Source of the DNA: Hydrolagus colliei
Taxonomy: Eukaryota
Assembly: GCA_035084275.1 (NCBI GenBank)
Contig: CM068756.1
Coordinates: forward strand, 14,322,001-14,386,000
DNA length: 64,000 bases
Reading direction: 5' to 3'
Shown: piece after piece, positions 1-64,000 of the stretch
Layout: each line of letters begins with the position of its first letter
Position numbering within the stretch: the stretch's first letter is position 1
The notes under the pieces: model-generated
Told to the model about the DNA's origin: nothing
What the model saw: the letters and a program-made list of their open reading frames with translations, nothing else
Databases searched by the model: none
Position numbers and translations under genes: made by a program

Positions 1-768
1 CTTGGGACAATCTCGATACATGTGTTCAGAATAGATTAGTATATTACTAGACAGGGTAAACATTCTGGGTACGGAGGGATGTAAATAGTTGAAAGCAATG
101 TTAACTTTAGACATTCATGAAAAATCTTTCAATTTAAGTATTAAGCAAAATAACCAGTGTGAATATTACGTCCAGTCTCAATCTGTGAATATCATTGTGA
201 TCAGAAGTAACAACAAAACAAAATGACACCTGCCGTGAGGAGGACGTACCAAGGCACTGGACCTGTATTAAAATTACAATGAACTCAGAACGTAAAACAG
301 CTTGATAATATGTCATTTAAGGCAGATGTAGCTGATGACATGTGTTTGAGTTTATTTTTTAATCATTGTTCTTGACTTTATTAGTCAGGCGAGGGTGACA
401 CACAGAATACTACAATGGACCATTGCTTTTCAGAGGAACCCTCACAAAGTACAATCCATAAATTGTAGAGGAAGATGGCTTTACCTATTGACATCTGATC
501 ACAGTGATGAAACACGCTCATTTGTTTTTAGTAAGAGGGGGGGAATATGATGGAATGAGAAGACATTTGATGCTGAAGTGTCCTGAGGTGTACCGAGGTT
601 TTGAAAATTACGTGGGTTTAGGATTCCACCACTTATCGGTTAGGTTTAACAAAATATTTGATGATTCGCTTAAAATGTATGACCTTCAATTCAAATTGGA
701 TACTGTAGTTTATCACCATCTTGTACCATGCCCTTCTCACTAATCTCAACACATGTGTCTCCTATCAA

Positions 769-1130
769 CTCTGGCATTGCTTCCTATTGGAGCTCCTGTG
801 GCTCAGTGGTTAGAGCACTTGTCTTGCAAGCTGGGGAGACCAAGCTGGGGAGACCTGTGTTCGAATCCAGGCAGGTCAGGGCAAAACCTTGGGCAAGTTT
901 CCTTACTCCACACACCCAATAATAATCCCTCCAAAAAAACGCACAATAGTAAAATTGGTCATTTTTCAATACACGACTGTGTGTGGGACACTGCTGTGCG
1001 CAATTGGCTGCCGCAATTCACCCACAAATATATACAGTCAATTCACTTTACAGTATATTCTGTGAAGCGCTTTGGGACGTTGATAAAATGTGGAAAGCGC
1101 TATATCAAATGCAAGGATTATATATTTTTT
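769..1130 (+). mobile_element. tRNA-derived SINE with L2-like 3' tail
   Basis: A box TGGCTCAGTGG and B box GTTCGAATC, then body and tail ...gtgaagcgctttgggacg...gcgctatatcaaatgcaaggattat. Same family at 33680-33992 (-) and 61500-61735 (+). Has an internal duplication of agctggggagacc. Confidence 0.85.
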
Positions 1131-1634
1131 ATTCTTCCTATATGCAGGTCTCCTGGGAGAGCAAGTCACATTCCATCCCTCAAGTCATCGGCAGGAGCTG
1201 CCGAACATTGACTGTCCCTCATGGCTCCATCCTCAGCTCCTGACTACCTATATGATCTATCTACTTGGCGACATCATCTGTGGACATCTAAGTGCACATA
1301 TACGAAGATGAAACCCAACTCTCCCTTTTTCCACACACAACAACCATCATCGACCTGATTAGGTCCCAAACTTCAAGTCCCTGATGAGCTCTGACTTTCT
1401 TCAACTGAATAATAATAATCTCTGCATTTTATACGGCGCCTTATATATCAAATACAATTATTAATATCATTATATCTCGTCATTGCATTACAAATCCCTT
1501 CAGACGAATGAATGAAAGGCACTATACAAATATAATTTTGTTGTTGATATTGTTTACGAGGCAATGCAGCTAAACATCCCTACGAGATTTGAATAAACAA
1601 CAGTTGACTTTTTAAAATTTGGTTAGATTCTTAC

Positions 1635-1970
1635 CTGCGTTAGGTTTTGGGATGGAATGTTTTGTGTCAGTGTAGGTGGCAATAGCTGCAGACTTCAGGC
1701 TGACGTGGAACACCAGACAAGTATAAACAGACGCTATCTGGACAGACTGTGTGTCTTCAATAGAGCTAGAGACCTTATAGAGTTCCCCAGAGTTCTGCTT
1801 TTCTATGGTTACTGTCTCTTCCACCTTGATTCCTGATGTTGGTGTAATTTCGTTCCCATCTTTATACCATATGAGGGTGAAATCCTTTGGGTAAAACGCG
1901 GTAGTTTCACACACAATTGTCCGATGCTGAGTAGAATTCCTAGAGAAAATCCTCAGTGGAGTTGGGGGAA
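1635..1970 (-). CDS. Gene 1 C1-set Ig exon
   Basis: ttctacag acceptor and G|gtaag donor; 336 nt, phase 1-1. VPPTPLRIF...VCETTAFYPKDFTLIWYKDG...YTCLVFHVSL shows C1-set hallmarks (CxxxxFYP, WxKD, YTCxVxHxxL). Confidence 0.93.
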
Positions 1971-2999
1971 CTGTAGAACAGATAATGGAGGAAAATTATA
2001 TTAAATTTTATCAATCATCTGGAAAAATTCAATTTTGATTCATTTCTTTGCAAGATCCTGATTTCTGAGAGCAAACGGAGGTTTCTTTAGATACACAAAT
2101 ATCACTCGCACAGCTGAATGCCTTCCTCCTACTTTAATTACTTTGTTGTTTAAACATTAATATTCAGTCATAATACTTGTCTTAAATATCATACGACGTA
2201 TAATGATTAGCACACAGAATTGATCGCTGCAAACTCTTGAACAGGGGAGATAGTGGATTCCTGACAGGAATCAGCACACTGTGGTATTCTAGATCAACTG
2301 ATAACATTCCAGCCTCTGAATTAGCGTGGCTTCATGCTCCACATCGGGACTTAGAATTCATATAGTCAACACTGAAACACCCGCTGCAATGCCATTCTTA
2401 GGATGAGAAATCAAATCTGGTTTAATTCTGAATGTTAACATTAAAGATCTCACGGCAAAATGAGAAAAGAGAATACAGGTTCCCTGGCAGCCTGCCCTGT
2501 AATGACACAACTTATTTTTAATGGTCTTCTACCCAATGACTGTTGTGGGACATTTCTGTACATAACTTGGCGGCTGTGTTTGCTCACAAAACTACTCTGT
2601 CTAGTCACTTTACAACATATCATGTGAAGTGCTTTGGGTTGTGTCAGTGGTGTGACCAGGTGCTGTATCGAATGATGGGACCCCCTTGAAAGGTTTTGAT
2701 CAGGTGAAGAAGGAAACAGTGAGTCCGTAACAAGAGTCCATAATTTGAAATCATCATTAAATAAAAGGAGAGGTTGAATTTTGATTTTACTGAGAAGCTG
2801 TTGGTACAAAATACAGTCTGAAGAACATTCCATAACAGCTGTTAAAAGGAATTGTAAAGTCATAGATTCTTTGTCTTCCATATGGATTTTGAATTAATTA
2901 TGCGAATAATATGGATAAATTCTATGATCTTCGTAACATTGTTGTAGAATGGATCGACTTCAAGATCTGCACTGCACTCTTGTGTTTAAATCTCTCCAC

Positions 3000-3390
3000 T
3001 GGTCTACACCCCCCCCCCCCCCCCCCCCCCCTCCCCCCTCCCACCTACATCTCTGATGGCCTCTCTCCTCACAACATTTGCGTTGCCTCCACTCTACTGG
3101 GTCCGGCCTCCTAGTTGTCCCCTAATCCTCCGTTCAACCATCGGCGGCCGTGCTTTCAGCCACTACCCGAAGCTTTAGAACTACCTCTCTCAACCCCTTC
3201 ACCTCAACCCCTTCACCTCAACCCCTTCACCTCAACCCCTTCACCTCAACCCCTTCCTTTCCCATGTGCAGGTCGCGCCTGAAGACCTTCTGTTCGACGG
3301 CGCCTATGGCTTCAGCCTCGAGGCTCCGCCAGTCTGAAGCGCTCTGATTCGCTGCCCGGTATGGAGTGCGCTATAGCAAAGCCAGCTGTT
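3000..3390 (+). repeat. Degenerate L2 3' fragment with poly-C tract and 14-bp tandem repeat (caaccccttcacct x4 plus partial, 3191-3257)
   Basis: Similar to the 3' end of the L2 at 11300-11690. Tandem unit read directly. Confidence 0.65.
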
Positions 3391-3596
3391 GCTTTAACAT
3401 TATTCGATAAGTGTGGTGAGTTGTACTATTTTGTGTTTTAGGTGTGTAGAGGTTGATTCTCACTTAATATACTGTACTCTAAAAACTAGTGAACAAACTA
3501 GTATGAACAAACAATACGAAAAGCTTTAAAGCATTCACTGCATTTATTACTTTCTATGTAATTTTCAGGTGCTTTCACTCTTCACTACACACTCAC

Positions 3597-3917
3597 CCTG
3601 CACAGTTAAACGTGATCCAGGTCCTGTTCCAATTCCTGATCCCTGACGGATCACTGAGCAGCGATAGACTCCAGAGTCCTGTAAACTCACATTCAGGAGC
3701 TGGAAGAAGCCGCTTCCTTTGCCTTTCACACCAAATGTTTTCCTGCTGTCCGCCTGTGTGTCCAAGTGGCCGTCCTCACCCTCCTTCTCCCACTTCACCT
3801 CCACTTCTGAACCGTGTTGAGAGAAGGGGAAGATACAGATGAAATTGATGTCTGACCCTTTGATGACAGTCGTACGTTCGGGGTTTTGACTCACTATGAC
3901 CGAAGAACCTTCAGGGA
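3597..3917 (-). CDS. Gene 1 V-set exon with germline-joined J-like motif (NKp30/SIRP-like)
   Basis: tctgacag acceptor and G|gtgagt donor; 321 nt, phase 1-1. Contains Cys (FIC), Trp (VKW) and DSGVYRC...GTGPGSRLTV. Confidence 0.94.
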
Positions 3918-4072
3918 CTGTCAGAAAAGAAAGTCAATCAATGATACATTAGATGATGCGTCGTGGAGTAAACAGACGAGTAAAAGAGGAAAGGACCGTA
4001 AGTTTGTATGATAAATGGCACATGGAAACAAGCTTTCACATATTCAGAGAGTTACTGAGTTATAGAATATAC

Positions 4073-4124
4073 CTGTTGAAATAAAATTTAAGACAAACAA
4101 GTACAGAAAGACAATGCTCCCCAT
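4073..4124 (-). CDS. Gene 1 leader (signal peptide) exon
   Basis: ATG...MGSIVFLYLFVLNFIST plus G|gtatat; 52 nt, phase 1; homologous to the gene 2 leader. Confidence 0.88.
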
Positions 4125-4129
4125 GTCGG

Positions 4130-4215
4130 AATCTGGCTTTGATGAGCTGTAACACGTGAACGTGAAGTGTTTATTATAGAGTAAGTTGCTGTGACACTGA
4201 CTTCCTGTTTGAAAG
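4130..4215 (-). promoter_or_regulatory. Putative proximal promoter of gene 1
   Basis: Block gctgtgacactgacttcctg (ETS core CAGGAAGT on minus) is conserved upstream of genes 2 and 3 and at the orphan site near 7500. TATAATAAA on minus at 4170-4178. Confidence 0.5.
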
Positions 4216-4249
4216 GGCTTTCTTCAATTAGCCCAAACTGAAGGTGTAT

Positions 4250-4640
4250 TTGTGTTTAAAAAAAAAGCTTTGCGTTAAGCAGACACTATTGCACACAACG
4301 CACACACAGCTACAACACATCATGTAGTAGGAATGCATATCTGTTATTGCATAAAAAGTGAAATATTGTGCACAGTAGATACAGCCACTGTGTTAAATAG
4401 GAACAGCCTAATTGATGGAAAATGCTAATAGCCGATGGTCTATAATCTGAGCGAGCGCGACTCTTGTAATGTCCTTTGACATTTACCAATACAGCAGAAC
4501 GCTTGGAGTTTTAACTCTTAGTTGTTTGAAGTCAGGTATATTTTTAGCAGCTACGCAACATGTTCAATGTCCACGCATCAAATTTATCATTGTTTTGCAC
4601 CACATTTTGTTGCCTCCCTCTCTGTTTTCCTTAAAAGCCT
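4250..4640. repeat. Locus-specific non-coding repeat 'block B' (about 8 copies in window)
   Basis: Core gaacagcctaattgatggaaaa...ctttgacatttacaaatacagcagaacg recurs near 5570-5950, 7660-8070, 11870-12070, 25670-25830, 28670-29100, 40550-40620 + 43485-43615 + 54610-54740 (split), and 61400-62060. Confidence 0.8.
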
Positions 4641-4654
4641 CTGCCTCCCTACAT

Positions 4655-4760
4655 ATCCAGTTCTGACGAAGAGTTGTGGACCCAAAATGTTGACTCACTT
4701 TTCTTATTCCACAGACGCTTCCTGACCGGCTGATTGATCTCAGTGATTTCTGTTTTGGGA
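4655..4760 (-). mobile_element. Penelope-like terminal fragment
   Basis: Reverse-complement similarity to the motif at 21355-21495 (tcagcaggtcaggcagcatc...cttcatcagaa) typical of shark Penelope ends. Confidence 0.4.
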
Positions 4761-6353
4761 TTACCGAATGGGAATTTTGAGTTCACAGCATCCTCAGTCT
4801 GAAGTGTAGTTGATGGTCGTGAATACTATTCGGGAGCATCCGCAGTAGTGAAACACGTGTATATTTTGACAGTCTCTGTTTCACCAACAGTGCACAACCT
4901 TGATATTGATATTAGGAGAAGGAATGATCACTCTAATGGAGCTCTAGGCTGAGGAATAGGTCACTTATATGTCATTTTAAGCTGATTGATGTTGAGGGCG
5001 GATTGTTCAATGGAGAGAAGAAGAAATTATTATTTGCTTGATGTTTTCCGATGATCAAAGAGACAGTTATGTCCAAACCAAAATACCCAAATGGCTGATG
5101 CAGAATCCAGCCTGTACAGAGCTGGAGTCTGACCACACATTGAGTATTGCACAGTGATGTAGTCACTGTGACATACAGGGGCTGCCCAAGTGGCAATGCA
5201 GAGGAAACCAATATGGATGATCCCCAGGATTAGAGGAATGTGCTTTGAGAGGTGTTTAAAATTATCAATGGGATTGGGAAGAGTAAATATATATCAATAG
5301 TTTAGGTTATAACAAAACAGCCGAATAAGAACATATAGGTTTAGAGTTGCTTAGCCAATATTAGGACAGATTCTAGGTTTATCTTCACCGCAATTAAAAT
5401 AAAGAATTTAAATAGGTTGGAAGGAAAGTTGGTTGAGGCCACGAGGCCACCTCGTTTAAAACACAGTTTGAGGTTGTGATGGGGGGATGGTCGGGAGGGT
5501 GTTCTCAAAGGATGAGATCAGATACGCCGAAGGGCCTTCTTTAATTCATCCGATTTCAAGATTTTTTTTTGAAAAAGGTGTGTGTTAAACTGACGCTATC
5601 ACTTACAGAACAAAACACCACACGTGGCGAGAATGCATGTCTGTTGTTAAACAAACAGTGAAATACTCGCCACAGTAGGTACAGCTGCTTTACTGCAATA
5701 GGAACAGCGTAATTGATGGTAAAAGTTCAAAACCCGCATTCTATAAATAATCTGAGAGAGCAAGACTCTTGTAATGGAATACCACTTTGACATTTACAAA
5801 TACAGCAGAACGATTGTGGTTTTAATGCCGTGTTGTGTCATATCAGGTGTATTCATAGCGGACACCTGAATATGTATGCACGTAAGCTTCAATGTTTTTT
5901 TACTGCATTCGACTATTGCGCCACATGTTGTTGACCAGGTTTTAAATTAATCCATTCCAAATGTTGTTTCATTCATACTAAAGAGACAGAATAACTAGAG
6001 GAGACGGATTTATACAATATGCTTTTTATTGAAATGCTGATCGAGCATGTTACACAGCAGTTCCTCATATTGTAGTAGCTAACAAGCTAATTGATAATCT
6101 AATAATTCAGTGGTTATCTTTACAGATTGATCAGATTCACAGTGAATACAGTTTAGCAATAAAGTATGGTTATATGTGTATTCTAAGCAATAATTTCCAA
6201 CAAATTTCTTGAGAACGTATTATCTAATAAACTAATAAATGCAATTATATTTGAAACGAGTGAAAATGGAAAAGCAGTACAAGATTAATGTGCAAATTTT
6301 TCAATATAGTGGAAAATTGCATCTAATATAAACCAATATCAATTTCAGATGCA

Positions 6354-6495
6354 TTACTTAGATCTTGGTTTCCTGCAGATAGTGGCGGTTTCTCCATAGT
6401 TTCTCACATGGAGCTCTGCTTACTCTGTATTATTAACGGTAGTCAAATTCAACATCACCTAAAGCCAGCGCCTCATTCTCTGCTCCGTATATCAT
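6354..6495 (-). pseudogene. Degenerate terminal Tyr-motif exon of a deleted receptor gene
   Basis: ttttatag|ATG acceptor, homologous to the gene 3 terminal exon. A +1 T insertion and TAT>TAG destroy the Tyr motif. Conserved AATAAA (minus) at 6025-6030. Confidence 0.7.
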
Positions 6496-7139
6496 CTATA
6501 AAACGTAACGTCACAACAGCAATACATGGTAATCGTAGAACATATTTTATGATGGGAGTACATCCCAGGGCACTGAGAGATTGTTGTATTCACTGTTCTG
6601 AGGATTGCTGTATAAGTAATCATCAGAAAATCCACAAGTTTAAATATTGCAAATAATTAATAAGCAAACTTACAGTTTTATTGAATACTCTGTTAACAAT
6701 TACATGACATCTTGCATTTAAATGATATATTGATGCTGCAAAATAGCATGAGGGGATTATATTTGAAATATTCTTATTTATTGATGATGAACAGTATCTT
6801 TCGATTACTACAACTCGGTTTTCAGATTAAACATCTTCTGAAAGGCAATTAATGAATGTACCTGCTCTTTGCAGTGGCTCGATCCTTTCTGATTTCTGCG
6901 TGGGCCTTTGATAAGAAAGTCAATAAATGAAGAATGCATTTTCGAATATGTTTTGCTTAGAATAAATGAAAAGCGTTAGGAAGCTCACAAGCTACCAGAG
7001 TCTGTTTTTCTAAATATACATATGTATAAAGCTGTCTTCTTGCATCAAACTGAGTTTACTTCAAGGCTAATCTGAACACATTAGCCTTTAAATGCTAACT
7101 AAAGGCTAATTAGCCTCCAACTTAACGTCAACAAGCCGG

Positions 7140-7430
7140 AAGCCCTCCTGATCGACTCACGTCAATGCCTCAGCACCTGAGGCACTGATAACATCAGCAT
7201 CCAAGGCTGCTCCCTCCACCTCTCGAAGCCAGTCAGGGATCTGGGCGTCTTGTTTGATCCCGAACTGTCCTTCCTCCCTCATATCCACGCCATGACTGGT
7301 ACAGCTTTCCATCACCTCCATAACATTGCCAGACTCTGCCGCTACCTCATCCTCCCATGCTGCCAAAACACATCTTCATTACATCTAGGCTGGATTACTG
7401 CCTTCCCAGCTCACCCTTTCACAAGCTGCA
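7140..7430 (+). mobile_element. L2 LINE fragment (RT C-terminal region)
   Basis: MFDPELSFLPHI...FHHLHNIARL matches L2 ORF2 at 10900-11000. Confidence 0.8.
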
Positions 7431-7431
7431 C

Positions 7432-7620
7432 CATGACTGACTCTGGCTCTGATGATCTGTAACACACAAACGTGCAGTATTTGATATGGAGGAAGCAGCT
7501 GTGACACTGACTTCCTCTTTCGTTGTGTTGGGGAAATGTGGCTGATGTGGTTGATGTGATTTGAAATCACAGCAAAATTGTGCATCTGATAACTATTCCT
7601 ATTAATTGCAGAGAAGGGCC
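7432..7620 (-). promoter_or_regulatory. Orphan copy of receptor promoter and 5'UTR
   Basis: Aligns to gene 2 promoter (20212-20355) up to the ATG position. Contains AAAGAGGAAGT (minus), TGTGGTT and palindrome TGTGATTTGAAATCACA. Confidence 0.65.
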
Positions 7621-8409
7621 TCCTTCAATGAGGCAAAACTGAAGAGGAATTATTTTTAAACAGACACCACTGCACACAAAGCACTCACAGTGCAACACCA
7701 CAACATGTAGTAAGCATATGTTGCTCCATAAAGAATGAAATATTGTGCGCAGTTGTTACTGCAACTTTCTTACAATAACAACAGCCTGATTGATGGAAAA
7801 CTTTAATATCCCATGGTCTATATATAATCAGAGAGAGCAAGACTCCTGGAACTTGAATTATGCTTTGACATTTACAAATCTAACAGGATGATTGGAGTTT
7901 TAACTCTTAGATGTTTGAAGTGAGGTATAGTTTTACCAGATATGCACAATGTTTAATGTCCACGCTTCAATTATTTCATTGTTTTGGATGAATAGCACCA
8001 CATTTTGTTACCTCCCTCTAATTATTAGTCCTCAAATGCCTCTCCCTCCCTACATTCCTAGTTCTGATGAAGAGTCAAATATATTGGTATAACGAAAAAT
8101 TTGGTATATTGAAAAAAATCGATATATCGCAAATATCGCTATATCGTGTCTGGCGATATATCGGTATAATACAAACTTTTTCAATTTACCTTGTCGATAT
8201 CCGAATGCGTGCGCAAACCGGAATGCACGTGCACCCCTGAATACGCGCCCACCTCCAAATACGCGTGCACCTCTGAATGCGCGCGTATGCGCAGGACAAA
8301 AAAACCCGCGATATCGATATATCGGTATATGTCAATATGGACCAACCGATATATCGATGTCGGAAAATTTCCATATCAACGGACCATAGCAATCACCCAC
8401 TGACGTTAT

Positions 8410-11400
8410 TCCTTCTCTACCCTTCTTTCTCTTCGCCCTCCTCGTTTACTGTCCCTGCTCAACCCTCCCACCGCTTCCCTTTGTTCCAGTTTAGGAATTC
8501 TCCGTCGGGCTCACAGTGGTACTCGGCGCTGGCTGTCCAACAGCAGCCACACCTAGTGCCCTGTCCCCCACCATCACCGCCAGCCCCACCGGACACAAAC
8601 CCGGGGGGTCAACCTCTCCTCTCTTATCCAGATCCCCACCCTCCCCGCCGACCATCCCAGCCCCCCCTCACACCCCTCGGCCAACTGCTCTTTCAGCATC
8701 GGCCTCCAAAATGTCCGCTCTGTCTGCAACAAGACCCTGGCCATCAACGATCTCATCCTTGACGAGAAGGTTGACATCATGGCCCTGACAGAGACTTGGA
8801 TCACCCTAGGCGACACTTTCCCCCTCGTTGAAGCCACACCACCCAACTACACATTCCACCATGCCCCTCGACCCAACTGTCGTGGCGGTGGTGTGGCCCT
8901 CATTTCAAAGACATCCCTCGCCCTATCCCCCTATTCCTCCGGTTCCTTCCCCTCTTTTGAACAGCTCACCCTCTCTCACTCCTCCCACAATTCCTTCAAA
9001 ATCCTATTAGTTTATCGCCCCCCCAAACCCTCCCCCACTTTCATTTCAGATTTCTCTTCACGTTTAACCCTCTGTGCTTCCTCTGATCGCCTCATCATTC
9101 TTGGCGACTTCAACATCCATTTCACCCCCTCCTGCCCCATTTCCTCTGAATTTTCCTCTTTACTTTCGTCTTTCAACTTCTCCCTTCACACTAACACTGC
9201 CACCCACACCCACGGCCATCCGCTCCATCTGGTGATCACCCGAGGCCTCAACGTCTCTGGCATCACCATCACCGACAAGGCCATTTCAGACAATTTTTTA
9301 ATCTCTTTCAAAACCTCTATCCCTCCCCCCTCCACCTCCAAACCCACCACCATCTTCTACCAGCCCTGGAAGAAGACTCCCCCTCAAACCTTCACCTCTG
9401 CCCTCGAAAACTCCGACCTCCTCCCACAGTGGCACTCTTTTTGCACTGACCCAGCCTCCACCTCCACCGCCCTCCATAACACCCTCTCCACTACCCTCGA
9501 CACCCTGGCCCCCCTCACCTCCAGAACCGTCTCCCACTCCCGATCATCACCGTGGTACACAACTCACCTCCGTTCCCTCAAAAGCCAAGTGCGAGCAGCT
9601 GAACGCACCTGGCTCAAATCTGTCCTCACGGTCCACCGGCAAATCTGGCTGGACCGCATCAAATTTTACCGCTCCGCCCTAGCCACCGCCAAATCAACCT
9701 TCTACTCCAGGATAATCCTGGAAGTGAAGGACAACCACCGCCTCCTCTTCGCCACCACCAACAAGCTCCTCCGCCCCCCCCCCGTCTCGCTTCGCAGATC
9801 CTTTCCTCAAACGAACGTTGCGAGGAGATTTTGGACTTCCTCGAGTCCAAAATAGAGAATCCGCTCCGCGGTTTCCTCCCCCCACCTTTCCTCCACCTCC
9901 GCAACTCCAGCCGTTATCTCAACCCCCACCCAAACCCCCTTCATACTTTCATTCCCACCTCCCCGTCTTCAATCACTAAAATAATCACCTCCATGAAACC
10001 CACCACGTGTTCATTGGACCCCATCCCCACCCCCCTCCTCCACACCCAGCTCCACCTTCTGACCCCGCTCATTTCTGACACCATCAACCTTTTCCTCTCC
10101 TCAGGCACCGTCCCTACCTCCCTTAAAACAGCCACCATCACCCCTATCCTGAAGAAACCCTCCCTTGATGCATCGCAACCATCAAGCTATCGACCCATCT
10201 CCAATCTCCCGTTTTTATCCAAGGTCCTTAAAAGAGTGGTTGCCTCCCAGCTCCGCTCTTTCCTTTCAACTCACTCACTCCTTGAACCCCTCCAATCAGG
10301 TTTCCGCCCTATCCACAGCACAGAAACTGCCCTGGTTAAGGTTACAAATGACATCCTAACCGCCTGTGACCAGGGCTCCCTCTGCCTCCTCGTCCTCCTT
10401 GACCTGTCTACTGCGTTCGACACAGTCGATCACACCATCCTCCTTCAACGTCTTTCCTCCCATCTCAACCTTCAAGGCACAGTCCTTGACTGGTTCCATT
10501 CCTACCTGACCCACCGCCTACACTTTGTGTCTTCCAACGGTTTCTCCTCAAACCCCCGCACAGTTTCTCACGGCGTCCCTCAGGGCTCTGTCCTAGGCCC
10601 CCTCCTTTTCACCCTTTACACGCTCCCTCTGCGCGATGCCATCCGCAAACATGGGGTAAATTTCCACATGTATGCGGACGACACCCAGCTGTACCTTTCT
10701 GCCTCATCCCTCAACCCCCATACCATCGATGTTCTGACAGCATGTCTGTCCGACATTGAGTCCTGGACGAGGGGCAACTTCCTCCAATTAAACGTGAGTA
10801 AGACCGAGGCCCTCCTGATTGGCTCAAGCCAGCGCCTCCGCACATCGGGCGCTGCCAGCCTCAACATCCAAGGCTGCACTCTCCACCTCACAAAGCCAAT
10901 CAGGAACGTCGGCATCATGTTCGATCAAAAACTCTACTTCCTCCCCAACATCCGTGCCTTGACCGGCACCGCTTACTTCCACCTGCGCAACATTGCCAGG
11001 CTCTGCAATTATCTTACCCCCCACGCTGCCGAAACACTCGTGCACGCGTACATCACCTCAAGGTTGGACTGTGGAAACTCTGTCCTCGTCGGCCTCCCCA
11101 GTTCCTCCATTCACAGGCTGCAGGTCATCCAAAACTCTGCAGCCCATGTATTATCCCGCACCCGCCTTCGCGACCACATAACCCCCACCCTCGCCCGTCT
11201 CCACTGGCTCCCCATCCTCCAGAGGATCGAGTTCAAGATCCTCGTCCTCACCTTCAAGGCCTTACATGGTCTTGCCCCGCCCTACTTAACCAATTTACTC
11301 TCCCCCTACAAGCCCACCCAGACCCTCCGCTCAGCAGGACTTGGCCTGCTCCAAGCCCCCCACCCGAACCGCCCCACCATCGGAGGCCGGGCCTTCAGTT

Positions 11401-11690
11401 TCTCCGCTCCCACTCTGTGGAATTCCATCCCCCAATCCCTCCGTCTCGTTTCTTCCCTTTCCTCTTTCAAGGCCGGTTTGAAGACTTTCCTCTTCGACCG
11501 TGCCTTTGTTCCACCCCGAATTTTTCGACCTCCCCTACGTGTTTCACCCCTTCCCAAACACTCCCCTCCCAGCTCGGGTCACAAGGCGCCTTGTGACCCG
11601 AGCCTTGGGACGTCCTCCCGACAGCGCCTTGTGACGTCCTCCCGACGTGAAAGGCGCTTTATAAGTGTAATTTGTTGTTGTTGTTTTTGT
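8410..11690 (+). mobile_element. L2-clade LINE, near-complete ORF2 (APE + RT), frameshifted near the poly-C at about 9775-9850
   Basis: APE motifs (ALTETW, GDFN) in 8779-9855. RT motifs ([32 protein letters not shown]) in 9831-11693. Ends in a (ttg)n tail. Confidence 0.95.
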
Positions 11691-12529
11691 TAATGCTGAT
11701 CAATGTTGAGCTGAAGAGAAACGGGGATTGTTCAATGGGGAGAAGAAGTTGTTATTTTCTTACTGTTGTCCGAATATCAAAGAGTCCAAACGAAAACACT
11801 CCAATGGCTGAAGCTGAATCCAACCTGTGACTGTGCTCTGGTCTGAACATTCCTCGAGTATTGCCCAGCAAGAAAGAGAGCAAGGCTCTTGCAATGGAAT
11901 TATACTTTGACATTTACAAATACAGAAGAACGATTGGGGTTTTAATGCTGAGTTGTTTCATGTCAGGTACATTCAAAGCAGAAGCGTGAATATCTATGCA
12001 TGCAAACTTCTATTTTTTTTACTGCATTCGGCTATTGTGCCACATATTGTTGACCATCTTTTAAGTTAGCCCATATCAAGCGTTGTTTTATGGATACTAG
12101 AGACAGAATAACTAGAGGAGACTGGTTCATACAATATGCTTTTTATTGAAATGCTGATTGAGCATGCTACACAGCAGTTCCTAATATTGTAGTAGAGTTA
12201 TTCTATATTCTAATAATTCTGTGGTTACATTTATGGATTGATCAGATTCACAGTAAATATGCTTTAGCAATTAATTATGGTTATATGTGTATTGTAAACA
12301 ATTATTTCCAAGAAATTTCCTGAAGACATATTATGTAAATATTAATAAATGTGATTGAAACAGGTGAAAGCGGAAGAGAATGATTAATATGCACATTTTT
12401 CACTATAGTGGAAAACTACATTTAATAATAACATAATAAACAATAATAATCCTTACATTTGATATAGAGCTTTCCACATCTTATTGATGGTCTCAAAGCG
12501 CGTATATATACTGTGCACCATTATCAGTT

Positions 12530-12676
12530 TCAGTGCCTGTTGCATTTCTTAGATCTTGGTTCCCTGCAGATAGCTGCTGCTTCTCCTCTGTGGTTTCTCA
12601 CATCCTCTGTATTCTTAACGGACGTCAACTTCAACGCAACATATGCCACCACCTTACTCTCAGCTCCGAGCATCAT
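12530..12676 (-). pseudogene. Third tandem Tyr-motif exon downstream of gene 2, acceptor mutated
   Basis: Reads MMLGAESKVVAYVALKL...; the AG acceptor seen in paralogues is CG here (12678-12677). Conserved AATAAA (minus) at 12142-12147. Confidence 0.6.
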
Positions 12677-13039
12677 CGATAAAACATAACACCACAACAA
12701 CAACATATTGTATTTGTAGAACATCTCTCATGTTGGCAGTAGATCCCAGGTTGCTGATAGATTGCGGTCTTCACTGTTCTGATGATTTGCTATATATTTA
12801 TAGTTGAATGCTTACTACTGTACTTGGCTAAGCTGTATCTGAAGCATAAGAATTCCATGTTATGATGTTTGATTTATTTTATCCGATTCTAGCGAAGAAA
12901 TTGATTGATCAAATCAAAATCAAGACATTGTGTTCCGTAACTCTTGTTTATTGAAAATCACAAAACCACTTCACAATGTTACAAACTATCAGAACCTAGT
13001 TTGAGATTTGAATTGGTATATTTTGTTCTAGAGATGTAA

Positions 13040-13990
13040 CAACAACTTTGATTTATATAGCGCCCTCCACGCAGGACGGCATCTCAGAGCGTTTCAGACT
13101 CCCCGAGCCAGGGGGAGGGGGAAAAAGGTGAGCAAAGGCATGGTTGAACAGAAAGGTCTTCAACTGAGACCTGCAAGAGAGGGAGTGAGGTGAAGGGAGT
13201 GAGGAAGGGAGTTCCAGAGCTTCGGGGCATAGTGGCTGAAGGCATGGCTGCTGATGGTCGAGCGGAGGATTTGGGGATAAGGAGGTGACCAGAACCAGAA
13301 GAGTGAAGGCAACGGGTGCTGTTTTGGCGGAAGAGGAGGTCAGAGAGGTAGGGGGTGCAGAAGAGTAGAGATAAAAGTGAGGTTCTTTAAATCGATCCTC
13401 TCCGGGACAGGGAGCAAGTGAAGTCTGGCAAGGACTGGGGTAATAGGGGAGCAAAGTTTGATGCAGGTGAGAATGCGGTTGGCAGAGTTCTGAAGGAGCT
13501 GGATTTTATGGATTGTGGTGGAGGGGAGACCAGCGAGGAGTGCATTTGCACAGTCCAGCCGAGAGGTGACAAACGCATGGACCAAAGTTTCAGCAGCTTT
13601 TGGGACAAGGAATTGCTGGAGACGGGCAATATGTAGGAGGTGGAAAAAAGCAGTGCTCGTGAGGGACTAGATGTGGGGGAGGAAGGACAGTTGGGGGTCG
13701 AACCTGATGCCAAGCTTGCGTACTGGTTCATAGAGTTTTAGGGGCAGGTCGGTTAGGTGGAGTAGGTGAGAACTGCATGATTGAAGACGATGACGAGAGC
13801 CAAAGAGTATGGCTTCCGTCTTGTCAACTTTCAGCTGCAGGAAATTCACGCTCATCCAGCTCCTGATGTCTGACAGGCAGGCTGACAGTACATCAAGGTA
13901 CTGGGTGGGGGGGTCGCAAAATGAGGTGGAAAAATAGAGTTGGATGTCATCCGCATACATATGGAAGTGTATCCCATGTCTGTGGATAAC
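13040..13990 (-). mobile_element. L2 LINE 3' fragment
   Basis: MYADDIQLY..., AFVTSRLDCANALL... in broken frames; tail at about 13040. Confidence 0.85.
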
Positions 13991-14080
13991 ATCATCAAGC
14001 AGACCAGCATTGATATAAACACTGTCGCTAGTCTACATCACTAGGAATCTGTACAGTGTTAATTGTCTAATATTGTGACA

Positions 14081-14245
14081 TTATGCGATTCCTGATTCCA
14101 TGGCAGTGACAGCTTTGTAATTTCCGATATTTACCTCTGCATACTCTGAATTCTTGTCGCGGCGTTTAGCTTTTCCTGTTTTTTGGTTGCGAGGGAAATC
14201 CAGATCAGCGTAGGTCAGCTTGTTAGCGGCTGCTCCTTGCTTGGT
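14081..14245 (-). CDS. Gene 2 cytoplasmic exon B (ITIM LTYADL and SEYAEV) to stop
   Basis: cttttgcag acceptor, phase 0. TKQGAAANKLTYADLDF...NSEYAEVNIGNYKAVTAMESGIA*. Confidence 0.82.
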   Translation of the reverse strand, partial: TKQGAAANKLTYADLDFPRNQKTGKAKRRDKNSEYAEVNIGNYKAVTAMESGIA

Positions 14246-15073
14246 CTGCAAAAGAAAAATGGTTGGGATTGTCTTTTTGCTGGTTCCATAAATACACATA
14301 AATGTACATAGAACGGCACGGAAACTGAGCAGCTGGTGTTTATAATTCACACAACATCCATCCTTACCTATTTTCGTCTGTTTTCTCAAATTTCTTCTCA
14401 TGTATGCATTAAGTTTTATGTTAATAATATTGTTACTTTATTGTGAACCCATCAACCCCATGGCCAATTGATAAATTGGTTTCAAACTGCGATATCCAGC
14501 TGCAGATTTAAGGCTTGCCGATCTCAGCGATGAGCTGACAGCTGCTTTCATGTGTTGTTGCAGATTAGTTAATGTTGCAAATCCTAATTGCGCTATGAGA
14601 AATTAACATCTCAGGACATCTGGATCGGAACACATGTAATTCTCTTTAAATTAATTGCTGAATTGTTGATTCTTATATAAAGATATAATCTTAGGAATTG
14701 ATAGCCCAGAAGGCCAGTCTGCTGGTTGTACACAGGCTGCCTATTTGAAGGAATAATGTATTGAGTCCCATTTATTCGGCTTTCACCAACGCTCCTTTAA
14801 ACTGATCCATTTGGGATGTCCTCTCGACGTGAAAGACACTATATAAATGTAAGTTTTTATTGATTGATTTTATAAATACCCTTTATCTTTAGTTTAAAAA
14901 ATGATATTGGTTAAATGCTGGAAGGTTGAACACGTTTGACAACTAAATGGAGCATCAAAACATGTTAGAAGATTCGGTGGATGGAGGGTGGGGGGAACAG
15001 AATCGGGGATAAAGTATCAAATGATGCCTATTTACCAAACCTGTTTAATACAGGTTTAATACATGTTGTTTAC

Positions 15074-15184
15074 CTGGGCATATACGGTCCTCTCTTCCTG
15101 GTGTTTAGGTCTTGGAATTTTATTGGAACTTCTCAAATCCAATGTTACATAAGCCACGTTGTCACCCACTGCTCCCTCCCGCGT
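15074..15184 (-). CDS. Gene 2 cytoplasmic exon A (ITIM VAYVTL and TVYAQ[V])
   Basis: gttttacag acceptor; 111 nt to CAG|gtaaac. TREGAVGDNVAYVTLDL...ERTVYAQ. Read-through gives VNNMY* with the stop at 15056-15058. Confidence 0.85.
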
Positions 15185-15892
15185 CTGTAAAACAAAGTAT
15201 AGAGTAAAATGGTTGTTCGGTTGCCTTCCCAGGTCTGTACTCTTTGACCATGGTATTGAATAAGTAGGGATTTTAGGGAAACAATGGCTACTGTCATTTC
15301 AAATAGTTAAAGACAGGTAACGTTGAGTAGGTAGATTCAGTTCTCTCTAGAGGCAGTAAAATTCATGTGTCCAACTGAGGTTTTGCCATCCACCCCCATG
15401 AAAATATGTGCAGACCTGATTAGATGGACCAAACAAGATGTCTCACATACATAAAGTATCATCACTTAAAACATGCTGGAACTCGTCACAGTCGTGACTC
15501 AGAATGGTTACTAGAAATGTAAATTACAGCAAGTAAACCGTATTTATTCAAGTAACAACTTAATCCTGTTATGGGAAATAAATACGTGTGTAATTCTGGA
15601 GGAATTATTAAATTTAGAAAACTTTCAGTCCACAATCCAATTCAACGTAACTGCTGTCTTGTTGGGGTGGGACGAGATTTGTGAATCACAATCATAAGAA
15701 ATTGACGATACACTTTGTTATGGTTTTGGGGACCATTTTGTGTGCTGCAGGTTGGTTGCAGTAAATAGAGTTGCTACAAAGTCAACGATTCGCAGTCGTG
15801 AAGCATTTCTAAGACCCTTATAGTTATATGGGCCACAATGATAATTACTAAATTGGTCCATTGGTTACCCAAATTATTGGTGATAAACTTAC

Positions 15893-15936
15893 CCGATGTT
15901 CAAGATTGCCCAATCGAGTTGGGTTTCCCTTTGATC
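15893..15936 (-). CDS. Gene 2 short cytoplasmic exon
   Basis: catatttag acceptor and CGG|gtaagt donor; 44 nt, phase 1 to 0 (GSKGNPTRLGNLEHR). Links the TM exon to exon A in frame. Confidence 0.72.
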
Positions 15937-16664
15937 CTAAATATGAATAAAATGTATTGAATTGTATATTTACTAAATTTCAATGTTAACACTAAAATAA
16001 TGCAATTGTTCTACATTTCAGGAAGAATGTAATGACAAGTAGAATCTCCACGTCACTAATACTTTCCAAAATCCTTAACACTGTGGAACTCTTGTCTTGA
16101 ACATTTGAAATCTCAATGTAATGGGAAATAAAGGCTATGCTGACAACTATTCCTTAATTCTTTTAGTTTTTAGTCTTAAGAAACTGGGATATTTCCTGCA
16201 ATCTGGGTCTAGGTCTGGGTCTAGCTCTCAGTAATAAAAAATATTTTTGAGGTCACAATTTCAATATACTGTAATATATATGGTGAATTTTACTACTGAT
16301 AAACATACTCTTGGTTCTAGTCCCTGTATTTGTTTGATTTCATTCATCACCACAGTCACTTACAAATGCACAACATTCATCGTATTTTAAGGTGTTTGAA
16401 ATATATTAAGTCAGATTTCAGACATTGGGATTTGGAAAATGAGACATTCTGGGATACTAACATTCACCATGAGAAATTGTTACAGTAATGAATCTGTTGC
16501 AATAACTACAAGTAATTGATATTATATCCTTGACATCATATAAATCTGCTGTCAAATTTGAAGTAACAAGTAATACTTTTTCTCTTTGCTAACCATTGGT
16601 GCATTCTTAGTTCTGATATCAATGGGTAATGTTTACAATTGCAATGAAATGAGAATTTTCTTAC

Positions 16665-16778
16665 CATTTTTCTTTTTCAATTGGCATCGCTTCCCAATTA
16701 TCATCAAAAGCACCAGAAATGTGACCACACCCGCAGCACAGCCACCATATAGTAAATAACGGGTTTGATTTCCACTCC
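16665..16778 (-). CDS. Gene 2 transmembrane exon
   Basis: tttctccag acceptor and G|gtaag donor; 114 nt. YLLYGGCAAGVVTFLVLLMIIG followed by basic KRCQLKKKN. Confidence 0.9.
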
Positions 16779-17909
16779 CTGGAGAAATAGCATACACTGA
16801 GGTGAAACTGTACATTGCGTAAGGGAACGATTTATAGCTTTAGTACAATAGAAATGTCATGCATATCATTTATGAAGCATATCTTGCGGTAAATTTAAGT
16901 AAGTATTAAGCACAATAACCGGATTAACTATTATGTCTAATCATAATCTGTGTCTTTATTGAAATAAGAATAAAAATTGGAAGGGGACCTTCACTGACAA
17001 CATCTTGCTGTTGATGTAGGGTAAGAAGGGTGTAACAATCTACATATGCACTCGCATATTTTTATTGTTGTTCTTGATTCTATTACACAGGCGACGGCAA
17101 CACACAGAATACCAAAATGCGATATCAATTTTCAGGGGAACCATCACAAAATACAATCCATAAATTGCACAGTCCATAAATTGCACAGACGCCTGTACAT
17201 CGCGCTGTCTGATGACAGCGATGAAACGTGCTCACTTGTGCTCACTTGTTATTAGTAAAAGGAAGGATGGAAAAGCATTTGATGATCAAGTGTCCTGTGC
17301 TGAAACTGAGATTTTGAAAATTATGCAGCTTTTTGAATGTGCTGATGATATCCATAATTTTCAAGTAGAGAATATCAGTTAGCCTAACAAAATGTTTGAT
17401 GATTCAGGTCGAATGTTTCACATTCAAACAGGATGATGTAGTTTGTCACCCCCAGGCAGAAAACCCTCATCACCATTCTCAACACCTTTGTTTCCTATCA
17501 ACCCTGGCATTGCTTCCTATTCCTGCAGATCTCCCGGGATAGCAATATTGGCAGTTCCTCAGGGTTCTATCCTCTGCCTCTCCTCTTCACTATCTATATG
17601 TTTCTACTTGGCGACATCATCTGTAGACATGTATTGCACATCCACTTGTATAACGATGAAACCCAAATCTCCCATCTATCGACAGAAAAGGCCTCCAATT
17701 CCTTGATGAGTTCTGAACTTCTTCAGCGGAATAATAATCCCTGCATTAGATATAGCACCTTACAGATCAAATGCAATTATTAGTATTATTCTGTTATTGT
17801 CATCTAAAATTGCTTCAGTTGATTCACTTGGTGAATCAATGCAACTAAACATCTCTATGAAAATTCAATGAATAACAGTTGACTTCTTAAAAATCGTTAA
17901 GCAGCTTAC

Positions 17910-18043
17910 CAACAATAGATTTTGTGACAGTGTAGGTGGCAATAGCTGAATTCTTGAGGCTAATGTGGGACACCAGACAAGTAGAAATAAATAGACGCTA
18001 GCTGGACAGACGTGAATGTTCGATAGAACTGGAGACCTTATAG
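17910..18043 (-). pseudogene. Degenerate duplicate of the 3' half of the C1 exon
   Basis: Aligns to YKVSSSIE...YTCLVxHxSLKxxAIATYT of gene 1/2 C1 with indels. Keeps the G|gtaag donor. Confidence 0.7.
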
Positions 18044-18213
18044 ATCTTTGTGTTTTAGATAGCGCCTTATATATCGAATGCAATGATTACGATTATTATT
18101 ATCTCATTTATTGACGTCTCAAATCGCTTCAAAAGATTCACTTGATGAATCAAGGCAAGTAAACGTGCCTATGAGAATTCAATTAACAAATTGAAAATCG
18201 GTTAGCAACTTAC

Positions 18214-18534
18214 CTGCGTCAGATTTTGGGTTGGTGTAGGTGGCAATAGCTGAAGTCTTGAGGCTGACATGAGACACCAGACAGGTATAAACAGATGATA
18301 TCTTGACAGACTGTATGTCTTCAATAGAGCTAGAGACCTTCTTGATTTCCCCAGGGTTCTGCTTTTCTATGCTTGCTGACCCTTCAAACTTTATTTCTGG
18401 TGTTGGAATAATTTGGCTCCCATCTTTATACCATGTGAAGATGAAATCCTTTGGGTTACACCCGGTAATTTCACACACAAGAGTTTGATGCTCAGTTGAA
18501 TTTCTAGGGAAAATCCTCAGTGGAGTTGGGGGAA
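18214..18534 (-). CDS. Gene 2 C1-set Ig exon
   Basis: ttctgcag acceptor and G|gtaag donor; 321 nt. VCEITGCNPKDFIFTWYKDG...YTCLVSHVSL. Confidence 0.92.
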
Positions 18535-19694
18535 CTGCAGAACAGAGAGTGGAGGATATTCATATTAACTTAGATCAATTGGCGGGACAAACTTTATTTT
18601 GATCCATTTCTTTGCAAGACTATGAGTCCTGAATGCAAATGGAAGGTTCTTTAGACGCATAAATATCCCTCTCATCAGGCGAAATTGATCACTGCAAACT
18701 CTCGAACAGACGAGATAGAGGATTCCTGACAGGTGTTTGTACATTGTATTATTCTGGCTCAATTGGTGGCTTTCTCGCCTCTGAGTTAGAAAGATATGGG
18801 TTCAGGCTCCGCATCGGGATCTCATGGCATTCTTCAAAAATAGAACAGAGTTTCCCTGGTGGCCTGCCCTACAATAACGCAAATTTGAAAAAAGAAATGG
18901 TCATCCACCCCATGGCTGTTGTGGGACATTGCTGGGAATAAATTGGTGGCTGTGTTTGCTCATAAATTACTCAGTCTCATCACTTTGGGAAATGTGATAC
19001 ATTTGCAGTGGCTTAAGTTGGCTGGGGGCGCAGCTTTAGAGTCTTGAGCCCCCGAGTGCATGTGGAGCCAAGGACCCCAGTGTGTGGAGCCTCAACAAAA
19101 ACTTAGTTAGGGTGGGCACCGATATTAAAGTTTGGAAGCCACTTCTCTAGCGGGTTTCAATGGTGTGGCAAGGCACTGTATCAAATGAAGGAATTGTATT
19201 ATTTAAGTCTTCAGAGGTTTTGAATAGGTAAAGAGGGAAACGATGAGTCAAAAACAAGAATTCATCAGTTAAAATGTTTACCATGAAATAAAGGAAAGGT
19301 TGAATACTGATTTTTCTGAGAGGCGATTGGATCAAAATCAAAATATTGTACTAAAGCAGTGTCCATAACAGTTATAAAAAAGGAATTTAAAAATCATAGT
19401 TCTTTTGTCTTCTATATGGATTTTGGAATACTCGTGTGAATAACATGCATCAATTCTGTAACTGTTATAACAGTAGAATATATAAAATATTTCATTAAGT
19501 TGTGATGACTTGAATTGTTTTGAGTTTCAGTTTTAGTGTATATGTTGAAATTAAAATGTTATTTCACTTAATATATGCCATAAACTAGTACGTGAAAATG
19601 ATTAATGGACAAACAATATACATCAATATACCATACAACGCATCATTACTTTTAATGTAATTTCCGAATACTTTCGCTCTTCATCCACACTCAC

Positions 19695-20015
19695 CGCACA
19701 CAGTTAAGCTTGATCCAGGTCCTGTTCCAATTCCTGATCCCTGACGGATCACTGAGCAGCGATAGACTCCAGAGTCCTGTAAACTCACATTCAGGAACTG
19801 GAAGAAGCCGCTTCCTTTGCCTTTCACACCAAATCTTTTCCTGCTGTCCGCCTGTGTATCCAAGTAGCTGTCCTCACCCTCCTTCTCCCACTTCACCTCC
19901 TCTCCTGAACCGTGTTGCGAGAAGGGAAAGATACAGCTGAATGTGACGTTTGTCCCACTGATGGCAGCCACACGTTCAGGGATTTGAGTCACTTTCACTG
20001 AAGAATCGCCAGCAA
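19695..20015 (-). CDS. Gene 2 V-set exon with J-like motif
   Basis: tctgacag acceptor and G|gtgagt donor; 321 nt. FSC...VKW...DSGVYRC...GTGPGSSLTVC. Confidence 0.94.
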
Positions 20016-20159
20016 CTGTCAGAAAATAAAGTCAAACACCGATTTCTGAGAAAAAGTAGGTACATAGAGAAAAAAACTTAAATATGTATGATAAATGGCA
20101 TGTGGAAACAAGGTAGCACATAATTCATAGAACAATGAAGTTATGCAATAAATATATAC

Positions 20160-20211
20160 CAGTTGAAGCAATATTTATGACAGCCAGGTACAGAAAGAGA
20201 ACACTCCCCAT
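20160..20211 (-). CDS. Gene 2 leader exon
   Basis: MGSVLFLYLAVINIAST plus G|gtatat; 52 nt. Confidence 0.88.
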
Positions 20212-20355
20212 TTCTGACTCTGGCTCTGATGAGCTGTAACACATGAACCTACAGTATTAGATATAGAGTACGTAGCTGTGACACTGATTTCCTGTTTCTT
20301 TGGGTTCATGAAATGTCGCTGTTGTTGTTGTTGATGTGATTTGAAATCACACGTC
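20212..20355 (-). promoter_or_regulatory. Putative promoter and 5'UTR of gene 2
   Basis: gctgtgacactgatttcctg (GGAA core on minus) and palindrome TGTGATTTGAAATCACA at 20335-20351. Confidence 0.5.
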
Positions 20356-21349
20356 TACAGTAAAATTGTAATTCCCCTGATTAATAGAGAAAGGTTAAAC
20401 ACATATCTAAACATACAACAATAGCATTCAACCTCACTATCTATCGAGGCAGTGGTGCTTTCTCTAATCGGAAATATTATTTTAAGCATCAACTCCGCTT
20501 GGAGTCAGTAGTGTCAGAAACAGGCCAATCTGGTGGCATCTTTCTGCTGATAGTTTTATCTATGCCCTATTTACAGAAATTAACCTTTCCCTCTAAAGCA
20601 CACCCCATCCCTCTATACAACCAAATTATCGTCCCATCTTAACCTTACGTATCCAAAGTCTTGGCCACTCAACTTTGCTACTACTGTACCTGTTTCTCCA
20701 CTGAGTCAAAGAAATCCATTTTCTACACAAGCGATAGACAGCACAGTCAAAGTCACGATAATATACACTCTCTGTGTTTCTCTCTCTCTCTAGAACCGCA
20801 GCCATCTGCCTTTTTGTGTTCCTTTATATCCAAACAACAAGAACAACACAATTATATTTTTTATAATGCCTTTCACGTCAGGAGGATGTCCCAAGTCTGT
20901 CTGTCTGAACAACCAAGGTGCCTCTGTCTTTTTGTCCTCTTACATGTTCTGTTGTACTTTGCACTGGAGATGAAGTGTATTCTTGGCCCACTTCTTGTTC
21001 CCATCTACGTGTTCTCTAGGTGATACTAACCACAGAAACGCTATTAACTTCTACATTTATGTGAGTGAAAGAAAAGTCTACTTTCCAATGCTGATTCTCT
21101 ATCCACTTGTGTGTCAAGATGTACAGTAGATGACCCCAGATTTCCTCTAAATTAATATTGATAATGGAATGCATTCTGCAAATATTTCCTTTCTCCCATG
21201 TCTTGCTGGACCACCAATCGTGCCCATACCTTCATTTCTTCTCCACAAAATACACAAATACATACATAATTTCATAGAGGAAGGTTCTATTACTTGAATT
21301 TCCAGTTGTAGACATTAAATCATATGATCTTACTTAGGTCAAACAAGAT

Positions 21350-21900
21350 ATATGGAAAAACACAAAATACTACAGAGGCTGGAAATCTGAAGCAAAAACA
21401 GAAGTTGCTGGGAAAACTCAGCAGGTCAGGCAGCATCCAAGGAGAAAGGAAAGTGAGTCGGTGTTTCGGGTTCATGACCCTTCATCAGAATTGGGCGTGT
21501 TGGGAGGGAGGGTTTTTTAAGGACAAATTAGAGAGGGGAGGCAGGACAAGGAAGACAAAGGAGACAAAGAAGACAAAGGAAGAAATGCGTTAATTGATAG
21601 GCTAAATAGGTGATAACAGTGCGAAACAAAAGGGGATGGGTTTAAACAGAACTGGGGAGAAGAGGTGTTAATGGTGACAAGCAGACAAAACACCAGAGAG
21701 GCAAGGGGTGTCTGGAGTGATGATTGTAATGGGGGAGGGGGAGCTCTTATGGCCTGAAGTGGCTGAAATCAATGTTGAGGCTAGAGGGCTTAAGGGACCC
21801 CAGCAGATAGATGAGATGTTGTTCCTCAAACTTTCGCTGTGGGTCACTGGAATAGCACAGGAGACCATGGATGGAGAGATCAGCCTCTGGATATGAGTGT
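21350..21900. mobile_element. Penelope-like element remnant
   Basis: gctggaaatctgaagcaaaaacagaag...ctcagcaggtcaggcagcatc...gacccttcatcagaa is a terminal motif I recall from shark Penelope-like elements. Confidence 0.5.
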
Positions 21901-22389
21901 GAGTTGAAATAGAGGGATACCAGTAGATCAGAGTTGATCAGGGTTGAAGATATCTGCCTTGGAGATGCTGGACTTCCTCAAATCAATCGTAGAGAGGATC
22001 CAATCAGCTGCCTCTGCCCTTCTGTCTACTCCCCCTCTCGATCAATCCATCACAGCCAGGCTCCTAACCGTCCTACCTCCCACACCTTTGCATCAGTCTC
22101 TGAATTGACTGCCCCTTTGGTCACCTTTCTATCCCTGCCACTGGCTCAGTTCCGGAATCCGCTACCGTGAAGCGCTCTGAGATGCCGTCGAGTGTGGAGG
22201 GCGCTATATAAATTGAAGTTGTTGTTGTTGAGTCATCGCTTACCACCACTATAACTCGCATAACTAACCACCTGCTCCCTCAACCCCATCTCCAGCCCAC
22301 TCCTTACATACCATCACCTTGGCTATCTACTCATAGACAAAATAAGTCTCTCGCTGTCCAATGGCAACATTCCCACCTCTTTCAAATGA

Positions 22390-23760
22390 CCTTCATCACT
22401 CCTATCTTTAAAAAGCCCTGCCTGACCTCATTCTTGCTCTGATTCTACCATCCCATCTACGGTCTCCCTTTCCTTTCCAAAGTCCAGGAACAAGTGATTC
22501 ACTCTTTCCTTTCTTGCTGCTCCTTTCACAAATCCCTGCAACTGGGTTTCCATGCTGCCCACAGTGCAGAGACAGCCCTGTTCCAAGTGACAAATGGCAT
22601 TCTGTCCATGTGACCGAAGCTCCATCTGCCTTCTTGTACACCTTGACCTCTCTGCTGCCTTTCACACCGTTGACCACACTATAGTTATCGACCACAACTC
22701 CTACCACCTCAATCTCACATTTCTATCCTTGAATGGTTCAGATGGTTCACACAATCTCCTCTTTCCCTCCTGAAATGGTATCTGCTCCAGCCGCGCATCA
22801 TTATGTGCGGCATTCCTCATGGCTGTGTCTTTGGTCCCCATGTCTTCACTATCTTTGTCTATATGCTGCCTCTTGGTGTCACCATTCTCAGACATAGGGT
22901 CAACATCCACATCTATGTGGATGACACCCAATTCTGCCGCTCTGCTTCCACCCTTCACTCTATCAGGATCACTGCTTTCCTGACAGAACATCTGGTAGAT
23001 ATCAAGTCCTGGATGAGAGGTAACTTTCTTCAGTTAAACATGAAGAATATGGAGGCTCCCCTGATTGGCTCCCTTCAGCACATTCACAACTCAGGCACTG
23101 ACAGCAGCACCATCCATGGATGCACACGCAATCTTATTAAGCTAATCCGGAACCTTGGCATCTTCCTTGAATCTATGCTACGGCCTTTTCTGTCTTCCAC
23201 CACCTTCACAACATCACCCAGGTCTGCTACTGTCTCACACAACAGGCTGCCAAAATCATAATATATGCATACATAACACCCAAGCTTGACTATGCAAACA
23301 CATTGCTTGTCAACATCCCCAAATCCTCCCTCCACAGGCTGCAAGATCATCGCAATATCTGGCGCTCATGTCCTCTCATGCATGAGGATCTATGACCATA
23401 TCACCTCTACACTCACCCAAATCCAGTGCTTCTTATCACACAAGGGATATATAATATCATTGTCCGCAGCTTCAAAGCCCTCCAGGGCCTTCTCCTCCAT
23501 ACCTCTGTGACATCCTAACCCCATACAAACTTGCCAATATCATCCACTCAATGGGCTCCGGCCTACTTCATGTCCCCCGCTTGCCCACCCCATCATTTAT
23601 GGGTGGCCCTTTAGCTATGCTGCCCACAAACTCTGAAACTCCACCATCTTTTGCTTCCATTGTGGTCAAATTCAAGACCCTTGTTTTTGACTGTGCTTTT
23701 GATCACCCTGCTTCCTACCTGCCATCCCCAACCCCAACCCCTGCTTGGTTCCAAAACACT
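22390..23760 (+). mobile_element. Old L2 LINE fragment
   Basis: Degenerate RT (GIPHGCVFGP, YVDDTQ) in broken frames. Confidence 0.8.
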
Positions 23761-24088
23761 GACTATCCAGCAGCTTGGTATGTCCTCCTGACGTGACAGA
23801 TACTACACAATCGCAACTTTGTTGTTGCTCTTGTTGTCTATCCTATTTGTGCATCCTGGCGCACATTCGTTTACCTATTCTCTCTTTATGTGAATATATT
23901 TAGCACTGCGATGTTACCAATTGAGTACGGTTCATTAATACCTGTGATCTTATGTACCGCATGCATATGGATTTAATTCAAATGTGATTTTGATCAGAGT
24001 CAATAGTATTCCTTTGGCAATACTCAAAATATGCACAGAGTTTCTTCTTGTGTCATGACCAACAATTTCAGCCAAACAATTTTTGATT

Positions 24089-25542
24089 CATAAGAACATA
24101 AGAAATAGAAGCAGGAGTAAGGCCATTCAGCCCACAGAGCCTGCCCCACCATTCAATCATGGCTGATATTCTACTCTAACTACAGCTGCCTGCTTTATCC
24201 CCATACCACTTAATCGCTTTATAAATGAGAATTCTATCTAACTCAGTCTTGAATATGTTCAAGGACTGAGCATCAACAGCCCTTTTGGGTAAAGAATTCC
24301 ATACATTCACCAGCCTCTGAGTGAAGAAGCTTTTTCTCAACTCAGTGTGAAAGGGCTGACCCCTAACTTTAAGACTGTGAGCCCTGGTTTTAGATTCTCC
24401 AACCAAGGGAAACAATCTCCCATTATCTACTTTGTCCCCCCCCTTAATAATCTTATAGTTTCTATAAGATTCCCTCTAATTTTTCTATATTCCAGAGAAT
24501 ATAGGCCCAAATTAATCATCATAACTCATCCTCCTCATTCCAGGTACTAACCTAGTAAACCTACGCTGCACTCCTGCTGCAAATACATCCTTCCTTAAAT
24601 AAGAGACCAAAACTGCATAGTATTCCAGATGTGGTCTCACCAGTGCCCTATACAGCTGCAGCAAGACTTCTCTACTCTTATACTCTAACCCTTTCATAAT
24701 GAAAGCTCACATACCGTTAGCCTTCCTAATTGTCTGCTGCACCTGCATACTAACTTTCTGTGTTTGATGTACAGGACACCCAAGTCCCTCTGCATGCTAA
24801 CACTTTCCAATCTCTCCCCCTCTAAAAAATAATCTGCTCTGAAGTTTTTGCGATTTAGGTGGATGACTTCGCACTTCCCTACCTTATACTTCATCTGCCA
24901 ACTACCTGCCCACTCACCTACCCTATCTATATCTCGCTAAATTTTTTGAATGTCATCCTTGCTATTAAGACTTCCTCCTAGTTTCATATCATCAGCAAAT
25001 TTAGTTATAGTAAGCTCGATGTGCTTATCTAGATCATTGATGTATATGGTAAATAGCTGAGGCCCAAGGACTGGTCCTTGTGGCACTCCACTAGTCACAT
25101 CCGCCAATCTGAGAAAGACCCGTTTATCCCTACTCTTTGTTTCTTACCCGTTAACCATTCCCTAATCCATGTTAATATGTTCCCCCCAATTCCGTAAGCC
25201 CCTATCTTTTGGATCAACCTTTTTTGCGGCACCTTATCGAATGCCTTCTGGAAGTCCAAATAGACTACATCCACTGATTCACCCCTATCTAGTTTACTTG
25301 AAATATCCTCAAAAAATTCAATGAGATTTGTCAAACATGACTTCCCTTTTGTAAAGCAATGTTGAGCTGGCCTAATTATATCGCGCTCCCCTAAATACCC
25401 CACTAAAACATCCTTAATCAAGGATTCTAACATTTGTTGCTATCACTGATGTCAGACTAACTGGCCTATAGTTCCCCATCTTTTCCTTTCCACCCTTTTT
25501 CAATATTGATGTGACATTTTCTATCTTCCAATCCATGGAATC
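24089..25542 (-). mobile_element. CR1 LINE 3' portion with TSD tttgatt
   Basis: RT fragments ([18 protein letters not shown]). 3' tail cataagaacataagaaatag. tttgatt at 24082-24088 and 25543-25549. Confidence 0.9.
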
Positions 25543-26499
25543 TTTGATTGCTGTTTGTCATTGCTATGTACAATTGGCTTACAATTGGTATGGTGTATGT
25601 TCTGAAAGGATGAGATTGGATAGGCCAAAGTGCTTTTTCTGACAAATCCAAGCTATAAATGTATTTTTTTTTTTAAAAAGCTTTGCGTTAAACAGGCACT
25701 CAAGTGTGCAAAACACACACAGCTAAAACACCATCTCATGTAATAAGAATGCATATCTGTTGTTCGATAAATAATGAAATATTGCGCACAGTAGTTATAG
25801 CCACTTTGTTACTAATGGAACAGTCTAATTGATGGTAAATTTTCTGCAGCGATGGCAGAAGTGAAACTTATCTACGTTTTGGAGGGTTAGACTGTAAATC
25901 CTAGATGTTCTGCACAAAACATTCGACAGGATATGATTCATGAACTCGTTGTGGATCTTAAGAGTAGTAATGATCATGCTAATGGAGCTCACGTTTGAGC
26001 AATAGGTCACTTACTTGGCATTTAAGGCTGATCAATGTTGAGCGCATGGTGAAACCAAGATTGTTCAATGGAGAGAAGAACAAAAGGTATTATTCTTGTG
26101 TTTTTCTGAATCACAAAGGGGCAATTAGGCCCAAACCAAATACCCAAATGGCTGAAGCAGAATCCAGCCTGTACAGTGCTCCGGTCTGATTACTATTGTA
26201 TAGCAGTAGATAGCTTGACTATTGGATATTGGTGTTGTCACTGTGACATATTTTGGCTGCCCAAGCAGCAATGCAGAGTAAAGCAATGGGAATGATCCCC
26301 AGGATTAGAGAAATGCGTTTTGAGAGATGATCAAATTATGAATAGGTTGAGGAAAAGTAAACCCAGATCACTAATTTAGGTTATAACAAAACAGCAGAAT
26401 AAGAGGACATAGGTGTAGAGTTGCATGGGCAATATCAAGACAGATACCAGACTCCAACTGTGAGAGATGCTGGACTTAATCAAATCAAAAATTGGAATG

Positions 26500-28025
26500 A
26501 GTCATTCAGCCACCTCTACCCCATTCTCCACTACCTCCCCACTACCTTTCCCCCAGGATCCATCTTACTCCCAGCACCCACTATATATCTTCCACCCTAT
26601 CTCCCCCCACCACCTTCTCTGCTCTCCTCCGCAAAATGAAACACACTACCTGCTCCATTGACCCCATCTCCACTTCTCTCTTCATCTCCCAGCTTCATCT
26701 CTTAGCCTCCTCCTAACTGAAGTCATCAACCTCTCCCTATCTACTCTCCCCACCCCTCTAAAACCTGCTGTCATCACATCCATCTTAAAAAAAACCTTCT
26801 CGCAACTCATCCCTACTCTAAGCTATCGCCTCATCTCCATCTTCCCATTCCTCTCCAAAGCTCTGGAATAAGTAATTGCTTCCCAGCTTCGCTCCTTTCT
26901 CACCCACCAATCCCTCCTCCAACACCTTCAATCTGGTTTCTGTGCTACTCACAGCATGGAGATAGCACAGGTGAAAGTCTCTAATGACCAGGTCTCTATC
27001 TGCCTCCTTGTCCTCCTTGACCTCTCCATCATCTTCAACACTGTCAAACATTCCATCCTCCTATCCCCCCTCGTCAATCTCCGAAGAACTGTGCTTGCCT
27101 GGTTTGACTCCTACCTCTCTCATCCCATACACTTTGTCACCACTAATGGTTTCTCTTCCAGCCCCCCCACCCCACTGTCATCTGTGGGGTCCCCCAGGGT
27201 CTGTCCTTGGCCCCTTACTTTTCAACATCCAAATGCTCCCACGTGGTGATATCATCTGCAGAGGTGGGGTTAACTTCCACATGTATGTGGATGACACCCA
27301 ACTCTACCCCTCTGCCTGTACCTTCGACTCCAGGACTACCACTGTCTTGACAGACTGTCTGTCAGACATCAAGTCCTTGATGAGAGCTAACTTTCTACGG
27401 TTGAATGTCAACAAGACAAATGCCCAGTTAATCAGTAGATTAGCTCGCGCCAGCACCTTCCTGCATCATTAACCTCCATGGTTGCACACTTAACCTTTCC
27501 AGGCCAGTCAGGAACCCAGATGTCTTGTTCAATCCTCAACTGTCTTACCTCCCCCCACATTCCAAGCAATAACTCATTCTACCTTTCCCCATCTCTGCAA
27601 AATTCCCCAAGTCTGCAATCCCTTAATTCCCTCCACAACCTCGCTCCACCCTGCATTTGTGACCTCGTATACCCTTACCAATGAGCCCGCCCCCTCCACT
27701 CTTAGCAGGCTCTGGCCTGCTCCACATCCCCGTCCCACCTTCCCATCTTTGGCAGGCAAGTCTTTACCCACTCTCCTTCAACCTCTGGAACTCCATCCTG
27801 CAGTCGCTCTGCCTCGTTCCCTCCCTGGTCTCCTTCAATTCTTGCCTTAAGACACTCCTCTTTGATGTGCCTATTGGTAACTCCTAATCCCCCCTTCCCA
27901 CCTCCCCTCTCCCCCCACCCACCCCCATCCACAGCTTGGATCTCAAGCAATGGCTGTACAGCGCCTTGGGACGTCCTCCTGATGTGATAGAGGACCGGTG
28001 TACACAGGTGTAATTTTGTTGTTGT
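26500..28025 (+). mobile_element. Old L2 LINE fragment
   Basis: [18 protein letters not shown] motifs and a ttgttg tail. Confidence 0.8.
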
Positions 28026-28159
28026 TGTTCATTATCACTGCAGTTAAAATTGGAATTGGAATAGGTTGGAAAGAAAGTTGGTCAACATCATGAGGCCAAC
28101 ATCATGAGGCCATGTCATTTGAAAACACAATTGGAAGCTGTGATGGTGGAATGGTACAA

Positions 28160-28590
28160 CAACAACAACAAAATTACACTTATTGAGCGCGTTTCATGTC
28201 GGAAGAATGATCCAAGGCGCTGAGCAGTGAGATCGGAACCTGAGCAAGGGAGAGGGAGCAGGATAGGGGGTAGGGTGGGAAAGAGTTAGGAGTGGAGGGA
28301 GAGAGCTGGAAGGGCAGCAGGAGGCATGGTAGAAAAGGAGGGTCTTACGACCGGACTTGAAGGACGTGATGGAGAGAGCGAGGCCAAGGGACTGTGGGAT
28401 GGAGTTCCAGAGTGTTGAGGCAGAAACGCTGAAAGCCCGTCCACTGATGGTAGGGCAGGTCGGGCGGGGACAAGGAGCATCCTGGAGAGCGCTGAATGGA
28501 AAGGGGTGAGGATGTTCTTAGGGGTATAGCAGGTCATAGAGGTAGGGGGCAGCGAGGCTGTGAATGGCCTTGAAGGTGAGGAGCCGGGTG
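28160..28590 (-). mobile_element. L2 LINE 3' fragment
   Basis: Reverse complement of the L2 3' end with caacaacaac tail at about 28157-28170. Confidence 0.8.
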
Positions 28591-29557
28591 GGAGTGATGT
28601 TGTCACAGAGAGTGTTGCGGCTAGAGTGGGTGTTCTGTAAGATTATATCAGATATACCAATGGGCCTTCTTCAGTTTAGACAATTAAAACTTTTTTTTAA
28701 GTTTGCGTTATATGGACACTATCACCACAGCTACAACAGAAGCTTACATAGTAAGAATGGAAATCTGTTGTTACATCAACAACAAAATATATTCCGCAGG
28801 ATGAGGCTTTAAAGGTGTTACTTTACTGCAATCGGAACAGCGTAATTGATGGAAAATGTTCATAACCCGCAGTCCATATATTATCTGAGAGCGTGAGACT
28901 CTTATAAAGGAATTATCGTTTGACATTTACAAAAACAGCAGAACGGTTGGGGGTTTAACGCTGAGTTGTTTCATGTCAGATCTATTTTTATCGGATATGT
29001 GAATATTTCAACACCCACGCTTCAAATTTTTTTTACTACTTGACTATTGTGCAACATATTGTTGAGCAACTTTTAAGTCAGCCCTTACTGAGTGTTGCTT
29101 CATTAATACTGAAGAGATAGAGGGACACGATGAGACTGGTTTATACAACTTGCGTTTTATTGAAAGGCTGATTGTTCATGAGACACAGCAGTTCCTCTTG
29201 TTGCAATAGCTAACGAGCTACTTTTAATCAAATAATTCAGTAGTTACCTTTAAGGATTGATCAGATTTACCGTGAATACATATAGGCAATTAAGCATTGC
29301 ATTGCACACAGCATACGTGTACTGTAAGCAACATTTTCCAAGAAATTTCTGGAGAGCGTATAATGTAATGTACAAATAAATGCAATTATGGTTGAAACAG
29401 GTAAATAGAACAGCAGCACAGGACTAATGTTCACGATATTCACTATGTACATATAATATACAACAATATCAGTATCTATCTCTGATGCATTCTTAGATCT
29501 TGGTTCCCTGAAGATAACGGCGGCTTCTTCACTGTGGTTTCTCGCATGGAGATCTGC

Positions 29558-29632
29558 TTACTCTGTATTCTTAACGGGAGTCAAATTCAACATGACATAA
29601 GCCGCCGCCTCATTTTCTACTTCGAGCATCAT
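29558..29632 (-). CDS. Gene 3 terminal cytoplasmic exon (MMLEVENEAAAYVMLNLTPVKNTE*)
   Basis: ttttatag acceptor; Tyr at codon 12 as in gene 2 exons A and B. Conserved AATAAA (minus) at 29156-29161. Confidence 0.62.
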   Translation of the reverse strand: MMLEVENEAAAYVMLNLTPVKNTE

Positions 29633-30329
29633 CTATAAAACATAATGCACAATAACAAAACAGTTTATTTGTGGAACATCCTTTATGTCGAGACTACATC
29701 CCAGGGCCCTGATAGATTGTTGCCTTCACTGTTCTCGAGATTGCTGTGTATGTAATCTTTGGAAAACTCATAAATTTAAAACATTGCAAATATTTAATAA
29801 GTAAACTTACAGTTTTATTGAAAACTCTGTTAAAAATGACACGACACTTCATATTTGAATGATACATTAAATCCGAGCATTTGCGCGTAGAGAATATATT
29901 TTAAATATTCCTATATATTTATGGTGAACAGTATTTTTCCATTGCAACAACCCTGAGTTCAGATTAAATATGTGCTGAAGAACAATTAATGAAGGCACTG
30001 GCTCTTCGCAATGGCACAATCCCTTCTGGTTTATGTGTGGGCCTTTGAAAGAAATTCAATAAATGAAGTACTGTATACACTTTTGGTTATGTATCGCACA
30101 GCCCAAATGTAAAGGATTTAGAAGCTCACAAGCTGCCTGTCTGTTTTTCTATAAAAAAAACTAAACTCCATCCCAGAGCCCCTCGAATTCTGCCTTTCCC
30201 GCTACTGCTTAAAAATCTTTGATGAAACAATCAGGAGAATAGATAGTTGAGGGTATAAAATATAAAACCAATAGGTAAAACAGTATAACTTTATATAAAT
30301 CGGCAGTGACACAGTTGGAATAATGTATC

Positions 30330-30600
30330 CAGGATTGTTTATTTTGCTTAGGAAATTTACCAGAATGATAACGGGGAAGATACATTTGCCATATGAGCAC
30401 AGACTGGATGATGTAGAACGTTTCGCCTTGGAACACAGGCGGTTGAGTGTGGACCTGATAGAGATCTATAAAATCATGAGTTGCGTTGATAGAGTCGATG
30501 GAGAGTTTATTTCAAGTGGAAAGTGAGCTAGCAAACATGCAAAAGTGTTGAAACTCTTTAACACACAACGAGTAGTTAGGTTATACAATCCATCTCGGGA
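30330..30600 (+). mobile_element. CR1 LINE 3' fragment
   Basis: LPYEHRL...LEHRRLSVDLIEIYKIM resembles the CR1 ORF2 C-terminus. Confidence 0.65.
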
Positions 30601-31425
30601 TTGCACAACCTATAGGGGTTGCTGAAGTATAGGGGAGAGGTAGTTAATCTAAATCTATCTCAAGATGTATCTTTTTGACCTCAGTTAAAGTCATTTTTCT
30701 TATCCCCACTACCCTATCCCACCACCAGCTGAGGAGCCTGGCCAGTAGTATAAAGCGCTTTGGGATTTCCTCCAGACTTGAATCGCGCTATATAAATGTA
30801 TTTCTGTGCTGTACTGTTAAATGTCGCCATAATTTACAATAACCTCTTAGAATTTTACACCTGCATTTCTATTGATACCTGATACTATGCTCCGTTTATA
30901 TAAATAATCTGCATTTGGGTTTATAGGGCACAATTTCCAAGTTGGCTAAAGAGACAAAAATGAATCATTGAAGAGATATCAAGACTGGTAGATTGGACAG
31001 ACAGATTATATATTAAACGTAGAAAAGTGCGGTTGTATATTTGGGGATTTGCAATCGGGTCTGGCAGCGGGCTGCGGGTTCAGTGGCCCAGGCATCATAT
31101 GTACTTTACATTATGAAACATTATCTACACATAGTTTGTAAAACAAATTAATTGTAGCGCTTTGTGCAAAAAAAGACAGATTAGTGGGATGTGGACTATT
31201 TAAAGATTAATGAGAGACACTGTAGGGTGAATGGTCTTCTGTTCTGTACACTTCTATGGTTGTACCACAGTAGATTTCAGACATGCGTTGCATGGAAATT
31301 TCTGATTAATCATGAAGCTAAATATATGTAGAGGGACATTCTGTGAAGACATTGGCCTTTGTGAATTGATCGCATCATATTAATCATTGGAACTGCTTTG
31401 CACGATTTTCCTCAGATTTTCTCAC

Positions 31426-31454
31426 CTTGTCCCCACCCCCCCAGACTATCAAAC
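31426..31454 (-). CDS. Candidate short cytoplasmic exon of gene 3
   Basis: aacag acceptor and AAG|gtgag donor; 29 nt, phase 1 to 0 (GLIVWGGGDK) would join TM to the terminal exon in frame. The upstream intron is only 70 nt and an alternative AG lies 7 nt upstream. Confidence 0.35.
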
Positions 31455-31524
31455 CTGTTAACTGAATTGTTGTATTCAATTATATATTTACATTCATATT
31501 AACTAAAATAGGAATGAATCTTAC

Positions 31525-31638
31525 CGTTCCTTTTTTTCAAATTGCATTGATTCCCAATGATGATCAAAAGCAGCAGAAATACCAGGCCTCCCCCTACACA
31601 TCCAGCGATCAGTAGGTAGTCAGTCTGAGAGTAATTCT
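31525..31638 (-). CDS. Gene 3 transmembrane exon
   Basis: ttcttgcag acceptor and G|gtaag donor; 114 nt. YLLIAGCVGGGLVFLLLLIIIG then NQCNLKKRN; same length as the gene 2 TM exon. Confidence 0.9.
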
Positions 31639-31972
31639 CTGCAAGAACATCATAAACTGAGTGTCAGTGATCCCAGCAATGTATTTGTTTTTCAGTAATA
31701 GCAATCATGTAGAACACAGGAATTTAACATATACATTTGATAATCTCACTTCTAATTGAACAGAATCCAAGAGTTTGAAGGTTGATGAGTTTTTTTAAGA
31801 GTCTTCTAGGGGACTAGTATGAATATGTGAATCTGATTTGATATATATTTCTATGGAGTATATGGACAGAAAATGATATGATTCTCCATTGTCTTCAGTA
31901 CAAATAAAAATGAAATATTTTCCAATGATAATCTAGCTAACAGCAAGTCATTGTAGGATATCTGTAAATTAC

Positions 31973-32266
31973 CTGTGATGGGTTTCGAAATGATGTAGAC
32001 GCCAATCACTGGAGTGGTGAGGGCGACGTGCTTTGCCACACAGGTATAAACAACCCCGCTCTGTACAGGTTGTGTGTCTTCCATATCAACTTCGAAAAGT
32101 CCATCTGATTTTCTCTTTTTTGTCAGATTTGTCCCAGTAATAATTTCAATGTCGTCTTTATACCAAGTGAGCGTTATATCCTCCGGATAAAACCCAGCCG
32201 TTTTACACACAAGAGTCTGAGGTGTCAACGAATCTCTGGGGAATATCTTTGGCGAAGTCGGGGGGA
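31973..32266 (-). CDS. Gene 3 C1-set Ig exon
   Basis: cctacag acceptor and G|gtaat donor; 294 nt. LVCKTAGFYPEDITLTWYKD...DGLFEV...YTCVAKHVAL. Confidence 0.93.
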
Positions 32267-32689
32267 CTGTAGGACAGACAATGGAGGAGAATTGCATTAC
32301 TTTTGATCAGTTGGAATGTACAACTTTATTCCCATTTGAATTGTATATGAAATCTTTCCCTGCAACAGTATAAGAGGAAAAGTCCTCCGAGACTCTAACC
32401 ATGTGAGGGCGCAATTCAAATGTTGTTAGAACAAGGAATCTGGATTATAACGGAAAGAGACTGATCCTTTTTTTTTAAACAATGTTTAGGGCAGCAAATG
32501 ATAAAAGATGCAGGAGTTCCAGCCGTTATTCAGCCGAGTAATAGGTGGATGAAAGGACTTAGGTACGATGATAAAATGGGTAAACATGGTGTATATTTGA
32601 TGGATTTGGGAAGAGTGGCAGGTAATTTTATTGAGCTGTCAACGAATGCCAAAGTATTGCAGGATGCATAATTTTGATAGAAAACAATA

Positions 32690-33110
32690 ACAACAACAAA
32701 ATTGCACTTGTATCAGCGCTTTTCACATTGGGAGGACGTCCCAAAGCGCTGAACAACCTGGTCGGGACCCGAACAGAGGGGGGAGGGTCGGGGGAGGGGG
32801 AAGAGTTAGTGGAGTGGCTGAAGGCGCGGTTGAAGAGGAAGGTCTTGAGACCGGCCTTGAAGGAGGAAAGGGAGGAAGCAAGGTGGAGCGGCTGCTGGAT
32901 AGATTTCCACAGTGCGGGAGCAGAGAGGCTGGAAGCCCGGCCGCCGATGGTTGGGCGGTTAGGGCGATGGACGCGGAGCAAGCCTGAGTCTGCTGAACGG
33001 AGGGTGTGGGCGGCTGATAGGGAGACAGTAGGTCAGAGATAGGTGGGGGCAAGGCCGTGAATGGCCTTGAAAGTGAGGACGAGGATCTTGAATACGATCT
33101 TGAATTAGAC
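32690..33110 (-). mobile_element. L2 LINE 3' fragment in gene 3 V-C1 intron
   Basis: RPTIGGRASSLSAPALW...FKAGLKTFLF matches the L2 ORF2 C-terminus. Confidence 0.85.
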
Positions 33111-33679
33111 GGGTAAAAATACCAAGGTATCCAACTGTCAAATTTTGGCTGAACCTATTAGATGTGAATAGTTCTACTCACATGCAGTTCAGTGAAATTA
33201 TGAAATTATGGAATCCACTCCGGTAAGTGGCTTTAAACGCCAATTAAAGTTTGATATTCAAAATGGAGAGATAGGGGTTTGAAAGAGGATTGAAAGTGGC
33301 GCGTGAAATAGAATTAAATATTCTGCCACCATTCTTGAGCAATAATAATCTACATGACTATGAACCATAGAATAGTATCCTGGAGAAAACTGGAAATTGC
33401 ATTAAAATTAGAGAGAAAGCAAAATCTCTCCATTCACACCAAGATTTATTCTGTTCTGATTTTTTTTTAATTTCGTAAGTTTCCAACCAATTTTGAATGA
33501 TTAGAGTAGAGCATTCAAAATAACTTAAGGACTGATTGTGGGACATTGTTTCACGTAGATATTTGAGGGCATCTCATATTGTCTACCTGTTTTTAAACAT
33601 TTACGTTTCATATAAGTTAGGAAATTGTCAACATCTGGACCAAATAGGGGGAACCTCAAGCCACAGAGCACTCTGTCAC

Positions 33680-33992
33680 AATAATAATAATCCTAGCATT
33701 TGATATAACCCTTTTCTCGTCTATTAAACATCTCAAAGCGCTTCATAGAATATACCATAAAGTGAATTGTCTATATATTTGTGGATGAATCGCAGCAACC
33801 AATTGTGCATTGCGGTATCCCGCAAACATTTGTGGATTGAAATCACCAATTTATTCAAGTTTTTTTTTAGGGATTATTATTAGTCGTGTGGAGTAAGGAA
33901 ACTTGCCAAAGGTTTCGCCCTGTCTGGATTCGAACATAAGGGTCTCACGCTTGTAAGGCGAGCGCTCTATCCACTGAGCTACAGGTCTCCAG
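33680..33992 (-). mobile_element. tRNA-derived SINE
   Basis: Minus strand reads gtagctcagtggatagagcg...gttcgaatccagacagggcgaaacc; same family as 769-1130. Confidence 0.85.
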
Positions 33993-34461
33993 CATGATAT
34001 TGGATTGTCAGTGTACACAGTGATCTTCATGTATTGATGTGGAACAATCTGAATCAATGCGTTCAGGACAGAATTAAATATCAGATAGAATTAAATATCA
34101 TATAGATATTTATGATATTAAATATCATATAAATATCATATAGATTAAATATCATATGATAGCGGTAGGCGGGATACATGCATTTGAAAGCATTGCTTAA
34201 CGCAGCTATAAAGGAACCCAAATTCCCACTTTGCTGAGTGGTATAAACCCGCCGGCTCACATCAGCATAGTAACAAATGGGCAGAATTGTACTAGAAAAA
34301 CATTCTACTGATCAATGTGTTTCGGGTTAAAATCAAATCCGTTCCCGTGTACTGTGCAATCATAGCCTTTTGTGAGAGTTGAAAATTAACCAAATAATTT
34401 ACCCGTAACAATGTCAAATTGTCCCCAATACATTCCCCGTTACTACTCTGTCCACACTTAC

Positions 34462-34761
34462 CATGTACAGTTAAACTTGTTCCAGTTCCATTTCCTGCTA
34501 GTTTCCCCTGATGGATTATTGCACAGTAATAGACTCCGGCGTCGTTGAATTTTACATTTAGAAGTTGGAACGTTTTGCCATCAAATATTTTCCTGTTGTC
34601 AGGTCTTTGATGTAAATAGTCACTCTCTCCTTGCTTCCACCAGTAAAATATTTTATTTGCTTCCTCTTGAAGAGTCTTGCAGGCGAAGGTAATGTTTTCA
34701 CCTTGTATTCCTGTTATTTCTGCAGGATATTGAATCACTTTCATTGTTGCACCACCTGTAA
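34462..34761 (-). CDS. Gene 3 V-set exon with J-like motif
   Basis: ttctcag acceptor and G|gtaagt donor; 300 nt. FAC...YWWKQG...DAGVYYC...GNGTGTSLTV. Confidence 0.93.
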
Positions 34762-34972
34762 CTGAGAAAATAACACACATCGATAACAAGCGATTGTGGA
34801 ATCTACAATTGATTATTATAGAGTGGAAGAAAGGTGAGAAAATAGGTGTAGGGAAGGAGAGAGAGAGAAGGCAGAAGAGAGAGGAAGAACGATGGATGCA
34901 TTCACTTAACATATTTCGAAATTCTTCATCGCTATCGATCTGTATTTAAATGCACTGTTGTGAAACACTTAC

Positions 34973-35012
34973 CTGTGAAGATAATCCCCATTAGAGAAAG
35001 ATAGGGGGACAT
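34973..35012 (-). CDS. Gene 3 leader exon
   Basis: MSPYLSLMGIIFT plus G|gtaagt; 40 nt, phase 1. Confidence 0.78.
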
Positions 35013-35099
35013 ATCACTGGCCACCATTGTGATCAGTTGTTCGGACTCGCTCTGAGCCTCTTGCTGGTGTAACACGGGTTTGCTGGTTGTCTAATATAA

Positions 35100-35160
35100 A
35101 ATAATTGGCAGTGTCATGTGACTTCCTGACAGCGATCAGTTCGATGTGATTTGCAAAGAG
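35100..35160 (-). promoter_or_regulatory. Putative promoter of gene 3
   Basis: gtgacttcctg (ETS core) and gatgtgatttg half-site, as upstream of the other genes. Confidence 0.45.
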
Positions 35161-36349
35161 AATTGTGCGTTTCAATTGTAACTCTAATCTCTCATCGGAT
35201 CTGCAGAGAAGGGGAGGGTTACATTTCCATCTATTATCTGTGTTTGTTTTCTGCGTTCTTCCATTGCCTCTTCCTTTTCATTCCTAAATTCACATTTATG
35301 AATTTAATATAATATAAGTAGCTATGTGTCTTTATAGCTGAAATATATAACTGAAGAAGCCACACTCTCACCGGGTTAAGATCAGTTTTGGGGAAAAAAT
35401 GGAACGGAAATTTACACTGGAGCACACTGAGAGCTAAAATAATCTTTGAATTAAACACAAAGATTTGATTCGTACAATATTGTGAATAACATTGTCCAAT
35501 GATTCCTGTTGAACCTGAGTGTGTTGTGTAGATTTCTATAAATGTATCTCTCAATGAATACAATACCAGTGTAACAACTGCATTAGATAAATAACTGAAT
35601 AAATACTAATAACCCTGTACACGTGATTGATTCGTGCGTATTTGCGCACAGTAATCGATAATAATAAAGTAAGTAAAAATACAAGTACAGTATATTACAG
35701 TAAGATAAGATCTGCCTCTCATGATTCAATCAGTTTTGACCCTGATAACAAGATGATCTGCATCAGCCCTTCACAAATGATTGACCACATTGTACGTTTC
35801 TGCGTCGTTTGACCCTCCTCTCTGGGAGGGTTCGGGAAATTGAGTTCATGTAATGAGTGTAATTCGTAAGTATACGTAATCATTAAAGCTACTTCAAGCT
35901 TCTGACTCAAGGTGAGAGGGGGTACCAAATGATCCAGCCTAATACCCAACACTGGGTTCACTTCACACTCCTCGGTAGCTTCAGTTGAGCTACTTGGACA
36001 TATTTGTAAATCAAATGACTACATATTATTAAAATACACATTGAATGGATTCCATTCCAATGCAGATAAAAGCGTAATTGATAGTTAAATCAGTTATATT
36101 GTTTACATTTAAACAATAACATCATGCCATATTATCAAGACAAACTCTAATATATTAAATCTGTGGAGCACCAACAACTCTGGACTTTAATATAAATGCG
36201 ACTCAATCAGGCAAAATAGTGCTCAGTAGCAATGTGTCAGGGAAATCAGATGTTGGATTGTCCTAAAGGGGCAATATTGAGCTAAAATATTGTCTTATAG
36301 CATCTGTCTTATAGCACAATCACAAAATCAGAGGAGCATGTAGGAAAGG

Positions 36350-38635
36350 TAAAGCAATAATAGTGGGTGATTTCAATCTTCACATAGATTGGGAAAACCA
36401 ATTTGGCAAAAGTAGGTTAGAGGAAGAGTTCATCGAGTGTATGAGAGACAGCTTTCTAGAGCAGCATGCTGAGGAACCAACTAGGGGACAGGCCATCCTA
36501 GACATTGTTTTGTGTAACGAAACAGGGCTAGTTGGCAATGTGGATATTAAAGCTCCTCTAAGGCAGAGTGATCACAACATGATTGAATTTTGTATTAAGT
36601 TAGAGAGGGATATGTTAAATCTGAGTTAAGTATTTTGAGTTTAAATAAGGCTAATTTTGTAGGTATGAGGAAAGATCTGGGTAAAATAGACTGGAGAATC
36701 AAATTAGGCGGTAGAACGGTAGACCAACAGTGGGAAATATTTTAGGATGTAGTACAGAATTCACAGAGGTTGCATATTCCCCTTCGGAATAAGAGTAACG
36801 CAGGGAAAGCAATTCTTCCTTGGCCAACTAGAGCAGTTAGGGAAAGTACCAAATTAAAAGAAAAAGCCGATAAAACTGCCAAGGAAAGCAGCAGATCTGA
36901 GGATTGGGAGAGTTTTAAGAACCAACACAAAATAACTAAAAAGTTCGTTAAGAGTGAAAAAATGGAGTATGAGGGCAAGTTAGCTAGGAACATTAAGTCA
37001 GATTGCAAAAGTTTTTATAAATATATTAAGAGGAATAGGCTAGTGAGAGTAAATGTAGGTCCACTTCAGGCAAAGACGGGAGAAGTTGTAATGGGGGATA
37101 GTGATATGGTGGAGTCCCTAAATGAACACTTTGCGTCTGTCTTCACCCTAGAAGGCACAACAAGTCTTCCAGCAATAGGGATACACAAAGGGGTAAATGA
37201 CAGGGAGCAGCTTAGGGAAGTCTTCATTAGCAGAGAATTGGTGCCAGGGAAACTGTTAGCACTAAAAAGTGACAAATCCCCTGGTCCAGTTGGCTTGCAT
37301 CCCAGGGTCTTAAAAGGGGTAGCGTTTGAGATTAGTGGGGGCCTTGTGTCTGATCTTCCAAAGTTCCTTGGATTCTGGAACAATCCCCATGGATTGGAAG
37401 ATTGCAAATGTCACACCACTATTTAAAAAGGGTGGAAAGGAAAAGATGGGGGACTATAGGCCAGTTAGTCTGACATCGGCGATAGGAAAATTTTTAGAAT
37501 CCTTGATTAAGGATGTTTTAGTGGGATATTTAGAGGAGCACGATATAATTAAGCCAACTCAACATTGCTTTACAAAAGGAAGTCATGCTTGACAAATCTC
37601 ATAGAATTGTTTGAGGATATTTCGAACAAACTAGGTAGGGGTGAATCAGTGGATTCACCACTATCTATTTGCACTTCCAGAAGGCATTCGATAAGGTGCC
37701 GCATAAAAGGTTGATCCAAAAGATAGGGGCTTACGGAATTGGGGGGAACATATTAACATGGATTAGGGAATGGTTAATGGGTAGGAAACAAAGAGTAGGG
37801 ATAAACGGGTCTTTCTCAGATTGGCAGGATGTGACTAGTGGAGTGCCACAAGGATCAGTCCTTGGGCCTCAGCTATTTACCATCTACATCAATGATCTAG
37901 ATAAGGACATCGAGCTTAATATATCTAAATTTGCTGATGATACGAAACTAGGAGGAAGCATTAATACCAAGGAGGACATTAGAAAAAATGCAGACAATTA
38001 GGAAGGCTAATGGTATGTTAGCTTTCATTATGAAAGGGTTGAGTAGGGAAGTCTTGCTGCAGCTGCATAGGGTCCTGGTGAGATCACACCTGGAATACTA
38101 TGTGCAGTTTTGGTCTCTTATTTAAGAAAGGATGTACTTGCCTTGGAGGGAGTGCAGCGTAGGTTTATTAGGTTAGTACCTGGAATGAGAGGGATGAGTT
38201 ATGAAGATAGGTTGATTAATTTGAGCCTATATTCTCTGGAATATAGAAGAATTAGAGGGGATCTTATAGAAATCTATAAGATTATTAAGGGGCACGACAA
38301 AGTAGATAGTGGGAGATTGTTTCCCCTGGTTGGAGAATCTGAAACCAGGGGTCACAGTCTTAAAATTAGGGGTCAGTCCTTTCACACTGAGTTGAGAAAA
38401 AACGTCTTCACTCAGAGGGTGGTGAATGTATGGAATTCTTTACCCCAAAGGGCTGTTGATGCTCAGTCCTTGAACATATTCAAGACTGAGTTAAATAGAT
38501 TTCTCATTTATAAAGCAATTAAGGGATATGGGGATAAGGCAGGCAGCTGGAGTTAGAGTAGAATATTAGCCATGATTGAATGGCAGGGCAGGCTCGATGG
38601 GCGAATGGCCTACTCCTGCTTTTATGTTCTTATCT
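36350..38635 (+). mobile_element. CR1 LINE, 5'-truncated ORF2 (late APE through RT), frameshifted
   Basis: GDFN...[31 protein letters not shown] motifs; CR1 tail ctactcctgct...atgttcttat. Confidence 0.92.
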
Positions 38636-39329
38636 TCTTACAGAGGAAGGAAACCAATTTAATTGAGGGGATGGAGGGACTCAACTGCAAGCGTGGGCAT
38701 ATTCAAGCTGGAGACGAGAAGGTTGAGGAGGATGTTTATGGTCGTTAATGAAGGGACTAGGACAGCAACAAAATTAGGCTTGTTTCTTGCCTTTCACCTC
38801 AGGAGGACGTCCCAATGTGCTGGTCAGTCATTGTTTCAGACCTGAGCTGGACTTGGAGATGGGGAATGTGGAGAAAAAGGGATCAGCTCTTTTTTTATCG
38901 TACACTGAAGAGTAGAACCAAATGACAAAACCTGGGGGAGGGGGTTGGGGAGGAGTTCAATTCAAATCAAGCCTACAGACACACTACTTCAAAGAGTGAG
39001 TAATAAATTTACTTCCACTTCAAATATTCCTATGTTCTCAAATTATCACAAAATTTTTTGCTGTTACCAATATTTCAGGTAAATCGTAAAATATATCTAG
39101 AAATATGTCTCAACTAAAAGATTAGATGCATTTGATAGATTCCACATATTCTAGACACTGCTTTCCCCGAGAGCATAGATAATCAATGACTGACCATAAT
39201 ACCACAATTACATTCAATGAACATTTTATTTATTGCAATTCAAAATGAGAAATCAAAGCTATAATGTTAATTTATAATGTACAATACACAGAACTTCACT
39301 TGCAATTTTGGTATTACAGATATCAACAA

Positions 39330-40195
39330 GACGGAGGCCGTCCTGATTGGCTCACGTCAGCTCCTCCACACCTCAGGCGCTGAGACATCAGCATTCAAGG
39401 CTGCTCTCTCCACCTGTTGAAGCCAATCAGGAATCTGAGCGTCTTGGTCGACCCCGAACTATTCTTCCTCCCCCACATTCGCTCCATGACCAGCATAGCC
39501 TTCCATCACCTCCGCAATATTGCCAGACTCCGCCACTAACTCACACAACTCCCCCCACCACACATGCCCCCCCATCACCCCGCCGAAGCTCTCATCCACG
39601 CCTTTATCACTTCCAGGCTCGACTATGGGAACTCTCTCCTTGTTTGCCTTCTCAGCTCCTCCCTTCACAGGCTGCAGATCATTCAGAACTCCTCAGCTCG
39701 TGTACTCTCCCGTACCAGGGTTCGCGACCACACCTCTCCCACCCTCGCCCGTCTCCACCGACTCCCTGTCACCCAGAGGATCAAATTCAAGATCCTCGTC
39801 CTCACTTTCAAGGCCATTCACAGCCTTGCCCCCGCCTATCTCGCTGACCTACTGTCTCCCTATCAGCCTGCCCACACCCTCCGTTCAGCAGACTCAGGCC
39901 TGCTCCGCGTCCACCGCCCTAACCGCGCAATCATTGGCGGCCGGGCTTTCAGCCTCTCTGCCCCCAAACTGTGGAACTCCATCCCACTGAACCTCCACCT
40001 CAAACCCTCTTTTGCTTCCATCAAGGGCAATCTCAAGTCCCTTGTCTTTTACCGTGCTTTTACCACTGTCCTTGCACCCAGCGCTCCACCCTCCCTAACC
40101 TCAACCTCAGCCTGGATGAAAAGCACCGACTATCTCGTACCTTTGTATGTCCTTCTGATGAAATAGACACCTCACAATTGTAATTTTGTTGTTGC
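39330..40195 (+). mobile_element. L2 LINE 3' fragment
   Basis: AFITSRLDYGNSLL...RIKFKILVLTFKA motif. Confidence 0.88.
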
Positions 40196-41759
40196 TGTTG
40201 TTCTATCCTATTTGCACATCCTGGAGCACATTAATTTATTCACTCTCTCATCTTATGAATAAATTTGGCACCATTTCAGTGGTGATTATTGATTAATACC
40301 TGTGATCTTTAAGTACCTTGTATAAATGGGCCTTATTTACATGTGATTTTATCCCATGGCAATACTCAAAATGTGCAGTATTTTCTTGTTCCTGGCCAAC
40401 AATTGCAGCCAAATAATTTTCGATTCCTTTCACGGCTGTTTGTCATTCCTGTATACAATTGGCCTATAATTGGTAGGGTGTGAGTTCTGAAAGGGTGAGA
40501 TCAGATAGGCCAAAGGGTTTTCTTCAACAAACCCAAACTAATGATATATATATGTTTTTAAAAGGCGTAGCCATTAAACAGAAACTAGTGTACACAAAAC
40601 ACATGCAGCTACAGTATCACCTCATGTAAAAACAAAACCAGAAATAGCTGGGAACACTCAGCAGGTGAGGCAGTGTCCATGGAGAATGGAAAAGTGTTTT
40701 TCCTTTCTCCATAGATGCTGCCTGACCTGCTGAGTGTTGCCACCAATTTCTGTTTTTTGGTTCAGATTTCCAGCATTTGCAGTACAGGTATTTTGTGTTT
40801 TTGTTCAGCAAGAATTTGTGGTTCCATAATGCATGTGATATTGCAGGGCCGTACGCAGGATTTTTTTTGGGGGGGTGCGAATTGCTAGTGATGGGACCAA
40901 CAATGGCCGGGGGTTTGCGGGCTGCCCCCGAAGCCCCCTCGAGGCTCCGACGTTTTACACAGTTTGAGGTCTTATTTAATCGGTTCAGAAGATCTAATAT
41001 GAACGGTAAATGTTTCATGCCCTTGGTGTTTAAGAGCATCATTATTTATTCAGTGTTTATATTTTCCCCGGTAGTCCGTGTCTAATTGGGAAGGTCGAAT
41101 GTGTTCGCCGATAAAAGCAAACACGATTGTTGACTCGATGATGTAAGGAATGCGAACGATAAAGTAAATTACAATCCAATTAACACAGTACAATGACGAA
41201 TGCTTGATAAATGTAGGCGTATAGAGAAAATGATCATAAACTACAGATTGACGGTAATTAATAAGTTGTTCTGCATTGTTATCCTAAGACTAAATTTCTT
41301 TCGGACTGTAATGAACAATAATGTAAGAGTAAAGTATGAATGATGTGCTCAGATATTCCAGCAAAGCAAATTTTATAAAAGACAAGAAAATATACAGAAA
41401 CTGAAAATCAGTGTCAAACAGTTAATTCACACGTGTTACAAGCCTGTTATCAGCATTATCCTGAAAATATCGTTGAACTGTGAGCAATAGTGTAGTTAGT
41501 TTTTATTTATTTATTTAGAATCAAAATTAAAGGCATCAAGCAATACTGATCTGACGAAAAAATACTTGAAAAAATAAGGGAGGGGAAATTAATTCTTTAA
41601 TAGCGTTCCGTATTCGAGACGCCTCGGTCGCTTTGAAGCCAATACGTCAACCGCTCTACCAATATCGATTTCCATATTATAATGAATGTGCATTAACGCG
41701 AGGGCTGAAAGTCGCTCCTATACGGAGCAGAATACTGGACACTTAGGCAAACCTCGACC

Positions 41760-42030
41760 AGGAGATTAGGTGACTCGTGAGGTATATATCAGGCTTCTAA
41801 GAGACGCCCTGCACGTTTACTGGCGACAGCATCTGACAAATAGTGAGCTATATGGTACACCACCACACTGGTATCACAGACATTACCGCAGAGGCGTCTT
41901 AGGTTTAGCGGACATAGCTGGAGAAGCCGGGAGGAAACTGTCCATAGTGCTACTATCCTATGGGAACCATTGCACGGTCACAGAACACGAGGTAGACCGA
42001 CCCTAACCTACCTCGCTACATGAAATGCAC
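41760..42030 (+). mobile_element. RTE-like LINE 3' fragment
   Basis: YIRLLRDALHVYWRQHLTNSELYG...; shares tatgggaaccattgcacgg...gaggtagaccg with 53065-53270. Confidence 0.65.
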
Positions 42031-42369
42031 GGATTATATTATTATTCAAAGAGAGAAAGAGTGACTTTCAGAGGAGTCACGTTGAAGAGATTTGTGTAGG
42101 AAGAGCTGTTGCTTTGCAGACTCGACTGCACCTGTCCTTTATATCCCGCTGGTGTGAGGCAGCAGTTCTGGGGACCTCAACTCTAACAGGTGCAGGTTAA
42201 CAATCCTTTAAGTTATAGCCAATTACGTGACACTGCCCACAAACCCTGAAAAGAAATCTCAGTTGTCAATCAGTCAGATATGCAACCTCGACCTTGGGAA
42301 TGTCTTCAGATTCAGAGGCACTGAGTAGGAGGGAAAGAAAGTTTCCCACAGGTGATAGAAGACAGCAGC

Positions 42370-42790
42370 ATCACCTGGCGAGTCGCCTGGCACAGTGAAT
42401 AGCACTCTGGCCTCTGAGTCAGAAAGTTGTGGGTTCAATCCCCACGTCGGCACTCGGTATCACACAGAGGAAGCTGACACTTCAATGTGGTGCTGTGGGG
42501 GGGGGGGGGGGGGGTTAGAGGCTGTTCTTTTGGTTGAGATGCTGAACCGAGGTCTGATCCGTCTGTTTAGATGGATGTGAAAAGATCCTCTGACACTACT
42601 CGAAAAGCGGAGGGAAGTCTCTCTCCTGTTGTCCTGGCCAACAAACGCCCCCAAATAAAATCGGTGACTCACTCCATCGGTGTTTGTGGGACAATCCTGG
42701 GCAAAAACTGGCCACTTTACAGTACGTTCTGTGAAGCGCTCTGAGCTGTCTCGACAGTGTACTAAGGCACTATTATCAATTGCTAACATT
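42370..42790 (+). mobile_element. Deu-domain type SINE
   Basis: tRNA-like head (gcctctgagtcagaaagttgtgggttcaatccc), central gatggatgtgaaaagatcc...gtcctggccaa, and L2-like tail. Confidence 0.75.
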
Positions 42791-43615
42791 ATCAGATTAA
42801 AATACGATTTCAGCTTCCACAAAGTGGTGCTACCTTTTTATGTAGTGACTTTATACGGGATGATTTCCGATTGACACACCACGTGGAATAGGCGCTAAAG
42901 CATTAGGCCTACGTCCATGAGTATTTTTTTTAAAGATAGGCATTCCCGTCCAGACACATATAACTTTTTTGTTGGGTTCTCAAAAGCTTTAATTTCTCAG
43001 AAGCTTGTAAATATGTTGTCATTGTTTGCTAGCATTACAGTCACACCTCTCAAAACTTGAGTCATTTTTACTTACGGTGATCAGATGAAAAGATGATTTT
43101 AACTCCAGAATTGGTGCTGTCCTTGTGGCTGTTTACGGGATGATTTCCAAACGAGGATTTGAGTCTTGGCGCCTATGTTTATCCAATCACGAGTCACAGA
43201 CTCGCCGCGTCATGGACTGGTCTATCGACGCGGTATGTTTTGGGGAGACGCCGATTCTGGTGCGCGACTCGATAATTTTATATTAATACTAAATCATTCA
43301 AAGATGTGTGTTTATAATTTATACATAGTTTTGAAGAACTGATTGTTGCACAAATGTTCAATAAATTTACTTGGTATTTAAATTTGATAAAAAAATGCAA
43401 TTCTCTACCCCGAAAAATGTGGACCTTTTATAATTTGGGGGGGGTGCGTACGCACCCGTCGCACTCCCCCTGCGTACGGCCTTGTATTGTGCACATTAGT
43501 TACAGCCAATTTCTTACAAAAGGTACAGCCTAATTGATGGAAAATAATAATAACACATTCTCTATATATATTCTGAGAGAATGAAGTGCTTGTAGTGGAA
43601 TTATGCTTTTACCTT

Positions 43616-44236
43616 TGTTGGAGATCCAATATCTCTCTCTCTTAACTTAGAAATAAGGTTACGGCCAGCCTTTATTCTTTGTTAAGTCAGATTCTTTATT
43701 TGGGTATAACAAAAGTTGGCACTAAGGTTAGATAACATACTCTACTCTATCACAGTTATAGTAATATACTACCCGGCGGGGTCTTTACTTTCACTCTTGT
43801 TGATCTGGGCGGTCTGCTGTCTCACTTACAGCTCTTCCTTCAATCGTACACACGGGCCTGGTTCAGCTCTGCTCGTATACCAAGAGGGACGAAGAAGAGA
43901 CCGAATGACCGCATGTCTTGCCCTTATAACCCTTTGCGCCCTTCCCCGACCTTCACGTGCACATCTCATGGACAATGCTCTTCCTCCAATCATTCCCGAC
44001 TATGCCCTCCAGGCAGGTGCGTGATCCTGCAGGGTCTTCGTGCCCGAAAGTTACAATGTTCACACTCCACCCTCATGGCGTTTGCACACCGCTCTCCCTT
44101 TTCCTCCTGTCTCTCAGGTCACGTGAGGGGCGTATGGTCAACTCAGCTCTCCAATCCCAGCACTCTTCAAGACAAAACCCCGCCTTTGCTAATCCACCAC
44201 ATGCCACAACACCAAATTTGAACTCACATCACAACA
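43616..44236 (-). repeat. LTR type A (3' LTR of provirus 1), 621 bp
   Basis: Nearly identical to 54741-55361 in reverse complement; preceded on minus by PPT ggcatcaaggtggggac; outer flank aagg. Confidence 0.93.
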
Positions 44237-44384
44237 GTCCCCACCTTGATGCCGAATTAACAAGAGGCATCATAACTACATAACGAATTAACAAGAGGCA
44301 TCATAACTACATAACGAAACATAACGAATTAACAAGAGGCATCATAACTACTTAATAAGACGCACAAACTCATACGCAGCCGTC

Positions 44385-44932
44385 TCAGGTGTCTTGGTGA
44401 CAGGGGACACCGGGACAGGAATCACAGATACCCTCCCCACTCCGATTAAAACATCGGTCACCTGGTGTTATGTGGACATGAACTGAGGGTGGATTGTTGT
44501 TGGTATGGAATTTGCGCGTGTATATTGTCGTTGTGTTGCCAGGTGCACAGCCGGCCTCCAAGCTTATGTAAAAACCCGTCGGCCCCATACTTCTCCCAAT
44601 CACTATTGCAGTAAATGGAATTGCTAGCATTGGAAACCCGTCCTTCACTGTGGGGAATCTGAGCACACACCCAACATTTAGATTTGTTAAGTGTCTGAGC
44701 TGATTTATGCGCTGTTAGGAGGAAGGTATTCCTCCCCGGATACCCACTCATACCCCAACTCATCAGCAGTAGTATTCCCATAATCGTCTGGATACCTAGC
44801 CACTTCCCAGGGCCATATCTGGGGTAAATTGGACCCTTCGCAGTTAGCGTCTCTTCCTCCCCCTTGGAACTCCGATTCCGTGCTCCGAAGGCATCGAACT
44901 TGTGCCACCACCGCCTGGATCAAGGATGACAC
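44385..44932 (-). pseudogene. env: env SU N-terminal remnant (frameshifted, TM part absent)
   Basis: NTFLLTAHKSAQTLNKSKCWVCAQIPHSEG then, after a shift, GFPMLAIPFT. Resembles the CWVC...P..GLP..AIP motif of fish/amphibian ERV envelopes; lies between IN and the PPT. Confidence 0.6.
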
Positions 44933-47900
44933 CTGTTAACTCTCCAGTATTAACATCCAAAACCTCCACCATCTGTGCCAATTTCAGTTGGTTAATATGA
45001 CACCATTTCAGGGGTTTAACCTGTGACCCTGGATTATGCACCAAATAAACCGCTGGACTGGCTTTCTCTATTATTTCGAAGGGTCCCTTCCATTTAGGCT
45101 CAAAGGTGTCCCTTCTCCCGTAATATCGAACCATCACTGAGTCCCCTATCGCTATTTCCTGGCATTTGACCCCTTTGTTGTAATATTTGCGCATAAATGC
45201 CTTTGACTTCCCTGTCTGTTGGGCAACGAACTGGTTAGTGTTTTGAATTGTCTGTAGCATCGTCCTAAGCCAAGTCTCCTCCGCTGCGCCCTGTAGAACA
45301 ATATTCCCTTTCTCCTGCTCCAAAGCCTCCTTTGTCATCACCATTGTGCATCCTGGGAGTCGCATGAGTCTCCCCGTCATAGCCTGATACGGTGAAATCC
45401 CTGTAGTGGAATGGGGCGTGGCCCGCATGGCCATCAAACACATTGGCAGCCCAAGTACCCATTGCAACGGGTGGTCTGCACAGAATTTTGACGTAGGAGT
45501 TTTAGTGTTTGATTTGATCTTTCTACGACTCCCGAGGACTGTGGATGATAGGCAATGTGTTTATGATGGTCAATTTCCATCATTTTCAGGAGTTGACTAA
45601 AAACTTCTCCAATGAAATGTGGACCCTGATCGCTATCCAACACCTCTGATATACCCCACCTGCAAAGCACCTCCCTCAAAAGAACTCGCGCAGCAGTCAA
45701 TGCGGTGGCATTTTTGGTGGGGAATGCCTCAATCCATTTAGTGAAGCTGTCAATTATCACTATGCAATACCGAAACCCGCCTGCTGTTGGTGGCAAAGGG
45801 CCAATTAAGTCTACCTGGACACTCGACCAAGGGCCTGAGGGGGGTGGTGCGCATCCGAGTAGTGCTCTTTTAACACCCGGTGTAGGGTTGTGTTGCAAGC
45901 AGACAATACATCGCGCACATCGATCGTGAACATCTTCTCCAATACCAGGCCACCACATGGAACTTTGTATCTTGGCAACTGTTTTTGAGACTCCGAAGTG
46001 GCCGCCTGTTGCATTAGAATGGTACAATGTAAATACCGCATCAGCACATGATGGGGGCACACATAAGACTGCAGGTGAGGTGTTCCCAAAGTGACGCATA
46101 AGAAGAGGTGTAGTGCTAGAGTCTGCACTGGCGGGAGTATATATTGAGGTATGTCGAAACCAGTCGTTTTGAGGCGGCGTAATATCTATATCGTCCAATA
46201 CGGAATCCACATGGTAACATATGGCTTCTACGTAGGGCGGGTAAGTCGCTTGCAAAGTAGTCAAATCGTCCATTGTGGGGTAAGTGTTTATTGCTGAAAC
46301 AAATGTTGACAAGGGGACTTCCCACAATGTACCAGTAGTGGTAGCGTTCTTCGCCGCTGTATCTGCCTCCGCATTGCCCTCCGCATGGCCCTCCGCATGG
46401 CCCTCCGCATGAACACCGGTACGTTGATGGGCGGGCACTTTCCCAATATGAATTGGTGATGAGCGTGTAAGTAGCAGTTCTGACAGTGTCCGCAAAAGCG
46501 AAGCGTGGCACAAGTGTTTGCCACTTGATGTTTTGAAACCCCTGCTCGAGTAAAGGGGTAGTAGAAGTACAGTATTGACAACATATGCGCTATCAGACCA
46601 GATATTGGCTGATATGTCTTTAGTCCTTGTCACTGCCTCCGTCAACGCAGCCAATTCCGCATATTGAGCCGAATGAGGAGTGCACTGGAATCCGGATACA
46701 GCATCAGGATATACCACCGCGAAACCTGTATGTGGTTTCCCATGAATGTAGTATGACGAACCATCAATGTATACCTCGATTGGTGAAACGCCAGCAAAGG
46801 ATTCTAGAGGAATCGGATCCACTCCGTTAGGCCCGAAAGATGTATTCGGTAAAGGGCAAGTATGAATATCCCCGGCGTACAGCAGCATCTGTGGTAGCAA
46901 AGTCGTGGGTTTTGCGACGACGGAAAGATTAGTGGATGTCAAAGCCAGCGCCCATTGAGTGAGTCGGTGTGAGGAAACGAGGGTAGTCCCAGGGTTCGTC
47001 AACAATTTAACAGATGTGTGAGGAGAGTGTAAAATTATCCTTTGTAGGCCTGTCACGTATCTGAAAGAATCCACGGCCCAACAGACAGCCAACAAGTGTT
47101 TTTCGCAATCCAAAAACTGTACCTCCACTCCTGTTAATATGCGAGAGATGAACGAAATAGGTGCAAGACGCCCATTCACTGGTTGAGTTAATACAGCCGC
47201 TAGAGACTGATCCGTCGAAGCCACCTCGATATGGAAAGGAATCTCGGGCTGAGGATGTATGAGGGCAATAGCTTGAATTGACGCCTGTTTGAGAGCATCG
47301 ACTGTGTGTTCTGGTTTCCAGACCGCTCGGAGGTCGTCCTCAATGTCCGACTTAACCAGGGAATACAGTGGCTTTGCCTCCTCCGCAAACTGTGGAATGA
47401 ATTGACGTTGATATCCCACCAGTCCGAGGAACGATCGCAGAGCTGTTTTTGTCACGGGGATGGGCAGTCTCTGTATCACCGATATCTTATGTGGGTCCGG
47501 GCGTAAGCCGGATGAGTCGAGTTGGACACCAAGGAAGGTGACCGGCGTCTCTGCGAATTTCACTTTATTGGGGTTCAGTTTAAGTCCCGCTTTTGCCAAC
47601 GCTTGAACGACGCCGAACACTACCGCCTTATGCTCTTCCAACGATGGTGAGGCAATCAGAATGTCATCCACATACTGGAGTACCCGAGACGTGGTAGGCA
47701 CCACTACAGAATCCAAGGCGCGAACCATTCGAAGGTGAAATATGGTCGGCGAGTTATGGAATCCCTGAGGCAGTACATTCCACGTATATTGTTGGTCTTC
47801 GAAGGTGAATGCAAATTTGTGTTGGTCAGCCTCGTTAATTGGGACGCTCCAAAATCCATTCGAAATATCCAATGTTGAGTAAATACAGGAGTCAATAGGA

Positions 47901-48370
47901 ATGTCTTTGAGAAGGGTACTCATGTCACTGACGAGGGGTGTGCACACGGGAGTAACAGAGTTTAAACGTCTGTAATCAATAGTCAAGCGCCAAGAACCAT
48001 CCGGTTTCTTGACTGGCCAAATCGGGGAGTTGGTCGTAAAGAGGCCTTTCCTGATTACTCCCTGTTCTAGTAGACTCTCAATGGTGACGGCGAGAGCCGG
48101 ACCCGCTTCCGAGGGAATCCGATACTGTTTGCACGGGGAATGTGTATGTCCATTAATCTCCTCACGTTGTTTAAGATGCCCACAGTCATGCTTGTGTTTT
48201 GCAAGGACGTCGGGGAACAGCGATAGCATTGCTTCAACCCAAGGTTGGGGATGTTGGAAAGGGGTACACAGAATGGCAATCCAGTCCTGCTCGGCTGCCT
48301 GTGTCAACTTCACCAATAGGGTGTAACCACAAACAGGTGTTTGTATAATCCAGCACTGCTCCCCTGTCAT
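44844..48370 (-). pseudogene. pol: pol: RT, tether RNase H, RNase H, integrase
   Basis: WRLTIDYR, LDISNGFWS, LPQGFHNSP, YVDD; second RH (YIDGSS...AQYAEL...SDS); HHCC zinc finger, D-D-E core and GPF module. Frameshift near 45450. Confidence 0.93.
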
Positions 48371-48707
48371 TCAACTCATCCCCGCCCAAAATACCCGACT
48401 CGGACATTCGCGATACCACAATCGGTTGGCGGAGAGTAATGGTTATGTTTGGAGTAAGTTCAACAGGAGTCGGTCGGAGGACATTCCCTGTCATACTTTT
48501 CCCAGAGACTCCCGCCATCATAACTGTCTCGCCTGTTGGTTGCGAGGGCCACCTATCGGTGGGGCATTTTAATATAGTGACAGCGGAGCCAGAATCAATC
48601 AGCATAGTATGGCGTTCACCCGCGCAATTAAGAGGGATAAATGGGCGCCCTCCCCGAGTAACTATCGGCACACACACCGTCTCGGTACAGCGCGGGTCGC
48701 CTCCCCG
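48234..48707 (-). CDS. pro: Retroviral aspartic protease, in frame behind the gag UGA
   Basis: MLIDSGSAVTIL and GILGGD motifs; frameshift to RT near 48265. Confidence 0.88.
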   Translation of the reverse strand, partial: RGGDPRCTETVCVPIVTRGGRPFIPLNCAGERHTMLIDSGSAVTILKCPTDRWPSQPTGETVMMAGVSGKSMTGNVLRPTPVELTPNITITLRQPIVVSRMSESGILGGDELNDRGAVLDYTNTCLWLHPIGEVDTGSRAGLDCHSVYPFPTSPTLG

Positions 48708-50502
48708 TCAATCTCTTGACGAGCCGCACACGCCACCCTCCGCCGGGGGAGCAGACGCCACTGACTGGACAGGTCTGAGCTCAGTCTGCGCGAGAAGCTG
48801 CGTATTCTGCTGGGCAAGTTGCGCATATTGCTGTGTCAACCGTTCCAGGTCGCGTTTCACGTCCAGGAACGGAGAATCATTCCCCCTTGTGCAATCGCCC
48901 GCAAAATGGCCCTGCTCTCCGCACGCAAAACATCGGTAACCTCCCCGGTAATTGCCCCGGCCTCTACGGCCTCTCGCGCGACCTCTGCCCCGGTTTGTTC
49001 CCCCGTTCCTCGATTGTCCCGCATTACCCTCTACAGTAGCTACTTGCGTAGACCACACTTCCTCCTGCTTAACCGGTTTCGCGGCTGTGCTACCCTTACT
49101 GGTGGTTCCGTAACATCGGGTTGCCAGACCCATCAATTCGTCAAATGGGCTCGCGGGGTTCACCCCGTATCCCATCGCGCATCTCAATGAGTCCTGCAGC
49201 TTCCCCAACCAACACCGTTTGTACATCTCAGACTCCTCTATATCGTCCCTTGCAACCTGCCCTAGCTGTGCCTCACTATAAATTGGCCACAACCTAACAT
49301 GAAACAGCAGTGGTCCCTCGCGTTCCCCTTGAATGCAGTTAGCCACATTTTGATGGGGAGCGGAGTGCAGATTAAGTACGTCCCTCACCGCCATTTCCAA
49401 CCCTCCTAAAGCCTCCCTTTCAACCTCGATACCATGTGGGGCAACAGGCTCCGTACCTCTACTGAAAGCATATTTTGAGGACGCGAGTGAGGTCGGTAGG
49501 GGTATATTGTGGATTATCATCCCTGAAGTCTGCCCGCTTGACTCTCCACGCCTGATAGGACGTGCCCGTTGTTAACTTGAGACCTAAAGTACCACACACC
49601 GCACTCAACTCCATTTGAGTCAGAGGGGTCTCGCTACGACGCCTAGTCTGCTGTGCCCCACTCCCGCCTGCCCGTTGTGTCACTGTTAGTGTTACAGGAC
49701 AGACGGGTTTGGGCAGCGGTGGTTCACTTTCCACGTCTTGTTTGTACTCTGCCGCCTCCTCTTCGAAAGCGTCCCAATCATCGTCCACTTGCTCACCATC
49801 ACCATACGCACTGTCCCCAGACTCCCGCATCACGGACGCCACTAATACACGCCTCCTACTTTGAATGTTTTCCTTCTCTCGCCTCCTATACTTTTCCAAC
49901 TCTAGTCTGTCCCCTTTTTCCAGTTTTCCAATCCGCATCGCGCCTCGCAAATCTGCATTTTCCAACTTCAGCCTCTCACACTCCCTCTGTACTGCCCGCA
50001 ACATCTCCTCCACTTCGCGATGTTTCATATTATCTGCCAATTCCATATTCATTAGACCTGTCTGTCGGCTATAGTTGTCTCTAGTCTCACCTTCTCTCTG
50101 CAGCGCCTGCTGAAGAGCTAGGGCAGCATTTCTCCCTTCTTTCTCTCTCTCCTTCTTCTCATTAAAATAATCCTTCTTATAGCGGGCTGCCTGCTCCTGA
50201 TGTTCCTTACCCTTGTAACTGTTTACCATCAACCAATATTTTAACAATATCATCTTTCCTTTCGTTCTTAATCTCCGTTCCTCTCCCAGTTTCTGAACCG
50301 CAGAGCTCAGTTCCTCAAAGGAGTGCGGTCCGGTCGGCTCCGGCACCGTATCATCGTCTTTCCCCAGTTTCAACTTCTGAACTGCCCTCGCTATCTTCTT
50401 CTGGTAACTATTCGCCCAATCTATGTCCGCCATCTTGCGGCTTTTCCCCGGTAAATTCAAATCCTTAACAACCTTATCCTTAACGACCTTAGTGCCACCC
50501 AA
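48708..50502 (-). pseudogene. gag: gag (one frameshift near 49460-49520)
   Basis: Coiled-coil-rich N-terminus, RG-rich segment and CCHC knuckle CFACGEQGHFAGDC; stop TGA at 48708-48710. Confidence 0.88.
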
Positions 50503-50627
50503 ATCCTGCCTTCTTCTCCAGAAAGTCGGATATCAGTCTCTTAACTACCTCAAGACACTCAACCCGTGTCTAACCGTTGTTACCCTTCAATGACCTGGTT
50601 CTCTTGGCTTATTTAGTGTCACTGAAT

Positions 50628-50645
50628 ATCCTGCCGACTACGCCA
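50628..50645 (-). other. Primer-binding site complementary to tRNA-Ser
   Basis: TGGCGTAGTCGGCAGGAT complements the vertebrate tRNA-Ser 3' end ATCCTGCCGACTACGCCA (from memory); 2 nt from the LTR end. Confidence 0.85.
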
Positions 50646-50647
50646 AT

Positions 50648-51095
50648 TGTTAGAGATTCGATTAACTGACTGAAAATTAGGTTACGGCCAACCTCCGATC
50701 AATCAGTTCATACAGAACATCTCTTTGTAAAAGCAGGTTCGTTTATTCAGATTCACCCGTTAGGGTTGACACTAAACGACCAAGTGTACAACAGTTTAAG
50801 TCAAGCCCCGAATCGCAGTAATTATGGAGATATACTACCCGGCGAGGTCGGACGAAGAAGGGGCCGAATGACCGCATGTCTTGCCCTTATAACCCTTTGC
50901 GCCCCTCCCCGACCTTCACGTGCACACCTCATGGACAATGCTCTTCCTCCAATCATTCCCGACTATGCCCTCCAGGCAGGTGCGTGATCCTGCGCGGTCT
51001 TCGCGCCCGAAAGTTACAATTTGCACACTCCAATACAAACCCCGCCTCCACCAATCCACCATGTGTCACAACGGCAAACCTGAATTATCACAACA
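50648..51095 (-). repeat. LTR type B (5' LTR of provirus 1), 448 bp
   Basis: Near-identical to 58313-58763 in reverse complement; outer flank cact. Confidence 0.93.
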
Positions 51096-53080
51096 CACTC
51101 TACCAATATCGATTTCCATGTTATAATGAATGTGCATTAACGCGAGTGCTGAAAGTCCTTCTTGCGTCATGCTTGCTCGTAGGTAGGTTTGTAATCTGCG
51201 TAAAGCACTTGCACTTCGTTCACATTCGCAACTTGTTGCAGGAATAGTGCAACACAATCTTAGAAGCGCAGAGATATTAGGGAACATATCATCATCATAC
51301 TCCATCATTGCTGCTGCTGCCATGGATGGACGTTGGTCAGAGGATCATGGTAGGAATCTGTGTTTCCATCCGAATAATTCTTGTGGGAACACTTCCGGTG
51401 AGTGCATATCTTCAGTGTATACTTCAACTACCTCTTCGAGTGATGGTACATCATCCCCACAAAACACAAACGGGACTAATCCCAATAGCCTTGATGAAAG
51501 CACCGATAAATCGGAAAACTGTGAGTCAAGCTCAGAATGGATGTGGCTTAGGAATGGAATCGCAACGTTTCGATGATAATGCTCCTCAGGTGCAGCTGCA
51601 GGCACGTTACTATGCATGGTCTGCCGACCAACAGTCCGTGGCATTGATGGCATGACGTTGACAGCATTAGCCATTCTAACAGCTTGCTTATATGATCTTG
51701 AAAATTCGATTTCTACATTATCGCAGAGCGCTTTGTATACCACTTTCACGGTTGAGATCTCACTGTAGGCCTTGATGATGTCAACAGTCTGCCCTTGCAA
51801 TTTTACTGTTATGCCAGCAAGAAGTGATAGATCGTAAGAAATATCACAATGAAGTCGAAGGAAGTGAGACTTGCCAATAGAGATGCTGCATCACAGCGAC
51901 TCTTTGGATCCCAACTAGCTTCCCTAAAATCTATGCCACATGATTCGACGTTGGCACCATGAGCAATATTCTCCAATGCTGTAATGATGTAGCTATATGC
52001 CTGATAGAAATGAGTATATGCCTCGTGTCTGGCAGCCCATCATGTCTTGCGCAAGTCAAGAAGCCCCTTTCGATGTTTTGTTTCCTCTGGCAAAGCCTTT
52101 CTAATAATCGATTGCAGGAGACCATTGCGCTTTGGACTTGCCAGGAAGAACCAACAGCCTTTAGCTTGTCAATTGTGTTTCTTGTGCGGGTGAGGGAGCA
52201 TGAATGCGCTATTACCAAGTTTAGGCAATGACCACTACAATGAACGTATACAGCTTTTGGTGACTGCTGTTTTATTCGTCGCTGAACACCAACATTATCA
52301 CTTGACATGTTTGCAGCTCCGTCCTAGCCTTGTCCACGGATGTTAGTAGCATCAAGGCCCGTCATCTTTAGAAAGTCCAAGATGGTACTGGCGATGACTT
52401 CACCGGTGATCCTTGGCAATTTAAGAAAAGACAGAAATTCATCCCTGATATCTTTATTTCTGTCAACGAAACGGAAACAAAGGGCGAGCTCCAATCAAAT
52501 CACTGCGGATTATATCATGGCCGATGATTGTGAAGATATCGTTCTGTATTCTAGGTGAGGCATATTTAGAATTCCTATTTGCAAGCCCAATACTAGCAAG
52601 GTGATGTCGAAGAACCTTGTCATGCTTCGCAATCATCTGTAGGGCTGCCAAAAAGTTTCCCAGATTTCCATTGTATTGTGTGACGTCACTCGTAATGGTG
52701 TAACTTTCCACGACTCTTTCATTATCTCCTCTAAGTGCAATGCACTGACGTCCACAGAATAATACAGCTTCGGCAACTGTTCTTATGATATGTTGATTTC
52801 TTTCAATGTTTTTCTTCTTTTCATCGACCAAACGAATGTCTATCTTATGTTGTGGGTTCGCAACAGAGTCGCGCATTGATGCCGATCTAATCATAGAATT
52901 TACGTGATAACCATTTTGTTCATGTTCCCTCGCCTTCTCGTTTAGTTTGTATAACATGGTAAAGGGTGTATTAACAAATGCCCCCATCCGTTTCTTCTCA
53001 CTTGTTTGGACCATCAGTGCACAGTGAATGCAAAAGGCAGCATCTAATGAAGGACTGTAGACCATCCATTGGCTGTCCAT
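51096..53080 (-). pseudogene. hAT transposase (PRKRIR/ZMYM1-like type), fragmented; last codons displaced to 58764-58830 (+)
   Basis: FCGRQCIALRG, YASPRIQNDI, VHCSGHCLNL, TSCECERSASALRRL hAT dimerisation motif. Confidence 0.88.
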
Positions 53081-53270
53081 AGTGCTATCCTATGGGAACC
53101 ATTGCACGGTTACAGAACACGAGGTAGACCGGCCCTAACCTACCTTGATACTCTGGAGCGTGATTCGGGTATTGGCAGGCGGGAGTTCTCAGGCTGCATG
53201 GAGAGAAGGGATCAGTGGAGAAGTATGGTTGTCAATGCCCGAGTTCGCTCGATCAAATGATGATGAAACT
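53065..53270 (+). mobile_element. RTE-like LINE 3' end inserted in the hAT copy
   Basis: LWEPLHGYRTRGRPALTY...WRSMVVNARVRSIK* followed by a tgatgatga tail. Confidence 0.7.
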
Positions 53271-53479
53271 ATTTTTAGGCCAAATTCGTGCGACATTTAT
53301 GTTTTTGGAATGTAGGTAAAATTGCTCCGGTAAATGAGGCCCTCATCTGGTAAAGAGGCCGCATGTGGTAAAATGGTAAAAATAGCCCCGAGGAAACAAT
53401 TTTAAAAAAGTTGAACATGATATGAAGATTAATCTGGTTAAAAATAGCTTCACTCTGGGTACAAAATTGAACGTGAAAT

Positions 53480-54060
53480 AAAGTAGCACTGTTTATTTTT
53501 GCGGTCATTTTTTTGCATGCCAGTGCAATTTTTAATTACAGGAATACATTTTTAATAATATAAATCAAATGTGATAATCAAGACAAAACAAGAAACATGA
53601 TATTTCAGAAACACGCCTATCAAAATTTAAGTCATTTTTACTTAGATTTATCAGATTAAAATATGATTTCAGCTTCCACAAAGTGGTGCTACCCTTGTGG
53701 CTGTATACGGGATGATTTCCAAACGAGGATGGATTTGAGTCTTGGCGCGCGCCTATGTTTACGCAGTGAGTCACAGACTCGCCGCGTCATTGACTAGCGC
53801 ATCTATCGACGCGGTATGTTTTGGGAAGACGCCGATTCTGGTGTGCGAGTAATTTTATATTAATACTAAAACATTCAAAGATGTGTATTTATAATTAATA
53901 CATAGTTTTGAATAACTAATTGTTACACAAATGCTCAATAAATTTACTTGGTATTTAAATTTGATAAAAATACAATTCTCTACCCCGTAAAATGTGGACC
54001 TTTTATAATTTGGGGGGGGGGGCGTACGCACCCGTCGCACCCCCCCTGCGTATGGGCCTA
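53480..54060. mobile_element. hAT copy 2, one terminal segment
   Basis: Similar to 42790-43484; ends in TIR cctgcgtatgggccta. Confidence 0.85.
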
Positions 54061-54350
54061 GGTTGAGGGATGAGGCGGAGAGGTACAGCTGGGTGTCGTC
54101 CGCATACATGTGGAAGTTTACCCCATGTTTGCGGATGACATTGCCCAGAGGGAGCATATATATGGTGAAAAGGAGGGGGCCGAGGACAGAGCCCTGGGGG
54201 ACGCCATGAGAAACTGTACGGGGGTTTGAGGAAAAAGTATTGGAGGATACAAAATGTAGGCGGTGGGTCAGGTAGGAGTGGAACCAGTCAAGGACTGTGC
54301 CTTGAAGGTTGAGGTGGGAAGAAAGGCATTGGAGGAGGATAGTGTGATTG
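54061..54350 (-). mobile_element. L2 fragment (5' half of the L2 that continues at 59709)
   Basis: [22 protein letters not shown] on minus; joins LNPQTIDVLTA at 59709 via ctcaacc. Confidence 0.85.
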
Positions 54351-55740
54351 ACTGTGTATGTTTCGCATACGTTTCACTTCTGCCATCGCCGCTGAACATT
54401 ATCCACAAGCCATTATCTACAGTTGAGATTGAAGATGCTATGCAATCAAAGTCCCATTAGGTGATGCAAAAACAGAAATCACTGGGAACACTCGCCATTC
54501 AGGCTGAGTCCATGTAGACAGGAAAGTGAGTCATTATTTCTGGTGCAGTACTTCTCACCAGGAGAGAGGCTTTTATGGAATTAAAGAGAGGGGGTAGGCA
54601 GTAAATTGTAGTGCAATTTGTCCAATACAGTGTAAAATGTGAAGGAAGGCCATTGAACTTTTTGTGCATCTGCTAAAAATATACCTAACATGAAACATCT
54701 AGGTGATAAAATCCCAATCGTCCTGTTGTATTTGTAAAGGTGTTGTGATGTGATTTCAAATTTATTGTTGTGACAAGTGGTGGATTAGCAAAGGCGGGGT
54801 TTTGTCTTGAAGAGTGCTGGGATTGGAGAGCTGAGTTGACCATACGCCCCTCACGTGACCTGAGAGACAGGAGGAAAAGGGAGAGCGGTGTGCAAACGCC
54901 ATGAGGGTGGAGTGTGAACATTGTAACTTTCGGGCACGAAGACCCTGCAGGATCACGCACCTGCCTGGAGGGCAGAGTCGGGAATGATTGGAGGAAGAGC
55001 CTTGTCCATGAGATGTGCACGTGAAGGTCGGGGAAGGGCGCAAAGGGTTATAAGGGCAAGACATGCGGTCATTCGGTCTCTTCTTCGTCCCTCTTGGTAT
55101 ACGAGCAGAGCTGAACCAGGCCCGTGTGTACGATTGAAGGAAGAGCTGTAAGTGAGACAGCAGACCGCCCAGATCAAGAAGAGTGAAAGTAAAGACCCCG
55201 CCGGGTAGTATATTACTATAACTGTGATAGAGTAGAGTATGTTATCTAACCTTAGTGCCAACTTTTGTTATACCCAAATAAAGAATCTGACTTAACAAAG
55301 AATAAAGGCTGGCCGTAACCTTATTTCTAAGTTAAGAGAGAGAGATATTGGATCTCCAACAATTGGCGTAGTCGGCAGGATTTGGGTGGCACTAAGGTCG
55401 TTAAGGATTTGAATTTACCGGGGAAAAGCCGCAAGATGGCGGACATAGATTGGGCGAATAGTTACCAGAAGAAGATAGCGAGGGCAGTTCAGAAGTTGAA
55501 ACTGGGGAAAGACGATGATACGGTGCCGGTGCCGACCGGACCGCACTCCTTTGAGGAACTGAACTCTGCGGTTCAGAAACTGGGAGAGGAACGGAGATTA
55601 AGAACGAAAGGAAAGATGATATTGTTAAAATATTGGTTGATGGTAAACAGTAACAGGGGTAAGGAACATCAAGAGCAGGCAGCCCGCTATAAGCGGGCTG
55701 CCTCAAAGACATTCCTATTGACTGCTGTATTTACTCAACA

Positions 55741-57745
55741 TTGGATATTTCGAATGGATTTTGGAGCGTCCCAATTAACGAGGCTGACCAACACAAATTT
55801 GCATTCACCTTTGAAGACCAACAATATATGTGGAATGTACTGCCTCAGGGATTCCATAACTCGCCGACCATATTTCACCTTCGAATGGTTCGCGCCTTGG
55901 ATTCTGTAGTGGTGCCTACCACGTCTCGGGTACTCCAGTATGTGGATGACATTCTGATTGCCTCACCATCGTTGGAAGAGCATAAGACGGTAGTGTTCGG
56001 CGTCGTTCAAGCGTTGGCAAAAGCGGGACTTAAACTGAACCCCAATAAAGTGAAATTCGCAGAGACGCCGGTCACCTTCCTTGGTGTCCAACTCGACTCA
56101 TCCGGCTTACGCCCGGACCCACATAAGATATCGGTGATACAGAGACTGCCCATCCCCGTGACAAAAACAGCTCTGCGATCGTTCCTCGGACTGGTGGGAT
56201 ATCAACGTCAATTCATTCCACAGTTTGCGGAGGAGGCAAAGCCACTGTATTCCCTGGTTAAGTCGGACATTGAGGACGACCTCCAAGCGGTCTGGAAACC
56301 AGAACACACAGCCGCGGTCGATGCTCTCAAACAGGCGTCAATTCAAGCTATTGCCCTCATACATCATCAGCCCGAGAATCCTTTCCATATAGAGGTGGCT
56401 TCGACGGATAAGTCTCTAGCGGCTGTATTAACTCAACCAGTGAATGGGCGTCTTGCACCTATTTCATTCATCTCTTGCTTATTAACAGGAGTGGAGGTCC
56501 AGTTTTCGGATTGCGAAAAACACTTGTTGGCTGTCTGTTGGGCCGTGGATTCTTTCAGATACGTGACAGGCCTACAAAGGATAATTTTACACTCCTCACA
56601 CACCTGTTAAATTGTTGACCAACCCTGGGACTACCCTCGTTTCCTCACACCGACTCACTCAATGGGCGCTGGCTTTGACATCCACTAATCGTTCCGTCGT
56701 CGCAAAACCCACGACTTTGCTACCACAGATGCTGCTGTACGCCGGGGATATTCATACTTGCCCTTTACCGAATACATCTTTCGGGCCTAACGGAGTGGAT
56801 CCGATTCCTCCAGAATCCTTTGCTGGCATTTCACCAATCGAGGTATACATTGATGGTTCGTCATACTACATTCATGGGAAACCACATACAGGTTTCGCGG
56901 TGGTATATCCTGATGCTGTATCCGGATTCCAGTGCACTCCTCATTCGGCTCAATATGCGGAATTGGCTGCGTTGACGGAGGCAGTGACAAGGACTAAAGA
57001 CATATCAGCCAATATCTGGTCTGATAGCGCATATGTTGTCAATACTGTACTACTACTACCCCTTTACTCGAGCAGGGGTTTCAAAACATCAAGTGGCAAA
57101 CACTTGTGCCAAGCTTCGCTTTTGCGGACACTGTCAGAACTCCTACTTACACGCTCATCACCAATTCATATTGGGAAAGTGCCCGCCCATCAACATACCG
57201 GTGTTCATGCACAGGGCAATGCGGAGGGCCATGCGGAGGGCAATGCGGAGGGCCATGCGGAGGGCAATGCGGACGGCCATGCGGAGGGCCATGCGGAGGC
57301 AGATACAGCGGCGAAGAACGCTGCCACTACTGGTACATTGTGGGAAGTCCCCTTGTCAACATTTGTTTCAGCAATAAACACTTACCCCACAATGGACGAT
57401 TTGACTACTTTGCAAGCGACTTACCCGCCCTACATAGAAGCCATACGTTACCATGTGGATTCCGTATTGGACGATATAGATATTACGCCGCCTCAAAACG
57501 ACTGGTTTCGACATACCTCAATATATACTCCCGCCAGTGCAGACTCGTGCACTACACCTCTTCTTATGCGTCACTTTGGGAACACCTCACCGGCAGTCGT
57601 ATGTGTGCCCCCATCATGTGCTGATGCGGTATTTACATTGTACCATTCTAATGCAACAGGCGGCCACTTCGGAGTCTCAAAAACAGTTGCCAAGATACAA
57701 AGTTCCATGTGGTGGCCTGGTATTGGAGAAGATGTTCGCGATTGA
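55741..57745 (+). pseudogene. pol: Partial pol of provirus 2 (RT, RNase H, IN zinc finger)
   Basis: Near-identical to provirus 1 pol; frameshift at about 56610. Confidence 0.9.
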
Positions 57746-58077
57746 TGTGCGCGATGTATTGTCTGCTTGCAACACAACCCTACACCGGGTGTTAAAAGAG
57801 CACTACTCGGATGCGCACCACCCCCCTCAGGCCCTTGGACCAGTGTCCAGATTGATTTTACTGGCCCTTTAACACCAACAGATGTTATGCTTGATCAACA
57901 GGAGCATGACAGACCGCCTGCGGCGGTGGTGGCACACATTCGATGCCTTCGGAGCACGAAATCGGAGTACCAAGGGGGAGCAAGAGACGCTAACTGCGAA
58001 GGGACCAATTTACCCCAGATATGGCCCTGGGAAGTGGCTGGGTATCCAGACGATTATGGGACTACTACTGCTGATGT

Positions 58078-58295
58078 CTCTTGTTAATTCGTTATGTTTC
58101 GTTACGTAGTTATGATGCCTCTTGTTAATTTGTTAAGTTTCGTTATGTAGTTATGATGCCTCTTGTTAATTTGTTAAGTTTCGTTATGTAGTTATGATGC
58201 CTCTTGTTAATTTGTTAAGTTTCGTTATGTAGTTATGATGCCTCTTGTTAATTCGTTATGTTTCGTTATGTAGTTATGATGCCTCTTGTTAATTT
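58078..58295 (+). repeat. 41-bp tandem repeat (5 full units plus partial) in the ERV 3' region
   Basis: ctcttgttaatt recurs at 58078, 58119, 58160, 58201, 58242, 58283. Confidence 0.9.
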
Positions 58296-58763
58296 GGCAT
58301 CAAGGTGGGGACTGTTGTGATAATTCAGGTTTGACGTTGTGACACATGGTGGATTGGTGGAGGCGGGGGTTTGTATTGGAGTGTGAAAATTGTAACTTTC
58401 GGGCGCGAAGACCCCGCAGGATCACGCACCTGCCTGGAGGGCATAGTTGGGAATGATTGGAGGCAGAGCATTGTCCATGAGGTGTGCACGTGAAGGTCGG
58501 GGAGGGGTGCAAAGGGTTATAAGGGCAAGACATGCGGTCATTCGGCCCCCTTTCTTCGTCCGACCTCGCCGGGTAGTATATCTCCATAATTACTGCGATT
58601 CGGGGCTTGACTTAAACTGTTGTACACTTGGTCGTTTAGTGTCAACCCTAACGGGTGAATCTGAATAAACAAACCTGCTTTTACAAAGAGATGTTCTGTA
58701 TGAACTGATTGATCGGAGGTTGGCCATAACCTAATTTTCAGTCAGTTAATCGAATCTCTAACA

Positions 58764-59708
58764 AGTGGTTGACGTATTCGCTTCAAAGCAACCAAGGCGT
58801 CTCGAATATGGAACACTATTAAATAATTCATTTCCCCTCTATTATTTATTCAAGTATTTTTTCTTCAGATCAGTATTGCTTGATGGGTCACTTCCTTTCA
58901 TTGTGATTCTAAATAAATAAATACTAACTACACTATTGCTCACAGTTCAACGATATTATCAGGATAATGCTGATAACAGGCTTGTAACACGTGTGAATTA
59001 ACTGTTTTACACTGATTTTCAGTTTCTGTAAATTTTCTTGTCTTTTATAAAATTTGCTTTATTGGAATATCTGAGCACATAATTCATACTTTACTCTTAC
59101 ATTATTGTTCATGACAGTCCGAAAGAAATTGAGTCTTAGGATAACAATAAGATATGTATTTGTGCTCAAGTAATACAATATATGTATTCAGTTAAAGCAT
59201 GGAAATATTGAGAATACCTCCATGATGTAAAGAAAAATGTTGCAGAACAACTTATTAATTACTGTCAATCCGTAGTTTCTGATAATTTTCGCTTATACGC
59301 ATACATTTATCAAGCATTCGTCATTGTACTGTTTTAATTGGATTGTAATTTACTTTATCGTTCACATTCCTTACATCATCGTGTCAACAATCGTGTTTGC
59401 TTTTATCGGTGAACACATTTGACCTTCCCAAAAGATTTAGACACGGACTACCTGGGAAAATAAAAACACTGAATAAATAATGATGCTCTTAAAATCCAAG
59501 GACATGAAACATTTACCGTTCATATTGGATCTTCTAAACCGATTAAATAAGACCTCAAACTGTGTAAAACATGGGAGCCTCGAGGGGGCTTCGCCCCCTT
59601 CACCCCCGCCAGGGGCCCTCAGGGGCAGCCCCCAAGCCCCCGGCCATTGTTGGTCCCATCACTAGCAATTCGCACCCCCCCCAATTAAAAATCCTGCATA
59701 CGGGCCTG
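58764..59708. mobile_element. hAT copy 2, other terminal segment
   Basis: Reverse complement of 40844-41660; ends in TIR cctgcatacgggcctg. Confidence 0.85.
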
Positions 59709-60585
59709 CTCAACCCCCAGACCATCGATGTTCTGACAGCACGTCTGTCTGACATTGAGTCCTGGACGAGGGACAATTTCCTCCAATTGAAAGTGAGCAA
59801 GACCGAGGCCCTCCTGATTGGCTCAAGCCTGTGCCTCCGCACATCGGGCGCTGCCAGCCTCAACATCCAAGGCTGTACTCTCCACCTCACAAAGCCAGTC
59901 AGGAAACTCAGCATCACGTTCGACCCCAAACTCTCCTTCCTCCCCCACATCCGCGCCTTGACTGGCATGCGTACATCACCTCAAGGCTGGACTACGGAAA
60001 CTCTCTCCTCGTCGGCCTCCCTAGCTCCTCCATTCACAGGCTGCAGATCATCCCAAACTCTGCAGCCCGTGTACTATCCCACACCCACCTCCGTGACCAC
60101 ATAACCCCCACCCTCGCCTGTCTCCACTGGATCCCCATCCCCCAGAGGATCGAGTTCAAGATCCTCGTCCTCACCTTCAAGGCCTTACACGGCCTTGCCC
60201 CGCCCTATCTTTCCGACCTACTCTCCCCCTACAAGCCCACCCGGACCATCCGTTCAGCAGGACTTGGCCTGCTCCAAGCCCCCCGCCCAAACCACCCCAC
60301 CATCGGAGGCCAGGCCTTCAGTTTCTCCGCTCCCACCCTGTGAAATTCCATCCCCCAATCCCTCTGTTTTGTTTCCTCCCTTTCCTCTTTCAAGGCCGGT
60401 TTGAAGACTTTCCTTTTCGACCATGTCTTCTGTTGCCCCCCTAATTTTTCGACCTTCCCTATGTTTTTTTACCCCCTCCCAAACACTCCCCTCCCAGCTC
60501 GGGTCACACGCCTCCTGTGCAGCGCCTTGGGACGTCCTCCCGACGTGAAAGGTGCTCTATAAGTGCAATTTGTTGTTGTTGTTGT
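59709..60585 (+). mobile_element. L2 3' fragment
   Basis: Very similar to 10720-11690 with an internal deletion; ttgttg tail. Confidence 0.9.
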
Positions 60586-61499
60586 ATTGGAGGGTTAAAC
60601 TTTAAATCCTAGAAGTTCCGCTCAAAACGTTCAACCGGAATATGATTGGCGAACTGTGCATAACCTCGTTGTTGCTATTATGAGTAGGAATAATCCCTGG
60701 GTTGAGCAATAGGCCTTTAGTTGCCTTTACTTGGCATTTAGGGCTGATCAATGTTGAGTGCCTGAGTTATCGAGATTGTTCAATGGAGAGAAGAATAAAT
60801 GGTTATCTTCTTGGTGTTTTCAGAATCTCAAAGTGTCAGTTATGTCGAAACCAAAATATCCAAACGGCTGAAGCAGAATCCAGACTGTACAGTAGATCGG
60901 TCTGACCACACCGTGATTGCTAATGGATAGTGATCGATGTTGTCACGGTGACATAATTGGACTGCCCAAGCGGCAATGAAGAGGAAAGCAATTTTGTATT
61001 GTATCTTTTATCTTTTGCCCACAAATATACAGCCATTTCTGTGCTTTGAGATGTCGATAAGATGTGAAAAGTGCTATCTATATCAAATGCGAGGATTCTT
61101 ATTCTTATTAAAGCAATGAGGATGATTCCCAGGATGACAGGAATGCATTTTAAGATGTAATAAAATTATGAATAGGTTTGGGAAAATTAAACCCAGGTCA
61201 ATAGTTCAAGTTATAACAAAAGAGCAGAATAAGTGTAGGAAGGTGGAGAGTTGCACGGGCAATATATGGACACCAGGTTTTTTTCATCACAGTTAAAATA
61301 AAGAATTGGAACAATTGGGAAGGAAAGTGGGTTAAGATCATGAAGCCACCTCAATTGAAACAAAGTTTGAGACTGTGATGGGGACAGGGTCGGGTGGATT
61401 TTTTTTTAAAAAAGGTTTGTGTTAAACAGACTCTATTACCAACAGAACTCACACAGCTACAGCAGCACCTAGTGTACTAAGAAAGCATATCTGTTGTTA

Positions 61500-61735
61500 T
61501 GTGTTGCAGGGCGAAACCTTGGGCAAGTTTCCTTACTCCACATGCTTAATAATAAAAAACAATAATATAATTACTTATTTTCAATCCCCGACTGTCTGTG
61601 GTCCGGGACGCTGCTGTACGCAATTGGCTGCAGTGATTCGTCCGCAAATATACAAACAATCCACTTTACAGTATACTCTGTGAAGCGCTTTGAGGCGTCG
61701 ATACGACGCTATATCAAATGCAAGGATTATTCTTA
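61500..61735 (+). mobile_element. 5'-truncated tRNA-derived SINE inserted in block B
   Basis: gggcgaaaccttgggcaagtttccttactccac...gcgctttgag...ctatatcaaatgcaaggattatt. Confidence 0.8.
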
Positions 61736-62477
61736 TTGTGACATCAACAGTGAAATATACTCCACAGTCGGTAAAATGACTTTAATGCGAAAAAAATAGC
61801 GTAATTCTTACGCTATTCTTGGGGAAATAAATCATTAACCCGCACTCTGTATATTACCTGATAGTGCCAGACGCTTGCAAAGGATTTATCCTTTGACATT
61901 TGCAAAAGCAGATGTACGGTTGGGGTTTTAACACTGAGTTGCTTCACGTCGGTTTATTTTTAGCAGATATGAGAATATTTCAACACCCGCGCTTTAAAGT
62001 TTTCACTACATTTGACTATTGCGAAACATATTGTTGACCTGGTTTCAGGTCAGCCCTTACCAAGTGCTGTTTCATTAACACTGTAGAGATGGAGTGACGA
62101 GATGAGACCGGTTTATACAACTTGCGTTTTATTCAAAGCCTGACTGAGTGCGCTACACAGCAGACCCTCTGATTGTAGCAGCTAAACAAGCAATGTTTTA
62201 AACAAATAATTAAGTATGGCTCTATCTGATTGTAAGCGACAATTTCCAAGAACTTTAAGGAGAGCGTATAATGTGATAAACACATACAGGCTATTGTGGT
62301 TTAAACAGCTGTAAATTGAAAAACCTCTTAGGATTAATGTGCACGTTATTCGATATGTTGGAAAATCACATATAGTGTACACCGATATCAGTTTCTATCC
62401 CTGATGCATTATTTAGTTCCTGGTTCTCTGAGATAAGCGGCGGCTGCTTCTCGGTGATGTCTCACATGCAGCTCTGC

Positions 62478-62552
62478 TTACTCTGTATTATTAACGGGAG
62501 TCCAATTCAACCAGCCGTGAGCCACCGCCTCGTTCTCTGCTCCGGGTATCAT
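62478..62552 (-). CDS. Terminal exon of a predicted gene 4 (MIPGAENEAVAHGWLNWTPVNNTE*); upstream exons lie beyond 64000
   Basis: gttttacag acceptor; paralogous to the gene 3 terminal exon; AATAAA (minus) at 62128-62133. 63900-64000 aligns to about 31270-31370, just before the gene 3 TM exon. Confidence 0.55.
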   Translation of the reverse strand: MIPGAENEAVAHGWLNWTPVNNTE

Positions 62553-64000
62553 CTGTAAAACATAACACATTGGTATTTCTAGAACATCTTTCATGTCGGG
62601 AGCACATCCTCCGGCACCGATAGATTGTTGTTTTCACTGTTCTGAAGCGGGCTGTGAGGGACATGAGAAGGAAAGCTCTTTCCAGTTTCTGATGCGAATG
62701 AGAAACAATTTTCCTTTTATTCTTATTATATGAAAATCAACTTGTTTCTCATTCGCATCAGGAACTGAAAATATTTCCCTCTCATTTTCACACATTATCA
62801 TCCACACATAGGTCTCTTTGAAATGAGTTGTTTAGATTTCTTTTTTTCATAATTTTAAACAAAGAAAAACTGGAAAAACGCAAAATTTCGGTCTGGGGTA
62901 CCAGCCTGAAATAAAGGCACCCACTCTTCTCACTGGCACAGTTGCTTCTGGTTTCTGCGAGGGCTTTTGAAAGAAATTCAATAAATCAAGTAATATTAAT
63001 TTTTGATGATATATTGCTTAGACCAAATGAAGAGCGTTTCGAAGCTAGCAAGCTGCCAGTCTGTCTTTTTTTCTAAAAATACATAAAGTTGTCTGTTTGC
63101 ATCAGATTGATTTTATTATACTCTAATCTAAACCCAGATGCAGAGAGTGGCAGAAATCAGACAATCACCAATTGATCACCACTCTCATTCCTTCTGCCTT
63201 TCCTGTGCCTGCTTCAATCAACGTCGTTGATGTAACAAGCGAGAGAATAGATGATTGAGGGTATATAATATAAAACTAACAAGGTAATATTAAACTTTTA
63301 TCAAGTGATGTGGAACTGTTCCTTTGGAACAAAGACATTTGGGTGTCGACCTGAGGAGATCTTTAGAATCGTGAGGTTAGCAATCCCATGTCGGGGGTAA
63401 TGGTTGAGACAAATGCACATTAGCTTTGTAAAGGCTACTCGATATAACATCTAAAATGAGTGAAATGCTAGAGTGTAAGGAAGAGGTAGATACATCTCAA
63501 AATGCATCTCTTTGACCTCAGTTTAAGTCGTCCTTCCTCTCCCCACAACTCAATCCCACCGCGGGCTGGGGAGCTGGGCCGGTAGTGAGATGTGTTTGGG
63601 GGATTGCCTCCAGACTTGAATGACGCTCGAAATATATATATTTGTGGTGCATTGTTAAATGTCGCCATAAGTTAAAATAACCTCTTTGACCCAAATTCAG
63701 AGTTCTACAGCTGTGTTTCTATCGATAACTGATACTTCCCTCCATTTATATGAACAATCTGCATTTGGGTTCAATTTGGGGCACTATTTCCAAATTTGCC
63801 AACGAGACAAAAAACGAACCTCAGAGTGAAGCGGGTTGTAATTCCATTGAAGAGACATTGTGGAAACCACAATGGTCAATTCTGTGGTTGTATCACAACC
63901 GATTTCAGAAATTCGTTGCTTGCAAATTTCCGATTAAATACGCAGCTAAACACACGCAGAGGGGCGAGTGTGTGAGGACATTGGCATTTGTGAATCGATC

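Follow-up and report, generated by a model that had tools for sequence, protein, structure and literature searches.

What kind of receptor do the tandem immunoglobulin-domain genes of this chimaera locus encode? The window, the whole stretch of 64,000 nucleotides that was analysed, is free of Ns. A preliminary description had read its genes as receptors joining an NKp30-like V domain to SIRP-alpha-like inhibitory tails. Our analysis points to a different and simpler arrangement. The window probably shows part of a tandem birth-and-death array, whose genes belong to a multigene family of chondrichthyans. They would be non-rearranging type I receptors of a SIRP-like VJ-C1 type, with the SIRPs as closest known relatives and with a signal peptide, a single VJ-type V and a single C1-set domain, a stalk with TM and a cytoplasmic tail.

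Three genes (A, B and C), all on the minus strand, are found at the span outlined for them in the preliminary description (Table 1). In each of them the exon order begins with leader, V and C1. The junctions of the leader, V, C1 and TM exons are all phase 1 with AG/GT sites, and the 16 exons of the three genes are all open and bordered by AG/GT sites. Pfam places V-set and C1-set domains above the gathering score in the three genes. With Callorhinchus homologues as query, tblastn values for the V exons ranged from 1e-41 to 1e-48, a similarity far beyond chance. The single exon plan proposed for the three genes holds for leader, V, C1 and the phase-1 junctions; gene A leaves the window start after C1, with TM and tail beyond it. 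The plan also lacked a 44-nt cytoplasmic exon, which is required because the tail is otherwise out of frame.

Table 1. Positions in the window of the exons of genes A to C and of the associated relics
Feature	Position	Strand	Remarks
Gene A leader exon	4073..4124	-	MGSIVFLYLFVLNFIST, phase 1 donor
Gene A V exon, VJ-type	3597..3917	-	ends in GTGPGSRLTVQ
Gene A C1-set exon	1635..1970	-	Pfam, splice sites
Gene B leader exon	20160..20211	-	phase-1 junction, AG/GT sites
Gene B V exon, VJ-type	19695..20015	-	ends in GTGPGSSLTVC
Gene B C1-set exon	18214..18534	-	GCNP at the family's FYP position
C1 relic (3' half of exon) in gene B C1-TM intron	17917..18045	-	in-frame stop
Gene B stalk and uncharged transmembrane exon	16665..16778	-	
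Gene B 44-nt cytoplasmic exon	15893..15936	-	SKGNPTRLGNLEHR, phase 1 -> 0
Gene B cytoplasmic exon	15074..15184	-	VAYVTL (ITIM) and TVYAQ
Gene B last coding exon	14081..14245	-	LTYADL and SEYAEV (ITIMs), stop codon
Gene C leader exon	34973..35027	-	MVASDMSPYLSLMGIIFT
Gene C V exon, VJ-type	34462..34761	-	ends in GNGTGTSLTVH
Gene C C1-set exon	31973..32266	-	Pfam, splice sites
Gene C stalk and uncharged transmembrane exon	31525..31638	-	
Gene C 44-nt cytoplasmic exon	29999..30042	-	weak donor GTGCCT
Gene C last exon, fused and truncated	29558..29632	-	MMLEVENEAAAYVMLNLTPVKNTE-stop
Orphan C-type tail unit T1, between genes A and B	5497..7012	-	last exon frameshifted
Orphan C-type tail unit T2, downstream of gene B	11875..12800	-	acceptor lost, 12-nt deletion
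Tail unit T4	61746..63813	-	collinear with gene C 28863-30960

Gene B is present in full (14081-20211). When its exons were spliced in silico, as had been advised, the seven of them, all with AG/GT sites, gave a protein of 375 aa whose TM is uncharged and whose tail carries four tyrosine motifs. The gene is collinear, introns included, with the Callorhinchus milii LOC103185896 locus at about 75-78% identity. There is one C1 exon per gene; the second copy in gene B is a stop-containing half only, derived from a partial tandem duplication (17752-18045 copied from the 18059-18346 stretch). Gene A is a close paralogue of gene B with its signalling end outside the window. Region 354-4210 of A is collinear with 17056-20297 of B, which puts the TM exon of gene A before base 1. 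Its leader is 70% identical to that of P0002 from C. milii. Exons of A and B are 85-89% identical and introns about 78%.

Gene C belongs to a second subfamily. Its tail ends in ...AAYVMLNLTPVKNTE-stop, with TAA in place of the tyrosine codon of the last ITIM. No canonical ITIM was found in this tail, where a degenerate AAYVML is all that remains. Having lost its ITIMs by exon fusion and a stop codon, gene C is either tail-less, like SIRP-gamma, or decaying. Three extra tail relics (T1, T2 and T4) show the birth and death of genes in the cluster. T1 retains an intact small exon (6859-6912), and T4 is likely what is left, in degenerate form, of the 3' end of a fourth gene, with its 5' exons past base 64000. 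LINE and retroelement insertions are found all around the receptor genes.

A J-like G strand had been noticed within the V exons, and it is present in all three genes. The two peptides quoted at that time are GTGPGSRLTV (gene A, 3601-3630) and GNGTGTSLTV (gene C, 34466-34495); GTGPGSSLTV closes the third V exon (gene B, 19699-19764). The GxG...L.V columns are invariant or near-invariant across the family V domains. RSS-like matches numbered 1 and 2, against 0.8 expected, and none adjoins a V exon. Because V and J share one exon and RSS matches do not exceed chance, we class the genes as non-rearranging. With a genuine C1-set domain next, this is the germline VJ-C1 layout that had been suggested.

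The resemblance of the V domain to NKp30 is more limited than first thought. The human NKp30 string quoted in the preliminary description matches PDB 3pv6_B exactly and aligns without gaps to YRCSVIRQGSGIGTGPGSRLTV with 12 identities out of 22. The likeness stands for the F-G strands, and the family V profile finds NKp30 residues 71-109 at 23.8 bits, but the whole domain ties with TCR-alpha V. The whole-domain scores are 32.6 bits for human NKp30, 32.4 for TCR-alpha V and 28.4 for SIRP-alpha D1. For this and the other comparisons, the reference sequences checked against PDB are those of NKp30, the SIRP-alpha/gamma ectodomains and B7H6 only. In the V tree, built with human reference domains only, the sister group of the family V domain is not settled. 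At the level of sequence, the family V appears as a generic VJ-type domain, equally near NKp30 and TCR-alpha V.

The C1-set domain follows V in the three genes, and its exon is kept from chimaeras to rays. Matches of the C1 domain include Ig-mu, TAPBPR, SIRP-gamma/alpha and MHC class II, and the UrIg2 chain 9dmx_A ranks second among the PDB matches of the family C1 profile. In the C1 tree, also restricted to human reference domains, the family forms a clade (94/92), which joins SIRP D2 and B7H6 C with a support of 98/84. This placement is not exclusive: pairing the family with SIRP D3 (p = 0.33) or Ig light-chain C (p = 0.067) also survived the AU test.

Over its whole length, the tail of gene B can be aligned with that of human SIRP-alpha, with a Smith-Waterman score of 96, z = 11.5 and 4/4 tyrosines matched. 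The CD33, CEACAM1, PD-1 and KIR tails reach z <= 6.5. SIRP-alpha-like inhibitory tails had been ascribed to the genes in general, and gene B bears this out, but gene C does not. Likewise, the ITIM wiring foreseen for every gene is seen in one of the three, gene B, the only one with ITIM exons in the window. The gene B product would most likely act in inhibition and would recognise, through its V domain, a cell-surface or pathogen ligand. The four tail tyrosines, arranged as two ITIM pairs, one per exon, would be substrates of Src-family kinases. SHP-1/SHP-2-type phosphatases may then dock on the tail and damp the activation of the leukocyte bearing the receptor. In this scheme expression and splicing of the gene are predicted, as are ligand binding and phosphatase recruitment.

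About 85 related proteins were identified. All are chondrichthyan (chimaeras, sharks and rays) and none lies outside this group in the searches run, in line with the expanded cartilaginous-fish family that had been proposed. V-C1 is the layout of most of them. An uncharged TM with ITIMs follows V-C1 in 26 of the 85; a charged TM (mostly Arg, or Lys) with a short tail occurs in about 12, and in 17 the TM is uncharged and ITIMs are missing. The charged-TM form is not present in the window; paired forms are seen among relatives elsewhere. Together, ITIM, Arg-TM/short-tail and tail-less members suggest paired inhibitory/activating behaviour. As anticipated, annotation is generic: automatic names are mixed (SIRP-alpha-like, NCR3-like, B7H6-like, Ig-lambda-like). 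SIRP-alpha-like is the commonest NCBI name, and many relatives are called SIRP-alpha/beta-like. The 10-kb flanks of the relatives' loci contain family members only.

SIRPs resemble this family in several respects. Both have a V of the non-rearranging VJ type and then a C1-set domain in a type I TM protein, a four-tyrosine tail with two ITIM pairs at the same spacing (gene B for the chondrichthyan family), and members that divide into ITIM, charged-TM and tail-less forms. The family C1 also groups, though not exclusively, with SIRP D2. In contrast, tetrapod SIRPs have two C1 domains and the chondrichthyan family one. The family V is not specifically D1-like (28 bits versus 32 for NKp30/TCR-alpha), and the family is found in cartilaginous fish only, within the searches run. 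The TM charge of SIRP-beta is a Lys, whereas charged-TM members of the chondrichthyan family mostly have Arg. True orthology with SIRPs is predicted from these resemblances. An NKp30-type head on a SIRP tail, as in the preliminary description, is half borne out: the gene B tail is SIRP-alpha-like, but the V similarity is limited to the F-G strands. That picture is not needed: a VJ-type V, C1 domains and the same tail already occur together in SIRP. It is simpler to read the genes as a SIRP-like family that has a single C1. With a SIRP-alpha-like tail in at least one gene, the family would count as a shark-lineage relative of an established receptor family and not as a novel type of system.

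The genes could instead be the holocephalan members of the NCR3 (NKp30) family, with NKp30 proper as the product that has V alone and with C1 as an optional or ancestral exon, and would then correspond to an already described "shark NCR3 family". This view can draw on the single-exon VJ-type V with its GxGxGxxLxV G strand and on the F-G strand identities and local profile match given above. A member of the C. milii cluster, P0024, carries the name NCR3-like, and the models of P0024 and P0002 are V-TM-tail, bypassing an existing C1 exon. Multiple NKp30 genes are said to have been described in elephant shark by Flajnik in 2012, and eight NCR3 subtypes reportedly in nurse shark by Kinlein in 2021. 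We nevertheless consider this reading unlikely. NKp30 does no better than TCR-alpha V over the whole domain, and the V tree gives it no settled sister position. NKp30 is devoid of a C domain, whereas the C1 exon of the family is conserved from chimaeras to rays. The mammalian form has a charged TM and no ITIM, whereas the TM is uncharged in genes B and C and the B tail is SIRP-like. Genomic location in elasmobranchs may also speak against it. NCR3-labelled genes of white shark and sawfish are found in the MHC block beside AIF1, PRRC2A and DDAH2. Those of sawfish lie on chr34, between ddah2 and aif1, but P0202, the sawfish representative of the chondrichthyan family, maps to CM019867.1, whose record spans 53.95 Mb. 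Similarly, a catshark member is on a 198.8-Mb record, whereas the list for the MHC chromosome 13 ends at about 163 Mb. Judged by record length and accession, elasmobranch relatives thus appear to lie off the MHC chromosome that carries the NCR3-labelled genes.

It is decidedly unlikely that most copies in the window are pseudogenes in decay amid a repeat-rich stretch, with functional relatives only elsewhere. When genes A and B are compared, dN/dS is about 1.0 for V and 0.84 for C1; together with the loss of FYP from the C1 of gene B, this suggests that one gene of the pair may be drifting. The fused and truncated tail of gene C with its weak donor, the three degenerate tail relics, the C1 pseudo-fragment and the surrounding insertions go in the same direction. 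However, rates near 1 are frequent among young immune-receptor paralogues, and dN/dS between subfamilies is about 0.4-0.5. A and B are also better conserved in exons than in introns, all 16 exons are open, and gene B has a 375-aa ORF over its seven exons. That the genes are B7H6-like (NCR3LG1-like) B7-family ligands rather than receptors is highly improbable: the V-C1-TM architecture with phase-1 exons is identical, NCR3LG1-like is the name of many ray and shark relatives, and B7H6 C scores 50.3 bits with the family C1 profile and groups with it in the tree, but B7H6 V reaches just 13.4 bits with the family V profile and is devoid of the GxGxGxxLxV J motif, near-invariant in the chondrichthyan family, whose ITIM pairs and charged-TM partners are receptor traits.

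Beyond the SIRP-like reading, a doubtful idea is that the chondrichthyan family is the surviving cartilaginous-fish form of an ancestral non-rearranging VJ-C1 membrane receptor. In descent from it, tetrapod SIRPs would have duplicated the C1, and NKp30-type receptors would have lost or skipped it. If true, innate paired receptors and the antigen-receptor V-C1 module would be linked by a family that still exists. UrIg and UrIg2 of cartilaginous fish also have a non-rearranging VJ exon followed by C1. They are reported from elasmobranchs only, linked to the MHC or an antigen-receptor complex, and the structure of UrIg2 was solved as V-C1-C2-C3, forming antibody-like dimers (PMC12227049). In contrast, genes A-C have a single C1, then a TM and a signalling tail, and their family includes holocephalans. 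Ig light and TCR chains share the V-C1 module, and an AlphaFold model of V-C1 (pLDDT 83) gave Fab light chains and TCR-beta chains as best full-length Foldseek matches. Unlike these chains, genes A-C have V and J in one germline exon with no RSS, and gene B bears an ITIM tail.

The window sequence is free of N throughout, and genes A, B and C all lie on its minus strand. Read on that strand, the leader, V, C1 and TM exons show canonical AG/GT sites and phase-1 junctions. The two J-like peptides quoted in the preliminary description are located at 3601-3630 and 34466-34495; the third V exon, that of gene B, ends at 19699. The small cytoplasmic exon of gene B had been overlooked there and is needed, since the ITIM exons are out of frame without it. 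In a self-comparison of the window, region 354-4210 of gene A is collinear with region 17056-20297 of gene B, which places the TM and tail exons of gene A before base 1.

Receptor genes and tail units in the window
Feature	Positions	Strand	Description
Gene A		-	leader, V and C1 exons inside the window
Gene B	14081-20211	-	complete, 7 exons, 1128-nt ORF, 375 aa
Gene B cytoplasmic exon	15893-15936	-	44 nt, absent from the preliminary exon list
Gene C	29558-35027	-	member of a second subfamily
Tail unit T1	5497-7012		degenerate: frameshift
Tail unit T2	11875-12800		degenerate: lost acceptor and deletion
Tail unit T4	61746-63813		degenerate: Tyr-to-His change and shifted small exon

A scan for ITIM-like motifs gave none downstream of gene C and none in the visible part of gene A. 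The result for gene C led to the recognition of a fused, truncated tail exon. Two exons make up the tail of this gene, one of 44 nt whose donor is weak and one fused, MMLEVENEAAAYVMLNLTPVKNTE-stop. As compared with its Callorhinchus homolog P0008, gene C lacks the region between the first and last tyrosine motifs, and in the last of these the tyrosine codon is TAA.

The top matches of the window genes are Callorhinchus milii proteins, with about 71% identity. All 43 matches of a first search and all 61 of a profile search are of chondrichthyan origin, in searches that rest on shared words and that distant bony-vertebrate relatives could escape. Relatives were found in Callorhinchus, Heptranchias, Heterodontus, Scyliorhinus, Mustelus, Mobula, Narcine, Pristis, Hemitrygon and Hypanus. 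The V-C1 architecture is the rule throughout this family. Among 85 relatives, an uncharged TM occurs together with V-C1 and ITIMs in 26 and without any ITIM in 17, and about 12 have short tails and a charged TM, where the charge is mostly an Arg in a conserved R...IIVD-type helix. Such a split is typical of paired inhibitory/activating receptors. The papers searched gave no description of a V-C1-ITIM family. Its genes are already in public annotations, but under inconsistent names: SIRP-alpha-like, SIRP-beta-like, tapasin-related-like, NCR3-like, NCR3 ligand 1-like, Ig lambda-like, TCR beta-like, MHC class II-like, PD-L1-like and CD276 homolog. Some of these genes may have been counted as elephant shark NKp30 in Kinlein 2021, Flajnik 2012 or Ohta 2019.

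Collinearity between gene B and the C. milii LOC103185896 locus extends to the introns, with ca 75-78% identity. In both V and C1 trees, A and B are nearest each other, a C. milii pair being their sister group, and P0008 falls with C. A region-limited search with residues 17-122 of the C. milii protein P0024 returned 18 candidates, all of them close C. milii relatives. The C. milii cluster lies at 15.2-15.6 Mb of MU249845.1, and the public gene models at its locus L001 (MU249845.1:15220083-15245628) look inconsistent. P0001 (489 aa) consists of two V-C1 units in a row and has no TM; the P0002 and P0024 models leave out a C1 exon although the DNA contains it. Prediction artefacts, and not real isoforms, may account for some or all of these three models.

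V-set and C1-set domains score over the Pfam gathering score in all three proteins. The C1 sequence alone matches Ig-mu constant domains, TAPBPR, IgA, SIRP-gamma/alpha and MHC class II beta. An AlphaFold model of the gene B V-C1 region, calculated with a 26-sequence family alignment, has a mean pLDDT of 82.9. In Foldseek, the structures most similar to it over the full length are Fab light chains and TCR-beta chains, with TM-scores of about 0.4; such low values are expected where the angle between V and C1 is not the same. V and J are carried by a single exon in genes A, B and C. Matches to heptamer-nonamer recombination signals, scanned for with spacers of 12 and 23 bp, are no more frequent in the window than expected by chance, and none adjoins a V exon. 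The three genes are therefore non-rearranging VJ-C1 genes.

The relationship to known families was examined with reference domains, of which human NKp30, the SIRP-alpha/gamma ectodomains and B7H6 were checked against PDB chains. The V profile scored 32.6 bits with NKp30, 32.4 with TCR-alpha V, 28.4 with SIRP-alpha D1, 23.5 with Ig lambda V and 13.4 with B7H6 V. Almost all of the NKp30 score comes from the F-G strands. The link to NKp30 proposed in the preliminary description appears to be local and not to extend to the domain as a whole, where TCR-alpha V does equally well. In a maximum-likelihood V tree, the family forms one clade (87/96) and no sister group is resolved. When 1.84 billion representatives were searched exhaustively with the V profile in HMMER, the best 150 matches were giant multi-Ig proteins, and the search was uninformative on the nearest V relatives. 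Matches of profile searches in the PDB are dominated by multi-domain Ig chains, and a PDB search with a single V sequence gave weak generic matches only, NKp30 being outside the best 60.

The C1 profile scored 52.8 bits with Ig lambda C, 50.3 with B7H6 C, 47.8 with SIRP-alpha D3 and 47.5 with HLA-DR beta-2. In the C1 tree, the family clade (94/92) groups with SIRP D2 and B7H6 C (98/84), and the Ig/TCR and MHC/beta-2-microglobulin groups stand separate from it; in AU tests of this placement, neither SIRP D3 (p = 0.33) nor Ig light-chain C (p = 0.067) is rejected as the clade partner. The tail of gene B aligns with a human SIRP-alpha reference tail from the membrane to the C-terminus with all four tyrosines in register. 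The Smith-Waterman score is 96, with z = 11.5 against shuffles; the z values of the other tails compared are 6.5 (CD33) and about 3 or less (CEACAM1, PD-1 and KIR2DL1). Taken together, the VJ-type V domain, the SIRP/B7H6-type C1 domain, the SIRP-alpha-type tail and the paired forms argue, on sequence grounds, that SIRP is the closest known family. SIRPs have two C1 domains, whereas the chondrichthyan proteins have one. The preliminary finding is real and its reading largely right in spirit, but the ITIM wiring that it gave to the family is demonstrated in gene B only. A chondrichthyan SIRP-like, single-C1 family of paired receptors is a more fitting description of these genes than an NKp30/SIRP chimera.

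By analogy with established ITIM biology, gene B would encode a leukocyte receptor with an inhibitory role. Binding of a ligand by its V domain would lead to tyrosine phosphorylation of the two ITIM pairs, which would in turn recruit SHP-1/SHP-2-type phosphatases and damp activation. The charged-TM relatives would pair with ITAM adaptors. As for gene C, either its product would be tail-less or the gene may be decaying.

A non-rearranging joined VJ exon beside a C1 domain is the layout sought as a relic of the antigen-receptor precursor, and most known SIRP-type paired receptors come from tetrapods. If a large VJ-C1 family spans chimaeras, sharks and rays, SIRP-like ITIM signalling would go back to the base of jawed vertebrates, and sharks would gain candidate inhibitory and activating leukocyte receptors. 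It would also be a warning that the SIRP-, NCR3-, B7H6-, Ig-lambda-, TCR-beta- and MHC class II-like names automatically given to these genes all stand for one family.

In the supplementary gene lists of PMC10751288, sawfish genes labelled NCR3 are located on chromosome 34 between ddah2 and aif1, and white shark genes with this label adjoin AIF1, PRRC2A and DDAH2. The sawfish family member P0202 is found at 44.8 Mb on CM019867.1. This 53.95-Mb record is shorter than sawfish chromosome 12, which has genes beyond 55.6 Mb, and accession order suggests that it is about chromosome 17. A catshark member is at about 81.2 Mb on LR744038.1 (198.8 Mb long), and the gene list for catshark MHC chromosome 13 ends at 163.4 Mb. 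Family names were not found in the parts of the MHC chromosome lists examined (PMC10751288). From record sizes and accession order, which differ from those of the MHC chromosomes, family members of elasmobranchs, as distinct from holocephalans, appear unlinked to the MHC NCR3 block.

Comparison of gene A with gene B gives dN/dS values of 1.0 for V and 0.84 for C1. Fifteen of the 23 V-exon differences fall within the first 27 residues, and the C to G strands are nearly identical (3597-3917 versus 19695-20015). The V-exon dS of 0.12 looks low beside the difference of about 21% of nucleotides measured over the V exon with its flanking introns. The pattern of V differences suggests gene conversion or a conserved binding face; one copy may also be under relaxed constraint. 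In its C1 domain, gene B has GCNP in place of the family FYP.

T1, T2 and T4 are extra tail units of the gene C type. T4 is collinear with the 3' part of gene C, and is thus probably a piece of a fourth gene starting beyond base 64000. A C1-like tblastn match at 63207-63344 (E = 0.21) is due to chance, the region being homologous to a gene C intron. In three of the four C-type tail exons (6357-6443, 29492-29575 and 62412-62495), TAA stands precisely where the last ITIM has its tyrosine codon (NTE-stop-AEL). The stop therefore arose before these exons were duplicated, and the tail was copied repeatedly in its truncated form. Half of the C1 exon recurs, with a stop in it, at 17917-18045 within an intron of gene B. 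This half-copy belongs to a partial tandem duplication that took in the 3' half of the exon (17752-18045 versus 18059-18346, 73.6% identity) and is absent from gene A. It is a failed step towards a second C1 domain of the kind that tetrapod SIRPs have. With the degenerate tail copies, it shows that the locus is a tandem array under birth-and-death evolution.

Several mobile elements surround the genes. A LINE-type retrotransposon at 8557-11690 (+), with an endonuclease/exonuclease/phosphatase-domain ORF followed by a reverse transcriptase ORF, sits between T1 and T2; related fragments are found at 22531-23371, 26636-27425, 39328-39985 and 59709-60583. Two inverted retrovirus-like LTR pol copies, at 44847-48370 (-) and 55693-57900 (+), are 95.5% identical over about 2.1 kb and encode RT, RNase H and integrase, with a weak MLV integrase C-terminal match. 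The segments flanking them (43615-44236 and 54741-55362) are 98.7% identical and inverted. Another inverted repeat pair, at 24091-25538 (+) and 37387-38640 (-) with 89-92% identity, shows by eye the reverse-transcriptase-like motifs FADD... and YLDFQKAFD; frame 24179-24475, the one tested, had no Pfam match. Long open frames of 357, 181 and 208 aa at 49462-50532 (-) and 51348-53089 (-) had no Pfam match either. As region 50176-50510 recurs inverted at 55374-55693, these frames are probably parts of unclassified mobile elements.

What the first reader, a model, noticed from the sequence alone, without database searches (positions are those of the whole stretch)
14081..15184. Signalling tail built from a duplicated 111-nt two-tyrosine exon with a splice-or-read-through switch
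Seen: exons A (15074-15184) and B (14135-14245 to its internal GT) are both exactly 111 nt, phase 0, with Tyr at codons 12 and 35. In both, the GT of a possible donor is also the start of the Val codon completing the second motif (TVYAQ|V, SEYAE|V). Read-through of A gives ITIM VAYVTL plus ITSM TVYAQV and a stop, with AATAAA at 14856-14861 and 14771-14776. Splicing A to B removes the ITSM Val and adds LTYADL and SEYAEV. Known: ITIM is (I/V/L/S)xYxx(L/V), ITSM is TxYxx(V/I), and SIRP-alpha carries LTYADL and SEYASV. Inference: one splice decision toggles between a 2-Tyr ITIM+ITSM tail and a 4-Tyr SIRP-alpha-like tail.
Basis: partly seen in the sequence, partly recalled or inferred. Interest (0 to 1): 0.75.

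Follow-up and report, generated by a model that had tools for sequence, protein, structure and literature searches.

The report
SIRP-alpha-like inhibitory receptor tail exons
These two look-alike exons are the ordinary cytoplasmic end of a chimaera (ghost shark) immune receptor gene resembling SIRP-alpha, made by an ancient exon duplication and most likely always spliced together; nothing supports a splice-or-read-through switch.

Summary
The sequence observation is correct. On the minus strand, exon A (15184-15074) and the first 111 nt of exon B (14245-14135) are in-register homologues, each with Tyr at codons 12 and 35. They are the last two exons of a complete 7-exon, 375-aa gene: leader, IgV, IgC1, TM, a 44-nt exon, A and B.

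The window is collinear with Callorhinchus milii LOC103185896 at about 76% nt identity, so it comes from another chimaera species. Homologues exist in sharks and a ray, and RefSeq names them 'tyrosine-protein phosphatase non-receptor type substrate 1-like' (SIRP-alpha-like).

All annotated relatives join an A-type cassette ending ...RTVYAQ to a B exon beginning TKQG.... A-type and B-type units separate in a tree across chimaeras, sharks and a ray, so the duplication is ancient. Cassette number varies between family members from 0 to 2.

The proposed switch is not supported:
- Val on read-through is automatic, because GTN always encodes Val.
- The early stop is not conserved (5 to 89 codons in relatives).
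- Neither cited AATAAA exists in the C. milii orthologue.
- No transcript-derived protein was found.

Verdict: an ordinary new member of a known receptor kind, with a tidy exon-duplication history.

The parts
20160..20211 (-). Exon 1: start codon and leader peptide (MGSVLFLYLAVINIAST), ends in phase 1
   Evidence: Read from sequence. The model closes the frame. Aligns with the leader of C. milii P0002.
19695..20015 (-). Exon 2: IgV domain with a J-like GTGPGSSLTV motif, 321 nt, phase 1-1
   Evidence: Pfam V-set 7.6e-8. Same 321-nt exon in C. milii and Heptranchias.
18214..18534 (-). Exon 3: IgC1 domain, 321 nt, phase 1-1
   Evidence: Pfam C1-set 4.5e-5. PDB hits to IgM constant domains and to SIRP-alpha 2wng spanning V-C1.
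16665..16778 (-). Exon 4: stalk, transmembrane segment (YLLYGGCAAGVVTFLVLLMIIG) and KRCQLKKKN stop-transfer sequence
   Evidence: Only strongly hydrophobic 19-mer between C1 and exon A. ccag|GG ... ATG|gtaaga. Homologous TM exons in relatives.
15893..15936 (-). Exon 5: 44-nt cytoplasmic exon (GSKGNPTRLGNLEHR) that moves the frame from phase 1 to phase 0
   Evidence: tttag|GA ... CGG|gtaagt. 38/44 nt identical to C. milii. Relatives have an equivalent small exon: 41 to 44 nt including its split first codon, listed as 36 to 42 nt of whole codons.
15074..15184 (-).
   Evidence: 100/111 nt identical to the C. milii orthologue against 52-69% for the gene's introns. Clusters with A-type units of sharks and a ray.
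15056..15073 (-). Donor GTAAAC and the hypothetical read-through codons VNNMY-stop
   Evidence: Not conserved: C. milii reads VHSIEKSCIEQVW-stop.
14246..15073 (-). A-B intron, 828 nt. It holds the AATAAA hexamers at 14856-14861 and 14771-14776 and a 57-nt insertion at 14802-14858.
   Evidence: Alignment with C. milii: the first hexamer straddles the edge of an insertion absent from C. milii, and the second is GGTAAA there. Repeat match of 14811-14877 to 11629-11694. Hexamer statistics.
14081..14245 (-). The internal GT at 14134-14133 is the Val codon of SEYAEV.
   Evidence: 143/165 nt identical to C. milii, with no indel and the same stop position. The +3 codon is GTA in the window, C. milii and Heterodontus but CTA in Heptranchias.
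12520..12670 (-). Degenerate A-like cassette downstream of exon B (…GAESKVVAYVALKLTSVKNT…). It has tatcg in place of an acceptor ag, no second Tyr and no GT donor, so it is probably a relic.
   Evidence: tblastn against the tail of P0004, sequence read. A paralogous copy lies at 29560-29640.

Best explanation
The region holds the last two coding exons of an inhibitory immunoglobulin-superfamily receptor gene of a chimaera (holocephalan). Its architecture is leader, IgV, IgC1, TM, a 44-nt exon, cassette A, then terminal exon B.

A and B descend from one ancestral two-tyrosine exon by a tandem duplication that predates the split between chimaeras and sharks/rays. Each unit carries two tyrosines 23 residues apart. 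By analogy with SIRP-alpha, such a pair is a bidentate docking site for the tandem SH2 domains of SHP-1/SHP-2 once phosphorylated by Src-family kinases.

The normal mRNA joins A to B. This gives a tail with VAYVTL, TVYAQT, LTYADL and SEYAEV, plus a C-terminal GNYKAV. That is the SIRP-alpha layout of two tyrosine pairs.

The GTA after the second tyrosine is the same ancestral triplet in both copies. In the terminal copy it is read as the +3 Val of the motif. In the upstream copy it serves as the 5' splice site.

Family members differ in signalling capacity through germline changes, not through a splice switch: cassette number ranges from 0 to 2 A-type units, and some B exons are truncated.

Shown here: the sequence, the gene model, the homology, the conservation and the junction used in annotated relatives.

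Inferred: phosphorylation, SHP recruitment, inhibitory function and constitutive splicing in this species.
For: - Gene model: seven AG/GT-bounded exons give one 375-aa ORF with a leader, V-set and C1-set domains and one TM segment.
- Orthology: the window is collinear with the C. milii LOC103185896 locus over about 7.8 kb at 68-81% nt identity, introns included.
- Selection on the exons: A is 90% and B 87% identical to C. milii, against 52-69% for introns. B keeps its frame and stop position.
- Junction in relatives: the C. milii models P0002 and P0001 read ...RTVYAQ|TKRGAAANKLTYAALDL...SEYSEV.
- Exon maps of six relatives (C. milii x2, Heptranchias x2, Heterodontus, Mobula) show the same layout. 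The A-type cassettes are 99-111 nt, phase 0-0, and end YAQ|GTA (YTQ|GTA in the second cassette of P0004). The B exon starts cag|ACCAAG or a close variant.
- Age of the duplication: A-type and B-type units fall on opposite sides of one branch (support 92/79), and do so in 100% of 200 bootstrap trees.
- SIRP-alpha resemblance: unit B against the published human ITIM1+2 peptide scores z = 10.2, with Tyr spacing 23 against 24.
- Bidentate docking: tandem SHP-2 SH2 domains bind tandem SIRP-alpha ITIMs more tightly than single motifs (PMC3958483).
- Exon count: mouse Sirpa exons 6, 7 and 8 follow the exon 2-5 block of that paper, the same number of cytoplasmic exons as here (PMC12324903).
- PDB: the best hit outside immunoglobulin (antibody) chains that spans V-C1 is SIRP-alpha 2wng (E = 1.4e-7).
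- Germline variation: P0004 has two A cassettes plus a B exon stopped at the ITIM Tyr codon, P0007 has a truncated B, and P0011 and P0017 have no A unit.
Against: - No RNA evidence for this species could be obtained. The junction is inferred from relatives' RefSeq models, which are themselves partly predictions.
- In the spliced protein the second motif of unit A (TVYAQT) has Thr at +3. It fits neither the ITIM nor the ITSM consensus, so 'bidentate SHP docking' is less secure for unit A than for unit B.
- The ectodomain has one C1 domain, not two as in SIRP-alpha.
- A tail-only database search found only chondrichthyan proteins. Homology of the tail to tetrapod SIRP-alpha therefore rests on one published 35-residue peptide.
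- A LINE fragment lies about 75 nt after the stop codon. It could affect the 3' end of the mRNA.
Confidence: 0.75

Rival explanations
1. Exon A's donor competes with read-through and intronic polyadenylation. Cells would then make either a short tail (VAYVTL plus a complete ITSM, TVYAQV, then VNNMY-stop) or the long 4-Tyr tail.
For: - Read-through completes a canonical TxYxxV motif, which the spliced form lacks.
- A stop follows 5 codons later.
- The A-B intron has the highest density of AATAAA/ATTAAA among the gene's introns: 5 against 2.0 expected (P = 0.05), or 6.0 per kb against 0-2.1.
- The donor lacks the consensus G at +5 (GTAAAC).
Against: - Val on read-through is forced for any phase-0 GT donor.
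- 22% of intronic GT sites in this gene reach a stop within 5 codons.
- In the collinear C. milii orthologue the extension is 13 codons with no shared residue beyond the Val.
- Both AATAAA hexamers are absent there. One straddles a 57-nt repeat-derived insertion, and the other reads GGTAAA.
- Six other A-type cassettes read 12-89 codons to a stop, with 0 or 1 PAS hexamer in the intron.
- The donor matches 7 of 9 consensus positions, more than the leader exon's donor at 6 of 9.
- Both sides of the junction (RTVYAQ|TKQ) are the best-conserved part of the tail across the family.
- No protein ending in a read-through form was found in full-length, tail-only or fragment searches.
Confidence: 0.1
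2. Any isoform choice is by in-frame skipping of cassette A (111 nt, phase 0-0), not by read-through. That would give a tail with unit B only.
For: - The cassette is symmetric, so skipping keeps the frame.
- Family proteins lacking an A unit exist: P0011 and P0017.
- In the Heterodontus locus L004, an A-like ORF with a CAG|GTAGGG donor lies inside the 8.6-kb intron that model P0017 skips. A longer 383-aa model exists at the same locus.
Against: - The L004 cassette is preceded by purine-rich sequence without a convincing acceptor, so it may be a dead exon rather than a skipped one.
- The sequence of the 383-aa model could not be retrieved.
- Exon A here has a strong pyrimidine tract and acceptor and is 90% conserved.
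- There is no transcript evidence.
Confidence: 0.2
3. The locus is a decaying duplicate in a multigene cluster, and the tail exons are no longer expressed.
For: - The cluster contains relics: degenerate A-like cassettes at 12520-12670 and 29560-29640, and a partial C1 duplicate with stops at 17752-18045.
- A LINE fragment is inserted just after the stop codon.
- No identical or near-identical protein is in the databases.
Against: - All seven exons are intact with canonical splice sites and one open frame.
- The exons are 76-90% identical to the C. milii orthologue (A and B 87-90%) against 52-69% for introns, without frameshifts.
Confidence: 0.07

Closest known systems
SIRP-alpha (SHPS-1 / PTPNS1 / BIT / CD172a)
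   Same: - Type I receptor with an N-terminal IgV domain carrying a J-like motif, followed by IgC1.
- Tail with two pairs of tyrosines: LTYADL is identical to a SIRP-alpha ITIM, and SEYAEV compares with SEYASV/TEYASI.
- Pair spacing is 23 against 24 residues.
- Unit B aligns to the human ITIM1+2 peptide at z = 10.2.
- Three cytoplasmic exons follow the TM exon, as with mouse Sirpa exons 6-8.
- RefSeq names the relatives PTPNS1-like.
- The C. milii orthologue has a predicted C1-less form, like 'short SIRP-alpha'.
   Different: - One C1 domain, not two.
- The first unit diverges: VAYVTL/TVYAQT, z = 3.1 against the SIRP-alpha peptide.
- There is an extra C-terminal tyrosine.
- It belongs to a tandem multigene cluster with variable cassette number.
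- CD47 binding and 1:1 orthology are untested.
Other ITIM/ITSM receptors whose cytoplasmic exons are alternatively spliced (PECAM-1/CD31, CEACAM1 long and short tails); from general knowledge, not tested here
   Same: Small cytoplasmic exons each carry a tyrosine motif, so exon choice can change signalling capacity.
   Different: In those genes the isoforms are documented by cDNA. Here no isoform evidence exists, and comparative data argue against a conserved switch.
Splice versus intronic polyadenylation choice at the immunoglobulin mu heavy-chain locus (secreted versus membrane form); from general knowledge
   Same: The formal logic is the same: a 5' splice site competes with a poly(A) site inside the following intron.
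   Different: There the poly(A) site and the short C-terminal extension are conserved and functional. Here the hexamers and the extension are absent from the orthologue.
Chondrichthyan V-C1 'PTPNS1-like / tapasin-related-like' gene family (automatic RefSeq models of C. milii, Heptranchias perlo, Heterodontus francisci, Mobula hypostoma, Scyliorhinus)
   Same: Same exon plan, the same A-type and B-type cassettes, and the conserved RTVYAQ|TKQ junction. The window gene is the positional orthologue of C. milii LOC103185896.
   Different: It is from a different chimaera species: 75% identity in the tail and 55% over the aligned part of the full-length protein. It keeps the C1 exon in the model, whereas the C. 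milii RefSeq model omits it.

Membership tests
ITIM-bearing inhibitory Ig-superfamily receptor | Type I membrane protein with an Ig-like ectodomain and a single TM segment lacking a charged residue | tested here: met
   V-set and C1-set Pfam hits. One hydrophobic segment, YLLYGGCAAGVVTFLVLLMIIG, with no Lys/Arg/Asp/Glu inside. Leader peptide present.
ITIM-bearing inhibitory Ig-superfamily receptor | At least one cytoplasmic (I/V/L/S)xYxx(I/V/L) motif | tested here: met
   VAYVTL, LTYADL and SEYAEV are in the spliced product.
ITIM-bearing inhibitory Ig-superfamily receptor | Phosphotyrosine-dependent recruitment of SHP-1/SHP-2 (or SHIP) and inhibition of signalling | not testable with these tools
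   Needs phosphopeptide binding and cell assays.
SIRP-alpha (PTPNS1) | Ectodomain of one IgV plus two IgC1 domains | tested here: not met
   There is only one C1 exon (18534-18214). The sequence at 17752-18045 is a partial C1 copy with stop codons. Relatives also have V plus one C1.
SIRP-alpha (PTPNS1) | Cytoplasmic tail with four tyrosines arranged as two pairs about 24 residues apart | tested here: met
   Y-to-Y spacing is 23 in both units. The human ITIM1+2 peptide has spacing 24 (PMC3958483). Unit B against that peptide gives z = 10.2 and unit A z = 3.1.
SIRP-alpha (PTPNS1) | Detectable sequence relationship of the ectodomain to SIRP proteins | tested here: inconclusive
   SIRP-alpha 2wng (E = 1.4e-7) and SIRP-gamma 4i2x are the best hits outside immunoglobulin (antibody) chains that span V-C1. 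IgM constant domains score higher, and light chains and tapasin-related protein score similarly.
SIRP-alpha (PTPNS1) | Binds CD47; orthologous genomic position | not tested
   No binding assay is possible. No bony-vertebrate genomic locus could be fetched with these tools.
ITSM (SLAM-family-type switch motif, TxYxx[V/I]) | The motif is present in the expressed protein | tested here: not met
   The spliced product reads TVYAQT. TVYAQV exists only in the hypothetical read-through product. SEYAEV has Ser, not Thr, at -2.
Regulated splice versus intronic-polyadenylation switch | A poly(A) signal and short alternative C-terminus in the intron, conserved in orthologues | tested here: not met
   Both AATAAA hexamers and the early stop are absent from the C. 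milii orthologue. Other family introns have 0 or 1 hexamers.
Regulated splice versus intronic-polyadenylation switch | Transcripts of both kinds are observed | not testable with these tools
   No transcriptome access. Protein searches found no read-through form and no fragment from this species.

The most novel reading that the evidence does not exclude
In this chimaera lineage a repeat-derived insertion and point changes have newly created poly(A) hexamers in the A-B intron. A fraction of transcripts would then end there and yield a short receptor whose second motif becomes a true ITSM (TVYAQV).

More generally, the +3 Val codon (GTA) of an ITIM/ITSM may act as a latent 5' splice site. That would let terminal tyrosine-motif exons be internalised after tandem duplication, which would explain how cassette arrays of SHP-docking units grow.
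Probability: 0.1. Interest if true: 0.5.

Novelty: new member of a known kind. Interest (0 to 1): 0.22.

Why it matters
As it stands, the finding correctly annotates one more inhibitory receptor gene in a cartilaginous-fish Ig-receptor cluster.

The modest general point is evolutionary. The SIRP-alpha-type tail of two tyrosine pairs is built from a symmetric, phase-0 two-tyrosine exon that was already duplicated before chimaeras and sharks/rays diverged. Cartilaginous-fish paralogues vary the number of these docking modules by gaining, losing or truncating cassettes.

The identity of the donor GTA in one copy with the Val codon of the motif in the other is a clean example of a terminal exon becoming an internal exon.

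If the read-through isoform were real, it would be a compact way to swap an incomplete motif for an ITSM. Nothing found here indicates that it is real.

Tried and rejected
- Tail-only homologue search (residues 262-375) to reach bony-vertebrate SIRP-alpha: only four chondrichthyan proteins came back.
- Search with the 144-aa TM-to-end fragment, to catch short transcript-derived ORFs including read-through forms: 9 candidates, none scoring. No isoform evidence either way.
- Genomic look-ups of P0013 and P0027, to see cassettes whose junction lies two codons later (YxxVQ|T): not on record. That second donor position is inferred from protein sequences only.
- Literature searches for SIRP-like receptors in cartilaginous fish or elephant shark: nothing relevant. 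The SIRP review PMC12975943 says nothing about tail exons.
- Rfam scan of 12000-21000 on both strands: no RNA family. The plus-strand ORF at 14969-15187 is just the antisense of exon A.
- Heterodontus isoform P0017 as proof of cassette skipping: downgraded, because the skipped A-like sequence lacks a convincing acceptor.
- A profile search of the 1.84-billion representative library with the tail: not run. A profile of about 40-110 low-complexity columns was unlikely to reach significance, and that library carries no names.
- B's internal GT splicing on to the relic cassette at 12520-12670: rejected as unlikely. The relic has no AG acceptor at the homologous place, and B's downstream codons and stop are conserved in C. 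milii.
Full report
**What is in the sequence.**
The finding lies on the minus strand. Exon A runs 15184..15074 (ttttacag|ACG … CAG|GTAAAC). It encodes TREGAVGDNVAYVTLDLRSSNKIPRPKHQEERTVYAQ. Exon B starts at 14245 (ttttgcag|ACC). Its first 111 nt encode TKQGAAANKLTYADLDFPRNQKTGKAKRRDKNSEYAE, followed by GTAAAT, and the frame runs on (VNIGNYKAVTAMESGIA) to the TAA at 14083-14081. Tyr is at codons 12 and 35 in both. Read-through of A gives VNNMY-stop. AATAAA lies at 14861-14856 and 14776-14771.

**The two exons are true duplicates.**
- 62 of 111 nt are identical in register, against 29.4 +/- 4.5 for shuffles (z = 7.2, maximum 48 of 20,000).
- The protein local score is 59 against 18.5 +/- 3.9 (z = 10.3).
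- In the whole 64-kb window each is the other's only significant tblastn hit.
- The similarity extends about 45 nt into the upstream intron. It covers the stretch TAT GCN NAG GTA AAY, so A's donor and B's Val-Asn codons are the same ancestral bases.

**The gene.**
Upstream on the same strand are five more exons:
- a leader exon (20211-20160);
- an IgV exon (20015-19695);
- an IgC1 exon (18534-18214);
- a TM exon (16778-16665);
- a 44-nt exon (15936-15893) that shifts the frame from phase 1 to phase 0.

All junctions are AG/GT, and the seven exons give one 375-aa ORF. Pfam finds V-set and C1-set domains. In the PDB the best matches outside immunoglobulin (antibody) chains that span V-C1 are SIRP-alpha (2wng, E = 1.4e-7) and SIRP-gamma.

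Two paralogous V-C1 units lie in the window. Gene 3 has V at 3933-3568 and C1 at 1995-1615, about 79% nt identical to this gene, and its tail runs off the window. Gene 1 has V at about 34945-34295, C1 at 32306-31854 and TM near 31618. This is therefore a tandem receptor cluster embedded in LINE and LTR-retroelement debris.

**Relatives and source.**
The protein's relatives are all chondrichthyan: Callorhinchus milii, Heptranchias perlo, Heterodontus francisci, Scyliorhinus, Mobula and stingrays. RefSeq mostly names them 'tyrosine-protein phosphatase non-receptor type substrate 1-like', which means SIRP-alpha-like.

No protein is more than 71% identical over the aligned part. The window is nevertheless collinear with the C. 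milii LOC103185896 locus (L001) from upstream of the leader to beyond the stop codon, at 68-81% nt identity including introns. The window thus comes from another chimaera species and carries the positional orthologue.

Against that orthologue, exon A is 90% identical and exon B 87%. The 44-nt exon is 86% and the TM exon 76%, while introns are 52-69%. Exon B has no indel and keeps the same stop position. Both exons are under purifying selection as coding sequence, and the part of B beyond its internal GT is translated rather than spliced out.

**How the tail is put together in the family.**
I mapped six annotated relatives onto their genomic loci: C. milii P0002 and P0004, Heptranchias P0005 and P0008, Heterodontus P0017 and Mobula P0015. 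All share the plan leader / V / C1 / TM / one small exon (41-44 nt including its split first codon) / zero to two A-type cassettes / terminal B exon.

Every A-type cassette is phase 0-0 and 99-111 nt. Each ends …TVYAQ|GTA, except the second cassette of P0004, which ends …TVYTQ|GTA. The B exon begins cag|ACCAAG (TKQ…) or a close variant. The protein stretch RTVYAQ|TKQ(G/R), which spans the junction, is the best-conserved part of the tail across the family.

A maximum-likelihood tree of 30 units puts all 12 A-type units on one side of a branch and all 9 B-type units on the other. Support is 92/79, and the split appears in 100% of 200 bootstrap trees. The alignment has only 38 columns, so the finer branching is unresolved. 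The A/B duplication is therefore older than the split between chimaeras and sharks/rays.

Tail diversity in the family is germline-encoded:
- P0004 has two A cassettes and a B exon in which TGA replaces the ITIM tyrosine codon.
- P0015 has two near-identical A cassettes.
- P0007 has a truncated B.
- P0011 and P0017 have no A unit.
- P0009 and P0027 have three units.

**Relation to SIRP-alpha.**
The human SIRP-alpha ITIM1+ITIM2 peptide printed in PMC3958483 is TNDITYADLNLPKGKKPAPQAAEPNNHTEYASIQT. It aligns to unit B across both tyrosines with one 1-residue gap (score 61, z = 10.2, 0 of 2000 shuffles), and more weakly to unit A (z = 3.1).

That paper also shows that the tandem SH2 domains of SHP-2 bind tandem SIRP-alpha ITIMs much better than single motifs. 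This is the basis for reading each 111-nt exon as one bidentate phosphatase-docking module.

In mouse Sirpa, exons 6, 7 and 8 follow the exon 2-5 block analysed in PMC12324903, the same number of cytoplasmic exons as here. I could not verify where the mammalian introns fall relative to the motifs.

The ectodomain has one C1 domain, not two, and a tail-only database search reached only chondrichthyans. I therefore call the gene SIRP-alpha-like, not a demonstrated SIRP-alpha orthologue.

**The proposed switch.**
Each element was tested:
1. 'The donor GT also starts the Val codon.' GTN always encodes Val, so every phase-0 intron reads Val on read-through. What is specific here is only that the exon ends two codons after the tyrosine.
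2. The early stop. 22% of intronic GT sites in this gene meet a stop within 5 codons. In the C. milii orthologue the extension is 13 codons (VHSIEKSCIEQVW). In five other A-type cassettes it is 12, 16, 22, 22 and 89 codons.
3. The AATAAA hexamers. There are 3 in the intron against 1.0 expected (P = 0.085), or 5 against 2.0 with ATTAAA (P = 0.05). This is the highest density among the gene's introns. However, neither cited hexamer exists in C. milii. The first straddles the edge of a 57-nt insertion (14802-14858) that overlaps a dispersed repeat. The second reads GGTAAA. Other family introns have 0 or 1.
4. Donor strength. CAG|GTAAAC matches 7 of 9 positions of MAG|GTRAGT. The leader exon's necessarily constitutive donor, CTG|GTATAT, matches 6.
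5. Products. No protein with a read-through end, and no fragment from this species, appeared in three database searches.

The switch therefore has no positive evidence, and the comparative evidence argues against a conserved one. Without RNA data it cannot be excluded for this species, and I give it about 0.1.

In-frame skipping of cassette A is somewhat more plausible (about 0.2). The Heterodontus case that looked like predicted skipping is ambiguous, because the skipped A-like sequence lacks a convincing acceptor.

One real oddity remains. In the spliced protein the second motif of unit A is TVYAQT. It fits neither the ITIM nor the ITSM consensus, yet it is the most conserved element of the tail. 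Its binding partner is unknown.

**History inferred.**
B's +3 codon is GTA in the window, C. milii and Heterodontus but CTA (Leu) in Heptranchias. What is conserved in B is a hydrophobic +3 residue, not a splice site.

The simplest history starts from a terminal exon ending …xEYAxV…stop. It was duplicated in tandem together with its acceptor. In the upstream copy, (C/G)AG|GTAAA happened to be an adequate 5' splice site and was joined to the downstream copy's acceptor. The upstream unit thereby lost its +3 Val.

A degenerate third cassette downstream of B (12520-12670) has no acceptor AG, no second Tyr and no GT. A paralogous copy sits in the gene-1 tail region (29560-29640). Both show that cassettes are also lost.

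**Verdict.**
The feature is an ordinary new member of a known receptor kind, with a neat but unsurprising exon-duplication history.

Noticed in passing
window 15027-15052 (-): A 26-nt block, TGTATTAAACAGGTTTGGTAAATAGG, lies 22-47 nt into the A-B intron. It is 24/26 identical to C. milii, although the intron averages about 69%. It contains a second GTAAAT. It may be a splicing element or a cryptic donor.
   Followed up: no
window 13056-14005 (-): A LINE reverse-transcriptase fragment (Pfam RVT_1) is inserted about 75 nt after the stop codon of exon B, in the same orientation as the gene. It is absent from the C. milii orthologue, which has about 150 nt there. It may supply or disturb the 3' end of the mRNA.
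   Followed up: partly
window 12520-12670 (-) and 29560-29640 (-): Two mutually homologous, degenerate A-like cassette sequences (…VAYVALKLTSVKNT… and …AAYVMLNLTPVKNTE-stop). The first lies downstream of exon B and has no acceptor AG. The second lies downstream of gene 1's TM exon and has an in-frame stop. They are relics of, or variants on, the cassette.
   Followed up: partly
window 17752-18045 (-): A partial tandem duplicate of the 3' end of the C1 exon plus its downstream intron (74% identical to 18059-18346). It carries stop codons, so it is a pseudo-exon.
   Followed up: no
window 1615-4210 (-), 31600-34945 (-): Two further V-C1 receptor genes lie on the same strand. Gene 3 is about 79% nt identical to the gene studied, and its tail runs off the window. 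Gene 1 has a similar uncharged TM exon near 31618 but no intact A or B exon in the window.
   Followed up: partly
L001 11140-11463 (C. milii): The C. milii RefSeq model P0002 joins V directly to TM and skips a C1 exon whose ORF is intact. This recalls the C1-less 'short SIRP-alpha' isoform of mouse (PMC12324903).
   Followed up: partly
L002 15931-15963 (C. milii P0004): In this paralogue the terminal B exon has TGA exactly where the ITIM tyrosine codon sits (…NNLT-stop). The B unit is switched off in the germline, while two A cassettes are kept.
   Followed up: no
window 8557-11690 (+), 45437-49571 (-), 55300-58100 (+): Retroelement content of the window:
- A LINE with endonuclease and RT ORFs (8557-11690).
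- An LTR-retroelement pol (RT, RNase H, integrase) with a weak, below-cut-off gag-like zinc-knuckle match upstream (45437-49571).
- A second, broken copy in the opposite orientation (55300-58100).

These were annotated piecewise only.
   Followed up: partly
family-wide: The most conserved tail element, RTVYAQ|TKQ, gives a tyrosine with Thr at +3. That is neither an ITIM nor an ITSM, and its partner is unknown. Some paralogues (P0009, P0027) instead have units ending YxxVQ|T or YxxLQ|T, like human TEYASIQT. This suggests a second donor position two codons downstream.
   Followed up: partly

Follow-up and report, generated by a model that had tools for sequence, protein, structure and literature searches.

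A SIRP-Like Gene Cluster with Two Proviruses

The stretch of DNA analyzed here, henceforth the window, comprises 64,000 nucleotides of the Hydrolagus colliei genome (GCA_035084275.1 CM068756.1:14322001-14386000). Its host genes encode V and C1 immunoglobulin domains recognized by Pfam models; the gene at 14084-20211 has transmembrane (TM) exons as well as ITIM-like cytoplasmic tyrosine motifs, and the closest database match of a cluster gene is a SIRP-like sequence from Callorhinchus milii (67%). Judged from these sequence features, the genes appear to encode SIRP-like V-C1 receptors. The nearest complete 5' part of a host gene, at 31525-35029 on the minus strand, comprises a SIRP-like receptor's exons for the leader, V, C1, and TM and begins approximately 16 kb from the inversion described below.

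Two proviruses, provirus 1 at 43616-51095 (minus strand) and provirus 2 at 54741-58763 (plus strand), have the order LTR-PBS-gag-pro-pol-PPT-LTR with a target site duplication (TSD), as in an endogenous retrovirus. Their primer-binding site (PBS), an 18-mer that is identical in both (50628-50645, minus strand, in provirus 1 and 55364-55381, plus strand, in provirus 2), is presumably of the tRNA-Ser type. In provirus 1, all on the minus strand, gag occupies two frames with a zinc knuckle and is followed by an in-frame TGA (48710-48708) and the protease (48234-50433; PF00098 and PF00077, both matching slightly below the curated cut-offs), and pol (44844-48370) encodes a reverse transcriptase (RT; PF00078), a tether-like RNase H (PF17917/17919), RNase H (PF00075), and an integrase (PF17921, PF00665, and PF18697), the C-terminal part of which is in a different frame (44844-45560). 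The domain matches place the two RNase H domains at residues 354-478 (PF17917/17919) and 531-676 (PF00075); such a dual arrangement, with a tether and an acquired RNase H, is described in the accessible text of PMC7947760 as separating retroviruses from Ty3/Gypsy elements. The broken frame at 44385-44935 (minus strand), which has a hydrophobic leader and a CWVC motif, is a putative env remnant, judging by its position and its CX2C motif, a motif tabulated for XtERV-S and MLV (PMC8278194). No transmembrane subunit was recognized in translations of this short remnant, and it has no match in Pfam, including PF00523 (the Mononegavirales fusion protein that lokiretrovirus Env resembles), or in the Atlas; naming gag and env through these two resources was abandoned for want of a usable match.

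In a quick Pol tree of the query and 66 of the 120 matches listed, a set with no named loki reference and none for snakehead retrovirus (SnRV) or the SnRV-like lineage I of CmiERV (PMC4422223), the element is sister to X. tropicalis P0005/P0020 (SH-aLRT 99) on a long end branch, and it falls outside the invertebrate Gypsy-like clade (99/100) as well as outside the clade with Gag_p30-bearing entries. It resembles XtERV-S in its presumed Ser PBS, TGT...ACA LTR ends, gag-TGA-pro organization in one frame, short leader, and CX2C motif near the N-terminus of the putative Env; however, four features set it apart from XtERV-S as described in PMC8278194: YVDD instead of YIDD, a zinc knuckle where XtERV-S lacks a Cys-His box, TSDs of 4 bp instead of 5 bp, and no Pfam match to the dUTPase that XtERV-S has. 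An assignment to XtERV-S or an ERV-L-like class III failed on these four points.

Exchanged LTRs and Target Site Duplications

All four LTRs start with TGTTGTGAT and end with AACA, and they are of two types. Provirus 1 has LTR-B at its 5' end (LTR-B1, 50648-51095, minus strand) and LTR-A at its 3' end (LTR-A1, 43616-44236, minus strand), the latter adjoined by a polypurine tract (PPT; 44237-44247, minus strand) with 31/41-nt tandem repeats immediately upstream (44253-44355, minus strand). Provirus 2 has the opposite arrangement, with LTR-A at its 5' end (LTR-A2, 54741-55361, plus strand) and LTR-B at its 3' end (LTR-B2, 58313-58763, plus strand). This arrangement, proposed in the initial annotation, is borne out by LTR comparison: A1 and A2 differ at 8 of 621 sites (1.29%) and B1 and B2 at 8 of 448 sites (1.79%) plus three gap columns, whereas LTR-A and LTR-B show 85-87% identity over their aligned columns and have approximately 274 gap columns, so that the LTRs within one chimera are approximately 14% apart where they can be aligned, compared with 1.3-1.8% for the true pairs. 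Dating the order of the A and B insertions from these divergences was dropped because 8/621 and 8/448 do not differ significantly (Fisher p = 0.61). At the substitution rate adopted in PMC4422223 (2.2e-10 per site per year, which that paper treats as uncertain), both LTR pairs would be some 30-40 My old. Within a 183-nt core of the LTR, A and B differ at just 12 of 183 sites in both LTR copies, whereas other parts of the LTRs are approximately 22% or more apart, and the two types are likewise close in an env patch (8/155 differences) and a PPT-proximal patch (3/115). These near-identical patches indicate that A and B traded sequence before integration.

The TSDs follow the LTRs. On the sense strand of each element, aagg follows A1 at its 3' end (43612-43615, minus strand) and precedes A2 at its 5' end (54737-54740, plus strand), and agtg (cact on the opposite strand) precedes B1 at its 5' end (51096-51099, cact on the plus strand) and follows B2 at its 3' end (58764-58767, cact on the minus strand). 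Within either provirus the two flanking 4-bp sequences do not match; as the initial annotation stated, the 4-bp TSDs pair by LTR type and not by provirus. The probability of both cross-matches arising by chance is (1/256)^2 = 1.5e-5.

Empty-Site Paralogs Support an Inversion

An inversion of the segment at 51096-54740, with both breakpoints within the two proviruses, is supported because uninterrupted paralogs in the window (hAT, L2, and host repeats) each change strand at the predicted breakpoints, where the proviruses lie as homologous copies in opposite orientations. The 64-kb window thus supplied the un-inverted reference, and every break was compared piecewise with these paralogs. The inverted host segment (3,645 bp) changes strand relative to them and consists of the main body of a hAT transposon (51100-54060, minus strand) with a broken transposase (PF05699 at E 2e-11; weak matches to DUF4371 and DUF659) and one terminal inverted repeat (TIR) ending at 54060, a piece of an L2-like LINE from upstream of the hAT site (54061-54357, minus strand; 90% to 10420-10716, with an RT match in the ORF at 53858-54373), and a flipped piece of a locally repeated host block (54358-54736, minus strand). 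Beyond provirus 2 lie the 3' end of the hAT, with the final transposase codons and the second TIR ending at 59708 (58768-59708, plus strand), and the L2 continuation (59709-60583, plus strand; 91% to 10710-10968 and 87% to 11042-11685).

The hAT split by ERV-B has a hAT dimerization domain and 16-bp TIRs, which at 54060 and 59708 face the same way in the present arrangement. A second, uninterrupted hAT at 40844-43484, which the initial annotation did not mention, serves as the control: it has inward-facing TIRs and an empty B site and reads straight through the transposase C-terminus, a continuity across the B insertion that the initial annotation had predicted. Its region 41275-41655 matches 59148 to 58764 on the minus strand (91%) and its region 41654-41713 then matches 51098-51157 on the plus strand (97%), the B site being present once, at approximately 41651-41654. 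A TSD of 8 bp is typical of hAT elements; judged against empty paralogs, the ERV-split hAT has a shorter TSD of 7 bp and the uninterrupted one a TSD of 5 bp.

For the A site, host-repeat paralogs match first on the plus strand (4364-4444 and 7741-7872) and then on the minus strand (4482-4854 and 7871-8044, respectively, the reverse matches of the flipped piece), further paralogs at 5671-5862 and 28834-28996 also change strand there, and each contains the A site once (e.g., at 7845-7910 and 5765-5830). The L2 control behaves in the same way, with 10420-10716 matching 54357 to 54061 on the minus strand, 10710-10968 matching 59709-59967 on the plus strand, and the two overlapping by the 7-bp ctcaacc. 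Un-inverting the segment therefore restores the host block across the A insertion, as the strand changes in the host-repeat paralogs bear out, and a continuous L2 across ctcaacc, as read in the paralog 10420-10968. Both had been claimed in the initial annotation, whose inversion is now backed by the exchange of TSDs and by empty-site paralogs of three independent classes and whose nesting order (L2, then hAT, then ERV-B, then inversion) holds. Its appeal to collinearity with 25670-26400 stands for the outer order but not for the flipped piece: against 54358-54740 this paralog reaches a local score of just 60, compared with 295 for 4245-5500 and 160 for 7656-8100. Relative to the in-window paralogs, host DNA was neither lost nor gained at the breakpoints apart from the TSDs.

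The inversion had also been described as lying inside an immune gene cluster, which is correct insofar as the cluster is SIRP-like, but the flipped segment itself has no detected exon, and tblastn, TM, and ITIM scans found none in or beside it. Nowhere in the window did cytoplasmic exons turn up for the third gene or for the one expected beyond 64000, and short divergent exons may therefore have been overlooked by these scans. Because the flipped segment consists of transposon and repeat debris only, an effect on the SIRP-like genes, if there is one, would have to be regulatory, and the impact of the 3.6-kb flip on the host looks small. An Rfam search of 38000-64000 returned no matches.

A Near-Identical Core Shared by the Proviruses

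The proviruses are reciprocally chimeric in their leader and tail types as well as in their LTRs. The initial description of them as divergent is true of the LTRs, the 5' leader, and the 3' tail but not of a shared core (45827-50510, minus strand, in provirus 1 and 55374-57838, plus strand, in provirus 2, where approximately 2.26 kb of gag-pro-RT start is missing at 55693/55702). The gag-pol cores differ at 40 of 2403 sites (1.66%, CI 1.19-2.26) and are 98% identical over 2.1 kb of pol, which agrees with both LTR clocks (A 1.29%, B 1.79%), and the differences in pol are neutral (9 synonymous and 26 nonsynonymous; omega 0.94-1.15); this is the divergence expected for cores that were about identical at insertion. 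With the cores just 1.7% apart and the pol differences neutral, the core differences resemble mutations that each copy acquired on its own after insertion, and the A/B-diagnostic internal SNPs by which the initial annotation proposed to place the crossover are therefore probably absent in the crossover interval.

Two switches bound the core, one of them at the primer-binding site and the other within integrase. The 5' switch is an 8-nt match to the PBS 3' end (50503-50510, minus strand), which is followed by A-type post-PBS sequence and preceded by a B-type leader that is present in provirus 1 only (50511-50627, minus strand). The integrase-end switch falls at 57838/57839 in provirus 2, where a divergent B-type 3' tail begins (57839-58312, plus strand) that contains an in-register integrase piece, two deletions, an env piece, 41-nt repeats, and a PPT; divergence in the 60 in-frame nucleotides past the switch (57839-57898) is 13/60 versus 40/2403 upstream (p = 1e-10).

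Each leader can pair with the 5' LTR that precedes it. When the LTR was searched against the 30 nt after the PBS, the longest perfect stem was 12 bp for the A leader with LTR-A (LTR-A2 55249-55260 with 55387-55398 in provirus 2), a length reached in 0 of 1,000 shuffles, and 10 bp for the B leader with LTR-B (50612-50621 with 50767-50776), reached in 10 of 1,000, whereas cross pairs of A with B gave stems of just 6-7 bp; predicted folds form both own-type stems (z -2.1 and -3.0). Every 5' LTR thus retains the leader of its own type, and the exchange therefore lies downstream of the leader. A switch at the PBS proper is ruled out by this pairing, and a type-specific LTR-leader stem is a usable marker that separates chromosomal from reverse-transcription chimeras.

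A crossover within the LTRs is ruled out because A1 and A2, and B1 and B2, match over their full length, and gene conversion of LTRs alone is ruled out because it would have left the flanks unswapped. We infer that the crossover lies somewhere within the shared core. The tract with the lowest divergence, 55830-56284, has one difference in 455 nt (p = 0.009 or 0.021, according to the choice of blocks), and the longest exact run between the cores is 297 nt (p = 0.053 or 0.098); the tract statistic was picked after inspection of the data, with a trimmed test set of seven blocks, 2,558 nt, and 48 differences, and placing the crossover in this tract is suggestive but not robust.

Origin of the Inversion

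The explanation that we regard as probable is that a recombinant B element with an A core was followed by nonallelic homologous recombination (NAHR) between near-identical inverted cores. The sequence shows that two related retroviruses or retroelements with LTR types A and B inserted in the normal way, 3.6 kb apart in opposite orientations, each with its own 4-bp TSD. The B-LTR element would already have been recombinant, carrying B LTRs, a B leader, and a B 3' tail around a gag-pol core of the A lineage, and would have arisen through two template switches, one within integrase and the other at the 8-nt match to the end of A's PBS; the recombinant junctions are observed, and from the two copies we infer their origin in reverse transcription. 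The cores would then have formed a near-identical inverted repeat, in which a single crossover would have flipped the intervening DNA and produced reciprocal chimeras with exchanged TSDs, after which both copies would have decayed neutrally. The inversion products are observed, and the crossover is their presumed cause. The same core junctions would also be expected if the inversion had converted the interior of B, and two insertions of the same family and the same age 3.6 kb apart are a coincidence that this model leaves unexplained.

The equality of core and LTR ages is compatible with homology that pre-existed the inversion or was created by it, and the latter, although we think it unlikely, deserves consideration. 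A divergent B element would have been repaired on an A template, with approximately 4.7 kb from the PBS end to integrase copied into B and resolved as a crossover; the repair would have been homologous at the integrase end and would have used the 8-nt microhomology at the leader end, all of which amounts to an inversion by staggered breaks in which A's core is duplicated at both breakpoints. As this account would have it, B-type sequence is confined to the regions flanking the core, with 18-24% divergence directly at the 3' junction, and the core is not significantly more divergent than LTR-A (one-sided p = 0.32), so that the core copy could post-date A's insertion. It also accounts for the neighboring copies being the near-identical ones, and duplication of breakpoint sequence by staggered breaks is known in Drosophila (PMC2775673). 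Against it, a very long conversion tract would have to stop exactly at the 3' end of A's PBS, for which reverse transcription seems more natural, the event would have to follow A's insertion soon, with the age of B's LTRs matching by chance, and the LTR-core and pre-PPT patches point to A-B exchange already in the replicating lineages. We are doubtful, to a slightly greater degree, of the fuller proposition that proviruses approximately 20% divergent caused the inversion and that repair wrote a 4.7-kb copy, creating the inverted repeat that now seems to be its cause and could flip the segment again. If this were true, events of this kind would render ages estimated from LTRs and cores false and would exaggerate how much homology ERV-mediated rearrangement requires.

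A misassembly, in which the assembler crossed between similar cores of what are really A-A and B-B proviruses, would yield the same pattern from a misjoin within the cores, which are highly similar in pol. It would, however, require two reciprocal misjoins, the longest exact match is just 297 nt, and the 64 kb of the repeat-rich window contain not a single N, suggestive of long reads able to span a repeat of 2-5 kb; we consider it highly improbable. Least probable of all, and scarcely credible in our judgment, is an inversion at integration, in which two cDNAs with unlike LTRs, formed by reciprocal intermolecular plus-strand transfers, would have integrated with cross-paired ends as in the hybrid-element insertion of DNA transposons. 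Although such an event would account for the equal ages and the nearness of both sites, and comparable aberrant transposition has been described for DNA transposons (PMC2775673), several rare events would be needed together, and it predicts a switch exactly at the PBS and leaders that match the 3' LTR type, whereas the leaders pair with their own 5' LTRs.

Comparison with Known Rearrangements

Recombination of this kind between element copies is already known from Galileo inversions and a gibbon ERV translocation; reciprocal two-LTR proviral pairs are rarely documented. As described in the available text of PMC2775673, the Galileo-generated inversion 2z3 of Drosophila buzzatii likewise has copies in opposite orientation with exchanged TSDs, both chimeric, with ends that are alike between copies but unlike within a copy. 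It differs from the present case, which involves LTR retroelements in a vertebrate, a 3.6-kb inversion, and empty sites from paralogs instead of a non-inverted chromosome, and whose cores probably lack the lineage-diagnostic sites that mapping of the crossover would require. A gibbon SERV-K/MER11 provirus with mismatched TSDs and a reciprocal solo LTR similarly reflects a crossover between separate proviruses whose reciprocal product is known by complementary mismatched TSDs; that case is a translocation with a solo-LTR partner, whereas here the products are adjacent, retain two LTRs each, and delimit an inversion (PMC11379458). Reciprocal pairs were not identified for the human HML-2 rearrangements (Hughes and Coffin 2001), according to the account in PMC11379458.

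Recombination between dispersed retroelement copies is also shared with HERV-HERV NAHR (PMC4195946) and with human TE rearrangements (PMC9675761), but the HERV cases described in the former are deletions and duplications between direct copies. In the portion of PMC9675761 consulted, the 15 analyzed inversions are all Alu- or L1-mediated, between oppositely oriented TEs, with a median size of 2,454 bp, and ERV cases are counted, not analyzed. For the B-LTR element with an A core, recKoRV offers a model, with ends from one element, an interior from another, and some breakpoints at microhomologies; there, however, the partners KoRV and PhER have little similarity and most recKoRVs have matching TSDs, whereas the partners here are related (PMC6112702).

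Our search of the literature, which covered the main text of mostly open-access articles, turned up no case in which two reciprocal two-LTR proviruses flank an inversion, nor does one appear in the accessible parts of PMC3625200, PMC3038909, PMC12350158, PMC8781664, and PMC12368964. The locus would be an unusually complete fossil of provirus-mediated rearrangement, with both two-LTR products and empty-site controls in one window. Chimeric proviruses of this kind mislead dating by comparison of 5' and 3' LTRs, as the contrast between within-chimera and true-pair divergence makes plain, and a detector would presumably overlook them if it relies on similarity between LTRs or on matched TSDs.

Reciprocally chimeric proviruses flank an inverted segment

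Window self-comparison combined with base-level checks identified two types of LTR: A at 43616–44236 (A1, minus strand) and 54741–55361 (A2, plus strand), and B at 50648–51095 (B1, minus strand) and 58313–58763 (B2, plus strand). The two A LTRs show 8 differences over 621 sites and the two B LTRs 8 over 448 sites with 3 gap columns; A and B LTRs are 85–87% identical in aligned columns only, with ~274 gap columns. The PBS lies directly after B1 and A2 and the PPT directly before A1 and B2; therefore, provirus 1 (43616–51095, minus strand) has a 5′ B and a 3′ A LTR, and provirus 2 (54741–58763, plus strand) a 5′ A and a 3′ B LTR. The LTR alignments and PBS/PPT placement thus bear out the two LTR types and reciprocal chimeras described in the initial annotation. 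The 4-mer aagg flanks both A LTRs and agtg/cact both B LTRs, confirming that target-site duplications (TSDs) pair by LTR type and not by provirus; the probability of both cross-matches arising by chance is 1.5e-5.

The inverted host segment spans 51096–54740 (3645 bp). We compared every host piece separately with the remainder of the window. A second hAT copy (40844–43484), in which the TIRs face inward and the transposase C-terminus is unbroken, has an empty B (cact) target site: 58764–59148 matched it in reverse up to 41655 and 51098–51157 forward from 41654. Host-repeat paralogues at 4364–4854, 7741–8044, 5671–5862, and 28834–28996 change strand at the A (aagg) target site, where the 4-mer is present once, and an L2 paralogue (10420–10968) changes strand at the hAT ends. 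Along 4364–5498 the order is 43485–43566 (plus), 54738–54371 (minus), and 60652–61397 (plus). These strand switches in hAT, host-repeat, and L2 paralogues corroborate the proposed inversion between the proviruses, a finding that is real and unusually well controlled. The suggested collinearity with 25670–26400 is borne out for the outer order only (score against the flipped piece 60, versus 295 for 4245–5500). The proposed sequence of L2, hAT, ERV-B, and inversion agrees with the nesting of the elements; ERV-A inserted in the host repeat, and the order of the A and B insertions is not separable (p = 0.61).

A target duplication of 8 bp is typical of hAT elements; judged against empty paralogues, the two copies of this family instead have TSDs of 5 bp (tattg, 40844–43484) and 7 bp (ctcaacc, 54060/59708). 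Among many L2-like copies, the least decayed is a 696-codon open stretch at 9603–11693 with an L2-like RT domain (E 6e-35).

The proviruses share a core bounded by two switches

Six blocks that are collinear between the proviruses, reaching from the PBS as far as 57838, were used to compare the core, i.e., the gag-pol stretch common to both. The proviruses differ here at 40 of 2403 sites (1.66%, CI 1.19–2.26), with no significant departure from the clock given by the pooled LTRs (p = 0.77), and the pol differences comprise 9 synonymous and 26 non-synonymous changes (expected synonymous share 0.25–0.29; omega 0.94–1.15). Because core divergence follows the LTR clock and the pol differences are neutral, the cores were approximately identical at the onset of neutral decay, and lineage-diagnostic SNPs are therefore not expected within them. 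The earlier description of the proviruses as divergent accordingly applies to the ends outside the core and not to the core itself.

From 57839 onward the provirus 2 integrase remains in register but is far more divergent (13 differences in the 60 sites up to 57898, p = 1e-10). Beyond 57898 the A–B similarity is patchy, with differences at 8 of 155 sites in an env piece and 3 of 115 in PPT-proximal repeats, and the LTRs are likewise a patchwork (14 of 64 sites differ at their start, 12 of 183 in the LTR core). Within the 30 nt that follow its PBS, each provirus has a motif complementary to its own 5′ LTR type: the longest leader–LTR pairing is 12 bp for A–A (0/1000 shuffles) and 10 bp for B–B (10/1000), versus 6–7 bp for crossed pairs. 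Both A–A and B–B stems are present in predicted folds, and their LTR arms are mutually alignable between A and B. These type-specific stems, here predicted from sequence, resemble the U5–leader stem named for HIV-1 (in part of PMC1865047). Provirus 1 passes from ~117 nt of B-type leader to the post-PBS sequence of A, and at the junction lies an 8-nt stretch matching the 3′ end of the PBS. Together, the leader and integrase junctions indicate one recent A-type core in both proviruses, between two switches.

Origin of the inversion

We consider it probable that a B-LTR recombinant carrying an A core arose before a single crossover between inverted cores. The B-LTR element would be a reverse-transcription recombinant with the core of A, the two cores would form a near-identical inverted repeat, and a single crossover in this repeat would invert the interval. 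The presence of the patchwork in both LTR copies shows that A–B exchange predates integration, the switch at the PBS end would suit reverse transcription, and microhomology recombinants are known among ERVs (PMC6112702, in part). A less likely account is that A served as the template for repairing a break in a B provirus that was divergent throughout, with copying of the core and crossover, making the repeat a product of the event; the data permit this account, since the age of the core does not significantly exceed that of LTR-A (p = 0.32). Misassembly, although expected to yield the same sequence pattern, is improbable given a longest exact match of 297 nt and a gap-free window. Least credible is integration by cross-pairing of cDNAs whose LTRs were unlike; each leader would then match the 3′ LTR of its provirus, whereas the leaders pair with the 5′ LTR. 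The crossover lies somewhere within the core; a weak candidate is 55830–56284, where 455 nt contain one difference (p = 0.009–0.021 for that statistic), and the longest exact run gives p = 0.053–0.098.

The proviral pair shows the three features used as criteria for the Galileo inversion 2z3 (PMC2775673, in part): copies in opposite orientation, an exchange of TSDs, and chimerism that is reciprocal. In gibbon, a reciprocal ERV translocation is documented by a provirus and a solo LTR; according to the relevant passage of the same source, the human HML-2 rearrangements yielded no identified reciprocal pairs (PMC11379458). Both NAHR between HERVs and small inversions mediated by TEs are established (parts of PMC4195946 and PMC9675761, respectively). 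A literature search confined to main texts and incomplete in coverage turned up no case in which reciprocal proviruses, each with two LTRs, lie on either side of an inversion. The inversion is a further case of an already known rearrangement process.

Classification of the retroelements

Provirus 1 contains gag with a zinc knuckle, an in-frame TGA, protease, RT, a tether-like RH, RNase H, and integrase. Its reading frame is disrupted inside gag and integrase as well as between pro and pol. A broken 5′ remnant, the only putative trace of env, matched neither Pfam nor Atlas; its position and a CWVC motif point to env. Deletions have removed ~2.26 kb of the gag-pro-RT start, ~0.87 kb of integrase-env, and ~0.4 kb of env from provirus 2, whose pol contains a frame break. 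Scores against polymerases of solved structure are nearly equal (Ty3 210, foamy 209, MLV 200 bits), and the closest protein among the matches listed is from Xenopus tropicalis (49%). In a quick Pol tree of the query and 66 of 120 listed matches, the query, on a long branch, groups with the X. tropicalis match (SH-aLRT 99), apart from invertebrate Gypsy-like sequences and a clade with Gag_p30-bearing members. The element is a deep-branching vertebrate ERV.

We take the PBS of both proviruses to be Ser-type. This presumed type and the gag-stop-pro layout are like those of XtERV-S, but the element departs from the XtERV-S criteria of YIDD, dUTPase, Cys-His box, and TSD length, on which membership was ruled out (PMC8278194, in part). 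Elephant-shark ERVs related to snakehead retrovirus exist (PMC4422223, in part).

Tandem arrays of a 41-nt unit lie just before the PPT (44253–44355, ~2 copies; 58072–58296, ~5.5 copies), and the 3′ part of env is absent from both proviruses, which suggests a common env-truncated lineage. In-frame tandem copies of a 12-nt unit at the RNase H end number 3.8 in provirus 1 (46366–46411) and 7.2 in provirus 2 (57213–57299). Where provirus 2 has its gag-RT deletion (55677–55703), the junction carries an 8-nt templated fold-back insert that forms a perfect 11-bp hairpin. Such inserts are a signature of synthesis-dependent end joining, and the junction resembles a product of this process in the chromosome; if that origin is true, the deletion would be post-insertion.

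Host genes around the inversion

Three SIRP-like genes on the minus strand (1660–4124, 14084–20211, and 31525–35029) each encode a single V and a single C1 domain and comprise exons for the leader, V, and C1. A TM exon was found for two of them, and the gene at 14084–20211 combines its TM exon with two cytoplasmic exons that carry ITIM-like motifs, the only such exons located. The single match to the C1-exon query among 73 candidates was a Callorhinchus milii SIRP-like protein (67%), which makes a cartilaginous fish the probable host. The start codon nearest to the inversion (35029) is ~16 kb away, and no exons were found in the flipped segment by a search that was non-exhaustive, as the cytoplasmic exons of two genes were located nowhere; the inversion apparently has little effect on the host. 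Because 63877–64000 matches 31249–31371, just below the TM exon 31525–31638, another gene paralogue probably lies beyond the window end.

A G-x-G-T motif of J-like appearance closes the V exons, and a partial second copy of the C1-exon 3′ end (17917–18048) lies just downstream of exon 18224–18535. Window self-comparison also revealed a non-coding host block with many repeats of 68–82% identity, all in one orientation (4245–7012, 7656–8075, 11725–12800, 25598–26445, 28628–31371, and 60584–64000); it starts ~120 bp upstream of the start codon of the first gene and may be a promoter-containing duplicon. In the same comparison, two copies of a further LINE-like element at 24091–25538 and 37387–38640, ~12 kb apart and flanking the third gene, are 89–92% identical in opposite orientation and could possibly be a second inversion substrate. 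ARAGORN predicted one tRNA-Val(TAC) (33915–33988, minus strand) within a repeat also matching 795–1129, possibly the head of a tRNA-derived SINE.
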